Virus record (IMG/VR): IMGVR_UViG_3300037243_000147 | Coordinates: 1 to 55,738 of that record | Strand: one strand, 5' to 3' | DNA: 55,738 bases | Origin: a virus | Taxonomy: Duplodnaviria > Caudoviricetes | Shown: positions 1-55,738 of the stretch, one piece after another | Position numbering within the stretch: the stretch's first letter is position 1 | How the letters are laid out: each line of letters opens with the position of its first letter | Translations under genes and position numbers: made by a program | Notes under the pieces: generated by a model | What the model saw: only the letters and a program-made list of their open reading frames with translations | Database searches by the model: none | What the model was told of the DNA's origin: nothing

Positions 1-131
1 CCCGACCGCGACCCCGACCCCGACCACGACCCCGACCACGACCACGACCGCGACCGCGACCGCGACCGCGACCACGACCCCGACCACGACCCCGACCGCT
101 CAAAAGCAATTCTTAGTAGGGCAGCATTCAT
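1..131 (-). CDS. Ser-dipeptide repeat (RS/GS/WS) small protein, runs off the window edge
   Basis: ATG at 131-129 overlaps the upstream stop (TGATG). It reads MNAALLRIAFERSGSWSGSWSRSRSRSRSWSWSGSWSGSGSRSG..., encoded by (N)GGTCG hexamers. Not in the ORF track. Confidence 0.75.
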   Translation of the reverse strand, partial: MNAALLRIAFERSGSWSGSWSRSRSRSRSWSWSGSWSGSGSRS

Positions 132-502
132 CATTTCTGGCTCCGAGGCAGATTTCCAATTTGGACTGCATCAATAATCGACCCGCGGCCAATAATCAAT
201 TTGCCTTCAGGAAATGGCTCTACCTCCGAAAACGAACACGATGTAAGTGCCCCCGCAAATCGCCCAGTGTCGGCAATCCAGGCTGCTGACTCAAGCACAA
301 GCTCATCGGGATATACCGCGACCAGTTTCCCGGTGTCGATCATAGTGACAGTGCGAATCAGATAGTTCTTGCCGATCTCCCACGGGCCAACAACAGCCTC
401 GGCAGGGACAGCGGCGAGTGTAGATGTGGATGTACCAAACATTGAGGCCAACTGTCTTGCCTCACGGATTGTCAGATCGTCGATAGTCGTAGTTACAGGC
501 AT
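131..502 (-). CDS. conserved phage hypothetical protein (small beta-rich domain, DUF6948-like)
   Basis: WEIGKNYLIRTVTMIDTGKLV...LVLESAAWIADTGRF...EVEPFP motif resembles a recurrent phage family. Purine-rich SD (GAGGGGGAG) upstream. Confidence 0.6.
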   Translation of the reverse strand: MPVTTTIDDLTIREARQLASMFGTSTSTLAAVPAEAVVGPWEIGKNYLIRTVTMIDTGKLVAVYPDELVLESAAWIADTGRFAGALTSCSFSEVEPFPEGKLIIGRGSIIDAVQIGNLPRSQK

Positions 503-550
503 TGCGATTATTCTCCCCCTCTAATCCCTCTAGTTACAGTTACAGCTATA

Positions 551-579
551 CTTCTATACCGGTTGGATGCCGTTGTCAA
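551..579 (-). promoter_or_regulatory. sigma70-like leftward promoter
   Basis: Minus strand TTGACA-17 bp-TAGAAG upstream of 131..502. Confidence 0.55.
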
Positions 580-639
580 CCCATTATCAACTATTCATTC
601 ACAAATATATTTCCTGCCCCCACTATTGACATCCCCGCC
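566..639. repeat. direct repeat copy 1 (promoter cassette)
   Basis: 566-620 is identical to 2215-2269 (55 bp), with similarity continuing about 19 bp further. Contains a leftward TTGACA and a rightward TTGACA. Confidence 0.95.
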
Positions 640-700
640 TTGCCCTCACTTTTACTATAGCTATTGCTATTGCCATTGCTCTTTACTGACTTTACTGTAG

Positions 701-1216
701 TCATTGAACAGCCCTTCCCTTATTTTTTATCCCTTCCACTTCCTTCATGATTCTGCGATACCCTTCTGCAAAGACCTCAATAATTTCGGGCAGAATATTC
801 AACTGATGCCGAGTAAGGGCGGTCACTTCCGCATCGGTCAAATCCTGCTCGCCTCCCGAATGCACCCAAAGCGGAACAGAACGCTTCTCGTACATAGCCT
901 CGTACCACGTCCTGTAATCACCCTCACCCTCCCCTTCTCCCCACGGAGGGATAGTGATTTTGTGCGGGTCGATGGTTTTACGACGCTCAATTCCCTCTCG
1001 GACAGCCTTGAACATTCCTGTCTGGACAGGGGTAAACTCAGATGTATCGTCTAGGTTCCGAGCTAGAACCATATACGGCAACGGACACTGTTTCCAATCA
1101 GGGTATGGGCAGTCGTGAACGCAGAGAATGGAGTCGTGGATATACCACAGCAACGCATCTAGTTCGTTATCTTTTGCCAGAATTGAATCCAATTTGTAAA
1201 TTTCCATTTTAGCCAT
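701..1216 (-). CDS. hypothetical protein
   Basis: ORF track 701..1273. Start re-chosen at MAKMEIYK, directly after the stop of the upstream gene. Confidence 0.65.
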   Translation of the reverse strand: MAKMEIYKLDSILAKDNELDALLWYIHDSILCVHDCPYPDWKQCPLPYMVLARNLDDTSEFTPVQTGMFKAVREGIERRKTIDPHKITIPPWGEGEGEGDYRTWYEAMYEKRSVPLWVHSGGEQDLTDAEVTALTRHQLNILPEIIEVFAEGYRRIMKEVEGIKNKGRAVQ

Positions 1217-1217
1217 T

Positions 1218-1400
1218 TTATTTCTCATTGCAGTCCGATGCACAGGTCCGTTGAGGGTTGGATTCGTACTCATGCATGTGACGTAGAATAATTATTTTAG
1301 CGCCGTCAACGTCAAGCACTGGGCCATCACCCTCCTGCTCTTCAATTGCACATCCCCGTAAATCCTCTGCCAGCTTTTCAGCAAACTCCTCAACTGTCAT
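1218..1400 (-). CDS. hypothetical protein
   Basis: MTVEEFAEKL start has an AAGGGG SD and lies downstream of the promoter at 1436-1464. Confidence 0.55.
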   Translation of the reverse strand: MTVEEFAEKLAEDLRGCAIEEQEGDGPVLDVDGAKIIILRHMHEYESNPQRTCASDCNEK

Positions 1401-1435
1401 CGCTGTAATCCCCTTCACTCTCTTACGCTCATATC

Positions 1436-1464
1436 CTTCTATTCCCATTCCAATCCGTTGTCAA
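1436..1464 (-). promoter_or_regulatory. sigma70-like leftward promoter
   Basis: Minus strand TTGACA-17 bp-TAGAAG, same architecture as 551-579. Confidence 0.5.
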
Positions 1465-1477
1465 TCCATTACCCAAC

Positions 1478-2176
1478 TTAATTTATTTCTTCTCTTGCCA
1501 TCCTCTTGACATGCATCTGCATCCCGATCAGCCCTCGTTTCAAATTCCCATCATCAAACCTTCTCCCATCCACCCCCGCCGCCACCAGCGACTTGATAAA
1601 CCTTGCCAGCACACATTTCCCGTCAATCCCCCAGCTACGTCCCGTATCCTCCATCAACTTAATCGCACGAGTTGTAGACACAAATCCCCTACCCTCTTTA
1701 CTTGGCTCCCAATCCTCACTCCTGCCCACGCTCATATGCTCGGTATATTCACGCCCCTGTTCATCGGTAAACTCCACCGCCAGCGTAGGTATAGGATCAG
1801 CCAGTCCAATATAGTCGAACATAGTCGCGGCAACATCAGTGATCTCGACATCCATATCATCCAGATAACCCACACGGAAATTCTCGGGCGACATGGATAC
1901 AGGAATAGCCTTAGAAGGAGCCGAGGAGTTATTGACATTCTTGGCAAACGGCTCACCCTCTCCCGGCAACGCAATAATCCTGGTTGCCAATAGAAATGTC
2001 CGGGGCCTCTCCACCATCATTTTCCTCTCAAGATTTTCGGCCTTGTGTCGAGTACGCGACGAGTCTTTAACCATGCTGGCACTCTCCTTCTTAGCCTGAT
2101 TAACTGTAGTTATCAACTTCCACCCGCCATACATCAGCAGAATCAATACTGCACCCGTTACAAACATGAATATCAT
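1478..2176 (-). CDS. hypothetical protein with N-terminal transmembrane anchor
   Basis: 232 aa ORF, hydrophobic N-terminus, GAGGAGG SD. Confidence 0.7.
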   Translation of the reverse strand: MIFMFVTGAVLILLMYGGWKLITTVNQAKKESASMVKDSSRTRHKAENLERKMMVERPRTFLLATRIIALPGEGEPFAKNVNNSSAPSKAIPVSMSPENFRVGYLDDMDVEITDVAATMFDYIGLADPIPTLAVEFTDEQGREYTEHMSVGRSEDWEPSKEGRGFVSTTRAIKLMEDTGRSWGIDGKCVLARFIKSLVAAGVDGRRFDDGNLKRGLIGMQMHVKRMAREEIN

Positions 2177-2214
2177 TCAATCCTCCTCAACTATCTGTAA
2201 CCTACATTCACTAT

Positions 2215-2288
2215 GATGCCGTTGTCAACCCATTATCAACTATTCATTCACAAATATATTTCCTGCCCCTGCTATTGACGTCCCCGCC
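2215..2288. repeat. direct repeat copy 2 (divergent promoter cassette)
   Basis: Matches 566-639. Leftward TTGACA-18-TAGGTT. Rightward TTGACG-18-TACTAT toward the replication genes. Confidence 0.95.
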
Positions 2289-2462
2289 CGCCTCCCCCTA
2301 CTATCTCTCCTGCACCTCTCCGGTGCTCCTCAAGGGTTAGGGGGTGGATCAGACTTGCTATCTGGTCCGCCTTCGGCACCTCTTCCCCTCTGGACACCTC
2401 CTGACAAGGCACTCAACCCTTGCCGCCATTTAACCGATCTTGCTGTCTGAGGACATCTACTA

Positions 2463-3089
2463 ATGCCCCGAAAGCACCGTGACTCAACGGTTTCCACGCC
2501 TATTGATACTCTATCCGTATCCATCCCCGTCAACTGTGACCCCTCCGACACGGAGTTTCTTGTCGAATCCCTCTACCCTGTGCACAAAGTCCACATGTTT
2601 ATAGGCAGAACCAGTCCATGCAAAGATGAAATTGCCACTTTCGTCCTAGATCAGTTCATCAACCCCTGGTGTCAGGGACTGCCCGTATTTGGGCACAAAT
2701 CCCACCCGATGCCGTTCTGCTACGTGGACTGCTGCGATTCGCTTCTCAGACTCGCGCTCATCCTATTCAACCTCAGGCATCCCGCGCTTGAGGATTTCCC
2801 CGGCATCTCGCTGATCGACAACCCTCCCCCCTTCCCTGACACCGATCTCTTTGACCACTGCCTCTACATTGCCCGCCAGTGCGTTCCTGACCTCAAGGTG
2901 CTATTCCTTGATGGCTATGCTCACATCCTCCCCGGCGACCCTCACGATGACGCTGATACCGAAAGATTTAACGCCCGAGTGGATAAAGCGGCTCGGGAAG
3001 AAAATATTACGGTGATAGGCATAGATGAGTTCGACAATCTGGACGAAATGAAGGCCGGTATGGAAGCACGGAGAAGGAAATTCCAATGA
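2463..3089 (+). CDS. degenerate AAA_25/RecA-like ATPase paralogue
   Basis: Aligns by eye with the next gene (VHMFIGRTSPCKD vs VHLWSGESGVGKT; PMPFCYV vs PLPFCYI; VLFLDG vs VIFLDS), but Walker A is corrupted. Confidence 0.7.
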   Translation: MPRKHRDSTVSTPIDTLSVSIPVNCDPSDTEFLVESLYPVHKVHMFIGRTSPCKDEIATFVLDQFINPWCQGLPVFGHKSHPMPFCYVDCCDSLLRLALILFNLRHPALEDFPGISLIDNPPPFPDTDLFDHCLYIARQCVPDLKVLFLDGYAHILPGDPHDDADTERFNARVDKAAREENITVIGIDEFDNLDEMKAGMEARRRKFQ

Positions 3090-4042
3090 CATCGAAACGC
3101 CACAATTCCGACACATCGGGTACTACCCGCAAAACCTATGGCCAGATCTCTCCCGCCCCCGACTTTATCGCCAAGCCTATTTTTTCCTCGAATGAGGTGC
3201 ATCTCTGGAGCGGTGAATCTGGAGTAGGTAAAACCAGTCTGCTGCTACAAACCATCTCCTCTTGGAGCCGTGAAGACCCTATATTCGGCTGCCAGTCCTT
3301 CCCCCTACCTTTCTGCTACATCTCCAGCGAACGCTCCCGTAGAGTCGTCCTGAGAGCCTTGAAGCGCCTCAGCATCGACCCTGAGGATAACTTTCCCGTC
3401 TTCTCGTCCTTCGACAAGCACCTGAAAACTCTGGAGTCAGCAGTGGATATGGCACTGGAGATATTTCCCGATACCCGCGTGATCTTCCTCGACAGTCTCA
3501 CCAAATTTATCGAAGGTGACCCGAACCGCCCCGCCACAGTCAGCAAAATCTTCGACCAGGCATCCACTCTAGGAGAGAAATATGGCTTGACATTCATTGC
3601 CACTACCTGTGCTGCCAAAGCCAAAGTAGGAGAACACTACCTCAATCTACGGCAGCGTGTAAGCGGCTCTGCGATGTTCGGATCGTCTGCCGTCACCATC
3701 ATCATAATTGAGTTCGGCAACCCTCACGACCCTCACGACCCCCGCCGCATCGTACACATTCTGGACGTAGACGGTGGCGTTCGCACTCTGCATTACACCG
3801 TCAACGTCAAAACCGGCGCATTCACTATTGCCCCCGAGGACATCGAGAACAACTCGGACTTTGAGAAGATAGTGTTTGCAAGGGGTGAAGGTGGTATACT
3901 TCCCCCTAGCGACTTGGATGGCATCTGTAAGACCGTGGGAGTATGCCTACGGACGGGACAACGTTACATGAAAGAACTGGTTGAGGACGGGCGAGTACGC
4001 AGGGAATTAACGGGCATATACACGATCTCTAAGCCCCAGTAG
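3086..4042 (+). CDS. AAA_25/RepA-like (SF4-type) replicative helicase with C-terminal winged HTH
   Basis: Walker A GESGVGKT, catalytic Glu (YISSE), Walker B VIFLDS, VSGSAMF motif, C-terminal HTH-like segment (VCLRTGQRYMKELVEDGRV). Confidence 0.8.
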   Translation: MTSKRHNSDTSGTTRKTYGQISPAPDFIAKPIFSSNEVHLWSGESGVGKTSLLLQTISSWSREDPIFGCQSFPLPFCYISSERSRRVVLRALKRLSIDPEDNFPVFSSFDKHLKTLESAVDMALEIFPDTRVIFLDSLTKFIEGDPNRPATVSKIFDQASTLGEKYGLTFIATTCAAKAKVGEHYLNLRQRVSGSAMFGSSAVTIIIIEFGNPHDPHDPRRIVHILDVDGGVRTLHYTVNVKTGAFTIAPEDIENNSDFEKIVFARGEGGILPPSDLDGICKTVGVCLRTGQRYMKELVEDGRVRRELTGIYTISKPQ

Positions 4043-4110
4043 TACCCCTTAACAGGGCGGCAATATAACGGCACGCGAACCGTGTATTAGATTTAAGTCA
4101 AGAGAGTATA

Positions 4111-4315
4111 TACGTGTCGCGTGTCGCATCAACAAACCATCTCCCTAATAAATCAATAAGTTAACACGCGACACGGGCAATGTCGCGTCGATGTCGCGTG
4201 TCGCGTCAATTTATGTGACACGACACTCAAACGACACCCATGCGACATGGGTGATGTCGCGTCATAAATAGCCTATTTTGATGAAGTTAACCCTAAAAAC
4301 AGCCTGATGCGACAC
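4111..4315. other. putative replication origin (iteron array)
   Basis: About 12 copies of TGTCG(C)/(G)CGACA in both orientations, plus an IHF-consensus match AATCAATAAGTTA (4151-4163), in non-coding DNA just after the helicase. Confidence 0.65.
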
Positions 4316-4410
4316 GTTTTTACCCTGCTCTAATGTGGGTCAAAATCACTCCCAACCACATGATTCTAATCAAGTTACATTGGATTCAAGTAAATATTAC
4401 ACAGAAAAGA

Positions 4411-4441
4411 AAAGGCCCAATTTTTGACGATTTGGGCCTTT
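4411..4441. terminator. bidirectional terminator-like hairpin
   Basis: AAAGGCCCAA...TTGGGCCTTT between convergent transcription units, flanked by a direct repeat ATGATTCTAATCAAGTTA (4360-4377, 4456-4473). Confidence 0.55.
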
Positions 4442-4473
4442 ATTTGCGTATGTCAATGATTCTAATCAAGTTA

Positions 4474-4767
4474 TCATATACAATTCCCCGATATTTTTGC
4501 TATCGCCGCCTCCTCCCCATCTCCGTCCACTGCCCCTGCCTCCAGCCCCGCTAACATCCTTTCCGCAGCACCCTTACATATCCCATGACTGCTGATCCTG
4601 GCATCCCCCTCGACCTGTATCGTGACCGCCCCACACGCCACGCATTGGTACTGGTTAGCTATACCCGTAGCGTTAGCCTTGGCTAGACCTTTACCCTCAC
4701 ACTCAGGGCTATTGCAGGTGGCGTACAGGAAATGTTCAGACTCACAATAATTGCAGTAGTACAGCAT
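4474..4767 (-). CDS. Cys-rich zinc-binding hypothetical protein
   Basis: CNYC, CNSPEC, CVAC and SHGIC motifs. Confidence 0.7.
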   Translation of the reverse strand: MLYYCNYCESEHFLYATCNSPECEGKGLAKANATGIANQYQCVACGAVTIQVEGDARISSHGICKGAAERMLAGLEAGAVDGDGEEAAIAKISGNCI

Positions 4768-4780
4768 TGGCTCGAATCCC

Positions 4781-4822
4781 CCTCTATCCTCTATCCTCTA
4801 TCCTCTATCCTCTATCCTCTAT
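4781..4822. repeat. heptamer tandem repeat (CCTCTAT)x6
   Basis: Read directly. Abuts the RBS of 4474..4767. Confidence 0.95.
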
Positions 4823-4885
4823 CTTTCAGCTCTGAATTTGCAGCTACTAACAATCGCACAAATCCCGCAACTTAGCTACAGTTAG

Positions 4886-5254
4886 CTACAGCTTGACTCC
4901 CAATTTCTTCGCCCTCGCTATAGCGCCCTCTTGAGCTTCCCGTCTGGCTTTACCCCAATCACTCTCAGCCTCTACCTCCATCTGTGTAGCTGAGAACTCT
5001 ACCTCCATCCCGACCTCACACGCCCCTAACAGTAGAGCGGCCTCTATGTCTTCCCAGATAGCCTTGCTGGTTCCGATAGTGCCAATCCTCTGCCATTTGG
5101 TTTGACCATCGCCGCCATCGGGTACGCGCTGTAATATCTCGACTCTGCATCTACCCTTGCCTATACCCTCGGGTGTGTAGGTGACCTCTACCCGCAATAG
5201 TGATTTGATACCAGCCTGACTACCCCCACCTCCATCTCTACTGGTCATCCTCAC
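4886..5254 (-). CDS. hypothetical protein
   Basis: ORF track. Tightly packed in the leftward operon. Confidence 0.65.
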   Translation of the reverse strand: MRMTSRDGGGGSQAGIKSLLRVEVTYTPEGIGKGRCRVEILQRVPDGGDGQTKWQRIGTIGTSKAIWEDIEAALLLGACEVGMEVEFSATQMEVEAESDWGKARREAQEGAIARAKKLGVKL

Positions 5255-5720
5255 GCCCTTCGACAGCAGCCTTTAGCTTACCGTAAGTTCCAACACATCG
5301 ATCCGCAACGTATTCTTTCGCCGCCTGTACTATGCCTGTCTCTGACACACTCGGCTTATTATTCAATCTCTTACTCTCCTCACTGATCTTGTGGCACGCC
5401 TTCAACATCCCCATATGCACCCCCGCCGCCAGTGCCGTCACCCTATCGTCGGAGATATAGTTGGCAATCTCACACACCTTTGCCGTTAAATCACACTTTC
5501 TGAATTCCCATTCGACACTGATCTGTTTAGGCTCGCATGTGTCCCGTTTGAACGCTAATTGATTGGCGAGCCCGTATATAAATCCGCCCTGCAACCCCGC
5601 TGACTTACATACCCAGTCATAATGTCTTGGGCATAACTCGTTCATGAGCATGTCAATCTCAGCGGGCGTGAGCGACACTAGGGCCTTGACCTCATACACA
5701 TACCCTGCGAATAACATCAA
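5238..5720 (-). CDS. hypothetical protein
   Basis: ORF track. Operon packing. Confidence 0.7.
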   Translation of the reverse strand: MMLFAGYVYEVKALVSLTPAEIDMLMNELCPRHYDWVCKSAGLQGGFIYGLANQLAFKRDTCEPKQISVEWEFRKCDLTAKVCEIANYISDDRVTALAAGVHMGMLKACHKISEESKRLNNKPSVSETGIVQAAKEYVADRCVGTYGKLKAAVEGREDDQ

Positions 5721-5879
5721 CTATTCCCCTCTCTTCTCTCGCGTCTCAATGTATTCGGCTAAAACTGCCTGAGCGTTGACCTCGTTCCCCTCATAGCTCC
5801 ATTCCCCGTCCCGCCACTGCTCATAACCGTTATCCAGCAGCCATTGCTTTGCACGCTCCTGATAGATGTGATCACTCAC
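5721..5879 (-). CDS. small hypothetical protein (52 aa)
   Basis: Hand-translated GTG start, MSDHIYQERAKQWLLDNGYEQWRDGEWSYEGNEVNAQAVLAEYIETREKRGE. Exactly fills the gap and has an SD. Confidence 0.65.
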   Translation of the reverse strand: MSDHIYQERAKQWLLDNGYEQWRDGEWSYEGNEVNAQAVLAEYIETREKRGE

Positions 5880-5880
5880 G

Positions 5881-6186
5881 CTATTTCCCCTCTCCACTCA
5901 CTATTGCCCTGCGTTTAGTCGCGCACTGGTCCAGATATGCCATCGCCATCATCCAATCGATAGCCTTGGCCCGCTCGCCGCCGAAGTCATATCCTGGCCG
6001 CGCATAGACAGTCTTAATCTCCGGATACCCGCCGCCCTTACCCTTACTCAATAGTCCTGACTTGACGGCCTGACGCAGACTATTTTTATCCTCAGCGGTT
6101 AGTTGTCCAATATCGGCTACCGTCTCAAGCAGCGCCCGCTTGACTATAGATGGTAGTTGGCCGCGTTTATTCTTGCTCATCGTCAT
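5881..6186 (-). CDS. hypothetical protein (possible winged helix)
   Basis: ORF track. Operon packing. Confidence 0.65.
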   Translation of the reverse strand: MTMSKNKRGQLPSIVKRALLETVADIGQLTAEDKNSLRQAVKSGLLSKGKGGGYPEIKTVYARPGYDFGGERAKAIDWMMAMAYLDQCATKRRAIVSGEGK

Positions 6187-6967
6187 CCCCCATCATCAGC
6201 CCCGCCATTTCAGCCTCTAACCCCTCAATAATACTCAGCAGACTACTCCTCTCATTCACTACCGCTACATACTCCATTCGCCTATCCGCGTGATCCTTCA
6301 TAGCTCTAGCCACTGTAACGGCCTCCGCTTCGATCTGTTGATGACTTGAGTACCCCTCTGCCCGATGGCTGTACATGCAGGCGTCACCCTTGTTCTTTAA
6401 CAGCCCGAATTGGCTCATATCCCTCAAATATTCCTCAGGACTCTTCGGCCCACGCTTATGGCTATGAACCTTAGTGTATGTATATGACGGGCGTATGCAA
6501 TACTCAGCTAGTTCGGCATAAAACTTTACCCACGGGAATACCGTCATCCGGCCATAACTCCCCATCTTGTGCCGGGTGCTCATTCGCACGCTGATTAGCG
6601 CGGTATATTTAGCGGCTAACTGTGAGATGAGTTTGCGATGGGCCTTCTGGATGTAATAGTCATAAGCCTGATCCCGCACACGACCGTTGTGTTCCTGACG
6701 GCCCCCATCGAACTCCGACCTATCCGCATCCCCCCAATACTCAGGCCAGCCAATCAACGGATTAACCGGACGGCCCATATCCAGTTTAGTAATCTTCCGC
6801 CGGAGCTTGTCAATCTCATTGTCGATCCGTTTACATTTGGCCTCGACTCTAGCCTCTCGTTTACTACTCAATAATTCATCACTATTCATTAGTGATTCAG
6901 CTAACAATCTATCAGCCCTCCCCTTGGCCTTGACCCGACTGGCTATCGGCAATACCTGAGCGCTCAT
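6167..6967 (-). CDS. hypothetical protein
   Basis: 266 aa ORF with GGAGGT SD. Confidence 0.75.
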   Translation of the reverse strand: MSAQVLPIASRVKAKGRADRLLAESLMNSDELLSSKREARVEAKCKRIDNEIDKLRRKITKLDMGRPVNPLIGWPEYWGDADRSEFDGGRQEHNGRVRDQAYDYYIQKAHRKLISQLAAKYTALISVRMSTRHKMGSYGRMTVFPWVKFYAELAEYCIRPSYTYTKVHSHKRGPKSPEEYLRDMSQFGLLKNKGDACMYSHRAEGYSSHQQIEAEAVTVARAMKDHADRRMEYVAVVNERSSLLSIIEGLEAEMAGLMMGDDDEQE

Positions 6968-7011
6968 CTATACACCTCCCCTTACACTCTGTCTGCAATC
7001 CGGTCTGCACC

Positions 7012-7278
7012 CTATCCGTGTATCAATTCGGCTATCGTCAACCCAAATAACTTACTCAATATCAATATGGTTGACAATTTCATATCAATATTCCCGGCCT
7101 CAATCCGGTACAAACTCGCTATTGCCAATCCACACTCCCCGCTCATCACCTCGATAGTCCATCCCCTGCCCAGCCTCAACCCCCTGACCCTCCGCCCTAT
7201 CCTGTCGTATACACTCTTAAATCTCTTCCGCTTCCATACGGCTTTCGTGGTAATCATAGTCTTAGTCTTACTGGTCAT
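7012..7278 (-). CDS. XRE/Cro-C1-type helix-turn-helix regulator
   Basis: IGRRVRGLRLGRGWTIEVMSGECGLAIASLYRIEAGNIDMKLSTILILSKLFGLTIAEL is a typical HTH_3 pattern. Start trimmed to MTSKTK. Confidence 0.85.
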   Translation of the reverse strand: MTSKTKTMITTKAVWKRKRFKSVYDRIGRRVRGLRLGRGWTIEVMSGECGLAIASLYRIEAGNIDMKLSTILILSKLFGLTIAELIHG

Positions 7279-7600
7279 AGTGAACACACGGCTACCATGA
7301 ACAAATAGAACAGGACCATGGCCAGCCCTATAAGCCCGTACAATACTACCAACCCTACCAACTCCCCCAACCACTCCATAAACCACGGCTGAGGCTTAGA
7401 CTCCAGCTCTGATTCAGATTCAGATTTAGACATTACACTCCCCCTTAACCCTTCTCTGTTACTGTCCCGTTACTATCATTCTTAGCGTGTCCAGTACAAA
7501 CCACGCCACATATCCACCTACCACCACCATTGCCACCATCACCCCAAACACCTTGAGCTTATCTCTTGCCGATTCCGTCTCCCACCTGTATACAGTCACG

Positions 7601-7822
7601 CTATCCCCCTATCCCCTCTCCCAATCTCCCTCTCCCGGCTTTCAACTTCCTGGCCGTCTGCAAATATATCGCCCGATATCTAGCTTTCCTTTGCCGGCTG
7701 GAATCGGGGTGCTTGACTATACCCTCTCCCCTCTCCGCTCTCCGCACGCTGTCCATGCTGTTTATGGCCTGCTGCACCGCCCATATCAGCTCAATATAGA
7801 GAATCGTTTTCATAGTTAACAA
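7601..7822 (-). CDS. hypothetical protein
   Basis: ORF track. GAGGA SD. Confidence 0.5.
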   Translation of the reverse strand: MLTMKTILYIELIWAVQQAINSMDSVRRAERGEGIVKHPDSSRQRKARYRAIYLQTARKLKAGRGRLGEGIGG

Positions 7823-8023
7823 TCCTCATCCTCATCCCCATCCGACCACCACCACGTCCAAATGTCGCACCCCTGCAGAAACGATAATAGTTTCATCTTG
7901 CCCCTCCAAGTAGCCTGTCCAACACATACCCCACTACCGCCAGCGATGCCACTAACATACCCAGATTCGCCAGCGTGCCCAGTACCGAATCTATATCCCT
8001 CTTCAAACTCGGGCTTATACTCA

Positions 8024-8218
8024 CTATCTGACTGTCCCACACGATATAATCAGCGCCCCGCCCACCATCCGCCCGGTAGGGTCGCCGCCATTACTACAGC
8101 TCACCGCGACCGCGCCATCTGAAATGTAAGTGGATTTAATGTATCTAGTCTTAGCCACCGCGCCCGCCGCTATTGAGAGTACAGCCAGGACAACTAAGAC
8201 TAATCCTGATTTTTTCAT
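8024..8218 (-). CDS. small exported protein (signal peptide)
   Basis: MKK + hydrophobic core + AVA, two Cys, GAGGAG SD. Confidence 0.7.
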   Translation of the reverse strand: MKKSGLVLVVLAVLSIAAGAVAKTRYIKSTYISDGAVAVSCSNGGDPTGRMVGGALIISCGTVR

Positions 8219-8453
8219 TATGATCTCCTCATCTGTTCGCGGCCCTTATATAGCCGCCCGCTATACATCTAGTTATCTCTCTATCTTTCGTTCGGGTCTC
8301 TATCCAGTTCCTCTAATATCTGATTCTGTTGATGGACATATTTAGTCATCTGTAACCTGAGACTGTGAATCTGGTACGCCTGCCCGCCCGCTATAGCCAG
8401 TAGCAGGACCGCCGTTGCATATATCGTTTTCATGCTATATACCCTCTATTCTC

Positions 8454-8693
8454 TCAGTTCTCAATTTCAAAATACTGTGCGACCGTTGCAAGCGGAAATA
8501 GTAACCCGCTTCCCATCGGCTTACCCATCCCGCACAGCTCAACCACACCCGTCTTGAGCTGTGACAAGTTACAAGATGCTGTCCACATCCTAGCCCCAAC
8601 CTTTAACCTGTTCCGCCTGCCTGATCCAGGATTGACATACTCAATCCCCACTCTTACAACTAATACAGTCCCTTGTTTGTAAGTATCAGCCAT
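8454..8693 (-). CDS. hypothetical protein
   Basis: ORF track. AAGGTG SD. Confidence 0.6.
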   Translation of the reverse strand: MADTYKQGTVLVVRVGIEYVNPGSGRRNRLKVGARMWTASCNLSQLKTGVVELCGMGKPMGSGLLFPLATVAQYFEIEN

Positions 8694-8714
8694 GCCGTTT
8701 TCACCTTTTCCTGT

Positions 8715-8885
8715 TTAGATAACGTGATAGACCAGCAGCAGCCCGATAACCCCGCCTGCTATAGCCGCCCATAACACTATCGCCAGCGGTATAGCCCACA
8801 TGAACCCCCGCCGCACACTCTTCTCTCTACTCATATCCTCTTCCAACACTCTTAACACTCTTACATACTCGTTGAAATCGTCCAT
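8715..8885 (-). CDS. small membrane protein
   Basis: Hand-translated MDDFNEYVRVLR...GFMWAIPLAIVLWAAIAGGVIGLLLVYHVI. GGGAG SD. Confidence 0.6.
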   Translation of the reverse strand: MDDFNEYVRVLRVLEEDMSREKSVRRGFMWAIPLAIVLWAAIAGGVIGLLLVYHVI

Positions 8886-8886
8886 G

Positions 8887-9195
<309 letters not shown>

Positions 9196-9261
9196 GACTA
9201 TATCCCCCTCTCTGTACTCAGAACTATTGCGCGTTATCGAGCCGCACCCCTCGGGTAATGA

Positions 9262-10128
9262 TTAGCGTCTTCCGGTTCCCTTACATGACCAGCAAGCCTG
9301 CCCGTATTTAATCTCATTGCCGCCGCACCGATCACAGAGCGGAGGGTTAGACATTGCCGCCGCCCGTGCTACTCGAATCGCCGCCGCTCGGCTCAAACCA
9401 TTAAAATCCCCAAATGTGTTCACATCTCCGTCTGCCGGATCAAAGCGGCGAACCGTAAAATGTCGCGCCGTGCCGTTATAGTTCTGCTCAGAGGTGACAA
9501 AGAATACTCCGCCCCCACCGCCGTAGATATCAGGAAGCACGCGAGACCTAAACGCCTTCATATTGCCACGGTCAAAAAAACATCCCCCAGCCGCGTAATT
9601 CATCGCTTGTAGCTCATCCATGTCTCGGGGAATCTTGCCGCCCGGTGTGGATTTAGGGCGGACAGTGTTACAGTACCGCTCAAGTACGGCTGCTGCTGCC
9701 TTGCGATACTCTGTCGGGTAGTATTGGCCTGTGCAGTAGGAGAGCCCGTCATTGTCCCAAGTCAATCGACCAGAGAACGCGCCAAACCCATCCATAAGCG
9801 CGGCATAGTCTGCTGGATAGCTGCGAGCCTCCGCCAGTGCCAACCGTGCGCGTTTACCGTCTGCTGCGATAGTTCGCGCGTCTTGAGCCATGCTGCGCCG
9901 TGCATCGATTCGCTGTTCTCGTGTGGAATACTTTAGCTGCTCGGGATGGCAACCGTAGTTTGCAGGGTCTAAGCCTGCACGCTGGTTAATGAATGTTTCG
10001 ATGTGGCTCAGAATGGATTGGACCGTGCAGGTATCAACGTTAGTAGCTGTAATGGTCATGGTATTCTCCGTGTTTATTGCCTGCTGGTTCCGCAGGGTTA
10101 AAGGTTTATGGTTTATGGTTAATGGCAA
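9262..10128 (-). CDS. conserved phage early protein, apparent two-domain fusion with C-terminal CxxC pair
   Basis: N-terminal part ...YCTGQYYPTEYRKAA; second part FFDRGNMKAFRSRV...FFVTSE...FTVR; C-terminal CDRC/CWSC. Likely start is MTITAT (~10059). Confidence 0.7.
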   Translation of the reverse strand: MPLTINHKPLTLRNQQAINTENTMTITATNVDTCTVQSILSHIETFINQRAGLDPANYGCHPEQLKYSTREQRIDARRSMAQDARTIAADGKRARLALAEARSYPADYAALMDGFGAFSGRLTWDNDGLSYCTGQYYPTEYRKAAAAVLERYCNTVRPKSTPGGKIPRDMDELQAMNYAAGGCFFDRGNMKAFRSRVLPDIYGGGGGVFFVTSEQNYNGTARHFTVRRFDPADGDVNTFGDFNGLSRAAAIRVARAAAMSNPPLCDRCGGNEIKYGQACWSCKGTGRR

Positions 10129-10500
10129 CGTTTAACCATGTAATAAACCAAAGTCCCTAACGCTACCGTTACCCCTAACTCCCAGGGCATTAGTTGCGCC
10201 ACAAAAATAAGATTCCGCACCCGCTCCATCACAACTCCCACCCCACTATATGTATATATCCGCTAACATCTACAAATAAACCTACAACTCAGAATAGCCA
10301 CATTTTCACACGCTATCTGTACTCTGTCCAATACCCTTTCCGGGTTCTCATTTGTGATTAGAACAGAGTACAAATAGCTGGTGTAGTGGGCCTAACCCCT
10401 GCCCCAACCCCTAACAATTGCACCTTGACTGGTTTCTGTTCGATTTCAGGCCATTCCACGATTACCACCTATGGCTATGGCCTATGGCTATGGCCTATGG

Positions 10501-10764
10501 CTAGATTGTCGCTACCAGATTACGGCAATACTCCCTGAATCGCTCATGCCTTTCAGCCATACACTCACCTTCAATCCCACACATCTCGTAGAACTTCCGC
10601 TCAAGCGCATTGACTCCTGCAGCACCCTTTGACACTTTATTGCCTGTCAGCTCTGACACGACATGCGCCCTATTTGTAGCGTTATGCGGACCTGACATGG
10701 CCCAAATATCAAACCTTCCGCCTGTATACATCCCTAACAATCTAATCGCGTTAGCTCGATTCAC
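10501..10764 (-). CDS. hypothetical protein
   Basis: ORF downstream of the promoter at 10793-10822, with GAGAGGG SD. Confidence 0.65.
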   Translation of the reverse strand: MNRANAIRLLGMYTGGRFDIWAMSGPHNATNRAHVVSELTGNKVSKGAAGVNALERKFYEMCGIEGECMAERHERFREYCRNLVATI

Positions 10765-10792
10765 GATAGCCAGCCCTCTCTGTTCTGAATTG

Positions 10793-10822
10793 TTTATACT
10801 ACACTATTAAACCCATTGTCAA
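10793..10822 (-). promoter_or_regulatory. sigma70-like leftward promoter
   Basis: TTGACA-18-TATAAA on the minus strand. Confidence 0.6.
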
Positions 10823-10844
10823 CGGCAAACTACCTGTATTGGCC

Positions 10845-11243
10845 CTAATACATCTCCCGCGAATACCATCCCGGTACAGTGTGCCGCCCGTCGTCTTCGC
10901 AGTCTTCCGCGTCCCAATACTGGAAATCGTACCAGTTCGCCCACGACCTAGGCGTATCTCGCAACGTGATAAGTTTAGTTGCCCCTGTGCCATCTAAATA
11001 ATCCTTTACATATCTGTATCCATCGGATGTCAAAGGATTTAGCAGGAACTTACCACACTTCCCGCAATGTGACGGCGAATCGCTCTCCTCGTGCCTAGCG
11101 TCATACGATTTAGGGAATTCGTCTGAATCAAAGCTGGAATGGTCCATGTCATCTTCGGGAGCCTTACCATTCGCCCGGATATGCTCGCAAATGGCGTCCC
11201 CGCATTTATCGCAGTATGTGTCCGCCTGAAAGATATAAGCCAT
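10845..11243 (-). CDS. Zn-binding hypothetical protein
   Basis: ADTYCDKC...DSPSHCGKCG motif. SD present. Confidence 0.75.
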   Translation of the reverse strand: MAYIFQADTYCDKCGDAICEHIRANGKAPEDDMDHSSFDSDEFPKSYDARHEESDSPSHCGKCGKFLLNPLTSDGYRYVKDYLDGTGATKLITLRDTPRSWANWYDFQYWDAEDCEDDGRHTVPGWYSREMY

Positions 11244-11352
11244 GATCTACCCTCTCTCTATGTCATTGCTAGAATTAGAGTTATAGTTAAACACTCTATG
11301 AGACATCCCGATATCACTCCCCATTCTGTATACCGGGATGCCCGAACAGTGT

Positions 11353-11667
11353 TCAATCATTCTCAGACATTGGTACTTCCGCCCATTCCACATACTTTCG
11401 CATAACCATCCAATGCATTCTGGCTTTCATTCTCTCCTCATGCCCTGAGCCTAAATCGGCCATCGACTGCACGTGATCCTCTGACAAATGCACATACTTT
11501 TGCCTAGCCATACGCTCACATCCGAGATAAATGAGCCGATAACATCTAGTCCAACCCGGCCAATCGCCATTGCCTCTAGGCCCTGCTCTCAGGGCGATAG
11601 TTGTAGGCGAATCCTGTACGCCCATTGCAGGTACCATGCCGTTTCGAGTCCATGACAATCTAGCCAT
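11353..11667 (-). CDS. hypothetical protein
   Basis: ORF track. GAGGTG SD. Confidence 0.6.
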   Translation of the reverse strand: MARLSWTRNGMVPAMGVQDSPTTIALRAGPRGNGDWPGWTRCYRLIYLGCERMARQKYVHLSEDHVQSMADLGSGHEERMKARMHWMVMRKYVEWAEVPMSEND

Positions 11668-11765
11668 AATGCACCTCTGCTTTCCGCAATCTCTTGTAAC
11701 TACTTCAATCTAGGCGTGATAGGTTAGTCTCACGCCTACAATGCAGGAGTCACCCAGTTACCCTG

Positions 11766-12287
11766 CTATCCTGCTATCAGCATCTCCTCTGCGCCATACA
11801 CGGCCATCGCGCCGCATGAGTCACAGTGATAATTGCGTGCATCGGGCTCAACTCCGTCCGTTTCAGCTCCACACTCTTTACAAAACCCTACACTCTCACC
11901 GCTCTCAATCGCCCGCATTATCCTTGCCTGTGACACTATAACTATCGGCCTACTCTCGCCCGTAACTATCTTCCATGCCGTAGGTTTACCGCTAACAGTC
12001 AATCCATTGGCCATGGCCGCGCCCAGCTTACTGACATATGCTGTGTAGTGCTCGATTGTGGTCCCTGCCTTGCGTGTGGCGTACAGTTTCCATCCATAGC
12101 TATACCGCTCACCTTTGGCTTGGTATGACGTAGGCTTGAAGTGTACGTCAATCTTCTGCATCACCTTGCCGTCTGACATGTAGGCGCGGGTCGTTCTTCT
12201 CCAATCCGTTGACGACTCAATCTCAGTGACATCCCGTTCCAGTTCAATTCTCAGTAGCTCTGTACCGTGCTTCGATAGTCTCGCCAT
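11766..12287 (-). CDS. hypothetical protein with C-terminal Zn ribbon
   Basis: GFCKECG...VEPDARNYHCDSCGAMAVYGAEE motif. Confidence 0.75.
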   Translation of the reverse strand: MARLSKHGTELLRIELERDVTEIESSTDWRRTTRAYMSDGKVMQKIDVHFKPTSYQAKGERYSYGWKLYATRKAGTTIEHYTAYVSKLGAAMANGLTVSGKPTAWKIVTGESRPIVIVSQARIMRAIESGESVGFCKECGAETDGVEPDARNYHCDSCGAMAVYGAEEMLIAG

Positions 12288-12509
12288 GATTATGTATTCT
12301 CCCTGTGATGTTCGATTACCCTGTTATATTGCTCAAAGCTATACTCTGGACTGGTGTCACTGGTATCCATAGCTTTAAGCAATGATAGTTATAGTCTATG
12401 TATCGGATACGATTGATAGAATCAATAGATTTAGACTATGAATCGCATCCAACCACTCTAATTCGGAAATAGGCTCATGTTCATATGTCATGACAGTTTC
12501 CATTCTCCA

Positions 12510-12740
12510 TTACCAACCGAATGCGGCCATGTGTTCAGGGCGAGTCCGGCATATAGTCAATGCATCGTGCATAGCGGTGTAGGCATGTCTAAGAGCGGTG
12601 AATGTGATATCGCATTTGCTGGACATGTAGGCATCATGAGCCAGTATCCATGCGGCTCTAGCGGATAGATAGGCTTGATAGTGTGGTGATGATTCATAGA
12701 TAGTTATGTTAGTCGTAGCTTCAGAAAGAGTCTTACTCAT
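12510..12740 (-). CDS. hypothetical protein
   Basis: ORF track. AAGGGGA SD. Confidence 0.6.
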   Translation of the reverse strand: MSKTLSEATTNITIYESSPHYQAYLSARAAWILAHDAYMSSKCDITFTALRHAYTAMHDALTICRTRPEHMAAFGW

Positions 12741-12798
12741 GCTGTCATTCCCCTTTGTATTGTTAATGAGTTGATAACGTATATAGATAGTCTGTTAT

Positions 12799-12981
12799 CT
12801 ATCGCGATGCACGGCGCATAAATCTGATAGCGTCTGCTCTCTTCTCCGCGCTCTCTCGCGTCTTTTCAATCCCACATACCTGCCCACCATCCATTACCGC
12901 GAATCCCTCTCGCACCTTGCCCAGAGCATCTTTGATAACGAATGCCGTGCCTGCCTTGCTCTCTTTTACTGTGATAGCCAT
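12799..12981 (-). CDS. hypothetical protein
   Basis: MAITVKESK start with GGGAG SD (trimmed from the ORF-track call). Confidence 0.6.
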   Translation of the reverse strand: MAITVKESKAGTAFVIKDALGKVREGFAVMDGGQVCGIEKTRESAEKRADAIRFMRRASR

Positions 12982-13133
12982 TGATCCATTCTCCCTTGTA
13001 TTGATAACCGATTCGGACGACCGCCAATGTGTTCCTTTGCCCGCGCGAATTGTTCGGCATGGTACCAAGTGTAGTAGTAGCAGATAGACTGCCGCTTGCC
13101 GTTGCCGTATGTGACTCGATACAGACTGTACAT
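12966..13133 (-). CDS. small hypothetical protein downstream of the hammerhead
   Basis: Hand-translated 55 aa MYSLYRVTYGNGKRQSICYYYTWYHAEQF.... SD-like AGAGG is supplied by the 3' end of the ribozyme. Confidence 0.5.
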   Translation of the reverse strand: MYSLYRVTYGNGKRQSICYYYTWYHAEQFARAKEHIGGRPNRLSIQGRMDQWLSQ

Positions 13134-13210
13134 GTTAATTGGCCTCTTCAGTGACCTTATATAAGGTCAGACTAGAACTATAGCCAGTGTTCTAGTTTCG
13201 GCCTCTTAAC
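13134..13210 (-). ncRNA. type II hammerhead ribozyme
   Basis: Minus strand: GUUAA-GA-GGCC GAAA CUAGAAC-loop-GUUCUAG UC/ UGACCUU-loop-AAGGUCA CUGAAGA GGCC-AA-UUAAC. The complete CUGANGA, GAAA and GUC core is present with three stems. Confidence 0.9.
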
Positions 13211-13406
13211 CTTTGTTTGTCTTCTGGTATACCTTTTCGCGCTTGAGCCAATCTCTCAGGTGCTTGATCTTGGCGGTCTCTGTCTGACGGATAGCTGATC
13301 GTGCCCATTTACCCAATCCACAGGTGCGAGAATAAATGATGTGATTGCGGGACTGTTCGATCAGGTCTAATATGACCTGTACTCCGGGATGATCTTCAGT
13401 GCACAT
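13206..13406 (-). CDS. hypothetical protein
   Basis: ORF track. GGAGAG SD. Its stop codon lies in the ribozyme's closing stem. Confidence 0.65.
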   Translation of the reverse strand: MCTEDHPGVQVILDLIEQSRNHIIYSRTCGLGKWARSAIRQTETAKIKHLRDWLKREKVYQKTNKG

Positions 13407-13520
13407 GTGTAACTCTCCATTCCCATATTCCCGTGCTCGATTACCAGTGATTGTATCGTCCCTATATATAATGATAGAGGCAGGGCCAAATGTAGATGTA
13501 GATAGCCCCGATTGGTTACG

Positions 13521-13715
13521 TTACCGTGTGATAATGTCTTGAATATTTAACATCCAACCATTGATCATGACATATCTCTGTGCATCCATATCCCATGCGC
13601 GGAACCGGGAATTGAAATCAGTATCCGGCTTGACCAGCATGAACAGTTTCAAGTCCACATATCTTCCCATTACTTCGCGTGTGTATCCTTCGAGTACCGC
13701 GCCATTGTCGTCCAT
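13521..13715 (-). CDS. hypothetical protein (first gene of the leftward arm)
   Basis: ORF track. Downstream of the promoter at ~13787-13816. Confidence 0.6.
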   Translation of the reverse strand: MDDNGAVLEGYTREVMGRYVDLKLFMLVKPDTDFNSRFRAWDMDAQRYVMINGWMLNIQDIITR

Positions 13716-13786
13716 GTCAGTCTCTCTCTCTCTCTATTCTTGATTAGGTATCATTCCCGCTATCAACTCATTTACAACGTAATCAA

Positions 13787-13816
13787 TATATACGCTAACT
13801 CAGATACCATTGTCAA
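13787..13816 (-). promoter_or_regulatory. leftward early promoter
   Basis: TTGACA-18-TATATA on the minus strand at the strand switch. Confidence 0.55.
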
Positions 13817-14101
13817 CGGAATAGTTGCATCCATCCATATTTATTTTCAGCTCCACATATTCGCGGCCACTCAGTTACACATTGATTAGCTGCCGGACAT
13901 GGTACCTAATGGATATGGATCGATCGAGTATGGCCAGCGACGATCCCGCGGGCGCAAGGGTACCCACCACCGGCGACTGGCGCGATTTTAATCTCATACT
14001 CCTTCGTGTATATTGACTAAAAATTTCAGCTACTCGGAATCTACTCTCAATCACTTGTTGTAACAACTAACCTAATAATTTTTTCCCACATTATTTTTCT
14101 C

Positions 14102-14130
14102 TTGACACCCATAATAAACATACGTATAGT
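14102..14130 (+). promoter_or_regulatory. rightward sigma70 promoter
   Basis: TTGACA-17-TATAGT with upstream T-tracts (UP-element like). Confidence 0.85.
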
Positions 14131-14138
14131 CACTCCCT

Positions 14139-14318
14139 ATGAAGACCCCTAGTGGCAGGCCCGCCATGTCAGCTATACAACGAATGACCTCTATCTGTTT
14201 GAATCTTCCTAAGCCAATGCTAGCTGCTCTGAAAAATTCATCGGCAGTGTCGGGGCTTCCAATGAGTGAGATTATACGGAATGCGATTGAGGCTCATTTG
14301 AAAGCGTTGGGAATTTAG
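14139..14318 (+). CDS. ribbon-helix-helix (CopG/Arc-like) regulator, leaderless
   Basis: Hand-translated 59 aa ...TSICLNLPKPMLAALKNSSAVSGLPMSEIIRNAIEAHL. ATG is 8 nt after the -10 box, with no SD. Confidence 0.8.
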   Translation: MKTPSGRPAMSAIQRMTSICLNLPKPMLAALKNSSAVSGLPMSEIIRNAIEAHLKALGI

Positions 14319-14350
14319 AGATAGAGAGAGTAGAGAGAGGGAGGTTAGCA

Positions 14351-14782
14351 ATGGAAGATGGATTAGGATTATCCCACCACATCGACTACAGTCCTACAGG
14401 ACATGCGAGGCCGCGAATTGTCTGTCTGTGCGGGTCAACTAAATTCTACGAGGAATTCGTGTGGGCCAATTATCAAGAGACTATGGCAGGACGGATAGTG
14501 TTGTCGGTGGGATTCTTCATGCACCGTCCTGAGATCCGCAGAGTGCCAAGGCCGGATGAGAGTGCCGACAAGAGATTCGTCCAACCCCACGGTCAGGCTA
14601 CAGGCTGCACACCAGAACAGAAATTGGCGTTGGATGAGCTGCACAAACGCAAGATAGATTTAGCCGATGAGATATTGGTTTTGGACGTGAATGGATATAT
14701 CGGCGACTCTACACGCTCGGAAATAACTTACGCGGAGGCCTATAATAAGCCGGTGCGATATCTGAGTCAGGAATCCAAGTAA
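14351..14782 (+). CDS. nucleoside 2-deoxyribosyltransferase-like (DUF4406-type) protein
   Basis: IVCLCGSTKF...LHKRKIDLADEILVLDVNGYIGDSTRSEITYA motif. Confidence 0.7.
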   Translation: MEDGLGLSHHIDYSPTGHARPRIVCLCGSTKFYEEFVWANYQETMAGRIVLSVGFFMHRPEIRRVPRPDESADKRFVQPHGQATGCTPEQKLALDELHKRKIDLADEILVLDVNGYIGDSTRSEITYAEAYNKPVRYLSQESK

Positions 14783-14825
14783 CATTAGCCGAGAGACTAT
14801 AGAGAGTATAGAGAGGGATCAACCA

Positions 14826-15353
14826 ATGCATGACAATACCATTACCGTAGACATCGACAACCTGCGCTCCATCGCCGCTAATGCTCAACGCGCATGGGAA
14901 TCGCTATGTCAGGCTCACCACTATGACATCTGCTCCGACTGCGGCGGGATTATAGATGACAGTGTACATGCGTCTGTCAGCCCCGTCCCCGCCGACGCCA
15001 CTTGCGATCACGATGTATTACTCAGCGAATACTGCAGATACTGTGAGTCTGACATGCGGGCTGATGAGCTAGCTGATATGGTCGGCGAGCCCACCTCCGC
15101 TGATACCTATGGCCCTGACTGCAACTCTTGCCCATGCCCAATAGCCTATCGCGGTCACTGCTGTGGGGATTACGATTGTCCTGTAAATCATGCCAGGATT
15201 GACGAGGCACTCAAAGCCTACCACACGGCATTCTCACCAGCCGTAGCCTTGGATGTAATCCAGCTATTAGATATGGCTATAGCGAGAGCGACAAATAAAA
15301 TGAGCACGGCAACTGAGGGTAGCAATAGTAGTGAGGCTATTAAGGGAGACTAA
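14826..15353 (+). CDS. Cys-rich hypothetical protein
   Basis: Multiple CxxC motifs. SD present. Confidence 0.65.
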   Translation: MHDNTITVDIDNLRSIAANAQRAWESLCQAHHYDICSDCGGIIDDSVHASVSPVPADATCDHDVLLSEYCRYCESDMRADELADMVGEPTSADTYGPDCNSCPCPIAYRGHCCGDYDCPVNHARIDEALKAYHTAFSPAVALDVIQLLDMAIARATNKMSTATEGSNSSEAIKGD

Positions 15354-15361
15354 TACTAATC

Positions 15362-15505
15362 ATGTTCGATGACGATGCCAATGCTAACGATTTTACCTTC
15401 TGTCCGGACTGTGGTAGTGACGAGATAGTAACACTGGATACAGAGTGCGAATGTCTTGTATGCGGCTGGGAGGGTAACGAGTCTCAACTAGTGTGCAACC
15501 CGTAA
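15362..15505 (+). CDS. small Zn-ribbon protein
   Basis: Hand-translated ...FCPDCGSDEIV...CECLVCGWEG. Confidence 0.6.
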   Translation: MFDDDANANDFTFCPDCGSDEIVTLDTECECLVCGWEGNESQLVCNP

Positions 15506-15535
15506 CTCCAACTGTAGAGAGGGAGAAATATAGCC

Positions 15536-16324
15536 ATGTCCGATGAAAATGTAACTAGCAATAGCAATACCGATACCGCTACCTCTACCACTACCACCAC
15601 CACCCCCACTGTCCATCTGGTCGCCCGCAATCCCGCCGAGATGTCCGCCAGCCTTATCCACCTAACTGACTGGTTCACTCAAAAGGTCGCTCAATGCCGA
15701 CAGGAATACGCTGAATTATCCACAGCCCGTGATGTGGCTAAACGCAGCAAGTGGAACTACAAGGCATTAGCGAATCAGGCAGTCAGGGCAGGACAGCGGG
15801 TAATGTTTTACGAGAAGTGTCTCGCCGCCACTGTCGCTGGATACACGATCATCCCAAACATCCCCGTCGATGTATTTGCGATCCGTGTCAATCGTGACAC
15901 CCCCGCTCAGCGGACTGTTGAGAATGAGACTGCATCCCCACACTACTGGGACGGTCCCACTCTGAGGGATGAAAACTGCCAGCTATTACCGGTAGGCGAC
16001 GGTAGCTATAAATCCCCATCTCAGATTGTCGAAACTGACCGTTACGAAAAGGCGGTGGACGGTAAGACTATCACAGTCCGATCCATATGGCCGACAGATT
16101 ATATGGGTATCGAATTCCCCATTATCGCCTCCATCCCCGAGGTAATGACCACAACTCAATTAGCAATGACTAAGGGTATTTTTGATGAGATCGGAGTATC
16201 GCCACGGAATGTACGCAAAGGTGATCCACTGATAGTCGGTCGTATACTCATGCCGAAGGTAGGGTACTCGCAAAAGACTGTTAGTTTTCTGATTGCTTGG
16301 TATCTGGATATGAGGACGCTATAA
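15536..16324 (+). CDS. conserved phage hypothetical protein
   Basis: 262 aa, GAGGGAG SD, C-terminal DPLIVGRI...SFLIAWYLD. Confidence 0.75.
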   Translation: MSDENVTSNSNTDTATSTTTTTTPTVHLVARNPAEMSASLIHLTDWFTQKVAQCRQEYAELSTARDVAKRSKWNYKALANQAVRAGQRVMFYEKCLAATVAGYTIIPNIPVDVFAIRVNRDTPAQRTVENETASPHYWDGPTLRDENCQLLPVGDGSYKSPSQIVETDRYEKAVDGKTITVRSIWPTDYMGIEFPIIASIPEVMTTTQLAMTKGIFDEIGVSPRNVRKGDPLIVGRILMPKVGYSQKTVSFLIAWYLDMRTL

Positions 16325-16327
16325 CCA

Positions 16328-16804
16328 GTGGGGGATGAAATGATTGAGATTCGCACTAGCGCTACCGCCGACACCCGCTCCTGCGACTATACGCAGGTAA
16401 CGAAAGAAACCCTTCGAGAGAGTAGTGTCCAGCACATCAACGATGTCCGCAAAGGGCTTGAATACTTTTGTGGCAAGATCATGGACGCCATGTACGAGCA
16501 TGACCGTGACAAACTATCCGACATAGACGGCTTCCATCGCGACTTCATTACTGGATTCACTCAGACTACGTGGTGGGATAACCATAGGAAGGTGAATCGC
16601 CATCATCTACTAGAGACTGATGGGGTGCCTGTAGATGTAAATCTAATTGATGTACTGGATATGATATCGGATTGTGTTATGGCTGGAATGGGCCGCACAG
16701 GTACAGTATACCCGCTCAATATCAGTCCGGAAGTCTTGATGGCCGCGTTTCAGAATACTGTTGAATTGCTCAAGTCCCAAGTGGTAGTGGCTAAAGATGA
16801 ATAG
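16328..16804 (+). CDS. HD-like / DUF5662-like protein
   Basis: H...HDRDK...HRKVNRHHL...NLIDVLDMISD motif. Confidence 0.6.
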   Translation: MGDEMIEIRTSATADTRSCDYTQVTKETLRESSVQHINDVRKGLEYFCGKIMDAMYEHDRDKLSDIDGFHRDFITGFTQTTWWDNHRKVNRHHLLETDGVPVDVNLIDVLDMISDCVMAGMGRTGTVYPLNISPEVLMAAFQNTVELLKSQVVVAKDE

Positions 16805-17039
16805 ACTATTATCGCTCCACGCCACCGATGCCGACTCGTCACTAATACTAGTTGACCCTGACCATATCATCCTCATCCTCCCTGCCCCTGTAGACGGCTC
16901 AACTATAGTCATGGACGGGGCCGGAGACAGATTCACAGTCAATGAGGATGGGATAGCCATACAACAATTGTTGGCCGATGTGGATATAGAAGATGAAGAT
17001 AAGGAGAATGACAATGATGAAGAAGCCGCTCAAGCCTAA
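16797..17039 (+). CDS. hypothetical protein
   Basis: ORF track. Operon packing. Confidence 0.55.
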   Translation: MNRLLSLHATDADSSLILVDPDHIILILPAPVDGSTIVMDGAGDRFTVNEDGIAIQQLLADVDIEDEDKENDNDEEAAQA

Positions 17040-17319
17040 GCCGGGTCCCACGTCCGCGTCCAATAAACTCAAGCCGTTCGTGATCATGACCTATCCCCGC
17101 TCCGCGATGACTATGGAGGTTCAATCCAAAATTGCCGATCAATTCACCTCCCTCGGCTACGACGTAGTGGATGTACCACTATCCAAACAGTATGACGGTC
17201 AGCGGCTGGAGTTTAAGTTCATGCCCGAGAACTATAATAGCAACTTGAATGGGCACGGCAATGGGCTGAAATCTCCCAAGCTCAAGAGCCCCATCAAACG
17301 CAGGGGCCTGACCAAGTAG
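16993..17319 (+). CDS. hypothetical protein
   Basis: ORF track. AAGGAG SD before MTMMKK. Confidence 0.6.
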   Translation: MKIRRMTMMKKPLKPKPGPTSASNKLKPFVIMTYPRSAMTMEVQSKIADQFTSLGYDVVDVPLSKQYDGQRLEFKFMPENYNSNLNGHGNGLKSPKLKSPIKRRGLTK

Positions 17320-17347
17320 TATAGGTATAGACATAGAGGATAGACTA

Positions 17348-17557
17348 GTGAGATTGAGATTGGGCGTGACAACTCGGCCACTATACCGTCACCATCGTTC
17401 CCCCTGTCGCGCTCTCATCCACTACTCATATCCGGAAGTCATCTCCATCCTGACAAAACTTGATTCACTCGGGCTATCCGATGATGAGTTGGAGTCGATG
17501 AATGACAAGACATTAGCTGAGATTGACAGACTGGTAAATACAATTAGAGAGGGATAG
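17348..17557 (+). CDS. hypothetical protein
   Basis: ORF track. GAGGA SD. Confidence 0.5.
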   Translation: MRLRLGVTTRPLYRHHRSPCRALIHYSYPEVISILTKLDSLGLSDDELESMNDKTLAEIDRLVNTIREG

Positions 17558-17559
17558 CC

Positions 17560-17772
17560 ATGACTGTCGGCGACCGTGTAATGGTAATTGGAGATCATCC
17601 ATGGGCTACTCACGCCGGTACACTGATAGCCTACGAACGATACGGACTAGGCTGGCGGGGATGGAGAGTAAAATTGGATGGCAACTGCGGCGAATGTTAC
17701 GCCAGTGAAAGCGAGATGCTCAGACCCGTACAGAAGTCAATACAGAAGTCAATCCACAGGTCAGACTATTGA
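17560..17772 (+). CDS. small SH3/KOW-like protein
   Basis: VGDRVMVIGDHPWATHAGTL...RVKLD pattern. Confidence 0.6.
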   Translation: MTVGDRVMVIGDHPWATHAGTLIAYERYGLGWRGWRVKLDGNCGECYASESEMLRPVQKSIQKSIHRSDY

Positions 17773-18115
17773 TATCCGACCCTACTCTCGCCGCCCTCGT
17801 TACCCTATCTATAACCGCCCATCTGTGGACGTTAGGATTCGTGTATATGGCAATAGTGAGGGTGGAATATTTACAACGTCAAAGGAGAAGGAGATTGACA
17901 GAATGATTACCCGGCTGACAGATCGACTCTTGGCTATACTTCAACGCCGTTGCCCACACCCGGATAACATGTGCGCTATAGATATATTAGAGGGTGTAGG
18001 CCGTGACATCGAGATAGGATATTGCAACCGCTGCGGGGCCGTAAAAATCAAGTATAGTCATCAACTGAATCCAGACTGGCGCACTCCCGACCCTAATCTA
18101 TGGCGAGGCAAATAG

Positions 18116-18304
18116 ATGCCGATTGAATATACTCAGCTCCGTGACCGCCCGGAACCCTTCTTCCGCTGCCCTGACTGTGGCAGTCTATTCAGGTCGTTCA
18201 TGCGGGGCCAGGTACAGTCGGCGTGGCGTAAACTGTTCCGTCGCCCGTATTGTTGCGTGATCTGTGAAGTGTGTAAAGAGGTGGTCGGTTATGAGAAGCC
18301 TTAG
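18116..18304 (+). CDS. Zn-ribbon protein
   Basis: CPDC...CCVICEVCKEVVGYE. Confidence 0.65.
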   Translation: MPIEYTQLRDRPEPFFRCPDCGSLFRSFMRGQVQSAWRKLFRRPYCCVICEVCKEVVGYEKP

Positions 18305-18928
18305 ATGAATACTCTCTCTATCGTCATCCTCTCTCTTCTCCTCGGGCTATTTATAGCCTTCCTGATAGCCCTGTGCGGATTCCTGGTCTGGTACATCACC
18401 CGCCTCCGTACAGCCGTAGCTACGATTGAATCCACCTTCCCGGCTCTAATCGCCCAAGCCAGCGCCAAATTTGACCTGCAATCCCAATCCCTCACCGACA
18501 GCATCGCTAGAATCCGTGGCGACGAACTGGAAAAATTCTCCATTATCGGCATGAACGCCGCCAAACGCATTGAACAAGCTGCCGTAGCTATCGGCGGGGT
18601 ATTGACTCACGTCCTCTCTCGAAACGCGCTAGAATCAATAGCCGGGGAAAATAACGGGAGCGGTCTAGGCCCCGATGATTTCGCCGAGGAAACGGGCGAG
18701 AGATATATCTCGGTCAGCAAGAATGCCCGTCAAGATCAGGAATTATTGCTTAGACAGCAGTCAGGAGATAGAGTAAATAGTCATGGACGCGGACAAGGTT
18801 ACAGTATACCCAATATCTACAACCACAACGGATCATCATCCCCAGCCTCCCAATTCGACGGCTCCGAACCCTTCGACCTCGACACCCTCTCGCCGGGACT
18901 GGAGGAGAAAGCTGGGGGCGACGAATAG
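18305..18928 (+). CDS. membrane-anchored hypothetical protein
   Basis: Long N-terminal hydrophobic helix. Confidence 0.65.
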   Translation: MNTLSIVILSLLLGLFIAFLIALCGFLVWYITRLRTAVATIESTFPALIAQASAKFDLQSQSLTDSIARIRGDELEKFSIIGMNAAKRIEQAAVAIGGVLTHVLSRNALESIAGENNGSGLGPDDFAEETGERYISVSKNARQDQELLLRQQSGDRVNSHGRGQGYSIPNIYNHNGSSSPASQFDGSEPFDLDTLSPGLEEKAGGDE

Positions 18929-19880
18929 GACTAGCCGGCTATCGACAGCTACAGTCGCACCCGTCAATACTCCTACTGCCGCTCCTACCCCTACCCCCAC
19001 CCCCACTCCTACTCCTGTCCGTGCCAAGCTGAATATATCTACACCTCTGTCTGTGCCTGCATCCGACCCCATCCAAGACTCAATACTATCGGCTGCCGAG
19101 TTCGCTGACAAGGCCAGATCACTTACCAATACCAATACCAATACCAATACTCCTACTGATGCCCTTGCCGTGACCTCTGCCCTCCCTCCTACCTTGCCTA
19201 TTACCTCTCTCGCCAACTCCCGCACTCGCGCTATCAAGACCTCCCCACGCGACCTCAAATCCTGGTCTCTAGCCCGGTCAGGTAAAAATGAGGAACAGAT
19301 AGCTGGAATACTAGACTGCTCTATACTGGAGGCTCAACAAGGCATAGTCACAGTCAATACCTGGCTCGCTAGTGTTAGTAACGAAATAGTCAACGCCCTA
19401 GCCAACGAAGAAGTATTGATTGGGCTATCAGGTACTGGCAAGGTATTGAATGACGCCAAACTAGCCGAACGAGTCATCTCCCCGCCAATATACAACAAGG
19501 AAGATGGCAAACTATTAGCCCCAGCCTATACCGTCCCCGATCACACGATGCGGTTAGAAGCTATCAAGGTCGCGGCCCAGTTCGCTAAGGATTTCAAGCC
19601 CCCCTCTACGGCCCCAGCTATAGCTCTGAATATTGGTAACACTGTCAACAATAACATTACCGACGGCAAAGCCAAGAGCTTCGAGCAGCGAGTCAGAGAG
19701 CTTAGAGAGAAGCGTGGACTACATAGCGATGAGACACAAATTGTCGATGCAGAGATAATAGATGACGATGACGACGATATAGAGTCAGATGATGGAGTAG
19801 ACGCTGACGGTGAATACATTGATGATGATGGTGACGATGACGACAACGATAATGAATCCTCTGACGATAAAGAGGACTAG
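18783..19880 (+). CDS. probable terminase small subunit
   Basis: Immediately upstream of terL. HTH-like segment, NNNIT motif and very acidic tail. True start uncertain. Confidence 0.5.
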   Translation: MDADKVTVYPISTTTTDHHPQPPNSTAPNPSTSTPSRRDWRRKLGATNRTSRLSTATVAPVNTPTAAPTPTPTPTPTPVRAKLNISTPLSVPASDPIQDSILSAAEFADKARSLTNTNTNTNTPTDALAVTSALPPTLPITSLANSRTRAIKTSPRDLKSWSLARSGKNEEQIAGILDCSILEAQQGIVTVNTWLASVSNEIVNALANEEVLIGLSGTGKVLNDAKLAERVISPPIYNKEDGKLLAPAYTVPDHTMRLEAIKVAAQFAKDFKPPSTAPAIALNIGNTVNNNITDGKAKSFEQRVRELREKRGLHSDETQIVDAEIIDDDDDDIESDDGVDADGEYIDDDGDDDDNDNESSDDKED

Positions 19881-19882
19881 TT

Positions 19883-22123
19883 GTGAGAGTCCCACGCAAA
19901 AATCCAGAACTCAATGACAGGCTTCAAATATTGGACGAAAAGTTCATCGAAGCCCAGCGCCTCTCCAAAACCGATCTGGAAGTAGTCCCTCGCGCATGGG
20001 ACATGCTCAACGATGACGAACTACTATTCATCACTGACGAAACCGGCAAATGTCTCACTGACCGCCGCTATTTCATGGAGAACTACTACGTCATCCGTAA
20101 CGAGCGCGGCCAGCTCCAGACCCTCTACCCTTTTCTGGATTTTCAGAATACTATCTATGATGTAGTAGAAGAGGAATGGACTGCCAAAGGTTGTTGCCGA
20201 CTCATAATCCTGAAACCCCGTCAAACAGGCTCTACCACTTGGAACGCCGCTCTTATCTTTCACGGCACTATCTTCGTGCCCAATACATTCTCCATTGCCA
20301 TGGCTCAGGACGCTGAGGTATCAGGCGAAATCTATCAACGTATAATCAGCGCCTACCACGCACTACCATGGTTCATTCGTCCAGAGTACCTGTCTAAACA
20401 ACAGGGTAAACAAGTAATATTTCAACGTGAAGATGAAGGACTACGTAACATTGATCCAGGCTTAGGCTCCACTCTAATGATATCGAACGCTCAAAAAGCA
20501 GCGGGTGTCGCTATTGGGCGCAGTATAAGGAACGGATTATTTTCTGAGGTTTCGAGGTGGCCCGATGCTACTGTGTGGTCGAGTGACATTAAACCCAGTC
20601 TAAATGCTCCCGACATGCTAGGCATCATGGAGTCTACAGCGTTTGGACGCTCCGGTCTTTACTGGAATATGTGGCGGGCAGCCGAAGCAGGTAAGTCAAT
20701 ATGGCGTGCTCTGTTCCTGCCTGTGTATCACGTCCGAAAGTATTTCATACCCGTTACTGTCGGCGAGCCATTCACTCTTACTCCGGAAGAAAAGGCATTG
20801 CGATTGAATGTCAAATCCCGTGAGAATTTTACCATTCCATTAGGATTCTTCAAGTGGAGACGCGCAGACCTGATCGAAACAGTGAACTCAACTGGCAGTG
20901 AAGAGACGCATTACGAGTCATACCCAGTAACGTCAGGCGAGGCTTTCATATCGTCAGGATTCTGTGCATTCTCTCGTAAGGAGTTGTCGAGACAGGAGAG
21001 GGTAAATTGTTGTGATCCGAAGTGGATTGGTGAGATTGAATACGTCGGTCAGGAGTTAACTCCAATCCTTCATCTGCATGAACCACTCCCAGAAGAACTT
21101 ATAGATATCTCTGACCGCCACAACCGCCTATGGGTATGGGAAAAGCCAGAACCGGAATCGAGTCAGGTCGAATACTATCTCGGCAATGACGTGGGAGCGG
21201 GCAATGAGGGTAACGATTACTCATCAGCAATAATTTTGCGCTTAGGCTACGGCCCCAACCCCGATGTACAAGTCGCTGAATGGCACGGTCACGCCAACCC
21301 CACCCATTTGGCTCGCATGATCGCGGCTATCGGCCAGTGGTACAATATGTGCGAAATCGCCGTGGAGTATCAAGCGTCGGGCATTACCGTTGGAAACGAG
21401 TTGCAATGGAATTTAGATTACCCGGTTTTATATAGATGGAGAGTACAAGATAAGATCTCCAACACACTTTCGTCTCATGTGCATTGGCTCACAAATTCAC
21501 GTACTCGGGACGATGCTATTAACAGAGCTGGAGAAAAATTGTTAGACCACATGATCGTCATTCGTAACAAACATCTCATAGAAGAGATGCGTGATTTTGG
21601 TAGGCTAGAAGGGGAATTAAAAGCACAAGCATTATCCGCTCACGATGACCGAGTACTTGCCCTGCTTATCTGTATCGGTGCCTCTGTACAAACCGGCAAA
21701 CGACAAGAAATGACTGACCAAATGAGTATGGGAGTATCCACTTCAACGGCCGCAGGTGTAATGCCCCGTGGAACTCGCTACACAGTTTTTGACCATTTTT
21801 CTAGGATGGTTGCAGATGTAGGATCACTTGAAGAAGGCAATAAACTCATTGCTGACACCGAACGCATCCACAATGTAAAACTAAAAGGGCTATGGTCTGT
21901 AAAAGAAATTGTCCCAACGCGATGCAACACACCCTGGTCGCCGATCTGGGATTCTCAAGGGGCTGCTCGTGAACTCTACGATCAAGGCATGGAACCCAGA
22001 GATATAATGACCGGCCAGAATATTGTGGAGGTTTACAAACAGATGCTAACCGCACAACGCCACGCCGGAACAGGGGCAGATACGGCAGGGGATGCCGACA
22101 TTATTAACGACGAAGATTTTTAG
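19883..22123 (+). CDS. terL: terminase large subunit
   Basis: ILKPRQTGSTT (Walker A), LFSEVSRW (Walker B), ESTAFG (coupling motif), GNDVG/DYS/HDDRV nuclease acidic residues. Confidence 0.93.
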   Translation: MRVPRKNPELNDRLQILDEKFIEAQRLSKTDLEVVPRAWDMLNDDELLFITDETGKCLTDRRYFMENYYVIRNERGQLQTLYPFLDFQNTIYDVVEEEWTAKGCCRLIILKPRQTGSTTWNAALIFHGTIFVPNTFSIAMAQDAEVSGEIYQRIISAYHALPWFIRPEYLSKQQGKQVIFQREDEGLRNIDPGLGSTLMISNAQKAAGVAIGRSIRNGLFSEVSRWPDATVWSSDIKPSLNAPDMLGIMESTAFGRSGLYWNMWRAAEAGKSIWRALFLPVYHVRKYFIPVTVGEPFTLTPEEKALRLNVKSRENFTIPLGFFKWRRADLIETVNSTGSEETHYESYPVTSGEAFISSGFCAFSRKELSRQERVNCCDPKWIGEIEYVGQELTPILHLHEPLPEELIDISDRHNRLWVWEKPEPESSQVEYYLGNDVGAGNEGNDYSSAIILRLGYGPNPDVQVAEWHGHANPTHLARMIAAIGQWYNMCEIAVEYQASGITVGNELQWNLDYPVLYRWRVQDKISNTLSSHVHWLTNSRTRDDAINRAGEKLLDHMIVIRNKHLIEEMRDFGRLEGELKAQALSAHDDRVLALLICIGASVQTGKRQEMTDQMSMGVSTSTAAGVMPRGTRYTVFDHFSRMVADVGSLEEGNKLIADTERIHNVKLKGLWSVKEIVPTRCNTPWSPIWDSQGAARELYDQGMEPRDIMTGQNIVEVYKQMLTAQRHAGTGADTAGDADIINDEDF

Positions 22124-22132
22124 CCAATACTC

Positions 22133-22161
22133 TTGACACTACCGCTTTACTGCGTTACACT
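22133..22161 (+). promoter_or_regulatory. sigma70 promoter
   Basis: TTGACA-17-TACACT right after the terL stop. Confidence 0.8.
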
Positions 22162-22168
22162 CCTTTTC

Positions 22169-22369
22169 GTGACTACCGCTCTCCCCAAATCGGATAGAAA
22201 ACACGCCACCAGCTACCGTCTCTCTCCCTATACTCTCGAACTCATCTCCAACGCTTCGACTATCTGCCGGGTGAGCCGCACAGAAGTAATTGAGATTGCG
22301 GTAAGGGAGTGGGCATCCAAGCTCAAAACATCCAAGAAGCCCATCAAGAAACTGTCAGAGGCCCTATAG
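22169..22369 (+). CDS. ribbon-helix-helix regulator, leaderless
   Basis: KHATSYRLSPYTLELISNASTICRVSRTEVIEIAVREW. GTG is 7 nt after the -10 box; the ORF-track start is actually the -35 box. Confidence 0.75.
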   Translation: MTTALPKSDRKHATSYRLSPYTLELISNASTICRVSRTEVIEIAVREWASKLKTSKKPIKKLSEAL

Positions 22370-22371
22370 AG

Positions 22372-23232
22372 ATGGCTAAATTCAAAAACCTTAAAGGACA
22401 GCGCTTCGGCGCATTAGTAGTCGTCAAGCGCACCGAGGACGTATTTAGTCCCAAAGGCAAACGGAGAACCTTCTGGTGGGTACGTTGCGATTGTGGTGTC
22501 GAGCGACCCGCATGTGCATCGTGGTTGAGTTCAGGACAAGGCACAAGCTGCGGTTGCCGCATTGACGATCCGGAGAGGCTTAGACCTCGGGTATTGAATG
22601 GTCTGTCCTATCACCCTCTCTATATAACTTGGACTTCGATGGTCAGACGCTGTACCGATACTAAGGACTTGAGTTTCAAATACTACGGTGGCAGAGGCAT
22701 TACGATTTGTGACGAGTGGCTATACTTCGTTGAGAAGTTTATTGCATGGGGTGAGAGCCACGGCTTCGAGATAGGACTGAGCATCGACAGAATTGACAAC
22801 GATGGTGACTACGAACCGAATAACTGCCAGTTCGTTACCATGCCTGAGCAGGCACGTAATAAGAGAACTACTAGGCGTATTGAATGGCAGGGTAGGAATC
22901 TAACCCCCAAAGAGTGGTCAGAGGTCACAGGCATTAACTACGGCACTATCGTAACTCGTCTGCGTCTTGGATGGTCCGCCGAAAAGATTCTTACTAGAGC
23001 GACTCAGTTTGAAACTGCGATATTGGAGTTCAAAGGCCATCGGAAATCCCCAATAGATTGGGCGGAACTTCTAGGGATTGACCGTCACCTCATTACCCTG
23101 CGTAGACGGCGTGGATGGAGCGATGAGATGGTTCTCACCGAGCCCTTGCGTCAGACTATAGATGGCCGTCATGTTTTTGTCCCGATATGGACTAAGAAAG
23201 TTGAGGAGGCTTTGAGAAAATGCCGAACCTAG
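22372..23232 (+). CDS. HNH homing endonuclease (GQRFG/CDCG + YGGRGI family)
   Basis: LKGQRFGALVV...RCDCG...SCGC; WTSMVRRC...YGGRGITICDEW...SIDRIDNDGDYEPNNC. Confidence 0.85.
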   Translation: MAKFKNLKGQRFGALVVVKRTEDVFSPKGKRRTFWWVRCDCGVERPACASWLSSGQGTSCGCRIDDPERLRPRVLNGLSYHPLYITWTSMVRRCTDTKDLSFKYYGGRGITICDEWLYFVEKFIAWGESHGFEIGLSIDRIDNDGDYEPNNCQFVTMPEQARNKRTTRRIEWQGRNLTPKEWSEVTGINYGTIVTRLRLGWSAEKILTRATQFETAILEFKGHRKSPIDWAELLGIDRHLITLRRRRGWSDEMVLTEPLRQTIDGRHVFVPIWTKKVEEALRKCRT

Positions 23233-23726
23233 TTTCTCCGCTCGACCAATCGAAATCATACTTCGCGTGCCCGATTTGCGAGCACAATGGAACCCCAGGT
23301 GTGATGATGACTCGCGAATCCCACCTCCACAAATGCGCATTCGGCCACCAGCTAAATGGCGCGGAGCTATCCCGCTTCAAACTAACAATGACTCCCATGA
23401 GCGCCATCACAGTTGAGCAGCCAAACCCCGAATCAATAAAATGGCCCGTGTTTATCATGCCCACTACCAAAGCGAAACTGGAGCAGAAATTCTCGGGAAG
23501 ATTATTTGTGACACTCGGAACTTTCTTTGACTGCCTCGCGAGTGATTCGATTATATTTATAAGTGACGATGTAGCTGAGAAGTTGCGCGCCAAGGGTCTG
23601 AGTAATGGGGCGTCGATACTGGCAGCCGTAGAGTCAGCTACTCAGATGGAATCAGAACGTGATCAGGCGCTTACTAAACTTTCGGAGCTGATGGGGATGC
23701 TTAAGAATAGTATCGGGGAGAAATAG
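23220..23726 (+). CDS. hypothetical protein with N-terminal Zn motif
   Basis: CPIC...HKCAFGH. GAGGAGG SD. Confidence 0.7.
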   Translation: MPNLVSPLDQSKSYFACPICEHNGTPGVMMTRESHLHKCAFGHQLNGAELSRFKLTMTPMSAITVEQPNPESIKWPVFIMPTTKAKLEQKFSGRLFVTLGTFFDCLASDSIIFISDDVAEKLRAKGLSNGASILAAVESATQMESERDQALTKLSELMGMLKNSIGEK

Positions 23727-23728
23727 TA

Positions 23729-24145
23729 ATGACCGATAAGAGATATATTGTTCCAGACGGGATGCGGAGGGCATTTGGCCGAGCACTCCCCGACCCAGAC
23801 TTTGACTCGGATGGTGTGATCTGTCTAGTAGCGCTTGAGGCCGCACTGCGATGGTTGGCTGATAACCCTGCCATGCCGTCGATGAAGCAACTGAACGATA
23901 TGTATAAGAAGGTCGATACCGGCAATGGCGGAACATACATACCGGCATACCTTGCGGAATGGCAGCGGATCATGTTTCTGGCCCCCGAGCCCGAACTGTC
24001 TGATGAAGTCGAGCAGGTAATCTCCCGGACTCGTGGGCGCACATTCAGCAAATCCGATGCCGCTAAACTGCACAAGGCTATCGACAGGTGTACACAGCCT
24101 GATGGAGTAAATGAAGGATGGCTCTATTCGCTCATTCCCACATGA
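23729..24145 (+). CDS. hypothetical protein
   Basis: ORF track. GGGGAG SD. Confidence 0.6.
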   Translation: MTDKRYIVPDGMRRAFGRALPDPDFDSDGVICLVALEAALRWLADNPAMPSMKQLNDMYKKVDTGNGGTYIPAYLAEWQRIMFLAPEPELSDEVEQVISRTRGRTFSKSDAAKLHKAIDRCTQPDGVNEGWLYSLIPT

Positions 24146-24290
24146 AGGCAGGGCAGGTGGATCATACACCAAGTCTGTCAGGTACGAAGGGGCGTTTGTT
24201 ATAGTCACGGACGAATGGAGTAAGGAAACAGCTATACCGGCTGATGATGTCAGGGAAGTAGTCAAGACTCCTGAGAGGTCAGGGTGGTGA
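24111..24290 (+). CDS. small hypothetical protein (59 aa)
   Basis: Hand-translated MKDGSIRSFPHEGRAGGSYTKSVRYEGAFVIVTDEW.... GGAG SD. Ends next to the following start. Confidence 0.65.
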   Translation: MKDGSIRSFPHEGRAGGSYTKSVRYEGAFVIVTDEWSKETAIPADDVREVVKTPERSGW

Positions 24291-24291
24291 G

Positions 24292-25218
24292 ATGACTGAA
24301 CGAAAGCGTATTGCACCGTCCACTGCTTATGACCTCACTGGACTACAGTTCGGTCGATGGCTTGTGCTATCTCTAGCCCCTGACGATCCCGCCAAGAAAC
24401 TGGACCGCAGATGGCTCTGCCGCTGCACTTGCCCGTTACAAACTGAGAAGATAGTCATAGGCCGTTCGCTGATACACGGAATGTCGTTATCTTGCGGGTG
24501 TATTCGACGAGAGAACGCCAAACTCCTTATTGACATGGTAGATCAGCGATTCGGGATGTTAGTAGTCATAAAAAGAGTTGAGGACAAGGTTTCTCCGGGG
24601 GGCTATCACACTACAATGTGGCAGGTTCGCTGTGATTGTGGAGTCGTGACAGTTGCTCCTGCGGGGGCACTTCGGAATGGCAGTAGCAAAAGTTGTGGCT
24701 GTCAGAATCCGATTATGAACGGAAAAGGAAATCGCACGCATGGCCGCAGCAAAGAGCCTATCCACGCCACTTGGCATTGTATGATTGCACGCTGTACATA
24801 CCCCGTTCAGTACGGCTATGAGCACTATGGAGGTCGAGGCATCAAAGTCTGCGACGAATGGCTACATTCTTTTGAGAAGTTTGTTGAATGGGCATTCGCC
24901 AACGGATACCAGAAAGGGTTGACGATTGAGCGTAACGATCTCGATAAGGACTACGAGCCTTCCAATTGCTGTTTCAAAACAAACCAAGAGCAGCAATGGA
25001 ACAAGCGTAACACCATCTGGATTGAATGGGACGGAGAGACAAAGAGTCTGGGTGAGTGGGCATTTCTTACCGGAATCCCCTATCTGCGTCTCTGGAAAAG
25101 GTATAAGAAGGGTTGGAGCGTAACTGATATGTTTACAGCACCTCCGATCTCGGGCATCTCGTACTCTAAGACGATGGACGGACGCCGCCATAGCCAACCG
25201 GACGCAGCCGTGCTATAA
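24292..25218 (+). CDS. HNH homing endonuclease (YGGRGI family, duplicated N-terminal CxC repeat)
   Basis: Two G(L/Q)xFG...CxC...SCGC repeats; YGGRGIKVCDEW...TIERNDLDKDYEPSNC. Confidence 0.85.
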   Translation: MTERKRIAPSTAYDLTGLQFGRWLVLSLAPDDPAKKLDRRWLCRCTCPLQTEKIVIGRSLIHGMSLSCGCIRRENAKLLIDMVDQRFGMLVVIKRVEDKVSPGGYHTTMWQVRCDCGVVTVAPAGALRNGSSKSCGCQNPIMNGKGNRTHGRSKEPIHATWHCMIARCTYPVQYGYEHYGGRGIKVCDEWLHSFEKFVEWAFANGYQKGLTIERNDLDKDYEPSNCCFKTNQEQQWNKRNTIWIEWDGETKSLGEWAFLTGIPYLRLWKRYKKGWSVTDMFTAPPISGISYSKTMDGRRHSQPDAAVL

Positions 25219-25228
25219 CTAGGGTTCT

Positions 25229-27118
25229 ATGGGAAGTTCACCGCTCAGTCCCGACTCAGGACCGTCTTTTGTGCCCCCTACTGCCCCGGCTCTTATGTCC
25301 CCGTCGAGAGCGCTTCAGTTAGAAGAGGAAGTTTTTCAGTTTACTGAGAGTATTTTCTCAGTTTTGACGGACGACAGGGACAGAGATCGAGAGGTGAAAG
25401 AGACATTACGTTCGGTGGACTTCCTCGAAGGGCGTCACTGGCGTGAAGGTCAACGGGCTCAGCGTAACCGCCCCGTACTCAATAAGGTTAAACGCCATTT
25501 CTGGGATCAGGTGGGACTGTTAACTGACTTGTCACTTGACTACTACGTGAAGATGTTCAACAAACTTGAGAGCTACTCTGAATTTGAGACTATCCTTAAC
25601 CAGCTTAGTGTCCGCTGGGCACAATCCAACGATGTTAAATTCCAAGACCGCTTCTATGACGTAACCCTCTACGGCCTCCTCCACACCGGCCCATCCAAGG
25701 TACAGTGGAACTCACAACTAATGAACGGCATGGGCGATGTCGAGATAGTCCCAATCGCACCCTGGCAATGGGGGACTCTAGGCGCAGGTAGCGACCCACA
25801 GCAATCTGAATGCATACTATTTTTCCCTGTCGTCACCAGAGATCATATACAGAGGAAGTATGGCAGACAGTTAGCCTCGCGTATTGAATGTGACATGGAG
25901 ATGTCAGGAGCGGCATTGAGTGGTCAATTCAAGCGGCCTTCTCATATTGACAAGGGATCATGGTCAAGAATGGGTGAAGGGCTAAGAGTATCACTAGGAG
26001 TTAAACGATCCACTCTTGGTAATGACTCTGTGTACCCGATGTGTATGTTGAAAGAGTATTGGCTCCGGGATAACAGTGTCAATGAGAGTAGCAGGACTGT
26101 TACAGTCGGCAATGACGCTTATAACTGGGCTTATCAGGTGGAACCGGGCGAATTCTTATACCCGAGGGGGAGAGTAATAGTAACAGCGGGTGGGGTAGTG
26201 TTAGAGGATAGCCCCAACCCATACTGGCACGCTAAGTTTCCGTTTTCCACTTTTCGGCCCTTTAGAGTTCCATGGCAGATGTCTGGGACGCCTGTTTGTC
26301 GTTCGTGGATTCAGATGAACCAAGTCATCAACACTCTTATGGGCGGTATGCTTGATTGTATCCGGTCCATCAACGAACCTACCCTTATCGGTCCTAAAGG
26401 CGCATTCCCCTCAGCGGATTGGGATGCATTAGACCCTGGTGCTCCCGGAGGCAAGATCAAATATGCCAATAACGCCCCCCGAGCGCCTGAGTTCGCCAAG
26501 AAAGCAGACTACCCCATAGCTGCCGTTATGCAAACCGTGGACCTCATTTCAAAGGAGTTGGATGCATCTTCGGGTGCCGCTGCCATGACAGCAGCTCTGG
26601 GCAAGAAGCAAGTGCCCGGTGGAGACTCATTGGAAATGATTATGGATTCCCGCTCACTGCCCGTAAAAATAGAATCCAAAGCCCTTGCCAATTATGTGGA
26701 AGATGCGGGGTGGATGGTAGTGTCGGATATGTTGCAGTTCTACTCTGTAGCTCACCGTGTTAACATCCTTGGCCCCAAAGGTATATCTAGTGCTGACTGG
26801 CGTCCTGTGTACGGCTCTGCAAAGCCCGTAGGCATGAAGAGTGAAGACTTCGTTCGTCAATTTCAAGGAATAGTACGCCGCGACACTCTACTCCAATCGC
26901 AGAAGCGTGATAAGGTCCAGTACGCGATAGCCTTGGCCAAGATGGGAAAACTGAGCGACGAAATGCTCTTTTCGATACTTGATCCCGATGGAGCAATTGA
27001 TTTCCAGGCCAATAAGCGCCAGCTCATCGAAGAAACGATATTAAAGATGAAGCTACAAGGCGCTGCGGCGGCTATGCAAGGTGCTGCAAAAGGAGGTGGA
27101 GGTAAAGGTAAAAAGTAG
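25229..27118 (+). CDS. portal protein
   Basis: 629 aa, between terL and the scaffold/capsid genes. FLEGRHW...RPVLNKV start is typical of P22-like portals. Confidence 0.8.
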   Translation: MGSSPLSPDSGPSFVPPTAPALMSPSRALQLEEEVFQFTESIFSVLTDDRDRDREVKETLRSVDFLEGRHWREGQRAQRNRPVLNKVKRHFWDQVGLLTDLSLDYYVKMFNKLESYSEFETILNQLSVRWAQSNDVKFQDRFYDVTLYGLLHTGPSKVQWNSQLMNGMGDVEIVPIAPWQWGTLGAGSDPQQSECILFFPVVTRDHIQRKYGRQLASRIECDMEMSGAALSGQFKRPSHIDKGSWSRMGEGLRVSLGVKRSTLGNDSVYPMCMLKEYWLRDNSVNESSRTVTVGNDAYNWAYQVEPGEFLYPRGRVIVTAGGVVLEDSPNPYWHAKFPFSTFRPFRVPWQMSGTPVCRSWIQMNQVINTLMGGMLDCIRSINEPTLIGPKGAFPSADWDALDPGAPGGKIKYANNAPRAPEFAKKADYPIAAVMQTVDLISKELDASSGAAAMTAALGKKQVPGGDSLEMIMDSRSLPVKIESKALANYVEDAGWMVVSDMLQFYSVAHRVNILGPKGISSADWRPVYGSAKPVGMKSEDFVRQFQGIVRRDTLLQSQKRDKVQYAIALAKMGKLSDEMLFSILDPDGAIDFQANKRQLIEETILKMKLQGAAAAMQGAAKGGGGKGKK

Positions 27119-27129
27119 GTATATAATCT

Positions 27130-27192
27130 AGGACGAGCTGCACGCCTTTAGGGAGGCAAACATGAACCAGTGCAAACTGGAAACTCGTCCTG
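27130..27192 (-). ncRNA. candidate cis-antisense three-way-junction RNA of HNH gene 27162
   Basis: GGACGAGU/GCUCGUCC closing stem, CCAGU/ACUGG hairpin, and a hairpin carrying the anti-SD. G-U pairs form only on this strand. Weak extended -10 (TGtTATAGG) upstream. Confidence 0.55.
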
Positions 27193-28202
27193 CACCTTCC
27201 TATAACACAACTCTGTCGTCCGTTGAAAGATTTCCAAACAATTACGACCTCTGCCCGTTATGTGGCGAAATTAAGGCCAAGGTGAGCGCTATGTGCCGCG
27301 CCTGCCGTTTTCCGCCCAGAGCGTCCATTCCACAGCCATCTGATCCAACAATCCGTCATCTACCTCTGACCCAAGGCTATTACGTTGTTGTGTCGGCTGA
27401 GGGTTATGAACGTGCATCTACACGTAAATGGCATGTACATATCATCAGGTGCAAGGACGGCAGCGTTAGAAACGTCTACGCAATAAGCAACATAGTGATA
27501 GACGGTCGTCGCACAACAATAAAACTGCACCGTTTTCTTATGGGAATTACCGATCCATTGATACAAATAGATCACGAAGACGGTGAAGGATTGACTTGCG
27601 TTCCCAGTAATATGCGTACCGCTACGAAGAGACAGAATAACTATAACAGCCGCAAGCGCTACAACAGTACTGCCCCTTTCAAGGGGATGACATTGAACGC
27701 CCGTGAACAGAAATATCGAGTTCAAATCTGGACGCCTAGTGGAAGGAAGTGCCTTGGCAGGTTTCCTCTAGATGCTGCTGAGGAGGCTGCTCGTTGCTAC
27801 GATTACTGGGCGGTCAAACTTCAGGGAGCTTTTGCTTGCACTAATGTAAAGCTGGGGCTATTACCTCCTCTTAGTGACGATGAGGCAGCGGCACAGGCAT
27901 GTAAGTGGGAGAATGAATATAAGCTCAACAGAAATAACTCCAGTGGCTATATGGGTGTTGCGTCGATTAAGTCTGGTCTGAGATGGAAAGCCTCGGCCAG
28001 ATTAGATGGCCGTCAGAGGCATCTCGGACTATATGACACAGCAAAAGAGGCAGCAAGGGTTCGGGATGCCGCAATTGTGTTGTCCGATGTGCATACTGTG
28101 CGTACTTGGCTGAATTTTCCCGATGAACCTCCAACGCCCGAAGAGGTAGCCAACGTTAAGAAGTATTTGGAACGTAAGAGGGGAAGTCACCGCAAGGTAT
28201 AG
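27162..28202 (+). CDS. Zn-ribbon + HNH + 2xAP2 homing endonuclease
   Basis: CPLCG...CRAC; LPLTQG; LHRFLMG...IDHEDG...SNMR; two AP2-like LGxF/Y...AA..D repeats. Confidence 0.88.
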   Translation: MNQCKLETRPAPSYNTTLSSVERFPNNYDLCPLCGEIKAKVSAMCRACRFPPRASIPQPSDPTIRHLPLTQGYYVVVSAEGYERASTRKWHVHIIRCKDGSVRNVYAISNIVIDGRRTTIKLHRFLMGITDPLIQIDHEDGEGLTCVPSNMRTATKRQNNYNSRKRYNSTAPFKGMTLNAREQKYRVQIWTPSGRKCLGRFPLDAAEEAARCYDYWAVKLQGAFACTNVKLGLLPPLSDDEAAAQACKWENEYKLNRNNSSGYMGVASIKSGLRWKASARLDGRQRHLGLYDTAKEAARVRDAAIVLSDVHTVRTWLNFPDEPPTPEEVANVKKYLERKRGSHRKV

Positions 28203-28226
28203 ACTGAGTAGCTAACCGACACTCAA

Positions 28227-28280
28227 GGCCAGAGACTTACTCCTACTCTCTGGCCCATTCCCATCCTTTTGTTTTATTTA
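28227..28280 (+). terminator. putative intrinsic terminator
   Basis: GGCCAGAGA/TCTCTGGCC hairpin with a T-rich tract about 10 nt downstream. Confidence 0.45.
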
Positions 28281-28408
28281 ACCCCCCACCTGTTGACTAG
28301 TCCATAATATGTCGTTCACGATATCAGACAGGGATAACCTCCCTGGTGAACTGGATGAAGATTTCTAGTCACCCACGTCTTGCGTAGCCGGGCGAAAAGG
28401 AGAAAGCC

Positions 28409-28498
28409 ATGTTTGAAACCTCGAAGATGGATGAGCGCGGTAAGCGCGGTAAAGGCAGACACAAAAAGAGGCATGGTGGCCGTAAGGCCAAGCGGTAA
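28409..28498 (+). CDS. very basic microprotein (29 aa)
   Basis: MFETSKMDERGKRGKGRHKKRHGGRKAKR, strong AAGGAG SD. Not in the ORF track. Confidence 0.75.
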   Translation: MFETSKMDERGKRGKGRHKKRHGGRKAKR

Positions 28499-28575
28499 CC
28501 CAAGTAGTTTCACACAAGGGATGAGCTAGTGCTTGTCCCTTTAACCTCATGTAATTTTACTGAGGAGTAATAGTT

Positions 28576-28800
28576 ATGGCAGGCGAAAAGAATAAAGAAG
28601 TTGGCAAGCATCCTCCGCTGAAGAGTACCGAAGAGTCGTTCGGTAGCCGCTGTGGAACTATCGCAATTGGCGGAGGCGAATTCATTGCCTTCGGCCATAA
28701 ACCGAATCCTGGTGTCTGGCCGACCAATGTAGTCTCAGTGGATGTCAAGACAGGTTATCCGCGTGACTTCGACAAGGGCAAGAAAGCCCCCAAGGTATAG
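28576..28800 (+). CDS. hypothetical head-module protein
   Basis: GAGGAG SD. Position in the head module. Confidence 0.7.
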   Translation: MAGEKNKEVGKHPPLKSTEESFGSRCGTIAIGGGEFIAFGHKPNPGVWPTNVVSVDVKTGYPRDFDKGKKAPKV

Positions 28801-28806
28801 CTGGCA

Positions 28807-29208
28807 ATGGCCGACAATTCCAGTTCGGGCAGTAAATCGGGCAAGACCAAAGCCCCCAACTTCTACGAAGCAGCCGCGTCAATGCCGGGTGCAGCGGGTG
28901 GTGGGGCAGGCGGTGACAAAGGTGGATCAGCCGCCTCCATGTCCGAGAAGGTCTCCAACGTCCAAGCTCTCCTCGAAGTATTCAAGAAAATGGACAAGTT
29001 GGAAACCGATCCCGATGCCAAGGGGATGATACAGAAGATGAGTGACTTGGCCCAGGAATATATCAACAAGATTCAGAAGCCAGCCACAGGTGCAGCTCCA
29101 GCTACCGGCGCGGGTGCATCACCTCCACCACCGCCAGCAACTCCGGATATGGGAGCAACTCCACCTGCTGTCGGTGGAAGTATGGGTATGGGCGGGGCAG
29201 CGGCTTAA
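28807..29208 (+). CDS. Gly/Pro/Ala-rich head-module protein
   Basis: ORF track. Located between portal and scaffold. Confidence 0.7.
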   Translation: MADNSSSGSKSGKTKAPNFYEAAASMPGAAGGGAGGDKGGSAASMSEKVSNVQALLEVFKKMDKLETDPDAKGMIQKMSDLAQEYINKIQKPATGAAPATGAGASPPPPPATPDMGATPPAVGGSMGMGGAAA

Positions 29209-29237
29209 CTCATAACTAGAGAGAGGGAATAGGGATT

Positions 29238-30026
29238 ATGGCGACAATTCTTGAACAGCTCCGTGAACTAGCCGATGCAGACGGTCAGAAATACATTGAC
29301 TACCTGATCTCCCAGAAACCTGACCTGACTACTCACGCTGTCGAACAGGACGCGATATATTCAATTTACGCCGGGACCACTGTACCTGAAGTAGTAACTC
29401 CAGTGACACCTGTCACACCAGTTACCACTACTCCAGTCACGCCCGTTGCCGCTGCCGCGCCAGTCGCGCACACGCCGACAGTTCCGAACTCTGCTGCTAC
29501 CCCATCCCTCGATGTAGCCAAGCTCCTAGCCGATATGAGCGCCAAAATAGACAAGTCCCTGGCCGACTTAGACTCACGCTACGTGACCGCCGCCAAACTC
29601 CCCGAGTACCGCACCGAGATGACCGGCATAGCTATCAAAGCCGCCGATGACTACGCGACAGTGAGAGAGAATCATCGCGCTGAATTTGGCGAGCCCATCA
29701 ACCGCGATGAGTTCGAGAAATTTGTCACCGACCAGTCTACAGCCGGGGCTAAGTTCAAGAATATGTCTGAAGCCCACGACCGCTACGTAACCGAGAAGAG
29801 AGTGGCGGCACAGATTAAGAAGGGGATAGATGAGGGATTGAAACAGAAAGCCTCAGCTCAGAATGTCCCCGGCCAGACTCAGAGTGTGGCAATGTCCCCG
29901 GCACAACAGGTGATAGCCAAGGCTCGATCCACTAATGAAGGTGAAAGTGGTAGCCACGCGCTCGCCGCTGCACTGCGTCTCGCCGATCTGGTAAGATCAC
30001 GCGAGAACGCAGGGGTGGTGAATTAA
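29238..30026 (+). CDS. putative capsid scaffolding protein
   Basis: Low-complexity T/P/A linker, helical C-terminus, upstream of the major capsid gene. Confidence 0.6.
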   Translation: MATILEQLRELADADGQKYIDYLISQKPDLTTHAVEQDAIYSIYAGTTVPEVVTPVTPVTPVTTTPVTPVAAAAPVAHTPTVPNSAATPSLDVAKLLADMSAKIDKSLADLDSRYVTAAKLPEYRTEMTGIAIKAADDYATVRENHRAEFGEPINRDEFEKFVTDQSTAGAKFKNMSEAHDRYVTEKRVAAQIKKGIDEGLKQKASAQNVPGQTQSVAMSPAQQVIAKARSTNEGESGSHALAAALRLADLVRSRENAGVVN

Positions 30027-30550
30027 TGTCCAAGGCTAAAGTATCACAGGAAGAATTCGAGGAGAAACTAGCTGCCGCATCCGAGATGGATTGGGCACGT
30101 CTAGCCGCCTTCACAGACGGGGAAGGTTCAATTCTCATCGCTAAGGGCAAGAGGGTAGCCAAAGGTTGTGACCATCCGACTTACGTGCTTACCTTGATCG
30201 TCTCTAACACAGATTTGCGACTGATTGATTGGCTTGTACAGACCTTCGGAGGGGCCTCTTACTTCAGTCACGGTATGGCACAGCGTAAGTGGAGTGTCCG
30301 TACCTGTTACTCGTGGCGAATGTTTGACCAACGTGCCGCAACTATCCTAGAGCACTGTCTGCCGGACTTCATCATCAAAGGTCAGCAGGCTAGTACAGGG
30401 GTAGCGTTCCGCAGACTAAAGTGGTGTCGCGGAAACAAGGTTTCAAAAAAGGATTTAGAGGTTAGAGAAAAGTTTCGCAATGAGATGTGCTCTCTGAACG
30501 CGCCCCCATTGGACAAAAATGATCCTTGGGACCCTTCGAGAGTGCAGTAG
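30026..30550 (+). CDS. LAGLIDADG homing endonuclease (single motif)
   Basis: WARLAAFTDGEGSI...VSNTDLRLIDWLVQTFGG...LPDFIIKGQQA. Confidence 0.9.
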   Translation: MSKAKVSQEEFEEKLAAASEMDWARLAAFTDGEGSILIAKGKRVAKGCDHPTYVLTLIVSNTDLRLIDWLVQTFGGASYFSHGMAQRKWSVRTCYSWRMFDQRAATILEHCLPDFIIKGQQASTGVAFRRLKWCRGNKVSKKDLEVREKFRNEMCSLNAPPLDKNDPWDPSRVQ

Positions 30551-30606
30551 TCGAATTCACTGTGCTATGTCGCTGTCAAGGCAACTAGCCGAAACGGAGA
30601 ACTCAC

Positions 30607-31584
30607 GTGGGCTTATTATATTCCGACATCAGCGCGGTGACGACAAATTACATCTCTAACTCCTTTATTGACAACTACTTCCGGATTTCACCTACATTCG
30701 TAAAGGTTTGGAAATCCGGCTCTATGGCCAAACCATTTCCAGGTGGCAACCAAATCCAGGTTCCCTTTCAATACGCACCTCTCAAAGCCGGACCCTTTGC
30801 CCCCGGTGGCACCTTCGACATCTCCTACGTCGAAACCCAGACCGCGATGACCTTCAATGTGAAGTATTACTATGCGAATGTGACGGTACAGGGCACCCAG
30901 CTCCCACTCAACCGTGGCGAAGCTGCCGTAATGAATTTCCTAGAGCCCAAGGTAGTCAACGCCGAACAAGCCTTAGCTCAGTCCATGATTACTGGCTATT
31001 TCGCGGACGGCCAGGGCACGGTAACCCCACTCATAGCCTTGGACGGAATTCTGGCTGGCTATGACGACGGCACCAACTACCCGAGTTACGGCGGGATAAC
31101 TCGATCTGCAATCGGTGTCGGTGCATCCACTGGCATCAACGGATACTTTTTCAATAATGGCGGCGTCAACTGGCCATTCTCACTCCAGCAGCTCCAAGTC
31201 GCATTCGGCCAGGCTACCTTCGGCCCCGACCAGCCTAACTTCATCGCTACCACCCAGTCCCTGTATAACTCGTTCTGGGCGAAGATGTTACCCATGCAAC
31301 GGACCTATGAGATTGACCCTGACTTGCAAGGCGCTGGATTCAGGTCATTCAAGTTCAATGGCATGAGTGTAGTAGTGGATCAGTATTGTCCGGCGGGGAA
31401 TATATTCGGTATGAACACTGACTACATCGATAGCTATGTCAGTGATGATCCGAGGTTCGGATTCGGATTCACCGGGTTCAAGGAGTTGCCAAATTCAGTG
31501 GATATGGCCGGTCAAACTCTATTCGGTGGCAATGTAGTGGTTACCGCTCCCCGGTTGGGATTTGTGATGGCTTTGGCCCAATAG
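30607..31584 (+). CDS. major capsid protein (HK97 fold)
   Basis: 325 aa. GGNQIQVPFQY, LDGI, PNFIATTQSLYN, GFRSFKFNGMSVVVDQYCP patterns. Gene order. Confidence 0.85.
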   Translation: MGLLYSDISAVTTNYISNSFIDNYFRISPTFVKVWKSGSMAKPFPGGNQIQVPFQYAPLKAGPFAPGGTFDISYVETQTAMTFNVKYYYANVTVQGTQLPLNRGEAAVMNFLEPKVVNAEQALAQSMITGYFADGQGTVTPLIALDGILAGYDDGTNYPSYGGITRSAIGVGASTGINGYFFNNGGVNWPFSLQQLQVAFGQATFGPDQPNFIATTQSLYNSFWAKMLPMQRTYEIDPDLQGAGFRSFKFNGMSVVVDQYCPAGNIFGMNTDYIDSYVSDDPRFGFGFTGFKELPNSVDMAGQTLFGGNVVVTAPRLGFVMALAQ

Positions 31585-31611
31585 TTGTAAGTGATTGAAG
31601 GAGAACAAGTT

Positions 31612-32256
31612 ATGGCATTGACTACCGAATTCCCAATGATCTCTTCCAATCTCAAGGTTGGGCTGGGCATGTACGGCACCGCCGACCCCTACAACGCGAC
31701 CCTTCAGAATAACGGCGCTCTCAATCCCCTTGGCGCACTATACTTCGCGCCATCCCCCTCGCAGGGCGCAGGCTCTATCCTGCCCACCACCCCCGGTTAC
31801 GCATCGGGTCTGTGGTGTCGCTATGTAAAATATCTCTCGACCGCCAACCCCGCTACTGTCGTCGGCCCTGCCCCCGTCTATTACACCGACGAAACCTTTA
31901 CCACTGTCTCTGGAGTATTCTCGGAAGGTAATCCCGCCGCCACCGGATCATCGCAGTCTATCGCTGGATGGCTATTACCGAATAGCGGTGTGGTGGCAGG
32001 TGTCGGACTCGGCACTACCCTATTCACCAACACTATCCTCAACAATAACGGACTCGGCTCCTATGTCTGGATCGGACTCCTCGGATTCATCCCCAAGGCA
32101 TTTGTCGGTGTACTCACTCAAGGCACTCTAGTCTCAGGAGTGGCCGGTAATTGGGTAACCGCCGCTGCCGTCGCCACCACCCAGACTGCGGGCAAAATAG
32201 TCGGTGTGACCGCTACCACTGTATCCGATATCGTAGCTCTCATCGACCCGTTCTAA
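31612..32256 (+). CDS. putative capsid decoration/cement protein
   Basis: Follows the MCP. RYVKY...G.YVWI pattern. AAGGAG SD. Confidence 0.55.
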   Translation: MALTTEFPMISSNLKVGLGMYGTADPYNATLQNNGALNPLGALYFAPSPSQGAGSILPTTPGYASGLWCRYVKYLSTANPATVVGPAPVYYTDETFTTVSGVFSEGNPAATGSSQSIAGWLLPNSGVVAGVGLGTTLFTNTILNNNGLGSYVWIGLLGFIPKAFVGVLTQGTLVSGVAGNWVTAAAVATTQTAGKIVGVTATTVSDIVALIDPF

Positions 32257-32287
32257 TCTGACATGAGAAAGGCGAGGTAAATTTGAT

Positions 32288-32653
32288 ATGGCGCTGTTAA
32301 CTCCTTACCCTTCTATGCCAGAGAGTCGAGCCTACTACGGCATCGGCCAGATGTCTGACACTATGCTCATCCAGCCCGGAGTCTCGGACTACACCACTGG
32401 CGGCTACATACTCTCCGCGATCAATCTCCGTATGACGCACATGATCGGGGCGTATGTGGTGGGGTGTAATGCCGCCGCCAACCTCTATAATGTGTTCATT
32501 CTATTTCCGGCCACCTCGTTTGGCGTTGGCCTCGCCCCCACCCCCGCTGTCTCTATTGCGTTCCAGATATTCGTGGAATCCACATCCACAGAGGTAGCAA
32601 ATGGATTCAATCTGACTGGGACGAATTGGCTGTTGGCGGTACACGGATATTGA
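32288..32653 (+). CDS. virion structural protein
   Basis: DYTTGG...EVANGFNLT...AVHGY. GAGGT SD. Confidence 0.6.
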   Translation: MALLTPYPSMPESRAYYGIGQMSDTMLIQPGVSDYTTGGYILSAINLRMTHMIGAYVVGCNAAANLYNVFILFPATSFGVGLAPTPAVSIAFQIFVESTSTEVANGFNLTGTNWLLAVHGY

Positions 32654-32694
32654 TAGCGGATGGAATGCTAAAGGGGGTAGACTAGAATTACTAT

Positions 32695-33723
32695 ATGGCT
32701 ACCCCCAACCAAATCGGTCCTCTTGCCGGCGTCCAGCCATATACCAACTCTCAAAATTTTGGACAGCTTTTGGGAGAACTTAGTTCCTACGTGACGCATT
32801 GCCCAATCCCAGTTTTGCAAAATATATTGAATGACTCTGTTCGTGTCTACTATGATCGGAGGACGTGGCTAGGACTCCTCCAGAAGGGTCAGATCATTTC
32901 ACCGGGGTATTACTCAAAGGGCACAGTACAACTCACTCAAGGCTCACCCACAGTCATTGGCACTAATACTAACTGGACTCTAAATCTCGGCGGCGCTCCG
33001 CTCATAGGTCAATCGCTACGGGTAGGATTCACCTCTCCCATTTACAACGTGATCGCGGCCTCACTCTTGACTAACCCTCAGACTCTTACTCTTGAACTCC
33101 CATGGGGCAATCAGTCCGTCAATTCAACATCTTACTATCTGACTCAGTTCTATTATCCAGTCAGAGGTTGTAAGTTCATATACAGTCTCAAGAACTTACA
33201 ATTGTGTTATCGAATATGGACTAATGTCAGTCAGGCGTTGATCGAAAATTACGATCCATCCCGTTTGCAAATGGCGTTTCCACGCATCTTTGCTCAGACA
33301 CAGCCTACTGCTTCAGGCGATTGGCAGGGGGAACTCTGGCCAGTTCCCAACTACAGCCAGAGCTTCCCAATGTTGTTCTACGCGCAGCCCCCTAATCTCG
33401 TCAACGACAACGACCAGCTCCCCGCCTACACTCGTGCCGACGTTATCAAATCTCTCGCATTATCGGAAGCTCTCCTGTATCACCCCAAGATGAATCCGAA
33501 TTACAGTGAAGGCATGTGTATGACTATCTCCGCACAGAAGCGTAAAGAGTTCGAGGTCGAAGTAGAGCACGCGGCCCAGAATGATGAAGCGCTATTCCGA
33601 AACGATATCGTAACTCAATGGGAGCAGTTTCCGTTGATAGGGTTAGAGGGTGGGAATATGTTGTCAGGCGGGGCCTATAGCGCGGCATGGAGTCCAGTGA
33701 CGGACAGTTGGAGCGATTACTAG
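32695..33723 (+). CDS. head-tail adaptor-like protein with beta insertion
   Basis: Helical N-terminus (ILNDSVR...W), YSKGTVQLTQGSPTVIG insertion, ELWPVPN motif. Confidence 0.6.
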   Translation: MATPNQIGPLAGVQPYTNSQNFGQLLGELSSYVTHCPIPVLQNILNDSVRVYYDRRTWLGLLQKGQIISPGYYSKGTVQLTQGSPTVIGTNTNWTLNLGGAPLIGQSLRVGFTSPIYNVIAASLLTNPQTLTLELPWGNQSVNSTSYYLTQFYYPVRGCKFIYSLKNLQLCYRIWTNVSQALIENYDPSRLQMAFPRIFAQTQPTASGDWQGELWPVPNYSQSFPMLFYAQPPNLVNDNDQLPAYTRADVIKSLALSEALLYHPKMNPNYSEGMCMTISAQKRKEFEVEVEHAAQNDEALFRNDIVTQWEQFPLIGLEGGNMLSGGAYSAAWSPVTDSWSDY

Positions 33724-34404
33724 CTAATCTTCGGGGATGACATTAAGACACGCATACTCGCCGTGGTATTGCAACAGAGCAACATTAACGGCACGAGCGG
33801 CTTCTTTGATGTCATCGAATCCGCCGAGGTATATCCGCTGCCCGTTGTATCTGACAGTCGCAATCCATTTTCCTGATTCATTGTGGCGATAAACGTCTGT
33901 ATATCCCGATGTATTGTTCGACTGAAGGCCGCTATTACAGGAATTCTGGCGATTATTACACACTCTGAGATTGGATTTTTGGTTGTTGAGTGGATTTTTG
34001 TCGATATGATCCACTATTCGCGAATCAGACGGTGTGAGGTTCATAAGGTCTCTGTGCAGGGATGAATTCTCTGTTCTTGAGAATCGTCTTGTTGCGTAGA
34101 ATTTTCCGGTCTTATCGTCTTTGGTGGCAGAGTAGTGATGTTTTGAGGCATGCTCGTATTCACAGGCATCCACAATTGCCAGAATTCCATTAGTCAGTCC
34201 TACTTGCCGACAGGGATTTCCGTTAACAAAAACTGTGTCAGATGTTACTTGAGTACGCTTTCCTTTGTAGCTGCACTCCCTACAGCGTTCCGAGATGATT
34301 CTTTTGCCTTTACCACAGTCGGGGCAGTAGTCGTAATAGTTGTTTTTTATGCGAAAGGTAGTAGAATGTGGCTGTGGCTGTGCAACTTGTTTGCTCAAGG
34401 GCAT
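33724..34404 (-). CDS. Zn-ribbon + HNH + AP2 homing endonuclease
   Basis: CPDCG...CREC; LHRDLM...VDHIDKNPLNNQKSNLR; YLGGFDDIKEAA...HGEYA. Confidence 0.92.
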   Translation of the reverse strand: MPLSKQVAQPQPHSTTFRIKNNYYDYCPDCGKGKRIISERCRECSYKGKRTQVTSDTVFVNGNPCRQVGLTNGILAIVDACEYEHASKHHYSATKDDKTGKFYATRRFSRTENSSLHRDLMNLTPSDSRIVDHIDKNPLNNQKSNLRVCNNRQNSCNSGLQSNNTSGYTDVYRHNESGKWIATVRYNGQRIYLGGFDDIKEAARAVNVALLQYHGEYACLNVIPED

Positions 34405-34441
34405 GACCTCATCTCAGAAATGAGTTGTGCGGCATGGCCAC
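34374..34441 (+). ncRNA. candidate cis-antisense three-way-junction RNA of HNH gene 34404
   Basis: P1 GUGGCUGUGC/GCAUGGCCAC, P2 CUUG/CAAG, P3 GCAUGAC/GUUGUGC with an inner stem. Begins 7 nt after TAGAAT (34362-34367). Confidence 0.65.
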
Positions 34442-34478
34442 ACGTCAGCCATTATAGCACCATTGCGGGGGTAATAGC

Positions 34479-34922
34479 TTGTCGGTCTGCTCTAAATGCG
34501 GTCACGAAGTTTCCCGAACCGTCACCGTATTCAGGTTCGACGGTGACAGGGAATTGTGCCGCGTCTGCCTCCCCTCTCCTCATGTTGACAAGTCCAAGAA
34601 TCTGTTTCAGAACTTTACAATGGACCACGTTAAGGATGAGCGTGGACAAAAGGTGACAGTCAACTCGCTTGCCGAGCTAAGGGCAGCGGAGAAGCGTTAT
34701 AACGTAGCATTAGCGTGCATGAGTGATAGCGACGGCAGTGCAAGCGAGCCGCCACAACACGATCCCCACGCTGGCGATCTGTCGTACTCATACGACAAGA
34801 AATTCAATCGTGACCCTGCCGCTTACTCCCAGTCTGAGATAGACAAAGCTAAGTCTGACGTGGGCGCTGTACAAGACAGGTCACAGACATTAGTGGATCG
34901 CCCAAACCCGTTGAATAGGTAA
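34479..34922 (+). CDS. Zn-ribbon (FmdB-like) phage protein
   Basis: CSKCG...CRVC. Confidence 0.6.
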   Translation: MSVCSKCGHEVSRTVTVFRFDGDRELCRVCLPSPHVDKSKNLFQNFTMDHVKDERGQKVTVNSLAELRAAEKRYNVALACMSDSDGSASEPPQHDPHAGDLSYSYDKKFNRDPAAYSQSEIDKAKSDVGAVQDRSQTLVDRPNPLNR

Positions 34923-34941
34923 CTGAATAGGTAGGTGTGTT

Positions 34942-35073
34942 ATGCCCAGACCCGATGATGACATGATGATGACGCCGAAAGAAACCCGAGCCGAGAAGAA
35001 ACGAATGGGGATGAAGGGTAAGCGTAAAGGTAAGCGTGGCAAGGGCAAACGCAAGGTATCGTCAAGGAGATAA
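34942..35073 (+). CDS. very basic microprotein (43 aa)
   Basis: MPRPDDDMMMTPKETRAEKKRMGMKGKRKGKRGKGKRKVSSRR, AGGTG SD. Not in the ORF track. Confidence 0.7.
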   Translation: MPRPDDDMMMTPKETRAEKKRMGMKGKRKGKRGKGKRKVSSRR

Positions 35074-35078
35074 TAGTC

Positions 35079-35507
35079 ATGGCCAAGCGTAACAATCCGA
35101 ATCCACCAGACCAGTCGAAGGCCGTGTACTCGCGCACTATCTCTATCACTCGTGACGCGGGCACTACTCGCAATGGAGATCAGGTATTCATCCCCACTCA
35201 CAATGTCACCACTCTTGAATCTCACATCCCCACTATATCTCTGCGTACCGATTCCCGCTACGACTGGAAATCCGGCAAGACTACTCAGGTCCCTCAGGAT
35301 GTACTAGAGAAGGCACAGCGCCATATCTCGACTCTGAAATTGAATCATCCGGCCACCTCCGGCTATAGTCAGCGCTATGAACAGGCTGCTATGAAACGTA
35401 ACGGTAATAGCGATAATGACAACGGCTGTTGTCCATCGCCTTGGTATAACCATCCGGGTAGTCCAGTACCGTTGTCGGGCGGCGGCAAGAAAAATCGGGA
35501 TAGGTAA
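35079..35507 (+). CDS. hypothetical protein
   Basis: AAGGAG SD. Late-operon position. Confidence 0.7.
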   Translation: MAKRNNPNPPDQSKAVYSRTISITRDAGTTRNGDQVFIPTHNVTTLESHIPTISLRTDSRYDWKSGKTTQVPQDVLEKAQRHISTLKLNHPATSGYSQRYEQAAMKRNGNSDNDNGCCPSPWYNHPGSPVPLSGGGKKNRDR

Positions 35508-35519
35508 GGGAGATATCCA

Positions 35520-36137
35520 GTGGCATTCTTGACCTTCGCTGCCCTAACAATTCAGAGTGCAACTGTCCCACAACCGTTAACAGGATCGTGGATTAGCGCG
35601 GGCCTCAGCGCACCCACCGACGTTCCCATTACTATTACTCTCGGTACTGCATCTGTAACCGGCAGTGACGCTTCAAATCTGTTCCGTGCGGGTCAGGAGG
35701 CGTGGCTAATCAACGTGGATGGCAGTGGTGCTGAATCCGTAATAGTCGGCGCAGTGTCAGCTAACACTCTCACTCTCAATCCCAAACACCTCTCTACCCG
35801 TGATGCAGCTATATCCCCAGTGACTCAATATCCACATGCTAGTGGCGCGTTCGGGACCGGCACATTTATAGCCCCACACCTCCAAGTCAACTCGGCATTT
35901 GTGCAGGGTATCGGTGGTGCGGGCGGTGCTTACCTCTACATTGGTAATGCATATAACATGACCGCCAACTATAGACTAATCGCTGCCATCTCTAAAGTCG
36001 CATCTGGAGTCCAGCCTTACTTCTGGAACTCAACTGAATCCAGCCCCGGAAATCCCTTTATCTCGTCAGAGCTATGGATACTAGGCGGCGCAGGACTCAC
36101 TACGGATTCGTACAGCCCGAGTTTTAATGTCGCTTGA
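35520..36137 (+). CDS. virion structural protein
   Basis: S/T/G/A-rich beta composition. Late module. Confidence 0.65.
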   Translation: MAFLTFAALTIQSATVPQPLTGSWISAGLSAPTDVPITITLGTASVTGSDASNLFRAGQEAWLINVDGSGAESVIVGAVSANTLTLNPKHLSTRDAAISPVTQYPHASGAFGTGTFIAPHLQVNSAFVQGIGGAGGAYLYIGNAYNMTANYRLIAAISKVASGVQPYFWNSTESSPGNPFISSELWILGGAGLTTDSYSPSFNVA

Positions 36138-36141
36138 TTTG

Positions 36142-36831
36142 CTATTCGGCTCTTGAGAACTCTCCGTGGTATTTCAGTAACTCACGGCATCGGACTTGAT
36201 AGGCTTCTAGGGGTGTTGCAAAAGCTCCGAGCCAGATGTTTTTACCATTCACGTAAATCGTTGTCTCCCACGGTTTTTTTACGCCGGGACCATAGGAACT
36301 AATATGGCGCACGCCCTTGTATCCAGAGGTGCTATCTTTTCTGATGCGCCTGTTATGAGCGTTTTGTACAGACGTGGCAATTCTGAGATTTTCTCTCGTG
36401 TTGTTAAGTGTCTGCTCGCACTTGATGTGGTCCCCTACACGTTTATCTCCGGGTTCGAGTCCGAGAATAGCGCGGTGCATCTTGATATTTACTGCCTTTC
36501 CGCTGGTATAGTCCGTGCGGGTAGCATAGAAGCTGCCCATAGTCTTATTCCAAGTTGCAGACCATTTCCACTGTATTAGCCACTCGTAATCGCCTACACT
36601 AACGATTGTGAATTGACCTTTTGTAAGAGGGATATAGCGAATCTCGGGGTTATCAGGCTGCTGGATATAGGGTCGGTATCTGCTCTGGCATGATCTACAC
36701 AGAGCGCTTCTCTTGAATTTCAACTCTCCGCAGTTCGGGCAAAGATTATAATGCCCCGGCCATTTAGCTGCTGATTCCTTGATTGTAGGGTAAGATGTTA
36801 CAGGGCGGGTTTTCAGGTCACTCTGATTCAT
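36142..36831 (-). CDS. Zn-ribbon + HNH + AP2 homing endonuclease
   Basis: CPNCG...CRSC; IPLTKG; MHRAILG...GDHIK...LNNTRENLR; WLGAFAT...HGEF. Confidence 0.92.
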   Translation of the reverse strand: MNQSDLKTRPVTSYPTIKESAAKWPGHYNLCPNCGELKFKRSALCRSCQSRYRPYIQQPDNPEIRYIPLTKGQFTIVSVGDYEWLIQWKWSATWNKTMGSFYATRTDYTSGKAVNIKMHRAILGLEPGDKRVGDHIKCEQTLNNTRENLRIATSVQNAHNRRIRKDSTSGYKGVRHISSYGPGVKKPWETTIYVNGKNIWLGAFATPLEAYQVRCRELLKYHGEFSRAE

Positions 36832-36865
36832 GTTTCGTCCCCTCCACGGGACGTACAGCTCGCTT
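36803..36865 (+). ncRNA. candidate cis-antisense three-way-junction RNA of HNH gene 36831
   Basis: P1 GGGCGGGUU/AGCUCGCUU (four G-U pairs), P2 UCAG/CUGA, P3 CGUCCC-CUCCAC-GGGACG. Begins 7 nt after TAAGAT (36791-36796). Confidence 0.6.
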
Positions 36866-36892
36866 GCATTATAACACGCGGGGAGTGGAGAC

Positions 36893-39547
36893 GTGAGACG
36901 ATTATTGCTTAGAACGATACTATTGCTCTTGCTATCGTCTCTACCTCTATCGGCCCAGAGTCATACATTTTGTGCGTCCGATTCCAATTGTACCTATACC
37001 GGCAACAACACTTTCACAGGTAGCAATACCTTTACCGGCCCCACTACCTTTACCTCCCCCCTCGTCGCCCCCTTATGCTCCTACACTGTCGCTACCCTCC
37101 CCACCAACTTCCCCGCTAACGCTGTCTGTCTCGCTACCGACGCTAACCCTACCTGTACTATTGGCGGCGGCACTATCACTCCCGCTATCTGCCAATATAA
37201 CGGGTCAATATGGACGACATTAGCCATGGGTGGCGGGGGCGGAGTATGGGGATCGATCACAGGCACTCTATCCTCACAAACCGACTTGCAATCTGCGCTC
37301 AACGCCAAGGCTAATATCAACGCCAACACTACCGGCACATCAGGGGGGTTGGCAGGGAATCCGTCAATATCGGTTACAAATGTTACGGCATCAGGCACTA
37401 TCGCGGTGGGCACAACGTTGCCGAGCGGCGCGCCAACGGGAACCGTGGCGGCTAACGCAGTGTGTAATTGGAATGGACCAATCGATGTGAAGGCATGTTT
37501 CGGCGCAAAAGGCGACGGCACTACCATCGATAGTACGGCGATTCAAAACGCCTTTGATTACGCCGACGCTGGCTCGATTCACCCCACGGTGTACTTTCCA
37601 TCCGGGGTGTATATCGCAGAGGGTTTAGACCTGCCATGCGGCCCCTATATTGAAGGCTCAACGGAAGGCAATGGCGTGATACTCAAGCTGCCACCAAGCA
37701 CAGCAGCGAGCTATTTGGCGCAGACTGCGCACACGGACGGGAGTTGCGAGTACACCTACATCGAGCACATGCGATTCGACGGCAATGTGCAGAACGGGTC
37801 AAGTGTCTCAATAGCAGTAGTGAGCCTACAGAGCAGCGTATTTAATCAATCGGAGTTCAGCAATTCCCTGGTAACGAACTATACTGGCGCACCGGGTATT
37901 CTCATTGGGCCCGGGACAGCAGGCGACGGCGCAGGCGCGCTGATTTTAGAAAATGATTGGGTGCAGACAGGAGGCGGCGCAAACGCTCCGGGCATCGTTA
38001 TCAGTAGTTTTCTGGGCAGCAATGAAGGCTACGTCTCGGGCATTCGGCTCCATCATGTACAGATCGAAGGCACCGGGGCGCAGCCTTGTTTGACCTATCA
38101 ATCGAAGAACCCGACCAAGATGCGCAATAACACGGTAGATGACCTATGGTGTGGAGGCTTTACCGGCGATGGCGTTTACGTCAACGGTCTAACCTTCTCC
38201 CAGTTTAGCGGAGTGTATTTCTACGCCGGCGGTAGTCCATCCACCGCCAACAGCGGCATTCACATCGTCACACCAACACTCGGAAGTTCAACCTACGGCA
38301 ATAACTTCTTTGGCGTGTGGACTTCAAACGCGCCTTACCCGGCGATCCAAGACGACATCAATTCCTACACATCGCCTTATGCGGTAGGTATGTACCTCCA
38401 GCAATCCGCGATCAACATGGAGAGCAAGATTCTCGGCACCTTTAAGACAGCAGCCGGAACACCTTATGCGGTGCAGTGCTTTGATTCGACCGGGACGGCG
38501 GTTGCCTGCGCGGGATTGTCGGTGTCTAATCCCAACCCCGGATTGCTTATCGCGGCGAATGGTCAGGATGGCCTCCTCACGCTGAAAGACACGCGGGCGG
38601 CGGCGCAAGGTGTTGGCGGTGGATGGAGCGGCGTAGGTATCTACGATGTTGGTGGGGATTACACAGGCTTCGGTGGCTTCAGCGCGGTGAAATTTAATTC
38701 AACGCTAGGCGATTCGCAGGGTATGGCGCTGATGCAAAACGACTCCTCGGGTGTGCTGCGCAATCAGTGGTTCGTCAACAATTCCGGCGCGGGATTGATG
38801 AACAACAGCAACACGGTACTCGGCTATATCGACACAAGCGGCATCTATCACGGCCCTGCAACATCGCTCTCGTTAGGCGCGAACGGTTGCATCCCTTATC
38901 AGACCAGTGCTACTACCACGGCCTGTCTCTCTGGCAACACGGCAGCAACCGATAATGTGCTGGTTAGTCATGGCACAGGATCAGCCGCGCAAGCACCGAC
39001 GCTTACCAACGCACCAGCTATTAGCCTAGCCAATGCGACCACGCCTGCACCTACATCGAGCGCCTTGGCTTCCGCGCCGTCTGGATGCTCAGCGGGTTCT
39101 GCTCCAACGGGTGTAGCGGCAAATGGCAACGCCTCTGGTTGCACAGCGTACGATCCCCTTGGTACTGCAACTACGGCAATTTCGGGAACGCGGGCGACTT
39201 GGGCAGCGACCAACCCGCTCAGTTCACTCGGGACAAACTGCTGGGGAGCCTGGACACCATCGGTAAATATCACGATCACTCGCATCAGCGCATCGTCGGG
39301 CAATGGGGTGTTCACAACCTGTTCGACCTCATGGCCAAACGTGGACATTGCGCAGATTGGCGGCAGTGTGTTGACCTCCCACTATTCATGGACGAGCGCC
39401 AGCGGGGTCGTAGATTCCGGCGTGATTCCAGGCGGCGTTGCAATCACCGCAGGCACGCCGCTCCAATTCTGCACCACGGCGGGCAGCGGTTGCTCCGGTG
39501 GCTCGATGGGCTACATAGATTTCACGATGGAATACATTCCATGGTAG
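36893..39547 (+). CDS. tailspike-like beta-helix (pectate-lyase-like) protein with N-terminal signal peptide
   Basis: DVKACFGAKGDGTTIDSTAIQNAFD...VYFPSGVY cap motif; WGSITGTLSSQTDLQSALNAKA; MRRLLLRTILLLLLSSLPLSA-Q signal. Confidence 0.8.
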   Translation: MRRLLLRTILLLLLSSLPLSAQSHTFCASDSNCTYTGNNTFTGSNTFTGPTTFTSPLVAPLCSYTVATLPTNFPANAVCLATDANPTCTIGGGTITPAICQYNGSIWTTLAMGGGGGVWGSITGTLSSQTDLQSALNAKANINANTTGTSGGLAGNPSISVTNVTASGTIAVGTTLPSGAPTGTVAANAVCNWNGPIDVKACFGAKGDGTTIDSTAIQNAFDYADAGSIHPTVYFPSGVYIAEGLDLPCGPYIEGSTEGNGVILKLPPSTAASYLAQTAHTDGSCEYTYIEHMRFDGNVQNGSSVSIAVVSLQSSVFNQSEFSNSLVTNYTGAPGILIGPGTAGDGAGALILENDWVQTGGGANAPGIVISSFLGSNEGYVSGIRLHHVQIEGTGAQPCLTYQSKNPTKMRNNTVDDLWCGGFTGDGVYVNGLTFSQFSGVYFYAGGSPSTANSGIHIVTPTLGSSTYGNNFFGVWTSNAPYPAIQDDINSYTSPYAVGMYLQQSAINMESKILGTFKTAAGTPYAVQCFDSTGTAVACAGLSVSNPNPGLLIAANGQDGLLTLKDTRAAAQGVGGGWSGVGIYDVGGDYTGFGGFSAVKFNSTLGDSQGMALMQNDSSGVLRNQWFVNNSGAGLMNNSNTVLGYIDTSGIYHGPATSLSLGANGCIPYQTSATTTACLSGNTAATDNVLVSHGTGSAAQAPTLTNAPAISLANATTPAPTSSALASAPSGCSAGSAPTGVAANGNASGCTAYDPLGTATTAISGTRATWAATNPLSSLGTNCWGAWTPSVNITITRISASSGNGVFTTCSTSWPNVDIAQIGGSVLTSHYSWTSASGVVDSGVIPGGVAITAGTPLQFCTTAGSGCSGGSMGYIDFTMEYIPW

Positions 39548-39608
39548 GCAACGTCGGCATTAGCACTACATTGCCTGAGCTTGACCGTAATTGTTAAGGA
39601 TTATAGAT

Positions 39609-40691
39609 ATGTCATCGCCATCCATCCCGCCCATACCCTCACCGCTATACTTACTTGACCAATCACTACTACCGTGGCTGATCACCACCGGTAATGCGGG
39701 CCAGATTATCGCTACTCTTGTCGTTACCACTCCATCCACCTACCCCCTCTACCCTCCAGTCCCGTATGTATTACTAACCGACACCGCCACCTCTCTAGTC
39801 TGGAAATTGACCATCATCTCCACCGGAATATATCCGAATCTGTTAACCAATCTCCAAATCACTCTGTCATCGGGAGTCAATGTACCATCCGGTATATTAG
39901 CCCCGTCCCCGAACCTTACCAATTACCTCATTACCGTTACCAACTCTACTCTCACTACCACTCTCGCCCCATTCTTCCCCGGCAATAATAGATTGGGTCA
40001 GACTACAATTAGCACTCTAGCCTTTCGAGTCCAGCAGCGTTTAGAGGAAGAGGGGACGACAGCGGGCGAGTTCTGGTCGGTACAGTATGAGATTTATACA
40101 GCATTAGTCGAGGCCATCTCCGACCTCATGCTATTGGTGGGACGACCTACCCAGTCAGTCCAAATCCCATACTCATTTACTTTGAATACCCCATGGCAAA
40201 CAATGCCGACAGGTGTGTTTCTGATTACAAATATCTGGGGGCCGCAGGGTAATATCAGGAAAGTGGATTTGCACAGTATGGATTACGTAATGTCATCCTG
40301 GGGGCCGGGGTGGGAGTCGGACAGTAGTGTGAATGGCCCGCAGCGATGGTTCCCAATCGGACTCACCACCTTCGCCGTCCATCCCGCGCCATCCGTATCC
40401 CAAGTTGTAGCTATCGACGGGATTGCATTCCCCACCACCTCTACATGGCCGTACAGCGGCTCAGAGACAGTTCCATTCTCAGATGAGTTCTTTGTCGCGT
40501 TGGAAGAATATAGCTGCTCCTGTTTGCGTTTGAAAGAGGCGGGCAGCGAATTTCAAGATTCAATGTCCCTCTACAACTCCTATTTACAACTCGCTCGCCG
40601 CATGACTGAAATCCAGGACCGCCGTGATCCACTCATATTCTCACCTGTACTTGGCGGGACTGCCGGACTGCACTCACTCACCAAAAGGTAG
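39609..40691 (+). CDS. adaptor/tail tubular A-like structural protein
   Basis: RVQQRLEE...FWS..EIYTAL.EA; VHPAP; ALEEY...LKE pattern after an N-terminal beta extension. Confidence 0.6.
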   Translation: MSSPSIPPIPSPLYLLDQSLLPWLITTGNAGQIIATLVVTTPSTYPLYPPVPYVLLTDTATSLVWKLTIISTGIYPNLLTNLQITLSSGVNVPSGILAPSPNLTNYLITVTNSTLTTTLAPFFPGNNRLGQTTISTLAFRVQQRLEEEGTTAGEFWSVQYEIYTALVEAISDLMLLVGRPTQSVQIPYSFTLNTPWQTMPTGVFLITNIWGPQGNIRKVDLHSMDYVMSSWGPGWESDSSVNGPQRWFPIGLTTFAVHPAPSVSQVVAIDGIAFPTTSTWPYSGSETVPFSDEFFVALEEYSCSCLRLKEAGSEFQDSMSLYNSYLQLARRMTEIQDRRDPLIFSPVLGGTAGLHSLTKR

Positions 40692-40696
40692 CTGTC

Positions 40697-40876
40697 ATGC
40701 CGTGGGGTGTATGGGAGGGTCGTGATAGTCCCGATGGCAATATCCATGTCGCTCCCTGTCGTAAAGACGGTACGCCTGTCCCACCACACTCAATCTCTGT
40801 AGACTGCCCCTGTCTTCCCGATTCCCGCGAAGGCTTGGATGGCGTAACGATAGTAGTTCATAACCAGATTCAGTGA
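40697..40876 (+). CDS. small His/Cys metal-binding protein
   Basis: Hand-translated ...IHVAP...PH...DCPCLP...VVHN. Fills the gap. Confidence 0.55.
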   Translation: MPWGVWEGRDSPDGNIHVAPCRKDGTPVPPHSISVDCPCLPDSREGLDGVTIVVHNQIQ

Positions 40877-40942
40877 CTTACACATTGCGATTATCCCCAA
40901 GTAGAGGTAAACTTTTCAATCAGAAAGGATCACTCATCTACC

Positions 40943-41407
40943 GTGGCCACCACATTCTCCAACAAGTCCGCACCCATTACCCCCGCTAGTCAGCGCCGTG
41001 CCGATCCCAATTCCATTAACCTTGCCGACTACAAAGGCGATATCCGTGTATGCCCATTCTGTAAACCACTCGACCGACTCGGGGGCAGAGCATGTGGTCA
41101 GTGTATGTCCAGAGGGTATGTGGCAGTGTGTTTGAATTGTGATGGGACCGGACTCCACACCGCCAAATCAGTCTGGGATGGGAAATCGGATCACACATCC
41201 ACATGTAACCTGTGCGGCGGGCGTGGGCTATTTCCAGCCAGTGAGCGTGAGTATGTGGCTGCAGGTGGAGAGTTGGATGGGGAGGATGCGGATACTGGTA
41301 ATGACGGCTCAACTATTACTGCTGTCGCTACCTCGCCAATGCCCGATATCATCTCGCCGATGAAGAATACCCAGATTACCAGACCGAAACCTGATGGTGG
41401 CAAATAA
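40943..41407 (+). CDS. DnaJ-type zinc-finger (CxxCxGxG repeat) protein
   Basis: CPFC, CGQCMSRG, CLNCDGTG, CNLCGGRG. Confidence 0.75.
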   Translation: MATTFSNKSAPITPASQRRADPNSINLADYKGDIRVCPFCKPLDRLGGRACGQCMSRGYVAVCLNCDGTGLHTAKSVWDGKSDHTSTCNLCGGRGLFPASEREYVAAGGELDGEDADTGNDGSTITAVATSPMPDIISPMKNTQITRPKPDGGK

Positions 41408-41428
41408 GGGTAGAGAGGGCGGTGCAGA

Positions 41429-42601
41429 GTGGCCAATCCCGTCGGCAACGCCAATTTCCGCACAGTCAACAGCCTGATGTGTGAGATTTCAGTTTTACAC
41501 TTATGTCAACCCATTGTAATCCAACCTCTCGCCTCTCCCTCTATCGCCGCCACCCCCGCTACCCTTACCATTACCTCCACTCTCAACTTGTCAGGCTCCC
41601 CCACAGTGCCCTCGCTAACCTTCCTCGGTACACAGTTGGTCATCATGGACGGCAATAATACCGAGGTTATCACTGTCATTAGTGTTATTAGTCCGACTCA
41701 ATTTACCGCTAACACTCTATATCCACATCCAGCAGGGGTATTAGTGGAGGGTGCGCCATTCCCATCACAAGCTCAAACTGATCCACTACTCACACAGAAT
41801 GAAGTCCTCGGCTACATAGCTCGCGCCCAAAACGATCTACTCGTTGAATGTCCGTGTATCATGCAATTGTTCCAGCAAAATATTCTACCCGGTGCCATCT
41901 ATAACTCAGTGCCGCCAACCTCCATCGAATTGAATCGGCTGGCATCGTCAGCGCCAGTGATAGCCATAACCTCACTGACTCGCACCTCCAATGTTGTGAC
42001 CGCTATCTCGATATCTCCACACGGATATATACCCAATCAGCCATTCTCTATCCTCACATCCCCCGCCGACCCCACCTTCATTGGAGCCTTCGCTGTCGCT
42101 ACCATTATCAGCCCCACTGAATTTACCTATACACAGTATGCTGCCAATGCCACTACCTCTGTATTGGGGATTACAGCGGGGCTATGGACTAGAGCCTATG
42201 AGGTCAGTCAGGAAGAGTTGTCATGTCAGAATCCTTCATGGAGGTCGAGCCATATTACCTCGATAAAATCCTTTTACGAAGATCGCACGGGGCTATACGG
42301 ATTTGGAGTCTCGGGTATCCCAGCGATAGGCTTCCCGATTGAATTGTTATGCGCGGTCAGAGATACAGATACATTGGCATTGACCGACCATTTTCTTTGT
42401 CCGGACATAGCCCTCCACTACCTGAAATACCGCGCCTTGTCTTATGTCTGGTCAAAAGATGGTGAAATGCGTGACCCAGTTCGCCAACGCTATGCCGACG
42501 ATAGATACGCTCGCGGGATCAAAACACTCCGAAGGTGGATGGAGTGGGCAGGCGTTCAAAGCGCTATGTCTGGGGCTGACACCATGGGAGCCTCAAAGTG
42601 A
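41429..42601 (+). CDS. adaptor-like structural protein with inserted beta domains
   Basis: LTQNEVLGYIARAQND...LKYRALSYVWSKDGE. Internal ITSLTRTSNVVT...HG...FTY domain. Confidence 0.6.
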   Translation: MANPVGNANFRTVNSLMCEISVLHLCQPIVIQPLASPSIAATPATLTITSTLNLSGSPTVPSLTFLGTQLVIMDGNNTEVITVISVISPTQFTANTLYPHPAGVLVEGAPFPSQAQTDPLLTQNEVLGYIARAQNDLLVECPCIMQLFQQNILPGAIYNSVPPTSIELNRLASSAPVIAITSLTRTSNVVTAISISPHGYIPNQPFSILTSPADPTFIGAFAVATIISPTEFTYTQYAANATTSVLGITAGLWTRAYEVSQEELSCQNPSWRSSHITSIKSFYEDRTGLYGFGVSGIPAIGFPIELLCAVRDTDTLALTDHFLCPDIALHYLKYRALSYVWSKDGEMRDPVRQRYADDRYARGIKTLRRWMEWAGVQSAMSGADTMGASK

Positions 42602-42603
42602 CA

Positions 42604-43431
42604 CTACTCGTCTGGAAAATTCAAAACAGCAAACTTTCCGTAGCGAATCTTAGCGGCCTTATCGTAGGCCCTCGCCGCTTCCTCTTCAGTGTTAAAGGTT
42701 CCCAAGTAAATTTTCGCAATCATGGCTCGACACGTTCCACAGGAGTTAATAACTGTGCCCGTGTATTTTGCCCCGCTCTTCCTTTTTCTGGGGGCATGAT
42801 TGGCTGTATTTTCTCGGTACGTTGCAGGTCTAAGATTCGATTCCCGGTTGTCAAGAGGATTTCGATTCTTGTGATCTCCCACCATCCCTTTGGGAACAAC
42901 TATGATGAAATCGTGCATAGCCAAGGACCGTCCTACTTTGCTGCCGAAGGAGGCTGTGGTCAGTCTCCATGCTCCGTACTCGTCCAGGCACGCGTGCCAA
43001 GTGATTTTAGAGAGACGGGCATAATTCTTTGCGTCAACAATGCCGTACTGTCCTTGAGTTGCTGGAATATAGCGGCAGGTATCATCTCCCAAGATAAACT
43101 CTTCATTACGCTCAGGAGGCTTTTCGAGTTTCTTAAAACACGCCCAACATATCTGATTGCGTCTCGATTTCCATTCGCCACAGGCGCAGAGATCGTAGTC
43201 GCGATGATGCTTGGGGTGAAGTTTTCCGTCTGTTGCATACTTTTGTCTTCGATCCTCTTTGTAGCAGACCCAGCAAAACTCAGACGTTTTTCGTTTCCAT
43301 GCCCCGCATCCGCAGCGGTCAAAGCGCCACGGGTATTTGAGAATAGTTTCTTCGAGAACGGGATTGTGATTACTGCTAGAATGGTCGAAGGGCGGTTCGA
43401 CACCAAGCACCAACTTGGGCATGATCATCAC
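42604..43431 (-). CDS. 2xZn-ribbon + HNH + AP2 homing endonuclease
   Basis: Two CxCG.WK...CWxC repeats; MHDFI...GDHKNRNPLDNRESNLR; YLGTFNTEEEAARAYD...GKFAVLNFP. Confidence 0.92.
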   Translation of the reverse strand: MMIMPKLVLGVEPPFDHSSSNHNPVLEETILKYPWRFDRCGCGAWKRKTSEFCWVCYKEDRRQKYATDGKLHPKHHRDYDLCACGEWKSRRNQICWACFKKLEKPPERNEEFILGDDTCRYIPATQGQYGIVDAKNYARLSKITWHACLDEYGAWRLTTASFGSKVGRSLAMHDFIIVVPKGMVGDHKNRNPLDNRESNLRPATYRENTANHAPRKRKSGAKYTGTVINSCGTCRAMIAKIYLGTFNTEEEAARAYDKAAKIRYGKFAVLNFPDE

Positions 43432-43466
43432 CTTGCACGTGAGATTGTGCGGTCGGGCCGCACTTC
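43387..43466 (+). ncRNA. candidate cis-antisense three-way-junction RNA of HNH gene 43431
   Basis: P1 GAAG-GCGGUUCGAC/GUCGGGCCGC-CUUC, P2 CCAAG/CUUGG, P3 GCAUGAUC/GAUUGUGC + UCAC/GUGA. Extended -10 TGcTAGAAT at 43374-43382. Confidence 0.65.
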
Positions 43467-43505
43467 TGTATTGTATCAGGTACCTGTGTGGGGGAGGGGC
43501 TAAAA

Positions 43506-46500
43506 ATGGCGGGGACAGTTTACAAACCGACCGTTCTCCTCCTGCGTAGCAAAGGTATTCAAGCTCGGGACGCTGTGGACAGAGTGGTCGAGCATGGCTA
43601 CTTGAATATGGCAGGTTGCTTGGAGAGAGAGGAGCAGGCGGTCAGCTCACGCTACGGGACAATTATACTTAATCGCGATCCCATCGGCACAGGCACTAAC
43701 AACTATTTGTTCACCTCTCCCCCTATCACATTGACTCGTCTCAAATCTTTAACTGGAGCCACATTCAGATACGCTGCTTTAGCTGACGGTTCTCTATGGC
43801 GTCGTGCCACCGATATCCAAGGTGCATACACTCGCATTCTCGCCGCCGCCACCCTCTCCGGCCTCCCCTTTACCTCACTCGTCACTACCATGTACGAATC
43901 CTCCCAACCCTACCTCCTACTCTGCGATGGCAAGCAGATGTTCAAGGACAATGGCATACTATCGGCCCCGCAGCAACTAGGCATCTTCCCCCCTCTGATG
44001 CCCGCTATCTCTGCCGCCTACGCTCCTCAATTCAAAGTATTCTCTACCTTCTCCGACTACGTTACACGTACCGTAACAGACGCGGTAACAAACTCCACCG
44101 GCACAGTTACCAGTGCTACCGCCAATTTCACGAACGCCGATGTGGGATTGTATGTGATTGGTACTAACATTCCCGCCGGTGCCACGATCATTTCAGTTAC
44201 AAACTCCACTACGATTATCATGTCTATCGCCGCCACTGGATCAGTGTCCGGGGGGACGCTCACAATAACTAGTTACAATGCCGAAAACGGTCTGACTATC
44301 AGCACCTACAACGACTTCCTCAACATCTCCGGCCACTACTATGGACCTCAGCTCGGTGGCGATCACTACATGTACCAGTGGTCATTGACTCCCAATACCC
44401 CATCGCCAGTCCCCGACGGCGCACTAATCGCATCCGCCTTCTACACCGGCACCTACGGGATTAAATTCAATTCAGATTCCTTTAACGAAACCTTCCACTA
44501 TGTCTCCGATGACGGCCTTTATCAGCCCGTTGACAACTTTCACATGGACGCATTGACTACTAGTGTTACATCGTCATCGAACGGAACTATTTCATACTCA
44601 TTCCCGGCTACTCTCAACCTCTCCAATTACGCCCCCGCCGATATAATCGTAATCGTAATGAGGGTATTATCGCCGGGGAATGTATCGAGTGTTAGCGTGA
44701 ATTTTGACGTGGCAGGGTCAAACTACACGTCATCCTATTACACCAAAACTATCACCCCGGTCTCATACCAAGGATTCATTAGTAATCCATTATCGACGGA
44801 TGCTGTAACCGCACTGACCGATGCCGTACTCTTACAGTCGCTAACTGGATCAGCCACCACTACCACCCCTACCACTACCACCCCTACCCCCTCTACTACT
44901 ACTAATCCGGGCACTACCGCTGGGCCATTCGGATCATATCCATCTCCATCATCTACATCCTCCGACGTTACCAGTCTTAGTGATCAGATTGCCCAACTCA
45001 ATCCCCCCAATCTAGCCTCGAACGGCGCGTGGTCGGCGATATATTTACAGAAGGGTGATTTCCTCCCCGTAGGCAACGCCAACACTCCAGGATTAGACTG
45101 GACGGTAATTACAGGGTTCCAGATAGCCATAGTCACGAATACCGATGGCGGGACAGAGGTAGATTTCAACTCACTGTATATACAAGGGAGTCCGACTATA
45201 TCTGGAGTAGGGACATTGGCTGGCCCATCTAGTTATGGCGGGGTAGGGTATGACTTCAGATACATATATTATAATGCCGCCACTGGCACTCCAGCCAACC
45301 CAAGCTCGATACAATTATTTGCTCAAACCCCACTCAATCCGGGCGAGACATCCACACTAATTGTCCTCCGCCAAGCTATCGATATTGTCGGTCAATATTC
45401 CCCAGATACCCAAGTTACCCATGTCAAGCTATTCGTCCGTGGCGGATTATACGGCGATAACTGGCGCTATGTCGATCTCATCCCCAATCTCCCCGCATCC
45501 ACCCCTAATGAGACTATCGCTTTCATCTCAGTCAGTGGAACCACTGTCACTATCACCACTCTTACCGTTAACGCCTTCACTCCCAATCTATCCATCATCC
45601 TCAATGGCCTTACCTCCGCTCCCGCACTCAATGGCCAAACTGTCGCCATCACCGCCACCCCCACCCCATCTCAAATCCAGTTCACATTCGCCGGTCTGAC
45701 CCCGACCACGGTAATAACCGAAACCGGCACCATTACCCTCACCCCCGCTAGTCTATCTGCATTCGGAAATAGTGCCGGCCTATTCTCATACCGCTACATC
45801 CTCCCCGATACTGCTCTCCAACAGGGCGAGATACTAGGGCTTGCTAATGACGTACCCGTAACCTCGTCCCTCCAATCGCCTATTAACTCCACTCTGACTA
45901 CTCCAGTTCAATCTATCGCCAGCCCCAATATCAACTACCCGACATTTACCACCGTGGGGGTGGCCGGGGGATTGAGTGCCAGTTTCGTGGCCAATCAGAT
46001 TATAGTCGTCGGTAACACTAGTAATCTCGAACAGGTCATTGCAGTCCATCAGTCTACAGGGGGGTTTACCGCGTGGTTCCAGTATAGCCATGCGATTGGG
46101 GAGCCGGTACAGGCGTTTGCAGTACCCGCTCAACCTGTACCACTCTCAGCTATAGCTTACGGGACAGTGTGGTACGCGGGGGATACTAACAATCCTCACT
46201 ACCTCTACTACGCCAACAAAGGGTATGGCGGCGAATGTGTATCCCCCCAGAACTACATCCCATGCGGGACACCATCTGACCCGATAGTTCTAGTGGTGAA
46301 TAAACGCGGGACTCTATTTGTCTCTACCCTGTCAACTTGGTATCAGATATTTCCCGGCAACCCCCCTTATGCTCAATCCACAGGTAGTAAACATGGAGCA
46401 GTGGCCTCATTTGGCTGGGGGGATGCAGAAGGTGAATTATACTATGAGGCTGCTGACGGGATACGCACATTCAAGGGGTCGGATGGGACATACAAATCCC

Positions 46501-47522
46501 TCCCGATTGAATGGCTATGGCGTGATAATCCACTCACCCCAATTCCACTTATAGACACGACTCAACTCTCAAAAATATTGGGTGCTTACGTTAATAGCGA
46601 GGCCATATTCGTATACATCGGGCAGGACGGGAACAGACACAGACTAACCTGGAATTCAGAGTACAATAGATGGCGCAATGACAATGTGCCTGCCACTGCA
46701 CTCTACTTGGAGGCCGATACTAACACTCTCGTCTACTCCATCCCCATTACTATCCCCGGTACAGGCTCAGGCTGGGTGATAGTGTACGACTCCTACTCAC
46801 AGGACTATGATGACGGCGGCTGGGTAGCAGGAGTATTAGCACAATCTCCCATCCCTATCACCCTGCAAACTCCATACCTGGATGCAGGCGCTCCCAATAA
46901 TCAGAAACAATTCAATGTCTTGACTATAGACGCAAACCCGAATGGTCAGATACTCACTCCCACACTACTATTCGATGGCAATAATGGAAATGTGGCTACT
47001 GTCATCCCCTCCCCCGCTACTTTTACAGGGGCCGTGAGAAATAAATTTGTATTCCAGATTGCAGCCGGATTCGGGCAGCAAGCCTACGAGATATCCCTGC
47101 AAATCACCGGAGCCGTGACCGCCGCGCCCATTCTATATCAGGCTGAAATGTACGCGGCAGTGTTAGCCGATCAACGGTCGAGCTACGATACATACTGGGT
47201 AACTCTGTCTAATACTAATGAGACTAAACTGGTCAAACAGTGTTTCGTGGACTATACAACTATCGCTGGAAATACACTGCTATTGGAGATATTCGCGGAC
47301 GGTAATCTGACTCCATACTTCACGATAGTCTTACCTGAGAATACTAGCCGTAGCGAAGTCCCTATGAGGGTGAGATTCCCAGCTAAGATATTGAGACTGT
47401 TCCGAATGATCATCACCAGTACAGCTAAATATCAGTTGTGGAGTCCAGTGCAATTGATGTGGAAGATGAACGCGACCCAAAGCGGATTCCAACGCTTAGA
47501 CTTAGGAGACACAACGCCATGA
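43506..47522 (+). CDS. tail nozzle / tail tubular protein B-like (beta-propeller) with inserted domains
   Basis: About 1340 aa after the adaptors. PHYLYYAN...YIPCG...GAVAS...DGIRTFKG propeller-type motifs. Confidence 0.65.
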   Translation: MAGTVYKPTVLLLRSKGIQARDAVDRVVEHGYLNMAGCLEREEQAVSSRYGTIILNRDPIGTGTNNYLFTSPPITLTRLKSLTGATFRYAALADGSLWRRATDIQGAYTRILAAATLSGLPFTSLVTTMYESSQPYLLLCDGKQMFKDNGILSAPQQLGIFPPLMPAISAAYAPQFKVFSTFSDYVTRTVTDAVTNSTGTVTSATANFTNADVGLYVIGTNIPAGATIISVTNSTTIIMSIAATGSVSGGTLTITSYNAENGLTISTYNDFLNISGHYYGPQLGGDHYMYQWSLTPNTPSPVPDGALIASAFYTGTYGIKFNSDSFNETFHYVSDDGLYQPVDNFHMDALTTSVTSSSNGTISYSFPATLNLSNYAPADIIVIVMRVLSPGNVSSVSVNFDVAGSNYTSSYYTKTITPVSYQGFISNPLSTDAVTALTDAVLLQSLTGSATTTTPTTTTPTPSTTTNPGTTAGPFGSYPSPSSTSSDVTSLSDQIAQLNPPNLASNGAWSAIYLQKGDFLPVGNANTPGLDWTVITGFQIAIVTNTDGGTEVDFNSLYIQGSPTISGVGTLAGPSSYGGVGYDFRYIYYNAATGTPANPSSIQLFAQTPLNPGETSTLIVLRQAIDIVGQYSPDTQVTHVKLFVRGGLYGDNWRYVDLIPNLPASTPNETIAFISVSGTTVTITTLTVNAFTPNLSIILNGLTSAPALNGQTVAITATPTPSQIQFTFAGLTPTTVITETGTITLTPASLSAFGNSAGLFSYRYILPDTALQQGEILGLANDVPVTSSLQSPINSTLTTPVQSIASPNINYPTFTTVGVAGGLSASFVANQIIVVGNTSNLEQVIAVHQSTGGFTAWFQYSHAIGEPVQAFAVPAQPVPLSAIAYGTVWYAGDTNNPHYLYYANKGYGGECVSPQNYIPCGTPSDPIVLVVNKRGTLFVSTLSTWYQIFPGNPPYAQSTGSKHGAVASFGWGDAEGELYYEAADGIRTFKGSDGTYKSLPIEWLWRDNPLTPIPLIDTTQLSKILGAYVNSEAIFVYIGQDGNRHRLTWNSEYNRWRNDNVPATALYLEADTNTLVYSIPITIPGTGSGWVIVYDSYSQDYDDGGWVAGVLAQSPIPITLQTPYLDAGAPNNQKQFNVLTIDANPNGQILTPTLLFDGNNGNVATVIPSPATFTGAVRNKFVFQIAAGFGQQAYEISLQITGAVTAAPILYQAEMYAAVLADQRSSYDTYWVTLSNTNETKLVKQCFVDYTTIAGNTLLLEIFADGNLTPYFTIVLPENTSRSEVPMRVRFPAKILRLFRMIITSTAKYQLWSPVQLMWKMNATQSGFQRLDLGDTTP

Positions 47523-47845
47523 GTACATCACCATCCACCTCCACCTCCACCTCTACTAATACTCAGACTATTGGCCGCCGTGGCCGCCGCCCCATCCCCC
47601 TGCCAGAATCCCCGCGCTTCGGCGGCTGCATCTCCGCGCCATTCATCTCCCACAAAAACATCCCGTCTCACTTCTGCAACCGCACCGCCACATGGGGGAT
47701 TAGAGGGGTAGGGATATTGTGTAACCCGCATTTCGAGATATACTTCGAGGAACATCCGGAGTTAGAGTTAGGGGATATAGTCAGGCTGAGTGACCGTGAT
47801 TGTCATTTTGGGGATGTCAAATCTGAATCCAGAAAGAGAAAATAA
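47519..47845 (+). CDS. hypothetical protein
   Basis: ATGA overlap with the upstream stop. AGGAG SD. Confidence 0.55.
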   Translation: MSTSPSTSTSTSTNTQTIGRRGRRPIPLPESPRFGGCISAPFISHKNIPSHFCNRTATWGIRGVGILCNPHFEIYFEEHPELELGDIVRLSDRDCHFGDVKSESRKRK

Positions 47846-47852
47846 TACTAGT

Positions 47853-48635
47853 ATGGCTAACACTCCCAATCCCGCCCCCTCCACCCCCCTCCCCCAAGTC
47901 AACTTCACCGAGTCCGATCTCTCATCCCCATCCCAATTCATTGCCCAACTCAACACTACCATGAATAATCACGCCCAAGTCCTCAACCAGTTCCTCGGCT
48001 ACGGCAACAATCAAGGCTCAATACCGATTAGCGGTCAACTGGATTTACAAGGGAATAAAATTACCAATGTAGCGCCCGCAACTACTGGTAGCGATGTCAT
48101 CACCCATGATGTAGCCGAGAGTCGATACTCTGCCCCAGCGCTGAAGAAACACTTTGAGTCAGGCGGTAAGTCATCATTAATCTCATATAGGCAGCTAAAT
48201 AATAACGGTCAAAGGGAGAGTTCCTCATCCTTTCTCAATGATCTTGTCTCAACCGCACCCACCGCTAACACCAGTACCATCTCAGCTACCACCCCCGCCG
48301 GAGGCACTACCTCTGTTACCGTCAGCGCAGGTACATTCTCCAAAGTCGATAACACTATCGTTCATTATCTGAGCCTGACATCATCCCTAGCTGTCCCCGG
48401 CTCAGGTGAAGTCGTTTACTATGTGTTTATTCAGAAACGCTCGACTGAGCTATTCCTGTACCCGACCTCATTTCCTGCCGACACTTGGGCCAACAGAGTC
48501 TCAGCTAGTTTCGACGGAAACACTTTGATCGCGGTTATCGTTCTGAATAGTGGCGGACTCGATACTGTTAATAGTGGAGGCGGTGGCACTCCTCCAATTG
48601 CAGGTGCGAATGTCAGGCTGTTTGGGAGGCTATAG
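47853..48635 (+). CDS. tail/structural protein
   Basis: GQLDLQGNKITNVAPATTGSDVIT fibre-type motif. Confidence 0.6.
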   Translation: MANTPNPAPSTPLPQVNFTESDLSSPSQFIAQLNTTMNNHAQVLNQFLGYGNNQGSIPISGQLDLQGNKITNVAPATTGSDVITHDVAESRYSAPALKKHFESGGKSSLISYRQLNNNGQRESSSSFLNDLVSTAPTANTSTISATTPAGGTTSVTVSAGTFSKVDNTIVHYLSLTSSLAVPGSGEVVYYVFIQKRSTELFLYPTSFPADTWANRVSASFDGNTLIAVIVLNSGGLDTVNSGGGGTPPIAGANVRLFGRL

Positions 48636-48914
48636 ATGGCGTTTCACATCGAAATCATCTCCATCGACAAGGACGGATTCGCTGGAATTATCTCAGCCAA
48701 ATTCCGCATCCACGACGACAGTGATAAGGTGAATGGGGTAGGCAGTACGGAGAAATTCACAATCGGTGCATTAGAGATTGTCGAGAGATATCACGGAAAC
48801 GTCACCGAATGGATCACTACATCCGTCGCGCCCGGTATGCTCGCCCGCCATAAATCCCGAGTCGCTGTCCACTCCGATCTATACTCGCTCAAAGGCAAGC
48901 GACTGCCACTGTGA
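48636..48914 (+). CDS. hypothetical protein
   Basis: GGGAGG SD. Confidence 0.65.
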   Translation: MAFHIEIISIDKDGFAGIISAKFRIHDDSDKVNGVGSTEKFTIGALEIVERYHGNVTEWITTSVAPGMLARHKSRVAVHSDLYSLKGKRLPL

Positions 48915-48923
48915 AAATAATCC

Positions 48924-48953
48924 TTGACGGGGTGGATATCTTTCCACTATATT
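48924..48953 (+). promoter_or_regulatory. sigma70 promoter with palindromic operator in the spacer
   Basis: TTGACG-18-TATATT. The spacer holds GTGGA-N6-TCCAC. Confidence 0.7.
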
Positions 48954-48960
48954 CTCTCTC

Positions 48961-49173
48961 GTGACGACGACTCCCCATGACACCGACAATACCAACAATA
49001 CCAACGACCCCGCCATCGCCACCACTATCGATCATCATCACGGCTTCTCAATACTTCTACGGCTGGACCCTGACGATCTCAAAAAACTGGACAGGCTCGC
49101 CGTGAAAAAGAAACTGACCAGAACGGCGGCAATCAGGGAGTCAATCAGAGCGTGGGCGCGGAGGATATTGTGA
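48961..49173 (+). CDS. ribbon-helix-helix (CopG-like) regulator, leaderless
   Basis: SILLRLDPDDLKKLDRLAVKKKLTRTAAIRESIRAW. GTG is 7 nt after the -10 box. Confidence 0.85.
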   Translation: MTTTPHDTDNTNNTNDPAIATTIDHHHGFSILLRLDPDDLKKLDRLAVKKKLTRTAAIRESIRAWARRIL

Positions 49174-50393
49174 GCGAATCAACCAATGTGTGTGTAGGCT
49201 ATATTACCGCGTGGCGCTGGTGGGGAGTGGCCGAGACTACTCTAATCCCGTCCGGTAATCGCTATATTCGCGACTTCCTTCCGCGTAGTACAGCATGGGA
49301 GAATCATTGGAAGTGGTCGGGGGAGAATATCGCCCGTAACCTGCATGACATCCTGTATGACGTACGGGAGTGCAGTCAGACTGAAATCACCCCCGAAAAC
49401 CAACTGGGATTCTATGCCTTCAAGGATAACGGCATTGAGCACGTAGACAGTGACGCCGTACTGTTTGGTCGTGTAGCTCTATATGGCGATGTCTGCGAAC
49501 ACGAATACGGCTACCGTGCTGAAAAAGCCCGTATCCTTGACGTATACTGCCGCGAAGACTGGTATCCAAAACTATCCCACATCCCGCAAATCAAAGGTAT
49601 ATACAAAATCACTGACAAACCCCCTGTGTTGTCCCCGATAGTTGATAGTGATGGTAACCCATACACTTATGAGGAGAATTGCAAATGTCTTTCATTGGTC
49701 CCAGTAAAGATAGAATCGTGCGGTATGAGCCCATCGGATTCCCCGACGATACCCGAACCTCTAACCCTGACTATCCGCAGCTGCAGCGCGAGCGCGAACC
49801 TGACCGTGAGCATGTTGGGGTCGAGCCTGTACGATCAGCTCCAGTATCTGTGCCCGCTGATTTCCACAACTATCGGTACTGACGGGAAGTATCTCAACTC
49901 GACTCTCTACGCGCCCGAGACTAGCCTCCCTGCCATCATCGAACCTGTCGGCGACTATTGCTCAATCTGTAACTGCCGCATTCTCGCCACTGATGCTGTA
50001 GTGGTCGCGCACTGTTTCCCTGACGACTACCAACAGAAAATCATTGACAATACGTTTGAGTTTGTCAAGGTAATGACGCACTGGGATTGCGAGACTCAAA
50101 TCCGCTGTAACGACGACAATCTAATTCCACTCACTGAGATAGATTCGGTAGCGTTCTATGGTAACCACAATGGTAACTATTGCCACTGGTATACCTACGG
50201 CTACGGCTATACCTATGGCGGGATCATGCGCTCTGACAACCCTATAACCTCTATCCCGCCATCCGATCCCGTGCCTGGATTTATCCACGGACAGCGATAC
50301 AATATGTATCCGGATAAGGCTGAGTCCAAGCCTAAACACAGTGGCGGCAAGAAGACGAAAAATTGGAAGCAGGAGAGGATGTGGCAGGCATGA
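49152..50393 (+). CDS. conserved phage protein (AWRxW...GFYA...GRVALYG..EH..GYRA) with long C-terminal extension
   Basis: Motif recognition of the N-terminal ~170 aa. Confidence 0.6.
   Translation: MGAEDIVSESTNVCVGYITAWRWWGVAETTLIPSGNRYIRDFLPRSTAWENHWKWSGENIARNLHDILYDVRECSQTEITPENQLGFYAFKDNGIEHVDSDAVLFGRVALYGDVCEHEYGYRAEKARILDVYCREDWYPKLSHIPQIKGIYKITDKPPVLSPIVDSDGNPYTYEENCKCLSLVPVKIESCGMSPSDSPTIPEPLTLTIRSCSASANLTVSMLGSSLYDQLQYLCPLISTTIGTDGKYLNSTLYAPETSLPAIIEPVGDYCSICNCRILATDAVVVAHCFPDDYQQKIIDNTFEFVKVMTHWDCETQIRCNDDNLIPLTEIDSVAFYGNHNGNYCHWYTYGYGYTYGGIMRSDNPITSIPPSDPVPGFIHGQRYNMYPDKAESKPKHSGGKKTKNWKQERMWQA
49685..49882 (+). CDS. nested small Pro/Glu-rich protein in an alternative frame
   Basis: GAGGAG SD 8 nt before ATG. 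MSFIGPSKDRIVRYEPI...REREPDREHV. Confidence 0.55.
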   Translation: MSFIGPSKDRIVRYEPIGFPDDTRTSNPDYPQLQREREPDREHVGVEPVRSAPVSVPADFHNYRY

Positions 50394-50791
50394 GTAATGA
50401 TAATGGTAAAGGTAAACTCATCAACCACGGCATATTCAATCTCGGACAGGCCAACAACGAATCCGACGAGAATGAGGTATTCACCGAGACTATCAAGGTG
50501 TCAGACTGGGCAGCCAGGGGTGATGTCAATACCGCCGAATTGACTCGAATACTTCGTCAAATCGCCAAAGTGGCTAACTACATGGGCGGAAATATCATGA
50601 GGGTATCGGCAATGTCTGCTACAGGTAAAGACGCTGGCGCAGGCTCGCCGATCACTCAGGCTGTATTACAGATAGCGTCTGTGTCCGAGGGCATGGCAAT
50701 ACAATTAGAGCGGGCCGCGACTCAAATCATGCCTGCCAATGGACCTATATTTCCGGGTAATACTAGTGGCCATCCGACAGGGAGGGCATAG
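50390..50791 (+). CDS. hypothetical protein
   Basis: ATGA overlap with the upstream stop. Confidence 0.65.
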   Translation: MSNDNGKGKLINHGIFNLGQANNESDENEVFTETIKVSDWAARGDVNTAELTRILRQIAKVANYMGGNIMRVSAMSATGKDAGAGSPITQAVLQIASVSEGMAIQLERAATQIMPANGPIFPGNTSGHPTGRA

Positions 50792-51228
50792 TGCAAAGGT
50801 TCGAGTTTGACTACTTTGAGCGATTCAGTTTCTTCGCTATCCATGCCCTCTACCACAAACTGATAGTATTGATTATCGCTATCAGTCTGTCTCTATTGGC
50901 GTTCAGACTCGCTACCGATCCCCTTGCTATCATCCTCCTGCTCTCATCTATAACCCTAGCTATACTGTTTGAGGCGTGGATGACTTACAACTACGAGGGG
51001 TATCTACACTCCAAATACCCTCTCAATCTCCCTGTCGAAATCGAACGGATGCAAAAGGTAGTTGACAGTAGTAGTGTGGGTATCGGGTCAAAATACAACT
51101 ATACTGGCCCCACCAACTACACTACCATAGCCTATGCCACCACTATCATTCTCGGACTATCCACGATAGTTGCGTTTGTCATGGGGATGTTAAGACTAGC
51201 TCTACTGTGCGGAGGTCAACAGTCATGA
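50791..51228 (+). CDS. multi-pass membrane protein
   Basis: About three hydrophobic helices. GGGAGG SD. Confidence 0.65.
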   Translation: MQRFEFDYFERFSFFAIHALYHKLIVLIIAISLSLLAFRLATDPLAIILLLSSITLAILFEAWMTYNYEGYLHSKYPLNLPVEIERMQKVVDSSSVGIGSKYNYTGPTNYTTIAYATTIILGLSTIVAFVMGMLRLALLCGGQQS

Positions 51229-51584
51229 CCGATACCAATACCAATACCAATACCGATACTATTCTCAATATGCCCGATATCACCTCCCGAATCCTCACTA
51301 TCCTCTCCGTATACTCAGGCATAGACATCGACTCCATCACCTGTGAGAGTGGACCCAACACTCCTATCAGTAGTCTTGATTTCGACTCGCTGGAGATGGT
51401 TGAGGTAGTGCAGGAGTTAGAGAAGGAGTTCAGTATCGACATTAGTGATAGCGATATTGAGCGATTAGTAACTGTAGGAGAGCTGGTGGAGTATGTCGCT
51501 CGGAAAGTGAATGAGCAGAAGATTGCCGAATACAAGGCTACCAATGCTGAGATTGTAAGAGGATTCGATGACGGAGAGTTATAG
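51225..51584 (+). CDS. acpP: acyl carrier protein
   Basis: LDFDSLEMVEVVQELEKEFSIDISDSDIERLVTVGELVEYV matches ACP helices II-IV with the DSL phosphopantetheine Ser. GGAGGT SD. Confidence 0.9.
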   Translation: MTDTNTNTNTDTILNMPDITSRILTILSVYSGIDIDSITCESGPNTPISSLDFDSLEMVEVVQELEKEFSIDISDSDIERLVTVGELVEYVARKVNEQKIAEYKATNAEIVRGFDDGEL

Positions 51585-52335
51585 CAGGAGTAAGGATAAG
51601 GATATTGATCCGCTACTAGCTCTAGCTGACGATCATTACACTCTCGGCCCGTGTAAGGTTATTCTCTATAACCGCACCAAGACTGCATTATTCGGTGACG
51701 ATCTACTATCCCGGCTATACGATGCCTGTCTAGCCTCGCGTCCATCCCACCCATTCGGAATACTCCCGTCAGCTATGTGCGGCATGGTTGATCTGAGCCG
51801 TGACGCCATGATCAGCTATTGGGCCACTAGAAATCCACTTCTGCTACTAACACTCGATCACAAGTCATACTCAGCTAAATCTGTCCTCGATGTCCGTAGC
51901 TCACCAATTCTGACAGACGGTACTATCGTGGCCGGATTCTCATTCATCACTGCCTTCCAAGGTGCGGCTATATCTCTAAATGGTGGTCCACAGCCAATGG
52001 GAGAGAGATCGGCATTAGGAGCCTATCTGTATTTCCGTCCGTTCTGGGGGACGCCGGAGATAGAAATCCTAAATTTATTGGGTTTATCTCTGTATTTTCA
52101 CAACTACAAGTTATCGGCTATCCACGGACAACGATTCGCGTATAACGTGGCCACTGAAAAATTCATGCGAAGATTTGGGAGTAGAGATGTCGGCACCCTC
52201 CAACGATTCCTAGCCGACCGCAAAGATGGGCGTGCAGACGGTGAAATTATACTGTCAGATTGCATTGTGTCTGAACTACTCAGGGAAAATTTCATTGAGT
52301 ATGTTTCTCGCCAACTACTTAGCCTGATCCCCTAA
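51568..52335 (+). CDS. GNAT-like acyl/acetyltransferase
   Basis: IVAGF...YLYFRPFWG...AIHGQRFAYNVATEKFMRRFGSRDVGTL resembles RimJ/RimL-type GNAT motifs. Position before the ejection proteins, as for T7 gp13-like genes. Confidence 0.6.
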   Translation: MTESYSRSKDKDIDPLLALADDHYTLGPCKVILYNRTKTALFGDDLLSRLYDACLASRPSHPFGILPSAMCGMVDLSRDAMISYWATRNPLLLLTLDHKSYSAKSVLDVRSSPILTDGTIVAGFSFITAFQGAAISLNGGPQPMGERSALGAYLYFRPFWGTPEIEILNLLGLSLYFHNYKLSAIHGQRFAYNVATEKFMRRFGSRDVGTLQRFLADRKDGRADGEIILSDCIVSELLRENFIEYVSRQLLSLIP

Positions 52336-52393
52336 TTCTTCCCCGCCCTCTACCCCTACCCCGCCAAACTAGATTACCATTGGGCGGTATAGT

Positions 52394-53020
52394 GTGAGTG
52401 CCGGAGGACGGGCTGTGGGCGGAAAGAGCAGCGGGGTTTCGACTCAGGTCAGTGCGGGCGAACAGGCTAACAGCAACGCACTTACCCAAGTCGCGGTCGG
52501 TCAGGCCGCAAACTCACAGCAGCTCTACAATCTCACCGAGCCCGGTCTCGCTCAATCCGAGAACTTCTACCAGACTCTTGCTGCCGGTGACCCCGCCGCT
52601 ATCATGAAGGCTATAGCCCCAACCGCACAGGGGGCGTCAGACTCGGCTACAGCCGCCAAAGCCAACATCATGGCTAATAGCCCGACAGGCGGCGAAAAGA
52701 ATTTAGCGTTAGAACAGGTCCAAGCTGGCCAAGGCGCGACTATTGCCAAGACTATCTCCGGGGCTACCACTGGCGCATATCAAAACTTAGGAGCGTTGGC
52801 GGGCCAAGGGGTAGGCGAGAGCATATCGGCCAGTGGAGCGGCCACTAGCGCGTATGGTACAGCTAATCAGGGACTAGGACAGTTAGGCAGCCAGCAAATC
52901 CAAGCTCAGCAAATCAATGCCCAAGAAAAGGGCGCGACACTGGGCGCGGTATCGGGACTAGGCGGCTCGGTAATGCAGGCAGCAGGCGCGGCGGGTAGCT
53001 TTGGGGATTTATTCGGTTAG
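52394..53020 (+). CDS. DNA ejection / internal virion protein (small, G/A/Q-rich)
   Basis: N-terminal GGKSS, Ala/Gly/Gln-rich helices, hydrophobic Gly-rich C-terminus (P22 gp7-like composition). Confidence 0.6.
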   Translation: MSAGGRAVGGKSSGVSTQVSAGEQANSNALTQVAVGQAANSQQLYNLTEPGLAQSENFYQTLAAGDPAAIMKAIAPTAQGASDSATAAKANIMANSPTGGEKNLALEQVQAGQGATIAKTISGATTGAYQNLGALAGQGVGESISASGAATSAYGTANQGLGQLGSQQIQAQQINAQEKGATLGAVSGLGGSVMQAAGAAGSFGDLFG

Positions 53021-53045
53021 GACATAAAGGGGGAGGAATTGACAG

Positions 53046-55574
53046 ATGCCACCACAGACACAGAGCGTAGTTGACGATCCCAATGCCGTTGCCGCCCCAC
53101 CTGTCCCCGGTACTCCTACTGCCCCCGCTAACCCTGACCCCGCCTCATGGGATCCTGTGCATTACACTGCCCCCACTCCCGACCCTAACCTTCCCACCCC
53201 CGTTAAAGCTCCTGCCGTGCCTGACACCGCCAACCCTACCCAAGGCCAGGATCTCGCATTCGGGGGTGGCGTTAAGGGCGCTATTGGTACTGTCGCTACC
53301 CTCGCAAACTCATTTCTAACCGGAGCTATCAAGGGTAGTCAGCAATTCCAGCAAAAGCAAATAGCGATGGCTGGAAAGAAAATAGAGGCGGTGCAGTCGA
53401 GTAAGAATGCAGCCTCCGATAAGATGTACGACCTAGCCCAGCACCCTGACATCAAGCCTATACTCCGAAAGCAGATGGCTGACCCTAAATATCAGCTCAC
53501 ACCCGAAGAGATGAAAACCGTGCAGCCGTTTATCGAGGCCCGTAATCAGTCCCATGCTCTGAACGACATCCTCGGACAGATGCAGACTGCATACGCTCAG
53601 AGTCAGTACGGGGGTAAAGGGAAAGGAAAGGGTAAGAAGGGGGATGGCGGGGGAGGGGATGCGGTAGATTTGTCGGCGCTGATGAATCCAAATGCGTCTA
53701 TCGAGGACAAGACAAAGGCGGCAATAGCATTCAGAGCCAAAGCTGGGGACATTGCGGATTACAGAGTGACAGCATTACTATCACAGCCCGAACCAGTACG
53801 AAGCCCCGATGAGCGCCAGAACTCTCTCTATGCCCAGATTGACGATCTTAATCACAAGCTCAATCGCACTGAAGCTGACAATGCCAAACTCAAATCCATG
53901 AGCGACGAGTATGACGCTAACAAGAAGCGGTTGGAGGCCACTCCCAAAGCATCCACTACCGGCCCAAAAGTAATGGGGATAGGCGTAGACTCTGCTGGGA
54001 AGGAAGCCCCTTTAATCTGGGATAACGAGTCTCAGGCTATGGTTCCGGCCAAACTCCCAGAGGGGTACGATCTGGTAAAAAAGCCGTCCACAGGCTCTAT
54101 CCGCAAGCCCGATCACTTTGATGATTTTAAGGCACAGGTAGCGCGAGAGGCTGGGATTGATGTCAAAGATTTAAGTGCATCCTCACTACTCGCTCTGAAT
54201 AGAGCATTTGCTGACTCTCATAAGACAGGTTCGTTCAGCAACGGAGTCTACCACTATCAAGACACATCTACTGGACAAGAGGTAGAAGTCCCAATCACCC
54301 ACAGCACTCCGGCCCCAGCATTGAATGTGCCGAAAGTGTCAGCATCTCAAGGGGCTATACCCAAAGCCCCCTCTGTGCCCTCTACATCGCCAGCCACCGC
54401 TACTAAGGCTATCAATCCCTATCCCAACCCAGAAGATCAGCCGCCCGACGTGTCCATGAAATTCAACCAGTCATGGACGAAACCGGATTGGAAACTAACT
54501 GTACTCCCACCCGAGGAGGAAGCTAAGTTCCAGATATGGGCAAAACAGAATCCCAATTCTGTCCGAGGTGAATTAGACAACCCGAAAGCCGATTACGATG
54601 TTCGCGCTCACTGGGCGGCGGCACAGAGAGGTGATCCCGAGGCGAGTCTCAAATTAAACGAATGGGACGGCAAGATGCATGGCAATGACAAATTCAAGAC
54701 CCCCTATAACGGGACATTCTCAAACGAGTCCATGTATGCCACTCCCGACGCCCCTCGGTGGCAAGGTGACAAGTTAGTAACTAAAGACGGGCAGCTAGTT
54801 ACTGATGAGACACCTAAGCCGAAAGCCCCTGCCGTACCTCTACAGGCTGTCGCCAGTCAGGTCAAACACGCTAAAACCCACGCTCCCGCGACCCAATCTG
54901 CTTCGGCATCCAATACAGCTACAGCTCCCAAGCCTGCCCGAGCCCCCGCCGCCACTAGCGCTAACACCCTGCCTCCCGGCTCTCCAAAAGGTGCTCGCGT
55001 AATCGGCTCTACCATGTCTGCCGCCGAGAAAATGGATGCCCGCGAGATTATCGCTGCCGGGAAAGATGCCCGCTCTCTGGACGCCGCCCTTGCCACCATG
55101 GACGACTACGTAGGCGGAATCAAATCCGGCACAGTCCCCCGCGACTCCCGCAAAGATTTAGACCTGATGATCGGTGCTGTCCGCGCCATGAACCCCGGCT
55201 CCCGCCGCCTTCCGCAGCAGGAATTGAAAATGGAAATCGAAGCCGGATCATGGGATCAGGTCATGGGCAGAAAGTTGTCAGTGTGGTCCAAAGGTACTAT
55301 CCCCGACGACCAGCGCACATCCCTGTACAATATTCTGAAAGATGAGACTACAAAATTCAGTTCATCTGTAGCTCGCGATTACGAGACAAAACTCCCGCAA
55401 CTATCTCTGCCCGATCATCTAAAGCGGTATGCCACAAAAAGGGAAGGGGGTAGCGGCATGGGTGTAAGTCTATCCGACGCCCGCAAACTCCCGTTCAACA
55501 AGGGTAAATCGGACGCTGAAATTACCAAAGACTTGGAATCTCGCGGACATACGGTACTCCCTGATGGCCACTAA
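53046..55574 (+). CDS. large internal virion / ejection protein
   Basis: 842 aa, Pro-rich linkers, EEAKFQIW...DYDVRAHW...DKFKTP...FSNESMY domain. Gene order. Confidence 0.55.
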   Translation: MPPQTQSVVDDPNAVAAPPVPGTPTAPANPDPASWDPVHYTAPTPDPNLPTPVKAPAVPDTANPTQGQDLAFGGGVKGAIGTVATLANSFLTGAIKGSQQFQQKQIAMAGKKIEAVQSSKNAASDKMYDLAQHPDIKPILRKQMADPKYQLTPEEMKTVQPFIEARNQSHALNDILGQMQTAYAQSQYGGKGKGKGKKGDGGGGDAVDLSALMNPNASIEDKTKAAIAFRAKAGDIADYRVTALLSQPEPVRSPDERQNSLYAQIDDLNHKLNRTEADNAKLKSMSDEYDANKKRLEATPKASTTGPKVMGIGVDSAGKEAPLIWDNESQAMVPAKLPEGYDLVKKPSTGSIRKPDHFDDFKAQVAREAGIDVKDLSASSLLALNRAFADSHKTGSFSNGVYHYQDTSTGQEVEVPITHSTPAPALNVPKVSASQGAIPKAPSVPSTSPATATKAINPYPNPEDQPPDVSMKFNQSWTKPDWKLTVLPPEEEAKFQIWAKQNPNSVRGELDNPKADYDVRAHWAAAQRGDPEASLKLNEWDGKMHGNDKFKTPYNGTFSNESMYATPDAPRWQGDKLVTKDGQLVTDETPKPKAPAVPLQAVASQVKHAKTHAPATQSASASNTATAPKPARAPAATSANTLPPGSPKGARVIGSTMSAAEKMDAREIIAAGKDARSLDAALATMDDYVGGIKSGTVPRDSRKDLDLMIGAVRAMNPGSRRLPQQELKMEIEAGSWDQVMGRKLSVWSKGTIPDDQRTSLYNILKDETTKFSSSVARDYETKLPQLSLPDHLKRYATKREGGSGMGVSLSDARKLPFNKGKSDAEITKDLESRGHTVLPDGH

Positions 55575-55738
55575 CACTAATACTAGTGATCCATACGCGA
55601 CTATTTTGAAGCCGCTGACGCCGGAACAAAAGAGTGTGTCTACCGCCGTCGCGGCGTCGAAAAAGTATGCTGCAGCTAACTCTAACGATCCCTACGCATC
55701 CATCTTAAGGCCTATCCCTGGCTCAACACCCTCTGGCC
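55564..55738 (+). CDS. 5' end of the next (probably large ejection) protein, truncated by the window
   Basis: MATNTNTSDPYATILKP...NDPYASILRP, open to the window end. Confidence 0.6.
   Translation, partial: MATNTNTSDPYATILKPLTPEQKSVSTAVAASKKYAAANSNDPYASILRPIPGSTPSG

Follow-up and report, generated by a model that had tools for sequence, protein, structure and literature searches.

The source contig comprises 55,738 bases, is classed as linear and has a CheckV completeness estimate of 58%; we refer to the whole of this stretch as the window. From approximately 19.9 kb onwards its plus strand carries genes for a terminase large subunit, a portal protein, an HNH endonuclease and tail proteins, and the terminase large subunit, portal and tail genes identify the source as a tailed phage. 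The HNH endonuclease gene (346 aa; 27162–28202, plus strand) lies immediately after the portal gene, downstream of the terminase. On the minus strand a long run of small open reading frames (ORFs) extends from approximately 14.07 kb down to approximately 4.4 kb, and it is inside this run that the hammerhead described here is located. The leftward run diverges from a plus-strand ribbon-helix-helix gene (14139–14318). A near-consensus sigma-70-like promoter (14102–14130, plus strand; TTGACA, a 17-nucleotide spacer and TATAGT; 11/12) is positioned directly before the 59-aa CopG-like gene, and the region 14102–14318 is likely to be a regulatory switch. The promoter of the leftward run was not located, the scan for sigma-70-like promoters giving three sites compared with 5.9 expected.

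The hammerhead occupies the entire 72 nucleotides that separate a 66-aa gene from the small ORF after it. The upstream 66-aa entry in the ORF list (13206–13406, minus strand) has a codon score of 0.13 in frame versus 0.01 and −0.16, and its product has an 87%-identical homologue of 69 aa (P0002) on another metagenome contig (4690 bp). No Pfam or PHROG family was found for this protein and no relative was found in the viral contigs. Since the in-frame codon score is the best of the three and a close homologue exists, the ORF looks real. The gene status of the downstream 55-aa ORF, which is also taken from the ORF list (12966–13133, minus strand; AUG start at 13133–13131), is uncertain. Its codon scores are ambiguous (0.03, 0.02 and −0.12), it has no relative in the viral contigs, and the only non-self matches of an exhaustive search for homologues are to three long, unrelated proteins with myosin, TAL-repeat or no domains, which were judged to be repeat or compositional matches. 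We consider it doubtful that this ORF is a gene. The following 60-aa ORF (12799–12981, minus strand) has its own ribosome-binding site, GGGAGAA, and is the first downstream ORF with a homologue; its product clusters with P0005, from which it differs at three of 60 residues. Other contigs also encode proteins identical to the 66-aa and 60-aa products.

Comparison of the neighbouring genes with those of other contigs indicates that this part of the operon is variable. A blastn search of 12500–14000 against the INPHARED phages gave no match, and no orthologous copy of the hammerhead was found using the 66-aa, 55-aa and 173-aa proteins as queries in the viral contigs, nor in the metagenome contigs or the genome_contigs collection. 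A query of genome_contigs with the 173-aa neighbour gave no match. In the viral contigs this neighbour has one relative, with 73% identity, on contig L123. There, within positions 3638–4522, a homologue of the 64-aa gene of the window (13715–13521) is found directly upstream of the 173-aa homologue; the gene strand of L123 has no CUGANGA and the whole of the hammerhead segment is absent. As L123 joins the 64-aa and 173-aa homologues directly, the corresponding segment of approximately 1.2 kb in the window (within 12288–13520), which holds the 66-aa ORF, the hammerhead and the 55-, 60- and 76-aa ORFs, is a variable insert. It follows from the lack of an orthologous copy in these searches that there is no covariation to report for the 13134–13210 locus.

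Catalytic core and predicted fold

Read 5′ to 3′ on the minus (coding) strand from 13210 to 13134, the sequence contains a complete hammerhead core, consisting of C3–A9 (CUGAAGA), G12–A14 (GAA), the A15.1–U16.1 pair and C17. The elements occur in the order stem II, GAAA, hairpin III, UH, hairpin I, CUGANGA, stem II, which is the order that defines type II; stems I and III, of 7 and 8 bp, are closed by loops and the 4-bp stem II (GGCC) is open. The full extent of the element, 13134–13210 on the minus strand including a weak outer extension of stem II, is defined by the sequence, the minimum free-energy (MFE) fold and the covariance-model match described below. From its 5′ end it begins with the outer-helix strand GUUAA (13210–13206), which contains the upstream stop codon UAA (13208–13206), followed by a GA linker (13205–13204) and the 5′ strand of stem II, GGCC (11.4–11.1; 13200–13203), which pairs with 13141–13144. 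Core residues G12, A13 and A14 (13197–13199), which are invariant in the 24-sequence seed alignment A1 described below, lead into the stem III hairpin (13171–13196), identified from the fold and from our descriptor; this runs from A15.1 (13196) to U16.1 (13171) and has the form A-CUAGAAC, a 10-nucleotide loop and GUUCUAG-U. The predicted scissile bond (13169–13170) lies between C17 (13170) and U1.1 (13169), a placement that follows from the established hammerhead numbering. The stem I hairpin (13152–13169; UGACCUU, loop AUAU, AAGGUCA) was likewise identified from both fold and descriptor. It is followed by core residues C3, U4, G5, A6, A7, G8 and A9 (13145–13151), the 3′ strand of stem II, GGCC (10.1–10.4; 13141–13144), identified from sequence and fold, an AA linker (13140–13139) and the 3′ strand of the outer helix, UUAAC (13138–13134), which directly precedes the AUG of the 55-aa ORF.

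All three stems are perfect, with four, seven and eight pairs in stems II, I and III, respectively. The pairs that adjoin the core are canonical: 10.1–11.1 is G13144–C13200, 1.1–2.1 is U13169–A13152 and 15.1–16.1 is A13196–U13171. Residue H17 is C13170, and not a guanine, giving a GUC cleavage site. The acceptance rule given by Perreault 2011 (PMC3088659) calls for three helices with no mispair beside the core, and both features are present here. For the 77-nucleotide RNA, the MFE and centroid folds are both exactly the hammerhead three-way junction (−25.7 kcal/mol, z = −4.34); none of 200 shuffled sequences was as stable, and the junction is kept when the RNA is folded within a 181-nucleotide context.

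To assess how often such an arrangement arises, both strands of the window were searched with a type II descriptor of our own, in which the core words and all three stems are required. It returned 13141–13203 as the only site. In 1000 dinucleotide-preserving shuffles of the window, the same descriptor gave 56 sites with stems of at least 3/3/2 bp, two with at least 4/4/3 bp and none with at least 6/6/4 bp, compared with observed stems of 7/8/4 bp. The earlier note on this DNA had assigned the element to type II, placed it on the coding strand and located its GUC site near 13170; the core, the fold, the shuffles and the covariance model all bear this out. As judged from its sequence, 13134–13210 is a genuine type II hammerhead ribozyme, and the RNA probably cleaves itself between C13170 and U13169.

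Covariance models and a viral GGCC subclass

The earlier note had also suggested a search with Infernal and the Rfam Hammerhead_II model (RF02276). This search was negative at the gathering score (37 bits) and at E ≤ 1 over the whole window, and again at E ≤ 10 on the 251 bases of 13050–13300. We therefore considered how well the model recovers comparable sites: in 20 viral loci it gave five matches at the gathering score, compared with 30 sites found there by the descriptor with stems of at least 4/4/3 bp. With recall this poor, the miss at 13134–13210 says little about the identity of the element. The Rfam model is insensitive to the viral subclass with GGCC in stem II, and as it misses most sites of this kind, annotation of phages using Rfam will under-report such ribozymes.

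A covariance model incorporating the hammerhead structure (R1) was built from a seed alignment (A1) of 24 unique hammerheads of equal length from other viral contigs. The rows of A1 were picked by a descriptor that demands pairing, and so its pair counts are not independent evidence for the stems. When R1 was run on the window with filters off, it matched 13206–13138 on the minus strand over the full length of the model, with a score of 45.6 bits and an E value of 1.1 × 10−10. The runner-up, at 2001–2045, scored 13.4 bits; it lies inside a 232-aa ORF and has no CUGANGA, and we rejected it as a second hammerhead and regard it as a chance match. In 40 loci outside the seed, 60 R1 matches scored between 23 and 68 bits, which places the window copy in the lower part of the range, and its G+C content of 43% is the lowest among the R1 matches, the others having 47–75%. 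We file 13134–13210 as type II on the defining features of its sequence together with R1, and not on an Rfam score.

The GGCC-stem-II subclass is a grouping made in this analysis from IMG/VR and metagenome contigs. The viral contigs were scanned with a pattern consisting of GGCCGAAA, a gap, GTC, a gap and CTGANGAGGCC, in which stems I and III are not demanded, and at least 120 stretches were found. Among the matches listed, 129 of 141 pattern sites form stems I and III even though the pattern does not require them, which indicates that the class is real and large. Stem II is GGCC with exactly 4 bp in 147 of the 155 descriptor sites listed from other viral loci, and hairpin I is 17–18 nucleotides long in 139 of these 155, the length class to which the window copy also belongs. 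A pattern specific for stem I, applied to the metagenome contigs, recovered 12 loci; these are ordinary members of the class and their flanks have no similarity to the window.

The window copy shares with the subclass the arrangement A-GGCC…GGCC-A, with a stem II of 4 bp and a flanking adenine on both sides, a 7-bp stem I with a short loop beginning with U, a variable stem III and the GUC site. It also has the upstream stop codon adjoining stem II. There are several points of difference. The window copy is A/U-rich, with a G+C content below the 47–75% of the other R1 matches. The sixth pair of stem I is G–C in 115 of 127 members among the matches listed but U–A in the window. Loop I usually has five nucleotides (108 of 127 among the matches listed) and the form U-N-A-N-G, compared with the six-nucleotide UAUAUA of the window; the first base of the loop is U in 125 and the last base is G in 102 of the same 127, and the window retains only the first U. 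These loop I features are typical of the subclass and not necessarily essential to it. The window copy is single, whereas some contigs have many, and its start codon is only seven nucleotides after stem II. Finally, it does not have the 3′ tail, RUCAG, complementary to the core that is present in 30 of 121 members among the matches listed. These sequence comparisons place the window copy, with its high A/U content, at the periphery of a large viral subclass, close relatives of which might already be contained in the alignments or Dataset S1 of Perreault 2011.

Two features found elsewhere in the subclass are worth recording. In 30 of 121 sites among the matches listed, the eight nucleotides after stem II include the reverse complement of the core CUGAN, as in CUGAUGA-GGCC-AUCAG and CUGACGA-GGCC-GUCAG (loci L003–L122). 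Covariation between this tail and N7 implies that those class members can form an alternative hairpin in which the core would be masked; the window copy is without the tail. The second feature is the multiplicity of copies on a single contig. On the minus strand of L008, eleven R1 matches (58–68 bits) are found within 5 kb (171–5159), one per 250–900 nucleotides, between small genes; this is an extreme hammerhead array.

The position of the window copy relative to genes is that of the subclass. Among the matches listed, 121 class sites have at least 400 nucleotides of flank; 113 of these lie between ORFs on the same strand, and an open frame of at least 40 codons ends near the 5′ end in 117 and starts near the 3′ end in 117. 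In the window the upstream stop codon, UAA 13208–13206, ends two nucleotides before stem II (−2), and in 80 of 117 class sites among the matches listed it ends between −3 and +1 nucleotides from the first G of stem II. In 36 of those 80 the stop codon is a UAG that shares its G with stem II. With a stop this close, a terminating ribosome would cover stem II. The adjacency may reflect compaction or coupling, and the comparison does not control for the conserved adenine.

It had been claimed in addition that the closing stem has its start inside the upstream stop codon. The pairing itself exists: GUUAA (13210–13206) can pair with UUAAC (13138–13134) across a GA/AA internal loop. However, the outer helix consists of five weak pairs and is no better than expected by chance, the flank duplex having an energy of −3.3 kcal/mol that is equalled by 37% of shuffled flanks. 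In the GGCC class, among the matches listed, pairing is no stronger between the two flanks of one site than between flanks swapped among sites (p = 0.28). We take GGCC/GGCC to be the functional stem II, and the outer extension is possibly fortuitous.

Proposed role in the leftward transcript

What is observed at the locus is the motif together with its fold and statistical significance, the match to a large class and the position between same-strand genes. In our view these features are best interpreted as a genuine hammerhead that probably folds and cuts the transcript of the leftward operon, so uncoupling the first genes from the small ORFs that follow. The transcript would fold into the three-way junction and would then be cut between C13170 and U13169. 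As stems I and III are both capped, intramolecular hairpins, the two products would be held together only by stem II, with its four GGCC pairs and weak extension, and are expected to come apart. This would leave the upstream message with the 8-bp stem III hairpin and a 2′,3′-cyclic phosphate at its 3′ end, and the downstream message with a 5′-hydroxyl and the 7-bp stem I hairpin at its start. Ends that are protected by a hairpin or that carry a 5′-hydroxyl are expected to slow exonucleases and the 5′-monophosphate-dependent RNase E. The first two or three genes of the operon would in this way be uncoupled from the approximately 25 small ORFs after them, with separate stabilities and separate translation. 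Separation of the products and an effect on expression are both likely.

Cutting of the message between genes has been proposed for clustered prophage hammerheads, as outlined in PMC3088659. The uncoupling of the first genes from the remainder, which the earlier note had put forward, agrees with that proposal and with the context of the class, but we carry it forward here as a prediction from the sequence of the locus. That the genes on either side are early ones, as the note also has it, is a reading of the gene layout.

A different role was considered, namely that the ribozyme mainly switches on translation of the 55-aa ORF. Before cleavage the GAGG at 13146–13143, formed by G8 and A9 of the core and the two guanines of the 3′ strand of stem II, would be held in the core and in stem II; cleavage would release the other strand of that stem and so free the ribosome-binding site. 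GAGG is a possible Shine–Dalgarno sequence, being nine nucleotides before the AUG at 13133. The predicted folds agree with such a change, which the earlier note had put forward as a possible exposure of the ribosome-binding site: the 181-nucleotide fold places G13144–G13143 and UUAAC in helices, with the UGU of AUGUAC pairing further out, and the predicted 3′ product leaves CUGAAGAG and the AUG mostly unpaired. The spacing is normal for the Shine–Dalgarno sequence that had been assigned here, but the gene it would serve is unsupported, the 55-aa ORF having ambiguous codon usage and no credible homologue. Further points against this role are that chance pairing would do as well as the outer helix and that ribosomes can open a 4-bp helix. 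The layout is also atypical, as the start codon is three to eight nucleotides after stem II in only seven of 117 class members among the matches listed. The window AUG, seven nucleotides after stem II and nine after GAGG, belongs with this minority. The next start codon in the class is mostly 11–60 nucleotides after stem II among the matches listed, which indicates that the class does not generally gate translation in this manner; 19 apparent starts at −8, also among the matches listed, are the AUG inside CUGAUGA and were set aside as artefacts. Taken together, we consider it unlikely that freeing of the ribosome-binding site is the main role of this ribozyme.

An extended form of this model is slightly less likely still. 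Here the core also serves as the ribosome-binding site, and translation downstream depends on translation upstream as well as on self-cleavage. Folding of the ribozyme would be prevented while a ribosome was terminating at the stop codon of the 66-aa gene, two nucleotides from stem II; once cleavage had taken place, the GAGG and the start codon of the 55-aa ORF would be released for good. If this were true, the element would be a translation-linked one-way switch and not a simple message cutter.

Whether the ribozyme would cut at a useful rate depends on features outside the core. As given in PMC3088659, the type II consensus combines a short stem II with a pseudoknot in which loop I forms at least four pairs with the tail that directly follows this stem; the same source places the pseudoknot in the majority of type II members but not in all. 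The window copy differs from that consensus in that its best pairing between loop I and the tail, UAUAU with AUGUA, consists of five A–U or G–U pairs located seven nucleotides past stem II; shuffled tails equal it in 15% of cases. In the GGCC subclass, among the matches listed, tails pair with their own loop I no better than swapped tails do (p = 0.73). A pseudoknot between loop I and the 3′ tail is accordingly unsupported for both the window copy and the subclass. The tertiary contact required for fast cleavage at physiological Mg2+ may be weak in the window copy, as its loop I departs from the signature of the subclass. Mainly on account of this contact, we rate the predicted activity as no better than reasonably probable.

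These peripheral differences could instead mark a hammerhead in decay, descended from the class but with drifted peripheral loops and no useful rate in the cell, its hairpins serving at most as passive structure. Loop I and its closing pair are off the subclass signature, the R1 score is low by the standards of the class and the G+C content is the lowest seen. According to PMC3088659, hammerheads with changes outside the core are orders of magnitude slower at 0.5 mM Mg2+. A relic, however, would be expected to show defects in the core or stems first, and here every core nucleotide and every core-adjoining pair is intact and the stems of 7, 8 and 4 bp are perfect. We regard decay as improbable, on a par with the one-way switch. 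The remaining alternative, a chance look-alike in which a pair of intergenic hairpins, such as those of a terminator or RNase III site, lies beside core-like words by coincidence, could appeal to the lack of any Rfam hammerhead match and of an orthologue to show conservation, but it is close to refuted by the stem lengths reached in the shuffles and by the R1 E value, as well as by the lack of a U-tract after either hairpin and of any hit in the terminator scan of the minus strand, and we attach very little probability to it.

Comparison with known hammerheads

Of the known systems, the type II hammerheads of bacteria and prophages (PMC3088659; RF02276) are the most directly comparable. The window copy has the same core and the same permutation, with stems I and III capped and stem II open, and, like those described in PMC3088659, it is found between small same-strand genes of phage origin with the same proposed role of transcript cutting. 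It differs from RF02276 in falling below the gathering score, being unlisted even at E ≤ 10. According to PMC3088659, type II hammerheads flank single genes or short prophage gene blocks and cleave both in vitro and in E. coli. Three type II hammerheads of Desulfovibrio vulgaris near phage-like genes are reported in PMC8782182 to cleave in vivo, as detected by cyPhyRNA-seq. They resemble the window copy in adjoining hypothetical and phage-like genes, but belong to another organism and have other sequences, and cleavage in the cell was seen there, whereas the window copy is known from its sequence.

The arrangement of a hammerhead between phage genes has been in print since 2011 (PMC3088659) and is common in viral metagenomes. 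Taken alone, 13134–13210 adds one more intergenic phage hammerhead to the kind described then. Its unusually high A/U content sets it apart from the class, and its core coincides in part with a possible ribosome-binding site, which makes it a compact construct for testing cleavage-gated translation.

We note one further structured element in the same operon. The minus strand at 10303–10386 (folded as 10290–10400), located between ORFs of 87 aa and 288 aa (the latter DUF7447), forms a long, near-perfect hairpin of approximately 21 pairs (−43.7 kcal/mol, z = −5.0; 0/200 shuffles). Its only Rfam match is a sub-threshold mir-4520 look-alike, at 29.6 bits compared with a cut-off of 90. Possible roles for this hairpin include those of an RNase III site, an operator or some other processing element of the operon.

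Follow-up and report, generated by a model that had tools for sequence, protein, structure and literature searches.

The locus raises the question of what a folded element flanked by opposing promoter motifs does across the translation starts of four phage nuclease genes. The window, i.e., the whole stretch of DNA that was analysed (55,738 nucleotides), is from a soil phage, and the nucleases are homing endonucleases. h1 (27162..28202, + strand) is a Zn-ribbon HNH-AP2 gene encoding 346 aa, which is transcribed in the same direction as its neighbours. h2 (33724..34404, − strand, 226 aa) is a gene of the same type; it is reversed relative to its neighbours, and the related contig G001 lacks it at the syntenic site. 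h3 (36142..36831, − strand, 229 aa) is a further reversed Zn-ribbon HNH-AP2 gene. h4 (42604..43422, − strand) is a reversed double Zn-ribbon HNH-AP2 gene, and G001 also has an HNH gene at this site. The initial annotation had placed the start of the fourth gene at GTG 43431; the likely start is ATG 43422, which gives 272 aa. Related phage contigs were reached via the capsid protein and carry 27 more HNH genes, so that the motif counts given below cover n = 31 genes including the four of the window. One cultured relative, Tunturiibacter phage Tunturi_2, has a copy of the module (gp30).

Judging from the sequence comparisons, we consider it rather probable that the 5′ module of each HNH-AP2 cassette is a portable silencer made up of a cis-antisense RNA and convergent promoters.

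The folded element is 63 to 80 nt long and covers the Shine-Dalgarno sequence (SD), the AUG, and early codons in all four window genes. On the antisense strand, the four segments share one architecture, namely a closing stem and two hairpins. The h1 element, an antisense three-way junction (27129..27192, − strand), spans the SD (27151–27156), the ATG (27162–27164), and codons 2–10. The h2 element, again an antisense three-way junction (34373..34442, + strand), lies over the SD and the ATG at 34402–34404 and scores 85 bits with the covariance model R1. The weakest copy is that of h3 (36803..36865, + strand; E 0.18–0.25 with the later model R2), whose closing stem forms on the antisense strand only and has 3 G-U pairs. 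The h4 element extends over 43387..43466 (+ strand) with a model core at 43391–43462; an alternative 3′ hairpin (43447–43463) with a T-rich tail behind it was flagged as resembling a terminator. Apart from this site, no canonical terminator was found 3′ of the fold, where there is only an A/U-rich tail, which is A/U-rich because it is complementary to the sense −10.

The z-scores of h1 to h4 are −4.41, −2.76, −2.68, and −4.74 for the antisense strand and −4.40, −0.95, −1.52, and −2.66 for the sense strand. As background, 1200 genomic windows matched in length and G+C were used. Windows with equally good folds made up a fraction of 0, 0.003, 0.011, and 0 for the antisense strand and 0.003, 0.14, 0.26, and 0.0175 for the sense strand, a comparison that favours the sites because the element borders had been picked by an early reader. 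With fixed 70-nt windows and a 5-nt step, the fourth site alone was among the top 25 of the window.

Convergent −10 boxes had been described for all four genes, and they are found at the positions given then, although the opposing box of h1 is weak. The sense −10 of h1 is TATAAT (27122..27127, + strand), 2 nt ahead of the closing-stem arm. The other three are extended −10 motifs on the − strand, i.e., TGCTATAAT for h2 (34451..34459), TGTTATAAT for h3 (36868..36876), and TGATACAAT for h4 (43470..43478). TGNTAYAAT has 4 matches in the whole window, and three of these lie directly upstream of h2, h3, and h4. The reverse box of h1, TGTTATAGG (27199..27207, − strand; −10 part TATAGG at 27199–27204), is the weakest of the four: the TGn (TGT) is present and the usual final T is missing. 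The reverse −10 of h2, TAGAAT (34362..34367, + strand), is located within the codons for His-Ser-Thr. h3 has a −10-like TAAGAT without TGn (36791..36796, + strand), and h4 has the extended −10 TGCTAGAAT (43374..43382, + strand). In all four copies, 4–6 nt separate the opposing box from the closing stem.

The reverse promoter is predicted at the level of motifs, and its conservation was assessed across the 31 HNH genes. The extended −10 motif TGnTAnnnT occurs on the antisense strand within codons 2–27 in 16 of them, versus 0/31 when the sense strand of this stretch is considered. With a per-stretch chance of 0.04 for one match, P(≥16/31) is ~8e-15, a value that overstates independence because the copies share descent. 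The offsets are fixed, at +38 to +47 in eight genes and at +19 in another eight, and the motif is kept though the encoded residues vary (HST, DSS, QYT, SLP, SVA, and others). Across the examined copies, the distance to the closing stem is 4–9 nt. The strict motif is missing in 15/31 genes; most module bearers among these have, as judged by eye, only TAnnnT there. The 31-gene comparison thus supports the opposing −10 of the initial annotation, in the form of a conserved extended −10 motif whose distance to the closing stem is fixed.

The initial annotation had also proposed a covariance model and a search of phage genomes; both were carried out, and the further copies that were found are linked to HNH genes. 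R1 was built from three training copies (h2, h4, and the G001 copy). On 28 loci of related phages, it detected 7 further copies (E 1e-14 to 4.5e-4), all of them antisense over HNH 5′ ends. h1 was the top non-training match of R1 across the whole window, and its element was recovered at E 0.036–0.18 by a model trained solely on the other subfamily. R2 matched gp30 of Tunturi_2 (E 2.9e-4). Elsewhere in the window and in G001, as well as in ~75 unrelated HNH-AP2 loci, the models gave no matches, i.e., the searches confine the linkage to HNH genes.

In the 15-sequence alignment, 88.3% of the pairing cells are paired, compared with 64.7% for shuffled and 31–41% for slid alignments, and 0/500 shuffles attained the observed pairing. 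Double changes occur in 22/25 pairs, and pairing reaches 97.8% in P1 and 100% in P2. Covariation is seen in both the 11- and the 15-sequence alignments, which substantiates the compensatory changes noted earlier; the two subfamilies that keep the fold were likewise recovered, and a third type follows the same logic. Rfam 15 gave 0 matches in the window at gathering score, none at the sites with E up to 5, and none in eight related loci with E up to 1, so that no existing family covers the element in this material. Rfam 15 includes families for HEARO, an RNA associated with HNH genes, and for the phage RNAs C4 and sar.

The fold is biased towards the antisense strand. The cells of the 11-sequence alignment comprise 206 Watson-Crick, 35 antisense-only G-U, and 4 sense-only G-U pairs, whereby the alignments were fitted to an antisense-trained model and lean to G-U on that strand. 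For P1 alone, the numbers are 88, 18, and 1, respectively. The early observation that many G-U pairs work only on the strand antisense to the nuclease therefore stands. The third type has a mild G-U bias of ~9 vs 5 (RNAalifold consensus, counted by hand). In 16/16 tested copies, the antisense z-score is lower than or equal to the sense z-score.

In the silencer that we favour, a sense extended −10 promoter would face a reverse promoter of the same type located within nuclease codons 7–16, with ~80–100 bp between the −10 boxes. From the sequence, we infer that the reverse promoter is transcribed and that the resulting RNA silences the nuclease gene. The antisense RNA is predicted to begin precisely with the 5′ arm of the closing stem and would be complementary to the 5′ UTR, SD, start codon, and first codons of the nuclease mRNA; by geometry, the overlap with SD and start codon holds for 4/4 window copies and for all model matches. 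It would adopt a stable multi-branched fold, which in the window copies is a three-way junction, with the anti-SD in or beside an apical loop. Its 3′ end probably lies near the sense promoter, which would result in a length of ~65–85 nt. Pairing with the nuclease mRNA would block ribosome binding and/or mark the duplex for cleavage, and the face-to-face promoters would interfere mutually. Through both effects, the potentially harmful nuclease would stay at a low level or be restricted to a certain time. The sense mRNA has the mirror-image fold, in which SD and AUG are buried; this fold probably contributes.

This sense fold could also work alone, as in T4, with the reverse box being incidental or having another use. 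The nuclease's own promoter would then start inside the 5′ arm, so that its own transcripts would be translatable and read-through transcripts would not. The same arrangement is described for I-TevI, I-TevII, I-TevIII, segB, and mobE in the available part of the source (PMC2988022). Sense folds of the module do bury SD or AUG by pairing, as in a T4-type leader, and the sense strand folds significantly in several copies (z −4.40 for h1, −3.80 for L222). Only 1–3 nt separate the sense −10 from the closing-stem arm in h1, h3, and the third type, and therefore a start ~7 nt downstream would remove much of this arm. In the h2/h4-like copies, however, the sense −10 is 5–9 nt away, and hence the arm would be kept. 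Furthermore, the sense closing stem is interrupted in h2 and h3, and selection is not seen on the sense strand, as the G-U pairs favour the antisense strand (35 vs 4) and the sense z is weaker or equal in all 16 copies. The antisense TGnTAnnnT at fixed offsets would be left unexplained. As the only mechanism, the sense leader is thus unlikely, but it may act jointly with the antisense RNA.

The reverse promoter could instead serve a neighbouring gene which the cassette has cut off from its operon, and the fold would be the leader of that gene. T4 homing-endonuclease genes contain promoters for downstream genes, according to the available part of PMC2988022. All 10 examined h2/h4-like copies and h3 are reversed, and their elements end a short distance ahead of the next main-strand gene (22–38 nt in the three window copies). 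However, at least five co-oriented copies keep the motif pointing against the operon, and h1 is co-oriented as well. In the five co-oriented copies with checked neighbours, the terminase large subunit gene is downstream (L201, L206, L208), a repair-family gene is downstream (L212), or a DnaB-like helicase gene is upstream (L205); in all five, the reverse motif is retained and the antisense strand gives the better fold. As every copy also has a fold complementary to the translation start of its own nuclease, we regard a role for the neighbouring gene as improbable.

A portable nuclease and RNA unit, as the initial annotation had suggested, fits the conservation along the cassette. Positions −75 to +48 show 53–84% conservation versus 42–52% for the remaining gene, and this 5′ module is the best-conserved part in 10/10 pairs. 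Within the first 16 codons, synonymous codon identity does not exceed the gene-wide level for most of the ten pairs compared; the two closest have 5/9 and 4/9, as against ~30–45% gene-wide. The module is also present on L197, which has no Zn ribbon, and on the ‘MTPHE’ type, which has a different Cys-rich N-terminus, so that a special tie of the RNA to the Zn ribbon is not supported.

IscB-type HNH proteins have associated RNAs, and the nuclease could similarly bind the structured RNA as a cofactor or guide, for which the sole support is the strict linkage of RNA and HNH gene. This is very improbable, as Rfam gives no match, the RNA is complementary to the start region of its own gene, which fixes its sequence, three different N-terminal domains are found with the module (which also occurs without a Zn ribbon), and DNA binding and cutting are already accounted for by the AP2 and HNH domains. 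Least credible is that the symmetry works as DNA (autorepression operator, cruciform, or homing-site mimic): the arms flank the promoter region, and I-TevI acts on an operator similar to its homing site to repress its own promoter (PMC2988022, available part), but DNA symmetry does not predict a strand-biased G-U pattern, and a distance of 45–60 bp between the arms, along with two internal hairpins that covary independently, is RNA-like.

Beyond the antisense silencer as such, we tentatively consider that the module is a self-contained mobile unit resembling type I toxin-antitoxin systems and switched by bistable face-to-face promoters. The nuclease would be the ‘toxin’ held by its own short-lived antisense RNA, cutting would take place in a set window only, e.g., on entry or co-infection, and the 5′ module would be swapped as a unit among different nuclease bodies. 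We know of no post-segregational or addiction role for the phage nuclease module. Classical type I systems have a small, usually hydrophobic peptide toxin, which does not apply to HNH-AP2 proteins of 226–346 aa; therefore, the module ‘works like’ a type I system and is not a member.

The closest parallels combine features of this kind. According to the available part of PMC3874152, symE-symR and other type I pairs share the reverse promoter inside the toxin gene and a short cis-antisense RNA whose 5′ part lies over the SD, and SymE is a harmful nucleic-acid-cutting protein acting on mRNA. In contrast, the target here is neither SymE nor a small peptide but a phage homing endonuclease of 226–346 aa, the RNA is from an unrelated family, without any match in Rfam, and the antisense transcript is predicted. 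EcoRI and Eco29kI have a forward promoter facing a reverse promoter in the early coding region, and antisense RNA and promoter convergence restrain a DNA endonuclease (PMC3874152, PMC3141266, available parts). These are cellular restriction-modification systems, whereas the module is a mobile phage cassette, and the same parts describe no covarying structured RNA family. T4 I-TevI, segB, and mobE share an adjoining upstream promoter, RNA structure over the RBS, and a tight limit on expression (PMC2988022, available part); as described there, these are simple hairpins of the sense strand that lack an antisense partner, whereas the element here is multi-branched, folds better when read antisense, and has a conserved reverse promoter motif next to it. 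CfrI of cyanophage S-PM2 is the sole precedent found in which a phage homing endonuclease gene is opposed by an antisense RNA. This RNA is ~225 nt long and connects the endonuclease gene with psbA, its function is given as unknown, and the available part of PMC2984593 does not describe it as a promoter-flanked fold over a translation start. CfrI has no sequence or Rfam relation to the module.

P22 sar and P1/P7 C4 are small structured phage antisense RNAs which block the RBS of the harmful ant, sar with convergent promoters. The target here is different and no Rfam match was obtained, so that of the resemblance proposed in the initial annotation, the likeness in mechanism holds, whereas family membership is excluded by the Rfam scans.

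For free-standing homing endonucleases, the restraints that prevent harm to their own phage and its host are known mainly from T4, where they involve hairpins, promoter placement, and autorepression. The module would be a different, RNA-based restraint inside the mobile cassette itself. It is conserved in three sequence types within a soil phage lineage, the one cultured representative of which infects Acidobacteriota, and, with its strong covariation, it is a candidate for an RNA family missing from Rfam. The first 10–15 nuclease codons would be conserved because they double as RNA stem and promoter. Tunturi_2 and Tunturiibacter psychrotolerans allow direct testing of the module, and a nuclease-silencing part of ~150 bp would serve engineering. 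If true, this would be the first structured antisense-RNA family travelling with phage homing endonucleases, and it would link these enzymes to the control logic of type I toxin-antitoxin and restriction-modification systems.

The 55.7-kb window has an estimated completeness of 58%, and its portal, capsid, and tail genes lie nearly all on the + strand. A search of deposited phages gave no close match at the DNA level; by protein, the best matches in that collection include HNH genes from Tunturiibacter phages, whose hosts are Acidobacteriota. The four HNH-AP2 (homing-nuclease) genes h1 (27162-28202, +), h2 (33724-34404, -), h3 (36142-36831, -), and h4 (42604-43422, -) are paralogous with mutual amino-acid identities of 30-34%. 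Each has a CxxC...CxxC ribbon at its N-terminus together with an HNH motif and an AP2-like C-terminal part. HNH_3 scores above the Pfam cut-off in h2 and h4 and AP2 under it in h1, h2, and h4; h3 gives weak zinc-ribbon matches only. For h4, the initial annotation had chosen GTG 43431 as the start; ATG 43422 is more likely. About 110 extra C-terminal residues of h1 resemble a second AP2-like repeat, and a second N-terminal Zn ribbon is present in h4 and at the HNH loci L188 and L191 of other contigs. In a public protein collection, h3 is represented only by a 132-aa product (P0001) that starts at an internal Met. The N-terminus, and with it the module, may escape automatic gene calling.

At each of the four genes, the predicted folded RNA over the gene start (the element), read antisense to the nuclease, is closed by stem P1, formed between the beginning of the leader and codons ~7-11 (4/4 by folding). 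Two hairpins lie inside P1: P2, within codons 2-6, and P3, which covers the SD. Fold z-scores for the antisense and sense strands are -4.41 and -4.40 (h1), -2.76 and -0.95 (h2), -2.68 and -1.52 (h3), and -4.74 and -2.66 (h4). Against 1200 genomic windows of equal length and G+C, the antisense folds rank in the top 0-1.1% and the sense folds in the top 0.3-26%, a ranking that flatters these sites because their borders had been chosen in the initial annotation. When fixed 70-nt windows are ranked by stability, h4 alone of the four is among the top 25. After correction for G+C, the highest stability among 70-nt folds of the window is reached at 4146-4216 (both strands), 29941-29966 (+), 10306-10311 (-), 27961-27976 (+), and 34496 (+); none coincides with an HNH start.

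Conserved extended -10 motifs lie on both sides of the element, at start-site distance. The boxes and coordinates reported initially for h1-h4 agree with the re-checked sequence. On the nuclease's own side, TGNTAYAAT has four matches in the whole window, three of which sit 40-55 nt upstream of h2, h3, and h4; the sense -10 of h1 is TATAAT. On the opposite strand, the reverse boxes in the early codons are TGTTATAGG (h1, the poorest of the four), TAGAAT (h2), TAAGAT (h3), and TGCTAGAAT (h4), each 4-6 nt before the closing stem. Inspection by eye of 13 copies on the model strand found TA at hexamer positions 1-2 in all 13, the final T in 12, and TGn in 9, with the box 5-8 nt upstream of the closing stem. 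On the other side, the complement of a sense -10 box lies 1-9 nt from the stem in every copy. Hence, two putative promoters facing each other flank the segment, and they would be expected to start transcription at the two ends of P1.

In the group of phage contigs related via the capsid, a strict count found TGnTAnnnT antisense within codons 2-27 in 16 of the 31 HNH genes, in every case at an offset of either +38 to +47 or precisely +19, versus 0/31 for the sense strand over these codons. The frequency expected from the group's DNA is 0.04 per stretch, and P(at least 16/31) is approximately 8e-15 if the genes are independent. Judged from its sequence, the opposing box is a conserved promoter motif. 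The residues encoded at the reverse motif vary among copies, and the motif is carried by third codon positions. Raised synonymous conservation in the first 16 codons was looked for and not seen. Beyond nt 81 of the 31 HNH ORFs (19,938 nt), TGNTANNNT occurs 22 times antisense and 9 times sense, the antisense rate there being roughly double the background across the group.

Single-protein scans of viral contigs gave one distant locus for h3 and none for h2 or the portal protein, and a DNA pattern of the h1/h3 leader had 0 matches in viral contigs. An alignment of the four proteins retrieved 80 HNH-AP2 loci, most of which begin at about residue 60 of the query, without the N-terminus; among the ORFs checked from these loci, the Zn-ribbon N-terminus occurs in L037 only. 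The N-terminus is also present in the database proteins P0005 and P0022. A metagenome scan yielded nine loci, none with a usable N-terminal relative. The eight loci of a genome scan (Planctomycetota and one Acidobacteriota assembly) have a Cys-rich N-terminus of a different kind, and none has a homologous leader. The HNH-AP2 genes L101-L107 of Planctomycetota assemblies carry a Cys-rich N-terminal domain of the form 'C.NC.YA...PG.LREV...C.NFR', which is shared by the proteins P0040, P0050, and P0085. In the Acidobacteriota assembly, the HNH-AP2 gene L100 lacks a Zn ribbon; TATAAT lies upstream, and a hairpin directly 5' of the ATG holds the SD in its loop. R2, one of two covariance models of the element, gave no match on L100 with default filters.

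The related viral contig G001 shares synteny with the window, its proteins being 35-82% identical. G001 carries one HNH-AP2 gene, which occupies the h4 site and shows this fold as well (z -3.03 antisense, -2.18 sense), and only a short intergenic spacer at the h2 site. Hence, the h2 cassette, from stop codon to promoter, exactly fills the gap between two structural genes. At 33721-33726, the stop codons of the upstream + gene and of the reversed h2 abut as TAGCTA, and the h2 cassette thus has no 3' untranslated region. A 174-aa ORF at 30026-30550 (+), between a scaffold-like gene and the capsid gene, has no match in G001, in which the matches to its two neighbours are about 125 nt apart, and no match in Pfam. 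Its 'FTDGEGS' stretch resembles a LAGLIDADG motif, and the ORF may be another inserted endonuclease. A search with the capsid protein returned 80 related contigs; 67 of these records were searched with the four-protein alignment, and 18 of the 67 (4/17 and 14/50) gave HNH-AP2 matches.

The element is linked exclusively to HNH genes. Model R1 was trained on the antisense strand of h2, h4, and the G001 copy and recovered, with default filters, the training copies only. With filters off, it found seven further copies (E 9.5e-15 to 4.5e-4) and one weak one in 28 new loci (99.6 kb), and every match overlaps the 5' end of an HNH gene in antisense orientation. Over the whole window, h1 is the best non-training match of R1 (E 0.11), and h3 gives no match at E up to 10. 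The matches of R2 on 435 kb, which included about 75 unrelated HNH-AP2 loci, are confined to this phage group. Run with filters off, R2 matched L210 (E 0.078), h3 (E 0.25), L216 (E 0.87), and, in the cultured Tunturiibacter phage Tunturi_2, gp30 (L224 826-898; E 2.9e-4; fold z -3.64 on the antisense and -2.31 on the sense strand).

A conserved, covarying multi-branch fold lies over the translation start. The 15- and 11-sequence alignments were fitted to the model, and their pair counts therefore lean towards it: 88.3% of the pairing cells pair in the former, versus 64.7% after shuffling (0/500 shuffles reach 88.3%) and 31-41% in slid controls, and 89.9% versus 67.0% in the latter. The slid and shuffled controls carry the same model bias, yet fall far short of the observed pairing. 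In the 15-sequence alignment, P1 pairs at 97.8% and P2 at 100%, and 22 of the 25 pairs have changed on both sides.

The antisense strand folds better than the sense strand. In the shuffle-based, model-independent comparison, the antisense z is at or below the sense z in 16/16 copies tested. The 11-sequence alignment contains 206 Watson-Crick cells and, as the initial annotation had pointed out for the window, G-U cells that pair mainly on one strand (35 antisense-only versus 4 sense-only), which is strong evidence but not independent, given a model built from the antisense strand and copies of common ancestry. Another 23 cells pair on neither strand, most of them attributed to a register slip in P3. 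P1 alone has 88 Watson-Crick, 18 antisense-only G-U, 1 sense-only G-U, and 1 neither-strand cell; one mid-P1 U-G is kept in 8/11 copies, and the adjoining pairs covary.

Ten genes with a different, Cys-rich N-terminus ('MTPHE...') form a third type. Here, pairing between the bases directly following the sense -10 (GGGGUGUC or similar) and AUGACACCCC closes a multi-branch fold with the SD inside a hairpin. The reverse TGnTAnnnT is at +19 in 8/10 of these genes, and the antisense z (-2.88 to -6.43) is better than that of the sense strand in 10/10. An independent MAFFT/RNAalifold run gave 15 consensus pairs, 8 with double changes. Overall, we judged the module to be present in 25 of the 31 group genes, ambiguous in 1 (L209), and absent in 5 (L190, L192, L202, L207, and L220); Tunturi_2 gp30 is additional to this census.

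All ten h2/h4-like copies examined, as well as h3, are reversed relative to their neighbours, so that the strand antisense to the nuclease and the main transcription strand are indistinguishable there. [quoted passage not shown] Co-oriented copies keep the motif, and this explanation was rejected. L201, L206, and L208 are each followed closely, in the same orientation, by a terminase large-subunit gene; L212 precedes a repair-family gene, and L205 comes after a DnaB-like helicase. The reverse motif is kept in 5/5, and the antisense fold is better in 5/5. Hence, the fold is not a feature of the operon transcript, and the idea that it serves a main-strand operon transcript was likewise rejected.

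Positions -75 to +48 are 53-84% identical, versus 42-52% in the remaining gene (higher in 10/10 pairs), and also exceed the flanks in similarity. L197, which has no Zn ribbon, shares its leader and first codons (M..L..QV.EP) with copies that have one or two ribbons. Thus, the conserved N-terminal residues double as P2 and P1 arms.

The RNA expected from the reverse promoter would have P1 at its 5' end and would be complementary to the nuclease leader, the SD, the AUG, and the first codons. This antisense RNA would block translation or trigger duplex cleavage. The convergent promoters may also hinder each other, and the sense fold could contribute cis-occlusion. Downstream of P1, there is only an A/U-rich stretch, the complement of the sense -10; h4 has an alternative 3' hairpin that is followed by a T-rich tail and was scored as terminator-like.

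Other structured RNAs for comparison are P22 sar, P1 C4, and the HEARO/IscB-associated RNAs. No Rfam 15 family matches the element, which is therefore classed as working like a type I or reverse-promoter silencer and not as a family member; it also differs from classical type I systems, in which the toxin is a small peptide. [quoted passage not shown] In T4, leader hairpins cover the ribosome binding site (PMC2988022). Our literature search for antisense RNA opposite a phage homing endonuclease gene found CfrI of S-PM2 as the sole precedent, an antisense RNA of ~225 nt described as of unknown function in PMC2984593, and nothing beyond it when convergent promoters at such genes were included. 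The words 'HNH', 'endonuclease', and 'transcript' are absent from the main text of the Tunturi paper.

The initial observation is confirmed, and its proposed reading as a portable nuclease with a cognate small RNA is supported at the level of comparative evidence. From the sequences compared, the element is a candidate new RNA family, for which a cultured phage-host pair is available for testing.

Follow-up and report, generated by a model that had tools for sequence, protein, structure and literature searches.

A GNAT-fold protein, an acyl carrier protein and a Met-Gly N-terminus at the head of a podovirus ejection gene block: a possible N-acylation system

We analyzed an IMG/VR podovirus fragment of 55,738 nucleotides (the whole of it is referred to below as the window), which derives from an uncultured short-tailed phage with a portal and adaptor of the SU10 type. 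Four translationally coupled genes, coding for a 142-aa protein, a membrane protein with three hydrophobic segments, an acyl carrier protein (ACP), and a 255-aa protein, lie ahead of three ejection-type genes and together with them form the head of a podovirus DNA-ejection block (Table 1). The presence of a GNAT-like gene before ejection genes is a known but unexplained podovirus arrangement; the variant seen here includes an ACP. A preliminary description of the locus had reported that membrane protein, ACP, and GNAT-like genes overlap one another directly ahead of the ejection genes. All of these elements are found in the sequence, with two of the start codons corrected.

Table 1. Genes and features at the head of the ejection block (positions in the window)
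Feature	Position	Strand	Basis and remarks
142-aa conserved protein, C-terminus ...GRA, first of the coupled run	50363..50791	+	Homologues at the same place
145-aa membrane protein, three hydrophobic segments	50791..51228	+	GTG start; Kyte-Doolittle
Acyl carrier protein, 119 aa	51225..51584	+	PF00550, phrog_5934, D-S-L; ORF also open from GTG 51207
255-aa GNAT-fold protein, "internal virion protein A" slot	51568..52335	+	Profile, AF2 model, Foldseek, VIA-align
Shine-Dalgarno GGAGGA serving GTG 52415	52403..52408	+	Read in the sequence; 6-nt spacer
201-aa Gly/Ala/Gln-rich protein, N-terminus M-G-G-K-S-S; putative first ejection protein (T7 gp14 / P22 gp7 slot)	52415..53020	+
842-aa protein, Gly/Lys/Ser linker; putative second ejection protein (gp15 slot)	53046..55574	+	Position and size only
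Next large gene, start only; putative third ejection protein (gp16 slot)	55564..55738	+	ORF open at the 3' end of the window

The TAG of the 142-aa ORF shares one nucleotide with the GTG of the membrane gene. The 142-aa protein gave zero matches in Pfam and PHROG searches; it is conserved, with homologues ending in G-R-A at the same place in four related loci (L002, L003, L009, and L021). In the membrane protein, 19-residue Kyte-Doolittle windows reach at least 1.6 at residues ~12–54, 40–66, and 111–143. Searches of Pfam and PHROG did not place it in a family, and Atlas gave weak leads only; an HMM of the protein detected 17 matching ORFs upstream of the GNAT gene, at variable distance, in both of the GNAT clades described below. 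The ACP likely starts at ATG 51225 rather than at GTG 51207, because GGAGG lies 9 nt upstream of this ATG, which also overlaps the TGA of the membrane gene as ATGA.

The ACP matches Pfam PP-binding (E 2.9e-12, 47.1 bits against a cut-off of 20.8) and the PHROG family "acyl carrier protein" (E 5e-13), and carries a net charge of -17. Its D54-S55-L56 motif is invariant in 12/12 aligned phage ACPs, which bears out the earlier claim of a real ACP with an intact attachment serine. ACP genes occur widely in this phage group (in 11 of the 19 records searched), and in relatives they are placed in other modules, for example adjoining a DnaB-like helicase. A search of the window and of four records with an ACP next to the GNAT gene (fragments, 55–84%) yielded no phosphopantetheinyl transferase, no AMP-binding loader, and no ketosynthase. 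In a Pfam scan of the 10 ORFs of the module and the 49 other window ORFs of at least 90 aa, the GNAT was the sole enzyme of an acyl-transfer type.

The 255-aa ORF is preceded by GAGGA at a distance of 4 nt and overlaps the end of the ACP gene by 17 nt. The protein itself gave zero matches in direct Pfam and PHROG searches, including to any Pfam GNAT model. A profile built from six close homologues retrieved 91 proteins; when 71 of these were scanned, 26 matched Acetyltransf_3 (PF13302) at E<=0.01, and 22 exceeded the curated cut-off. The AF2 model is confident (pLDDT 93.5, pTM 0.90), with a complete predicted fold in which no element is lost. Foldseek returned 324 PDB matches at E<=1e-3 (best 8gxk/1yre/6c30), and VIA-align gave Z of 15.1–14.4 against PseH, PA3270, TTHA1799, RimL, and RimJ. 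A family profile (A3) reached 3igr at E 1.2e-6, and a core-only profile (A4) reached PDB GNATs at E 0.077 at best. The preliminary description had called this gene GNAT-like; the profile reach to Acetyltransf_3, the model, and the structure matches agree that the protein has a GNAT fold; as judged by sequence, it represents a new family.

By profile and fold, the closest known proteins are GNATs of the RimJ/RimL/PA3270 type (PF13302; Foldseek E 6e-9 to 4e-6, Z 14–15 over 157–181 residues), whose conserved Asn at the start of alpha4 aligns with N193. Unlike these acetyl-CoA users, which work with no carrier-protein partner and share 9–17% identity with it, the 255-aa protein has ~70 extra residues (loops 97–119 and 133–146 and a longer N-terminus), and its motif A reads W-G-T-P, the canonical pyrophosphate motif Q/R-x-x-G-x-G/A being replaced by W-G-T-P-E-I. 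Polar residues W160, G187, R189, N193, S235, and R239 are kept in at least 93% of 27 rows of the GNAT alignment, and Y153 and T196 in 85–89%; these conserved residues map to the cofactor-binding strands and loop of the GNAT fold. We infer that the protein is an active N-acyltransferase.

The 255-aa protein sits in the slot of T7 gp13 and P22 gp14, and the podovirus habit of placing a GNAT-like gene before internal virion genes, mentioned in the preliminary description, was recovered in P22 (gene 14), T7 (gene 13), and SIO1/cobavirus. In P22, gene 14 (PF11039, DUF2824; phrog_651 "head morphogenesis") is a small GNAT-like gene directly upstream of the three ejection genes gp7-gp20-gp16. A BFVD DUF2824 model matches the 255-aa model (E 2.7e-4, TMt 0.69), and a distant relative of the 255-aa family, P0082, touches PF11039 (22.6 bits, cut-off 25) and phrog_651 (E 1.2e-6). 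However, gp14 is shorter (151 aa) and has no sequence match to the 255-aa protein (hhalign probability 1.1%; no PF11039 match), and the P22 block contains neither an ACP nor the membrane gene. In T7, gene 13 ("internal virion protein A", PF11090) precedes gp14-gp15-gp16, i.e., it likewise stands ahead of a roughly 200-aa, a 600–850-aa, and a larger internal protein; the sizes are also tabulated in a review (PMC8954989). BFVD models named "Internal virion protein A" match the 255-aa fold at E 4.4e-4 to 5.9e-3, but again there is no sequence match (hhalign probability 0.2%; no PF11090 match), and no ACP at this slot. The SIO1/cobavirus GNAT is said in PMC6775973 to adjoin IVP genes and to be one that "could correspond to gp13 from T7". 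Consistently, the gene order in the SIO1 record is acetyltransferase, gp26.1, gp26; the SIO1 GNAT belongs, however, to a different sequence family, and an ACP was not found in the 15000–39898 part of the record.

The three downstream genes are assigned as putative ejection genes from position, size, and composition. The 842-aa protein had nothing above threshold in Pfam and zero PHROG matches; its homologues of 623 aa (L002) and 675–678 aa (L008) follow the 201-aa homologue and have a K/S/G-rich stretch at the same place. At the gp16-slot position these two loci contain ORFs of 911 aa and 855 aa, respectively, with zero matches in a PHROG search.

The gene for the 201-aa protein most likely starts at GTG 52415 and not at 52394, because GGAGGA precedes this GTG with a 6-nt spacer and a public gene call (P0097, 201 aa) is identical to the resulting ORF. 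No sequence link of the protein to PF24072 or PF25688 was found, and in Atlas the lead was a cluster in which P22_gp7 makes up 17% (score 0.92). The N-terminus of the 201-aa protein is conserved: Gly2 is invariant (34/34; mean column identity 57%), a start codon is followed by Gly in 19/23 viral loci, and 101 of 120 homologues among the matches listed begin with M/V/L-Gly, usually followed by Lys. An upstream GNAT gene was present in all 26 loci fetched with the 201-aa protein (23/23 viral and 3/3 genome-contig), counting L032, where the GNAT match is weak (E 1.8e-7). A Met-Gly start is not general to podoviruses with a GNAT in this slot, since T7 starts with MCW and SIO1 with MVAV. P22 gp7 shows a likeness: minus its 20-residue leader (per the record), it begins K-G-G-K-G-G, a Gly/Lys tip as in the 201-aa protein, although this tip arises by proteolysis and not by Met removal. 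The two proteins are also alike in that the N-terminus is hydrophilic and the most hydrophobic stretch lies close to the C-terminus. In contrast, T7 gp14 (MCWAAAIPIA), SIO1 gp26.1 (MVAVTGTVLAIAG), and phiKMV gp35 are most hydrophobic at the very N-terminus, with KD of 1.0–1.7 in this small sample compared with -0.6 to -1.2 for the 201-aa family.

Comparison of related loci showed that the ACP adjoins the GNAT gene in one GNAT clade only, that of the window, where this is so in 9/9 visible loci. GNATs of this clade, with identities down to about 36–45%, separate from all others at 100/99 support, and the ACP and GNAT genes overlap or adjoin each other in the window, L003, L005, L009, L021, and L024. 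Five GNAT residues are clade-specific; two of them, Q188 (14/14 ACP-clade rows versus 0/13) and C232 (12/14 versus 1/13), lie on beta5 and beta7. In the sister clade an adjacent ACP was absent in 13/13 rows of orthologous GNATs; an ACP is encoded elsewhere in 6/14 records, and three complete genomes (CheckV 100, 98, and 100%) have no PP-binding gene anywhere and yet retain the GNAT as well as the Met-Gly N-terminus. We therefore conclude that a dedicated ACP is not required for the core job of the GNAT, and we count the adjacency, found on a single branch, as one evolutionary event rather than as repeated co-occurrence. The dedicated ACP of the preliminary description is thereby weakened in part.

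RimJ and RimL acylate N-terminal amines of proteins. Our tentative reading, to which we give well short of an even chance, is that an active N-acyltransferase of the T7 gp13 / P22 gp14 slot modifies the N-terminus of the 201-aa protein, with acyl-ACP as the donor in this clade. The substrate would be the roughly 200-aa first ejection protein encoded next door, in which removal of Met1 would expose the invariant Gly, with a Lys within a few residues. In the clade of the window the donor would be the phosphopantetheine thioester of the phage ACP, made holo and loaded by host enzymes; in sister clades with no adjacent ACP, the acyl group could come to this enzyme from a phage ACP with its gene elsewhere, from acyl-ACP of the host, or from acyl-CoA. 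More speculatively, the small membrane protein co-transcribed with these genes might keep the reaction at the membrane. Capping with an acyl (possibly a fatty acyl) group might help the hydrophilic N-terminus to engage the host envelope; a lipid cap would thus supply the hydrophobicity that is built into T7 gp14, SIO1 gp26.1, and phiKMV gp35. If so, the phage chemically caps or lipidates its first ejection protein, the Met-Gly start being the hint. The ACP-fed lipidation of the ejection conduit proposed in the preliminary description is thereby retained in part: the ACP, the GNAT fold, and the coupling of the genes are upheld, while the acyl-CoA dependence of solved relatives and the sister-clade GNATs with no adjacent ACP weigh against it.

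A possible parallel is eukaryotic NMT, which myristoylates Met-Gly N-termini of viral entry proteins such as picornavirus VP4 and reovirus mu1. A GNAT-fold enzyme, a Met-Gly start on a protein that is set free during entry in order to breach a membrane, and (as proposed here) a fatty-acyl thioester donor would be common to both. The likeness concerns a possible mode of action and not a family relationship: NMT contains two GNAT domains and takes myristoyl-CoA as its donor, whereas the phage protein has one domain and at most an ACP donor, and the lipid is hypothetical here.

It is also conceivable, if doubtful, that the GNAT acts on the Met-Gly protein as an N-terminal (or lysine) acetyltransferase using acetyl-CoA or another acyl-CoA, while the ACP gene would have an auxiliary role of its own, such as interference with host lipid metabolism or ACP-dependent processes, and in this clade would lie by chance in the insertion-prone space before the GNAT gene. 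The nearest solved relatives, RimJ, RimL, PA3270, and PseH, are all acyl-CoA users, and the GNAT and Met-Gly pair is universal in the loci fetched whereas ACP adjacency is not. Relatives carry other inserts between the membrane gene and the GNAT gene; given also the ACPs in other modules, the slot could be permissive and the ACP an unrelated auxiliary gene. This account fits poorly with the tight ACP-GNAT coupling across deep divergence, often with overlapping codons, with the lack of any other ACP-using enzyme in the window and the four ACP-clade fragments, and with the non-canonical CoA pyrophosphate motif.

We consider it unlikely that the GNAT-fold protein is no longer an enzyme and serves in assembly or as a chaperone to bring ejection proteins into the procapsid, a role traditionally ascribed to T7 gp13 and P22 gp14, with Met-Gly kept for packing, Met removal, or expression and the ACP either unrelated or an acidic chaperone. 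Slot-mates are indeed named "probable scaffold protein" (PF11090) and "head morphogenesis" in Pfam and records, motif A is degenerate, and the absence of a Pfam GNAT match to the 255-aa protein itself and the modest reach of profile A4 would agree with a lost activity. Retention of polar residues on the strands of the cofactor and active site across 27 diverse rows and the complete, confidently predicted fold point the other way, and the invariant D-S-L of the adjoining ACP argues for a carried thioester.

Action on another target, either the ACP itself (thiol loading/priming or acetylation) or a host target reached after ejection with the internal proteins, appears improbable: it leaves the linkage of GNAT and Met-Gly in 26/26 loci unexplained, including genomes that lack an ACP, and no downstream enzyme that would use a loaded ACP was found in the window and the four fragments. 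GNAT-type loading domains of polyketide synthases (CurA) do load or prime a carrier thiol, and the ACP-GNAT gene pair taken by itself would suit a loader and its carrier. In some phages the name "Internal virion protein A" implies that the protein associates with the virion, and the top fold matches, PA3270-type GNATs, are described in PMC9561280 as toxins of toxin-antitoxin pairs.

The Gly-flanked lysines that the preliminary description had noted in virion proteins all exist: GGGGKGKK at the portal C-terminus, GGGKK in the 35079 protein, GGKGKGKGKKG at residue 189 of the 842-aa protein, and GGKSSG in the 201-aa protein (residue 2). Eight matches to the pattern GGK[GKS] or GKGK fall in 7/41 late-region proteins, compared with 0.74 +/- 0.89 in residue shuffles (0/500 reach eight); the pattern was picked after examples had been seen, and this speaks to clustering beyond composition only. 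Although the motifs are enriched and homologues of the 842-aa protein also have its K/G/S linker, it is highly improbable that acyl-ACP and GNAT lipidate such lysines on the portal tail, the 35079 protein, the 842-aa linker, and the microproteins to make a membrane-active conduit, as the motifs are ordinary flexible basic linkers with nothing to tie them to the enzyme, and the tail-fibre-like GGKSS lysine is absent from the L002 and L005 homologues. The best acceptor candidate is instead the N-terminus of the 201-aa protein, because Met-Gly alone is both conserved and inherited together with the GNAT, which favors N-terminal over general lysine modification.

The preliminary description had taken the product of the ORF starting at 51568 (255 aa) to be GNAT-like. 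Neither this protein nor its five close homologues gave any Pfam match, even at E ≤ 10, none of the six reached the 25.4-bit cut-off of Acetyltransf_3 (PF13302), and the window protein also had no PHROG match. A word-index search returned just six relatives. A profile of these six (A1) was then run against 1.84 billion representatives and recovered 91 proteins, 58 of them at E ≤ 1e-10. When 71 of the 91 were scanned with Pfam (short fragments and the window's own shortened call were left out), PF13302 was found at E ≤ 0.01 in 26 and above its curated cut-off in 22. The PF13302-positive proteins all lay in the weak tail of the profile search, matching profile positions ~137–210, and the link of the window GNAT to Acetyltransf_3 is transitive only.

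An AlphaFold model computed with an 84-sequence alignment (A3, which contains Acetyltransf_3-positive distant rows) reached a pLDDT of 93.5 and a pTM of 0.90 and follows the order b1-a1-a2-b2-b3-b4-a3-b5-a4-b6-b7, the full GNAT strand/helix order. A six-row alignment gave the same order of elements at a pLDDT of 48, unusable for fold search. Foldseek matched the A3 model to 324 PDB chains at E ≤ 1e-3; all matches listed are GNATs, the best being PA3270-type N-acetyltransferases (8gxk, 1yre), RimJ (6c30), and TTHA1799 (2z10). VIA-align against 48,161 representatives gave Z scores of 15.1–11.8 across the best 50 rows, with PseH, PA3270, TTHA1799, a lasso-peptide acetyltransferase, RimL, PA4794, and RimJ at Z 15.1–14.4 over 157–181 aligned residues; RimI and, further down, Ard1, NatC, and Naa60 were also among the structural relatives in this list. 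Enzymes of the RimJ, RimL, RimI, Ard1, NatC, and Naa60 type acylate protein N-terminal amines. Against PDB sequences, profile A3, already containing Acetyltransf_3-positive rows, matched RimJ (3igr) at E 1.2e-6; a profile of the 27 syntenic members only (A4) matched 3igr at E 0.72, and its best match, 3fbu, was marginal (E 0.077).

In GNATs, the motif A pyrophosphate loop, with the consensus Q/R-x-x-G-x-G/A, lies between b4 and a3. The loop is present and conserved in the new family (W160, 96%, followed by conserved G161-T162); it reads W-G-T-P-E-I and aligns to Q-G-K-G-I-M of RimJ 3igr. A public gene call for this protein (P0002) comprises 186 aa and starts at Met70. Because both the homologues and the model include the N-terminal 70 residues, these belong to the GNAT fold, and the true protein is 255 aa long. 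Judged from the predicted structure, it is almost certainly a real GNAT-fold protein, which bears out the initial assignment.

The first four genes of the run to which the GNAT belongs, those for the 142-aa protein, the 145-aa membrane protein, the ACP, and the GNAT, are coupled. The TAG of the 142-aa gene and the GTG of the 145-aa gene have one base in common (50791); the ACP ATG at 51225, with GGAGG upstream, shares bases with the TGA that ends the membrane-protein gene; and the GNAT gene, whose ATG at 51568 has GAGGA upstream, overlaps the ACP gene by 17 nt. In an Atlas search the membrane protein scored below 0.9 and matched no family. The 142-aa protein has a conserved C-terminal ...G-R-A in the window and four relatives; the L005 end differs. 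For the gene downstream of the GNAT, a protein starting at 52394 with GGKSS at its N terminus had been described. The motif is indeed at the tip, but the start is most likely GTG 52415, separated by a 6-nt spacer from a Shine-Dalgarno sequence, GGAGGA, at 52403–52408; the public gene call P0097 (201 aa) is identical to the product from this codon. The 201-aa protein therefore starts M-G-G-K-S-S.

Positions of phage genes in the window, in fetched loci (L), and in virus genome records (G)
Feature	Record	Position (nt)	Strand	Source or context
Large terminase	Window	19883-22123		PHROGs
SU10-type portal	Window	25229-27118		Pfam
SU10-type adaptor	Window	39591-40691		Pfam
142-aa protein	Window	50363-50791	+	ORF listing
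145-aa protein, three hydrophobic segments	Window	50791-51228	+	ORF listing
ACP	Window	51207/51225-51584	+	ORF listing
255-aa protein	Window	51568-52335	+	ORF listing
208/201-aa protein	Window	52394/52415-53020	+	ORF listing
842-aa protein	Window	53046-55574	+	ORF listing
ORF running off window end	Window	55564 onward	+	ORF listing
142-aa homologue ending ...G-R-A	L002	6804-7082		
142-aa homologue ending ...G-R-A	L003	529-999		
142-aa homologue ending ...G-R-A	L009	2-367		
142-aa homologue ending ...G-R-A	L021	3470-3916		
ACP elsewhere	G001, L034	1417-1704		Directly after DnaB-like helicase gene
ACP elsewhere	G002, L033	737-1243		Near left genome end
ACP elsewhere	G018	2442-2645		Near left genome end
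ACP elsewhere	G010	64127-64321		At least 13 kb from GNAT locus
ACP elsewhere	G011	4125-4328		At least 13 kb from GNAT locus
ACP elsewhere	G014	3933-4133		At least 13 kb from GNAT locus

With the 201-aa protein as bait (A2), 23 viral loci and three genome-contig loci were collected. A GNAT-family HMM matched an ORF upstream of the bait in all 26 (weakly in L032, E 1.8e-7), at a distance of −76 to +568 nt, and co-inheritance of the GNAT with the Met-Gly protein is almost certain. The start residue is followed by Gly in 101 of the 120 homologues listed (88 MG, 10 VG, and 3 LG); several of the others in the list carry the motif a few residues inside or have a gene call that begins at a later Met. 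Gly2 is invariant in a 34-row alignment with a mean column identity of 57%. At the DNA level, a start codon is followed by Gly in 19 of the 23 viral loci, the ambiguous L021 included; the homologue in L026 begins M-S-G-K, and the near-identical L016, L017, and L019 have T-G-K and no canonical start codon. These three loci read ...S-D-T-G-K-S-S-G around 4989–5001, with no ATG, GTG, or TTG ahead of the Gly; since GGAAGGAG lies ~10 nt upstream of the ACG codon, a non-canonical start is possible. Nearly all loci have a Lys 1–7 residues after the Gly, and the motif does not differ between ACP-bearing and ACP-free genomes. Glycine at position 2 favors removal of Met1, and the glycine amine would thus be exposed.

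That the three genes after the GNAT encode ejection proteins is inferred from their order, their sizes (201, 842, and, in relatives, 855–911 aa), their composition, and an Atlas lead for the 201-aa protein (a cluster with 17% P22_gp7, score 0.92). PHROGs searches with the large downstream proteins of L002 and L008, and with diverse family members, gave no ejection-protein family, the 201-aa protein had no Pfam match, and its profile found nothing meaningful among PDB sequences. None of the three was connected to a T7 or P22 protein by any profile.

The ACP scored 47.1 bits against PF00550 (cut-off 20.8) and matched phrog_5934 at E 5e-13. It is strongly acidic (net charge −17), and the Asp-Ser-Leu attachment site, whose serine had been described as intact in the window, proved invariant in 12 of 12 ACPs. 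A real ACP thus heads the ejection block with near certainty. It adjoins the GNAT gene in five of the 23 viral loci (L015, L021, L024, L026, and L030, the last from the same contig as L002) and in metagenome loci L003, L005, and L009. In L004, L006, L007, and L008 the upstream sequence falls outside the locus; L004 and L008 were counted with L005 and L009, which they match over the shared sequence. In a maximum-likelihood tree, 27 GNATs fall on two sides of a split with support of 100/99. One side comprises 13 rows, none with an adjacent ACP; the other comprises 14 rows, nine with an adjacent ACP and five with the upstream region out of view. Because all ACP adjacency falls on one side of the tree, it counts as a single event retained across a deep clade rather than repeated co-occurrence, and the ACP is almost certainly a clade-level addition. 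The two genes are adjacent in 9/9 visible loci of one clade but in 0/13 rows of its sister, which bears out the anticipated co-occurrence across phages only in part.

A PF00550 search of whole records recovered the expected ACP in all five ACP-clade records, which served as a positive control. Among 14 sister-clade records searched (that of L014 was left out), six have an ACP elsewhere in the genome and eight have none, three of the eight being complete genomes. With 11 of 19 records positive, the ACP is a common but mobile accessory gene in this phage group. In sister-clade loci L010 (2319–3879), L011 (2503–3711), L013 (2007–3699), and L018 (2677–3976), 1.2–1.7 kb of other ORFs separate the membrane-protein and GNAT genes, one example being a P-loop protein with ...GKTTALLEFV... 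in L010 and L013; the slot that holds the window ACP is insertion-prone. In two ACP-clade loci, L015 (3771–4345) and L026 (3957–4327), 370–580 nt lie between the ACP and GNAT genes, with a Cys-rich 74-aa ORF in the L015 gap.

Across the window and four records of the ACP clade, all fragments, no PPTase (PF01648), AMP-binding protein (PF00501), or ketosynthase (PF00109) was found (0/5 each), so host enzymes would be needed to supply the ACP with phosphopantetheine and an acyl group. Five GNAT residues set the ACP clade apart (G43, P59, L92, Q188, and C232); Q188 on beta5 and C232 on beta7 are on strands flanking the GNAT active site. Such residues are only suggestive, since any clade has private residues. 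The predicted complex of GNAT (A4) and ACP (A5) scored 0.00 in a run made without controls and weighs neither for nor against binding. Acyl-ACP-dependent GNAT-type acyltransferases include LuxI-type synthases and RTX-toxin activators; known relatives of this kind were not among the best 50 rows of either structure search, an absence that is not excluding.

Tentatively, we suggest that the GNAT is an active enzyme that modifies the N-terminal Gly/Lys tip of its neighbor and, in the ACP clade, takes the acyl group from the phage ACP; this reading, the most likely of those weighed, is possible, with considerable doubt attached to it. Nearly as likely, acyl-CoA is the donor for the same GNAT and the ACP has another role.

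T7 gene 13 and P22 gene 14, located just ahead of podovirus ejection genes, are needed for infectious particles, and to our knowledge no biochemical role has been assigned to their products. When T7 and P22 records were compared with the window and the related loci, a small GNAT-like gene was found directly ahead of three putative internal/ejection genes in the window and in 26/26 loci. The same slot is occupied in P22 by gene 14 (PF11039, DUF2824, 'head morphogenesis'), directly ahead of genes 7, 20, and 16, in T7 by gene 13 (PF11090), ahead of genes 14, 15, and 16, and in SIO1 by an 'acetyltransferase' gene ahead of gp26.1 and then gp26; phiKMV has no GNAT-slot gene. The slot itself is already known and its position has been noted in print: in an article on cobaviruses, this GNAT is said to be a possible counterpart of T7 gp13 (PMC6775973).

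The window GNAT had no Pfam match to PF11090 or PF11039, and a distant representative of its family (P0082) scored 22.6 bits against PF11039, below the cut-off of 25. With hhalign, the sensitivity of which was low for both the GNAT and the 201-aa families because the T7 and P22 templates were single-sequence, A4 gave probabilities of 0.2% for T7 gp13 and 1.1% for P22 gp14, and the 201-aa protein gave 0.4% for T7 gp14 (PF24072) and 0.2% for P22 gp7 (PF25688). The GNAT model was matched by BFVD models of 'Internal virion protein A' and 'DUF2824 family protein' at E 2.7e-4 to 5.9e-3, the DUF2824 model being a fold-level match at E 2.7e-4. The window GNAT is thus in neither the T7 gp13 nor the P22 gp14 family by sequence and shares slot and fold with them. 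It is also plausible, at somewhat longer odds than the acyl-CoA alternative, that the GNAT fold serves here only as an assembly factor.

The product following the slot was compared as well. P22 gp7 (L037:570-680), which like the 201-aa protein sits behind a GNAT-like gene (gene 14), has, according to its record, a 20-residue leader that host OpdA cleaves off. Maturation would leave K-G-G-K-G-G at the N terminus, a Gly/Lys tip similar to the Met-Gly-Lys tip described here. In contrast, T7 gp14, SIO1 gp26.1, and phiKMV gp35 have their most hydrophobic stretch at the very start, unlike the Met-Gly family. A general Met-Gly rule for the podovirus protein after the GNAT slot was rejected, as T7 and SIO1 differ, and the Met-Gly start is a feature of this family and not of podoviruses generally. 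A candidate substrate beginning with Met-Gly recalls N-myristoyltransferase (NMT). NMT consists of two tandem GNAT domains, whereas a single GNAT domain fills residues 21–251 of the 255-aa protein, and the phage enzyme would be an analogue of NMT at most, not a member of that family.

In its most complete form, our proposal is that the phages themselves fatty-acylate an N-terminal glycine, which we regard as a rather unlikely but specific scenario. The host would prime and load the phage ACP, the loaded ACP would pass its acyl chain to the single-domain RimJ-like GNAT, and the GNAT would cap Gly2, or a nearby Lys, of the first ejection protein. The cap would act as a membrane anchor, where T7-type gp14 has a built-in hydrophobic helix instead. 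If so, bacterial viruses would have an equivalent of the myristoylated entry proteins known from animal viruses, and the long-unexplained slot of T7 gp13 and P22 gp14 would acquire an enzymatic function. Handles on the role of the slot are the complete, confidently predicted GNAT fold, the invariant Met-Gly tip as candidate acceptor, and the ACP of one clade as candidate donor. Should the modification be real, a phage would for the first time be seen to encode the lipidation or capping of a virion protein that it injects, and ACP would gain a new role beyond lipid and polyketide synthesis; should there be none, the ACP would be an unexplained yet common accessory gene of a large soil/peat phage group. 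The GNAT sequence family, its ACP coupling, and the invariant N-terminal glycine of the neighbor were not found in the literature searched, supplements aside, and appear new relative to it.

A broader version, in which Gly-flanked lysines of many virion proteins are lipidated, had been put forward in the preliminary description. Every Gly-Lys motif quoted there is present in the window, where eight were observed against 0.74 by residue shuffle (0/500 shuffles as high, for a pattern chosen post hoc). Lysine lipidation on that scale found little support and is highly improbable.

The window record is linear, with 55,738 bases and a CheckV completeness of 58%. As it encodes an SU10-type portal and adaptor, the virus is a podovirus; PHROGs also identified tail-spike-like proteins. 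Its relatives are contigs of 90–100 kb, several with terminal repeats and 98–100% completeness. A tblastn search of 50,697 deposited phage genomes gave no match to the window portal or the 255-aa protein. Metagenome-bin labels for three relatives (Granulicella, Candidatus Acidiferrales, and Verrucomicrobia) hint that the host of this soil/peat phage group is probably among the Acidobacteriota. In the early/left region, two neighboring AAA_25 ATPase genes, an HTH_31 regulator, and a DUF7447 protein were found (2463–4042, plus strand; 7012–7386 and 9262–10128, minus strand); most remaining ORFs of this region have no family.

A tail-fibre-like 281-aa protein (47790–48635) repeats at residue 125 the GGKSS found at the N terminus of the 201-aa protein; the L002 and L005 homologues lack its lysine. 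Genes for a 92-aa protein (48636–48914) and a CopG-type ribbon-helix-helix (RHH) protein (48961–49173; PF01402, E 5e-6) lie between the tail-fibre-like gene, which ends ...RLFGRL, and the run that holds the ACP and GNAT genes. The RHH gene, together with the top fold match PA3270, a toxin-antitoxin toxin, led us to consider a GNAT/RHH toxin-antitoxin pair, a reading rejected on two grounds: 2.4 kb and four genes separate the two, and in every locus the GNAT goes with the structural block. Both small proteins are conserved in L002, L003, and L005; in L026 the ...RLFGRL fibre gene is retained along with an RHH-like ORF. This region may encode a late-operon regulator.
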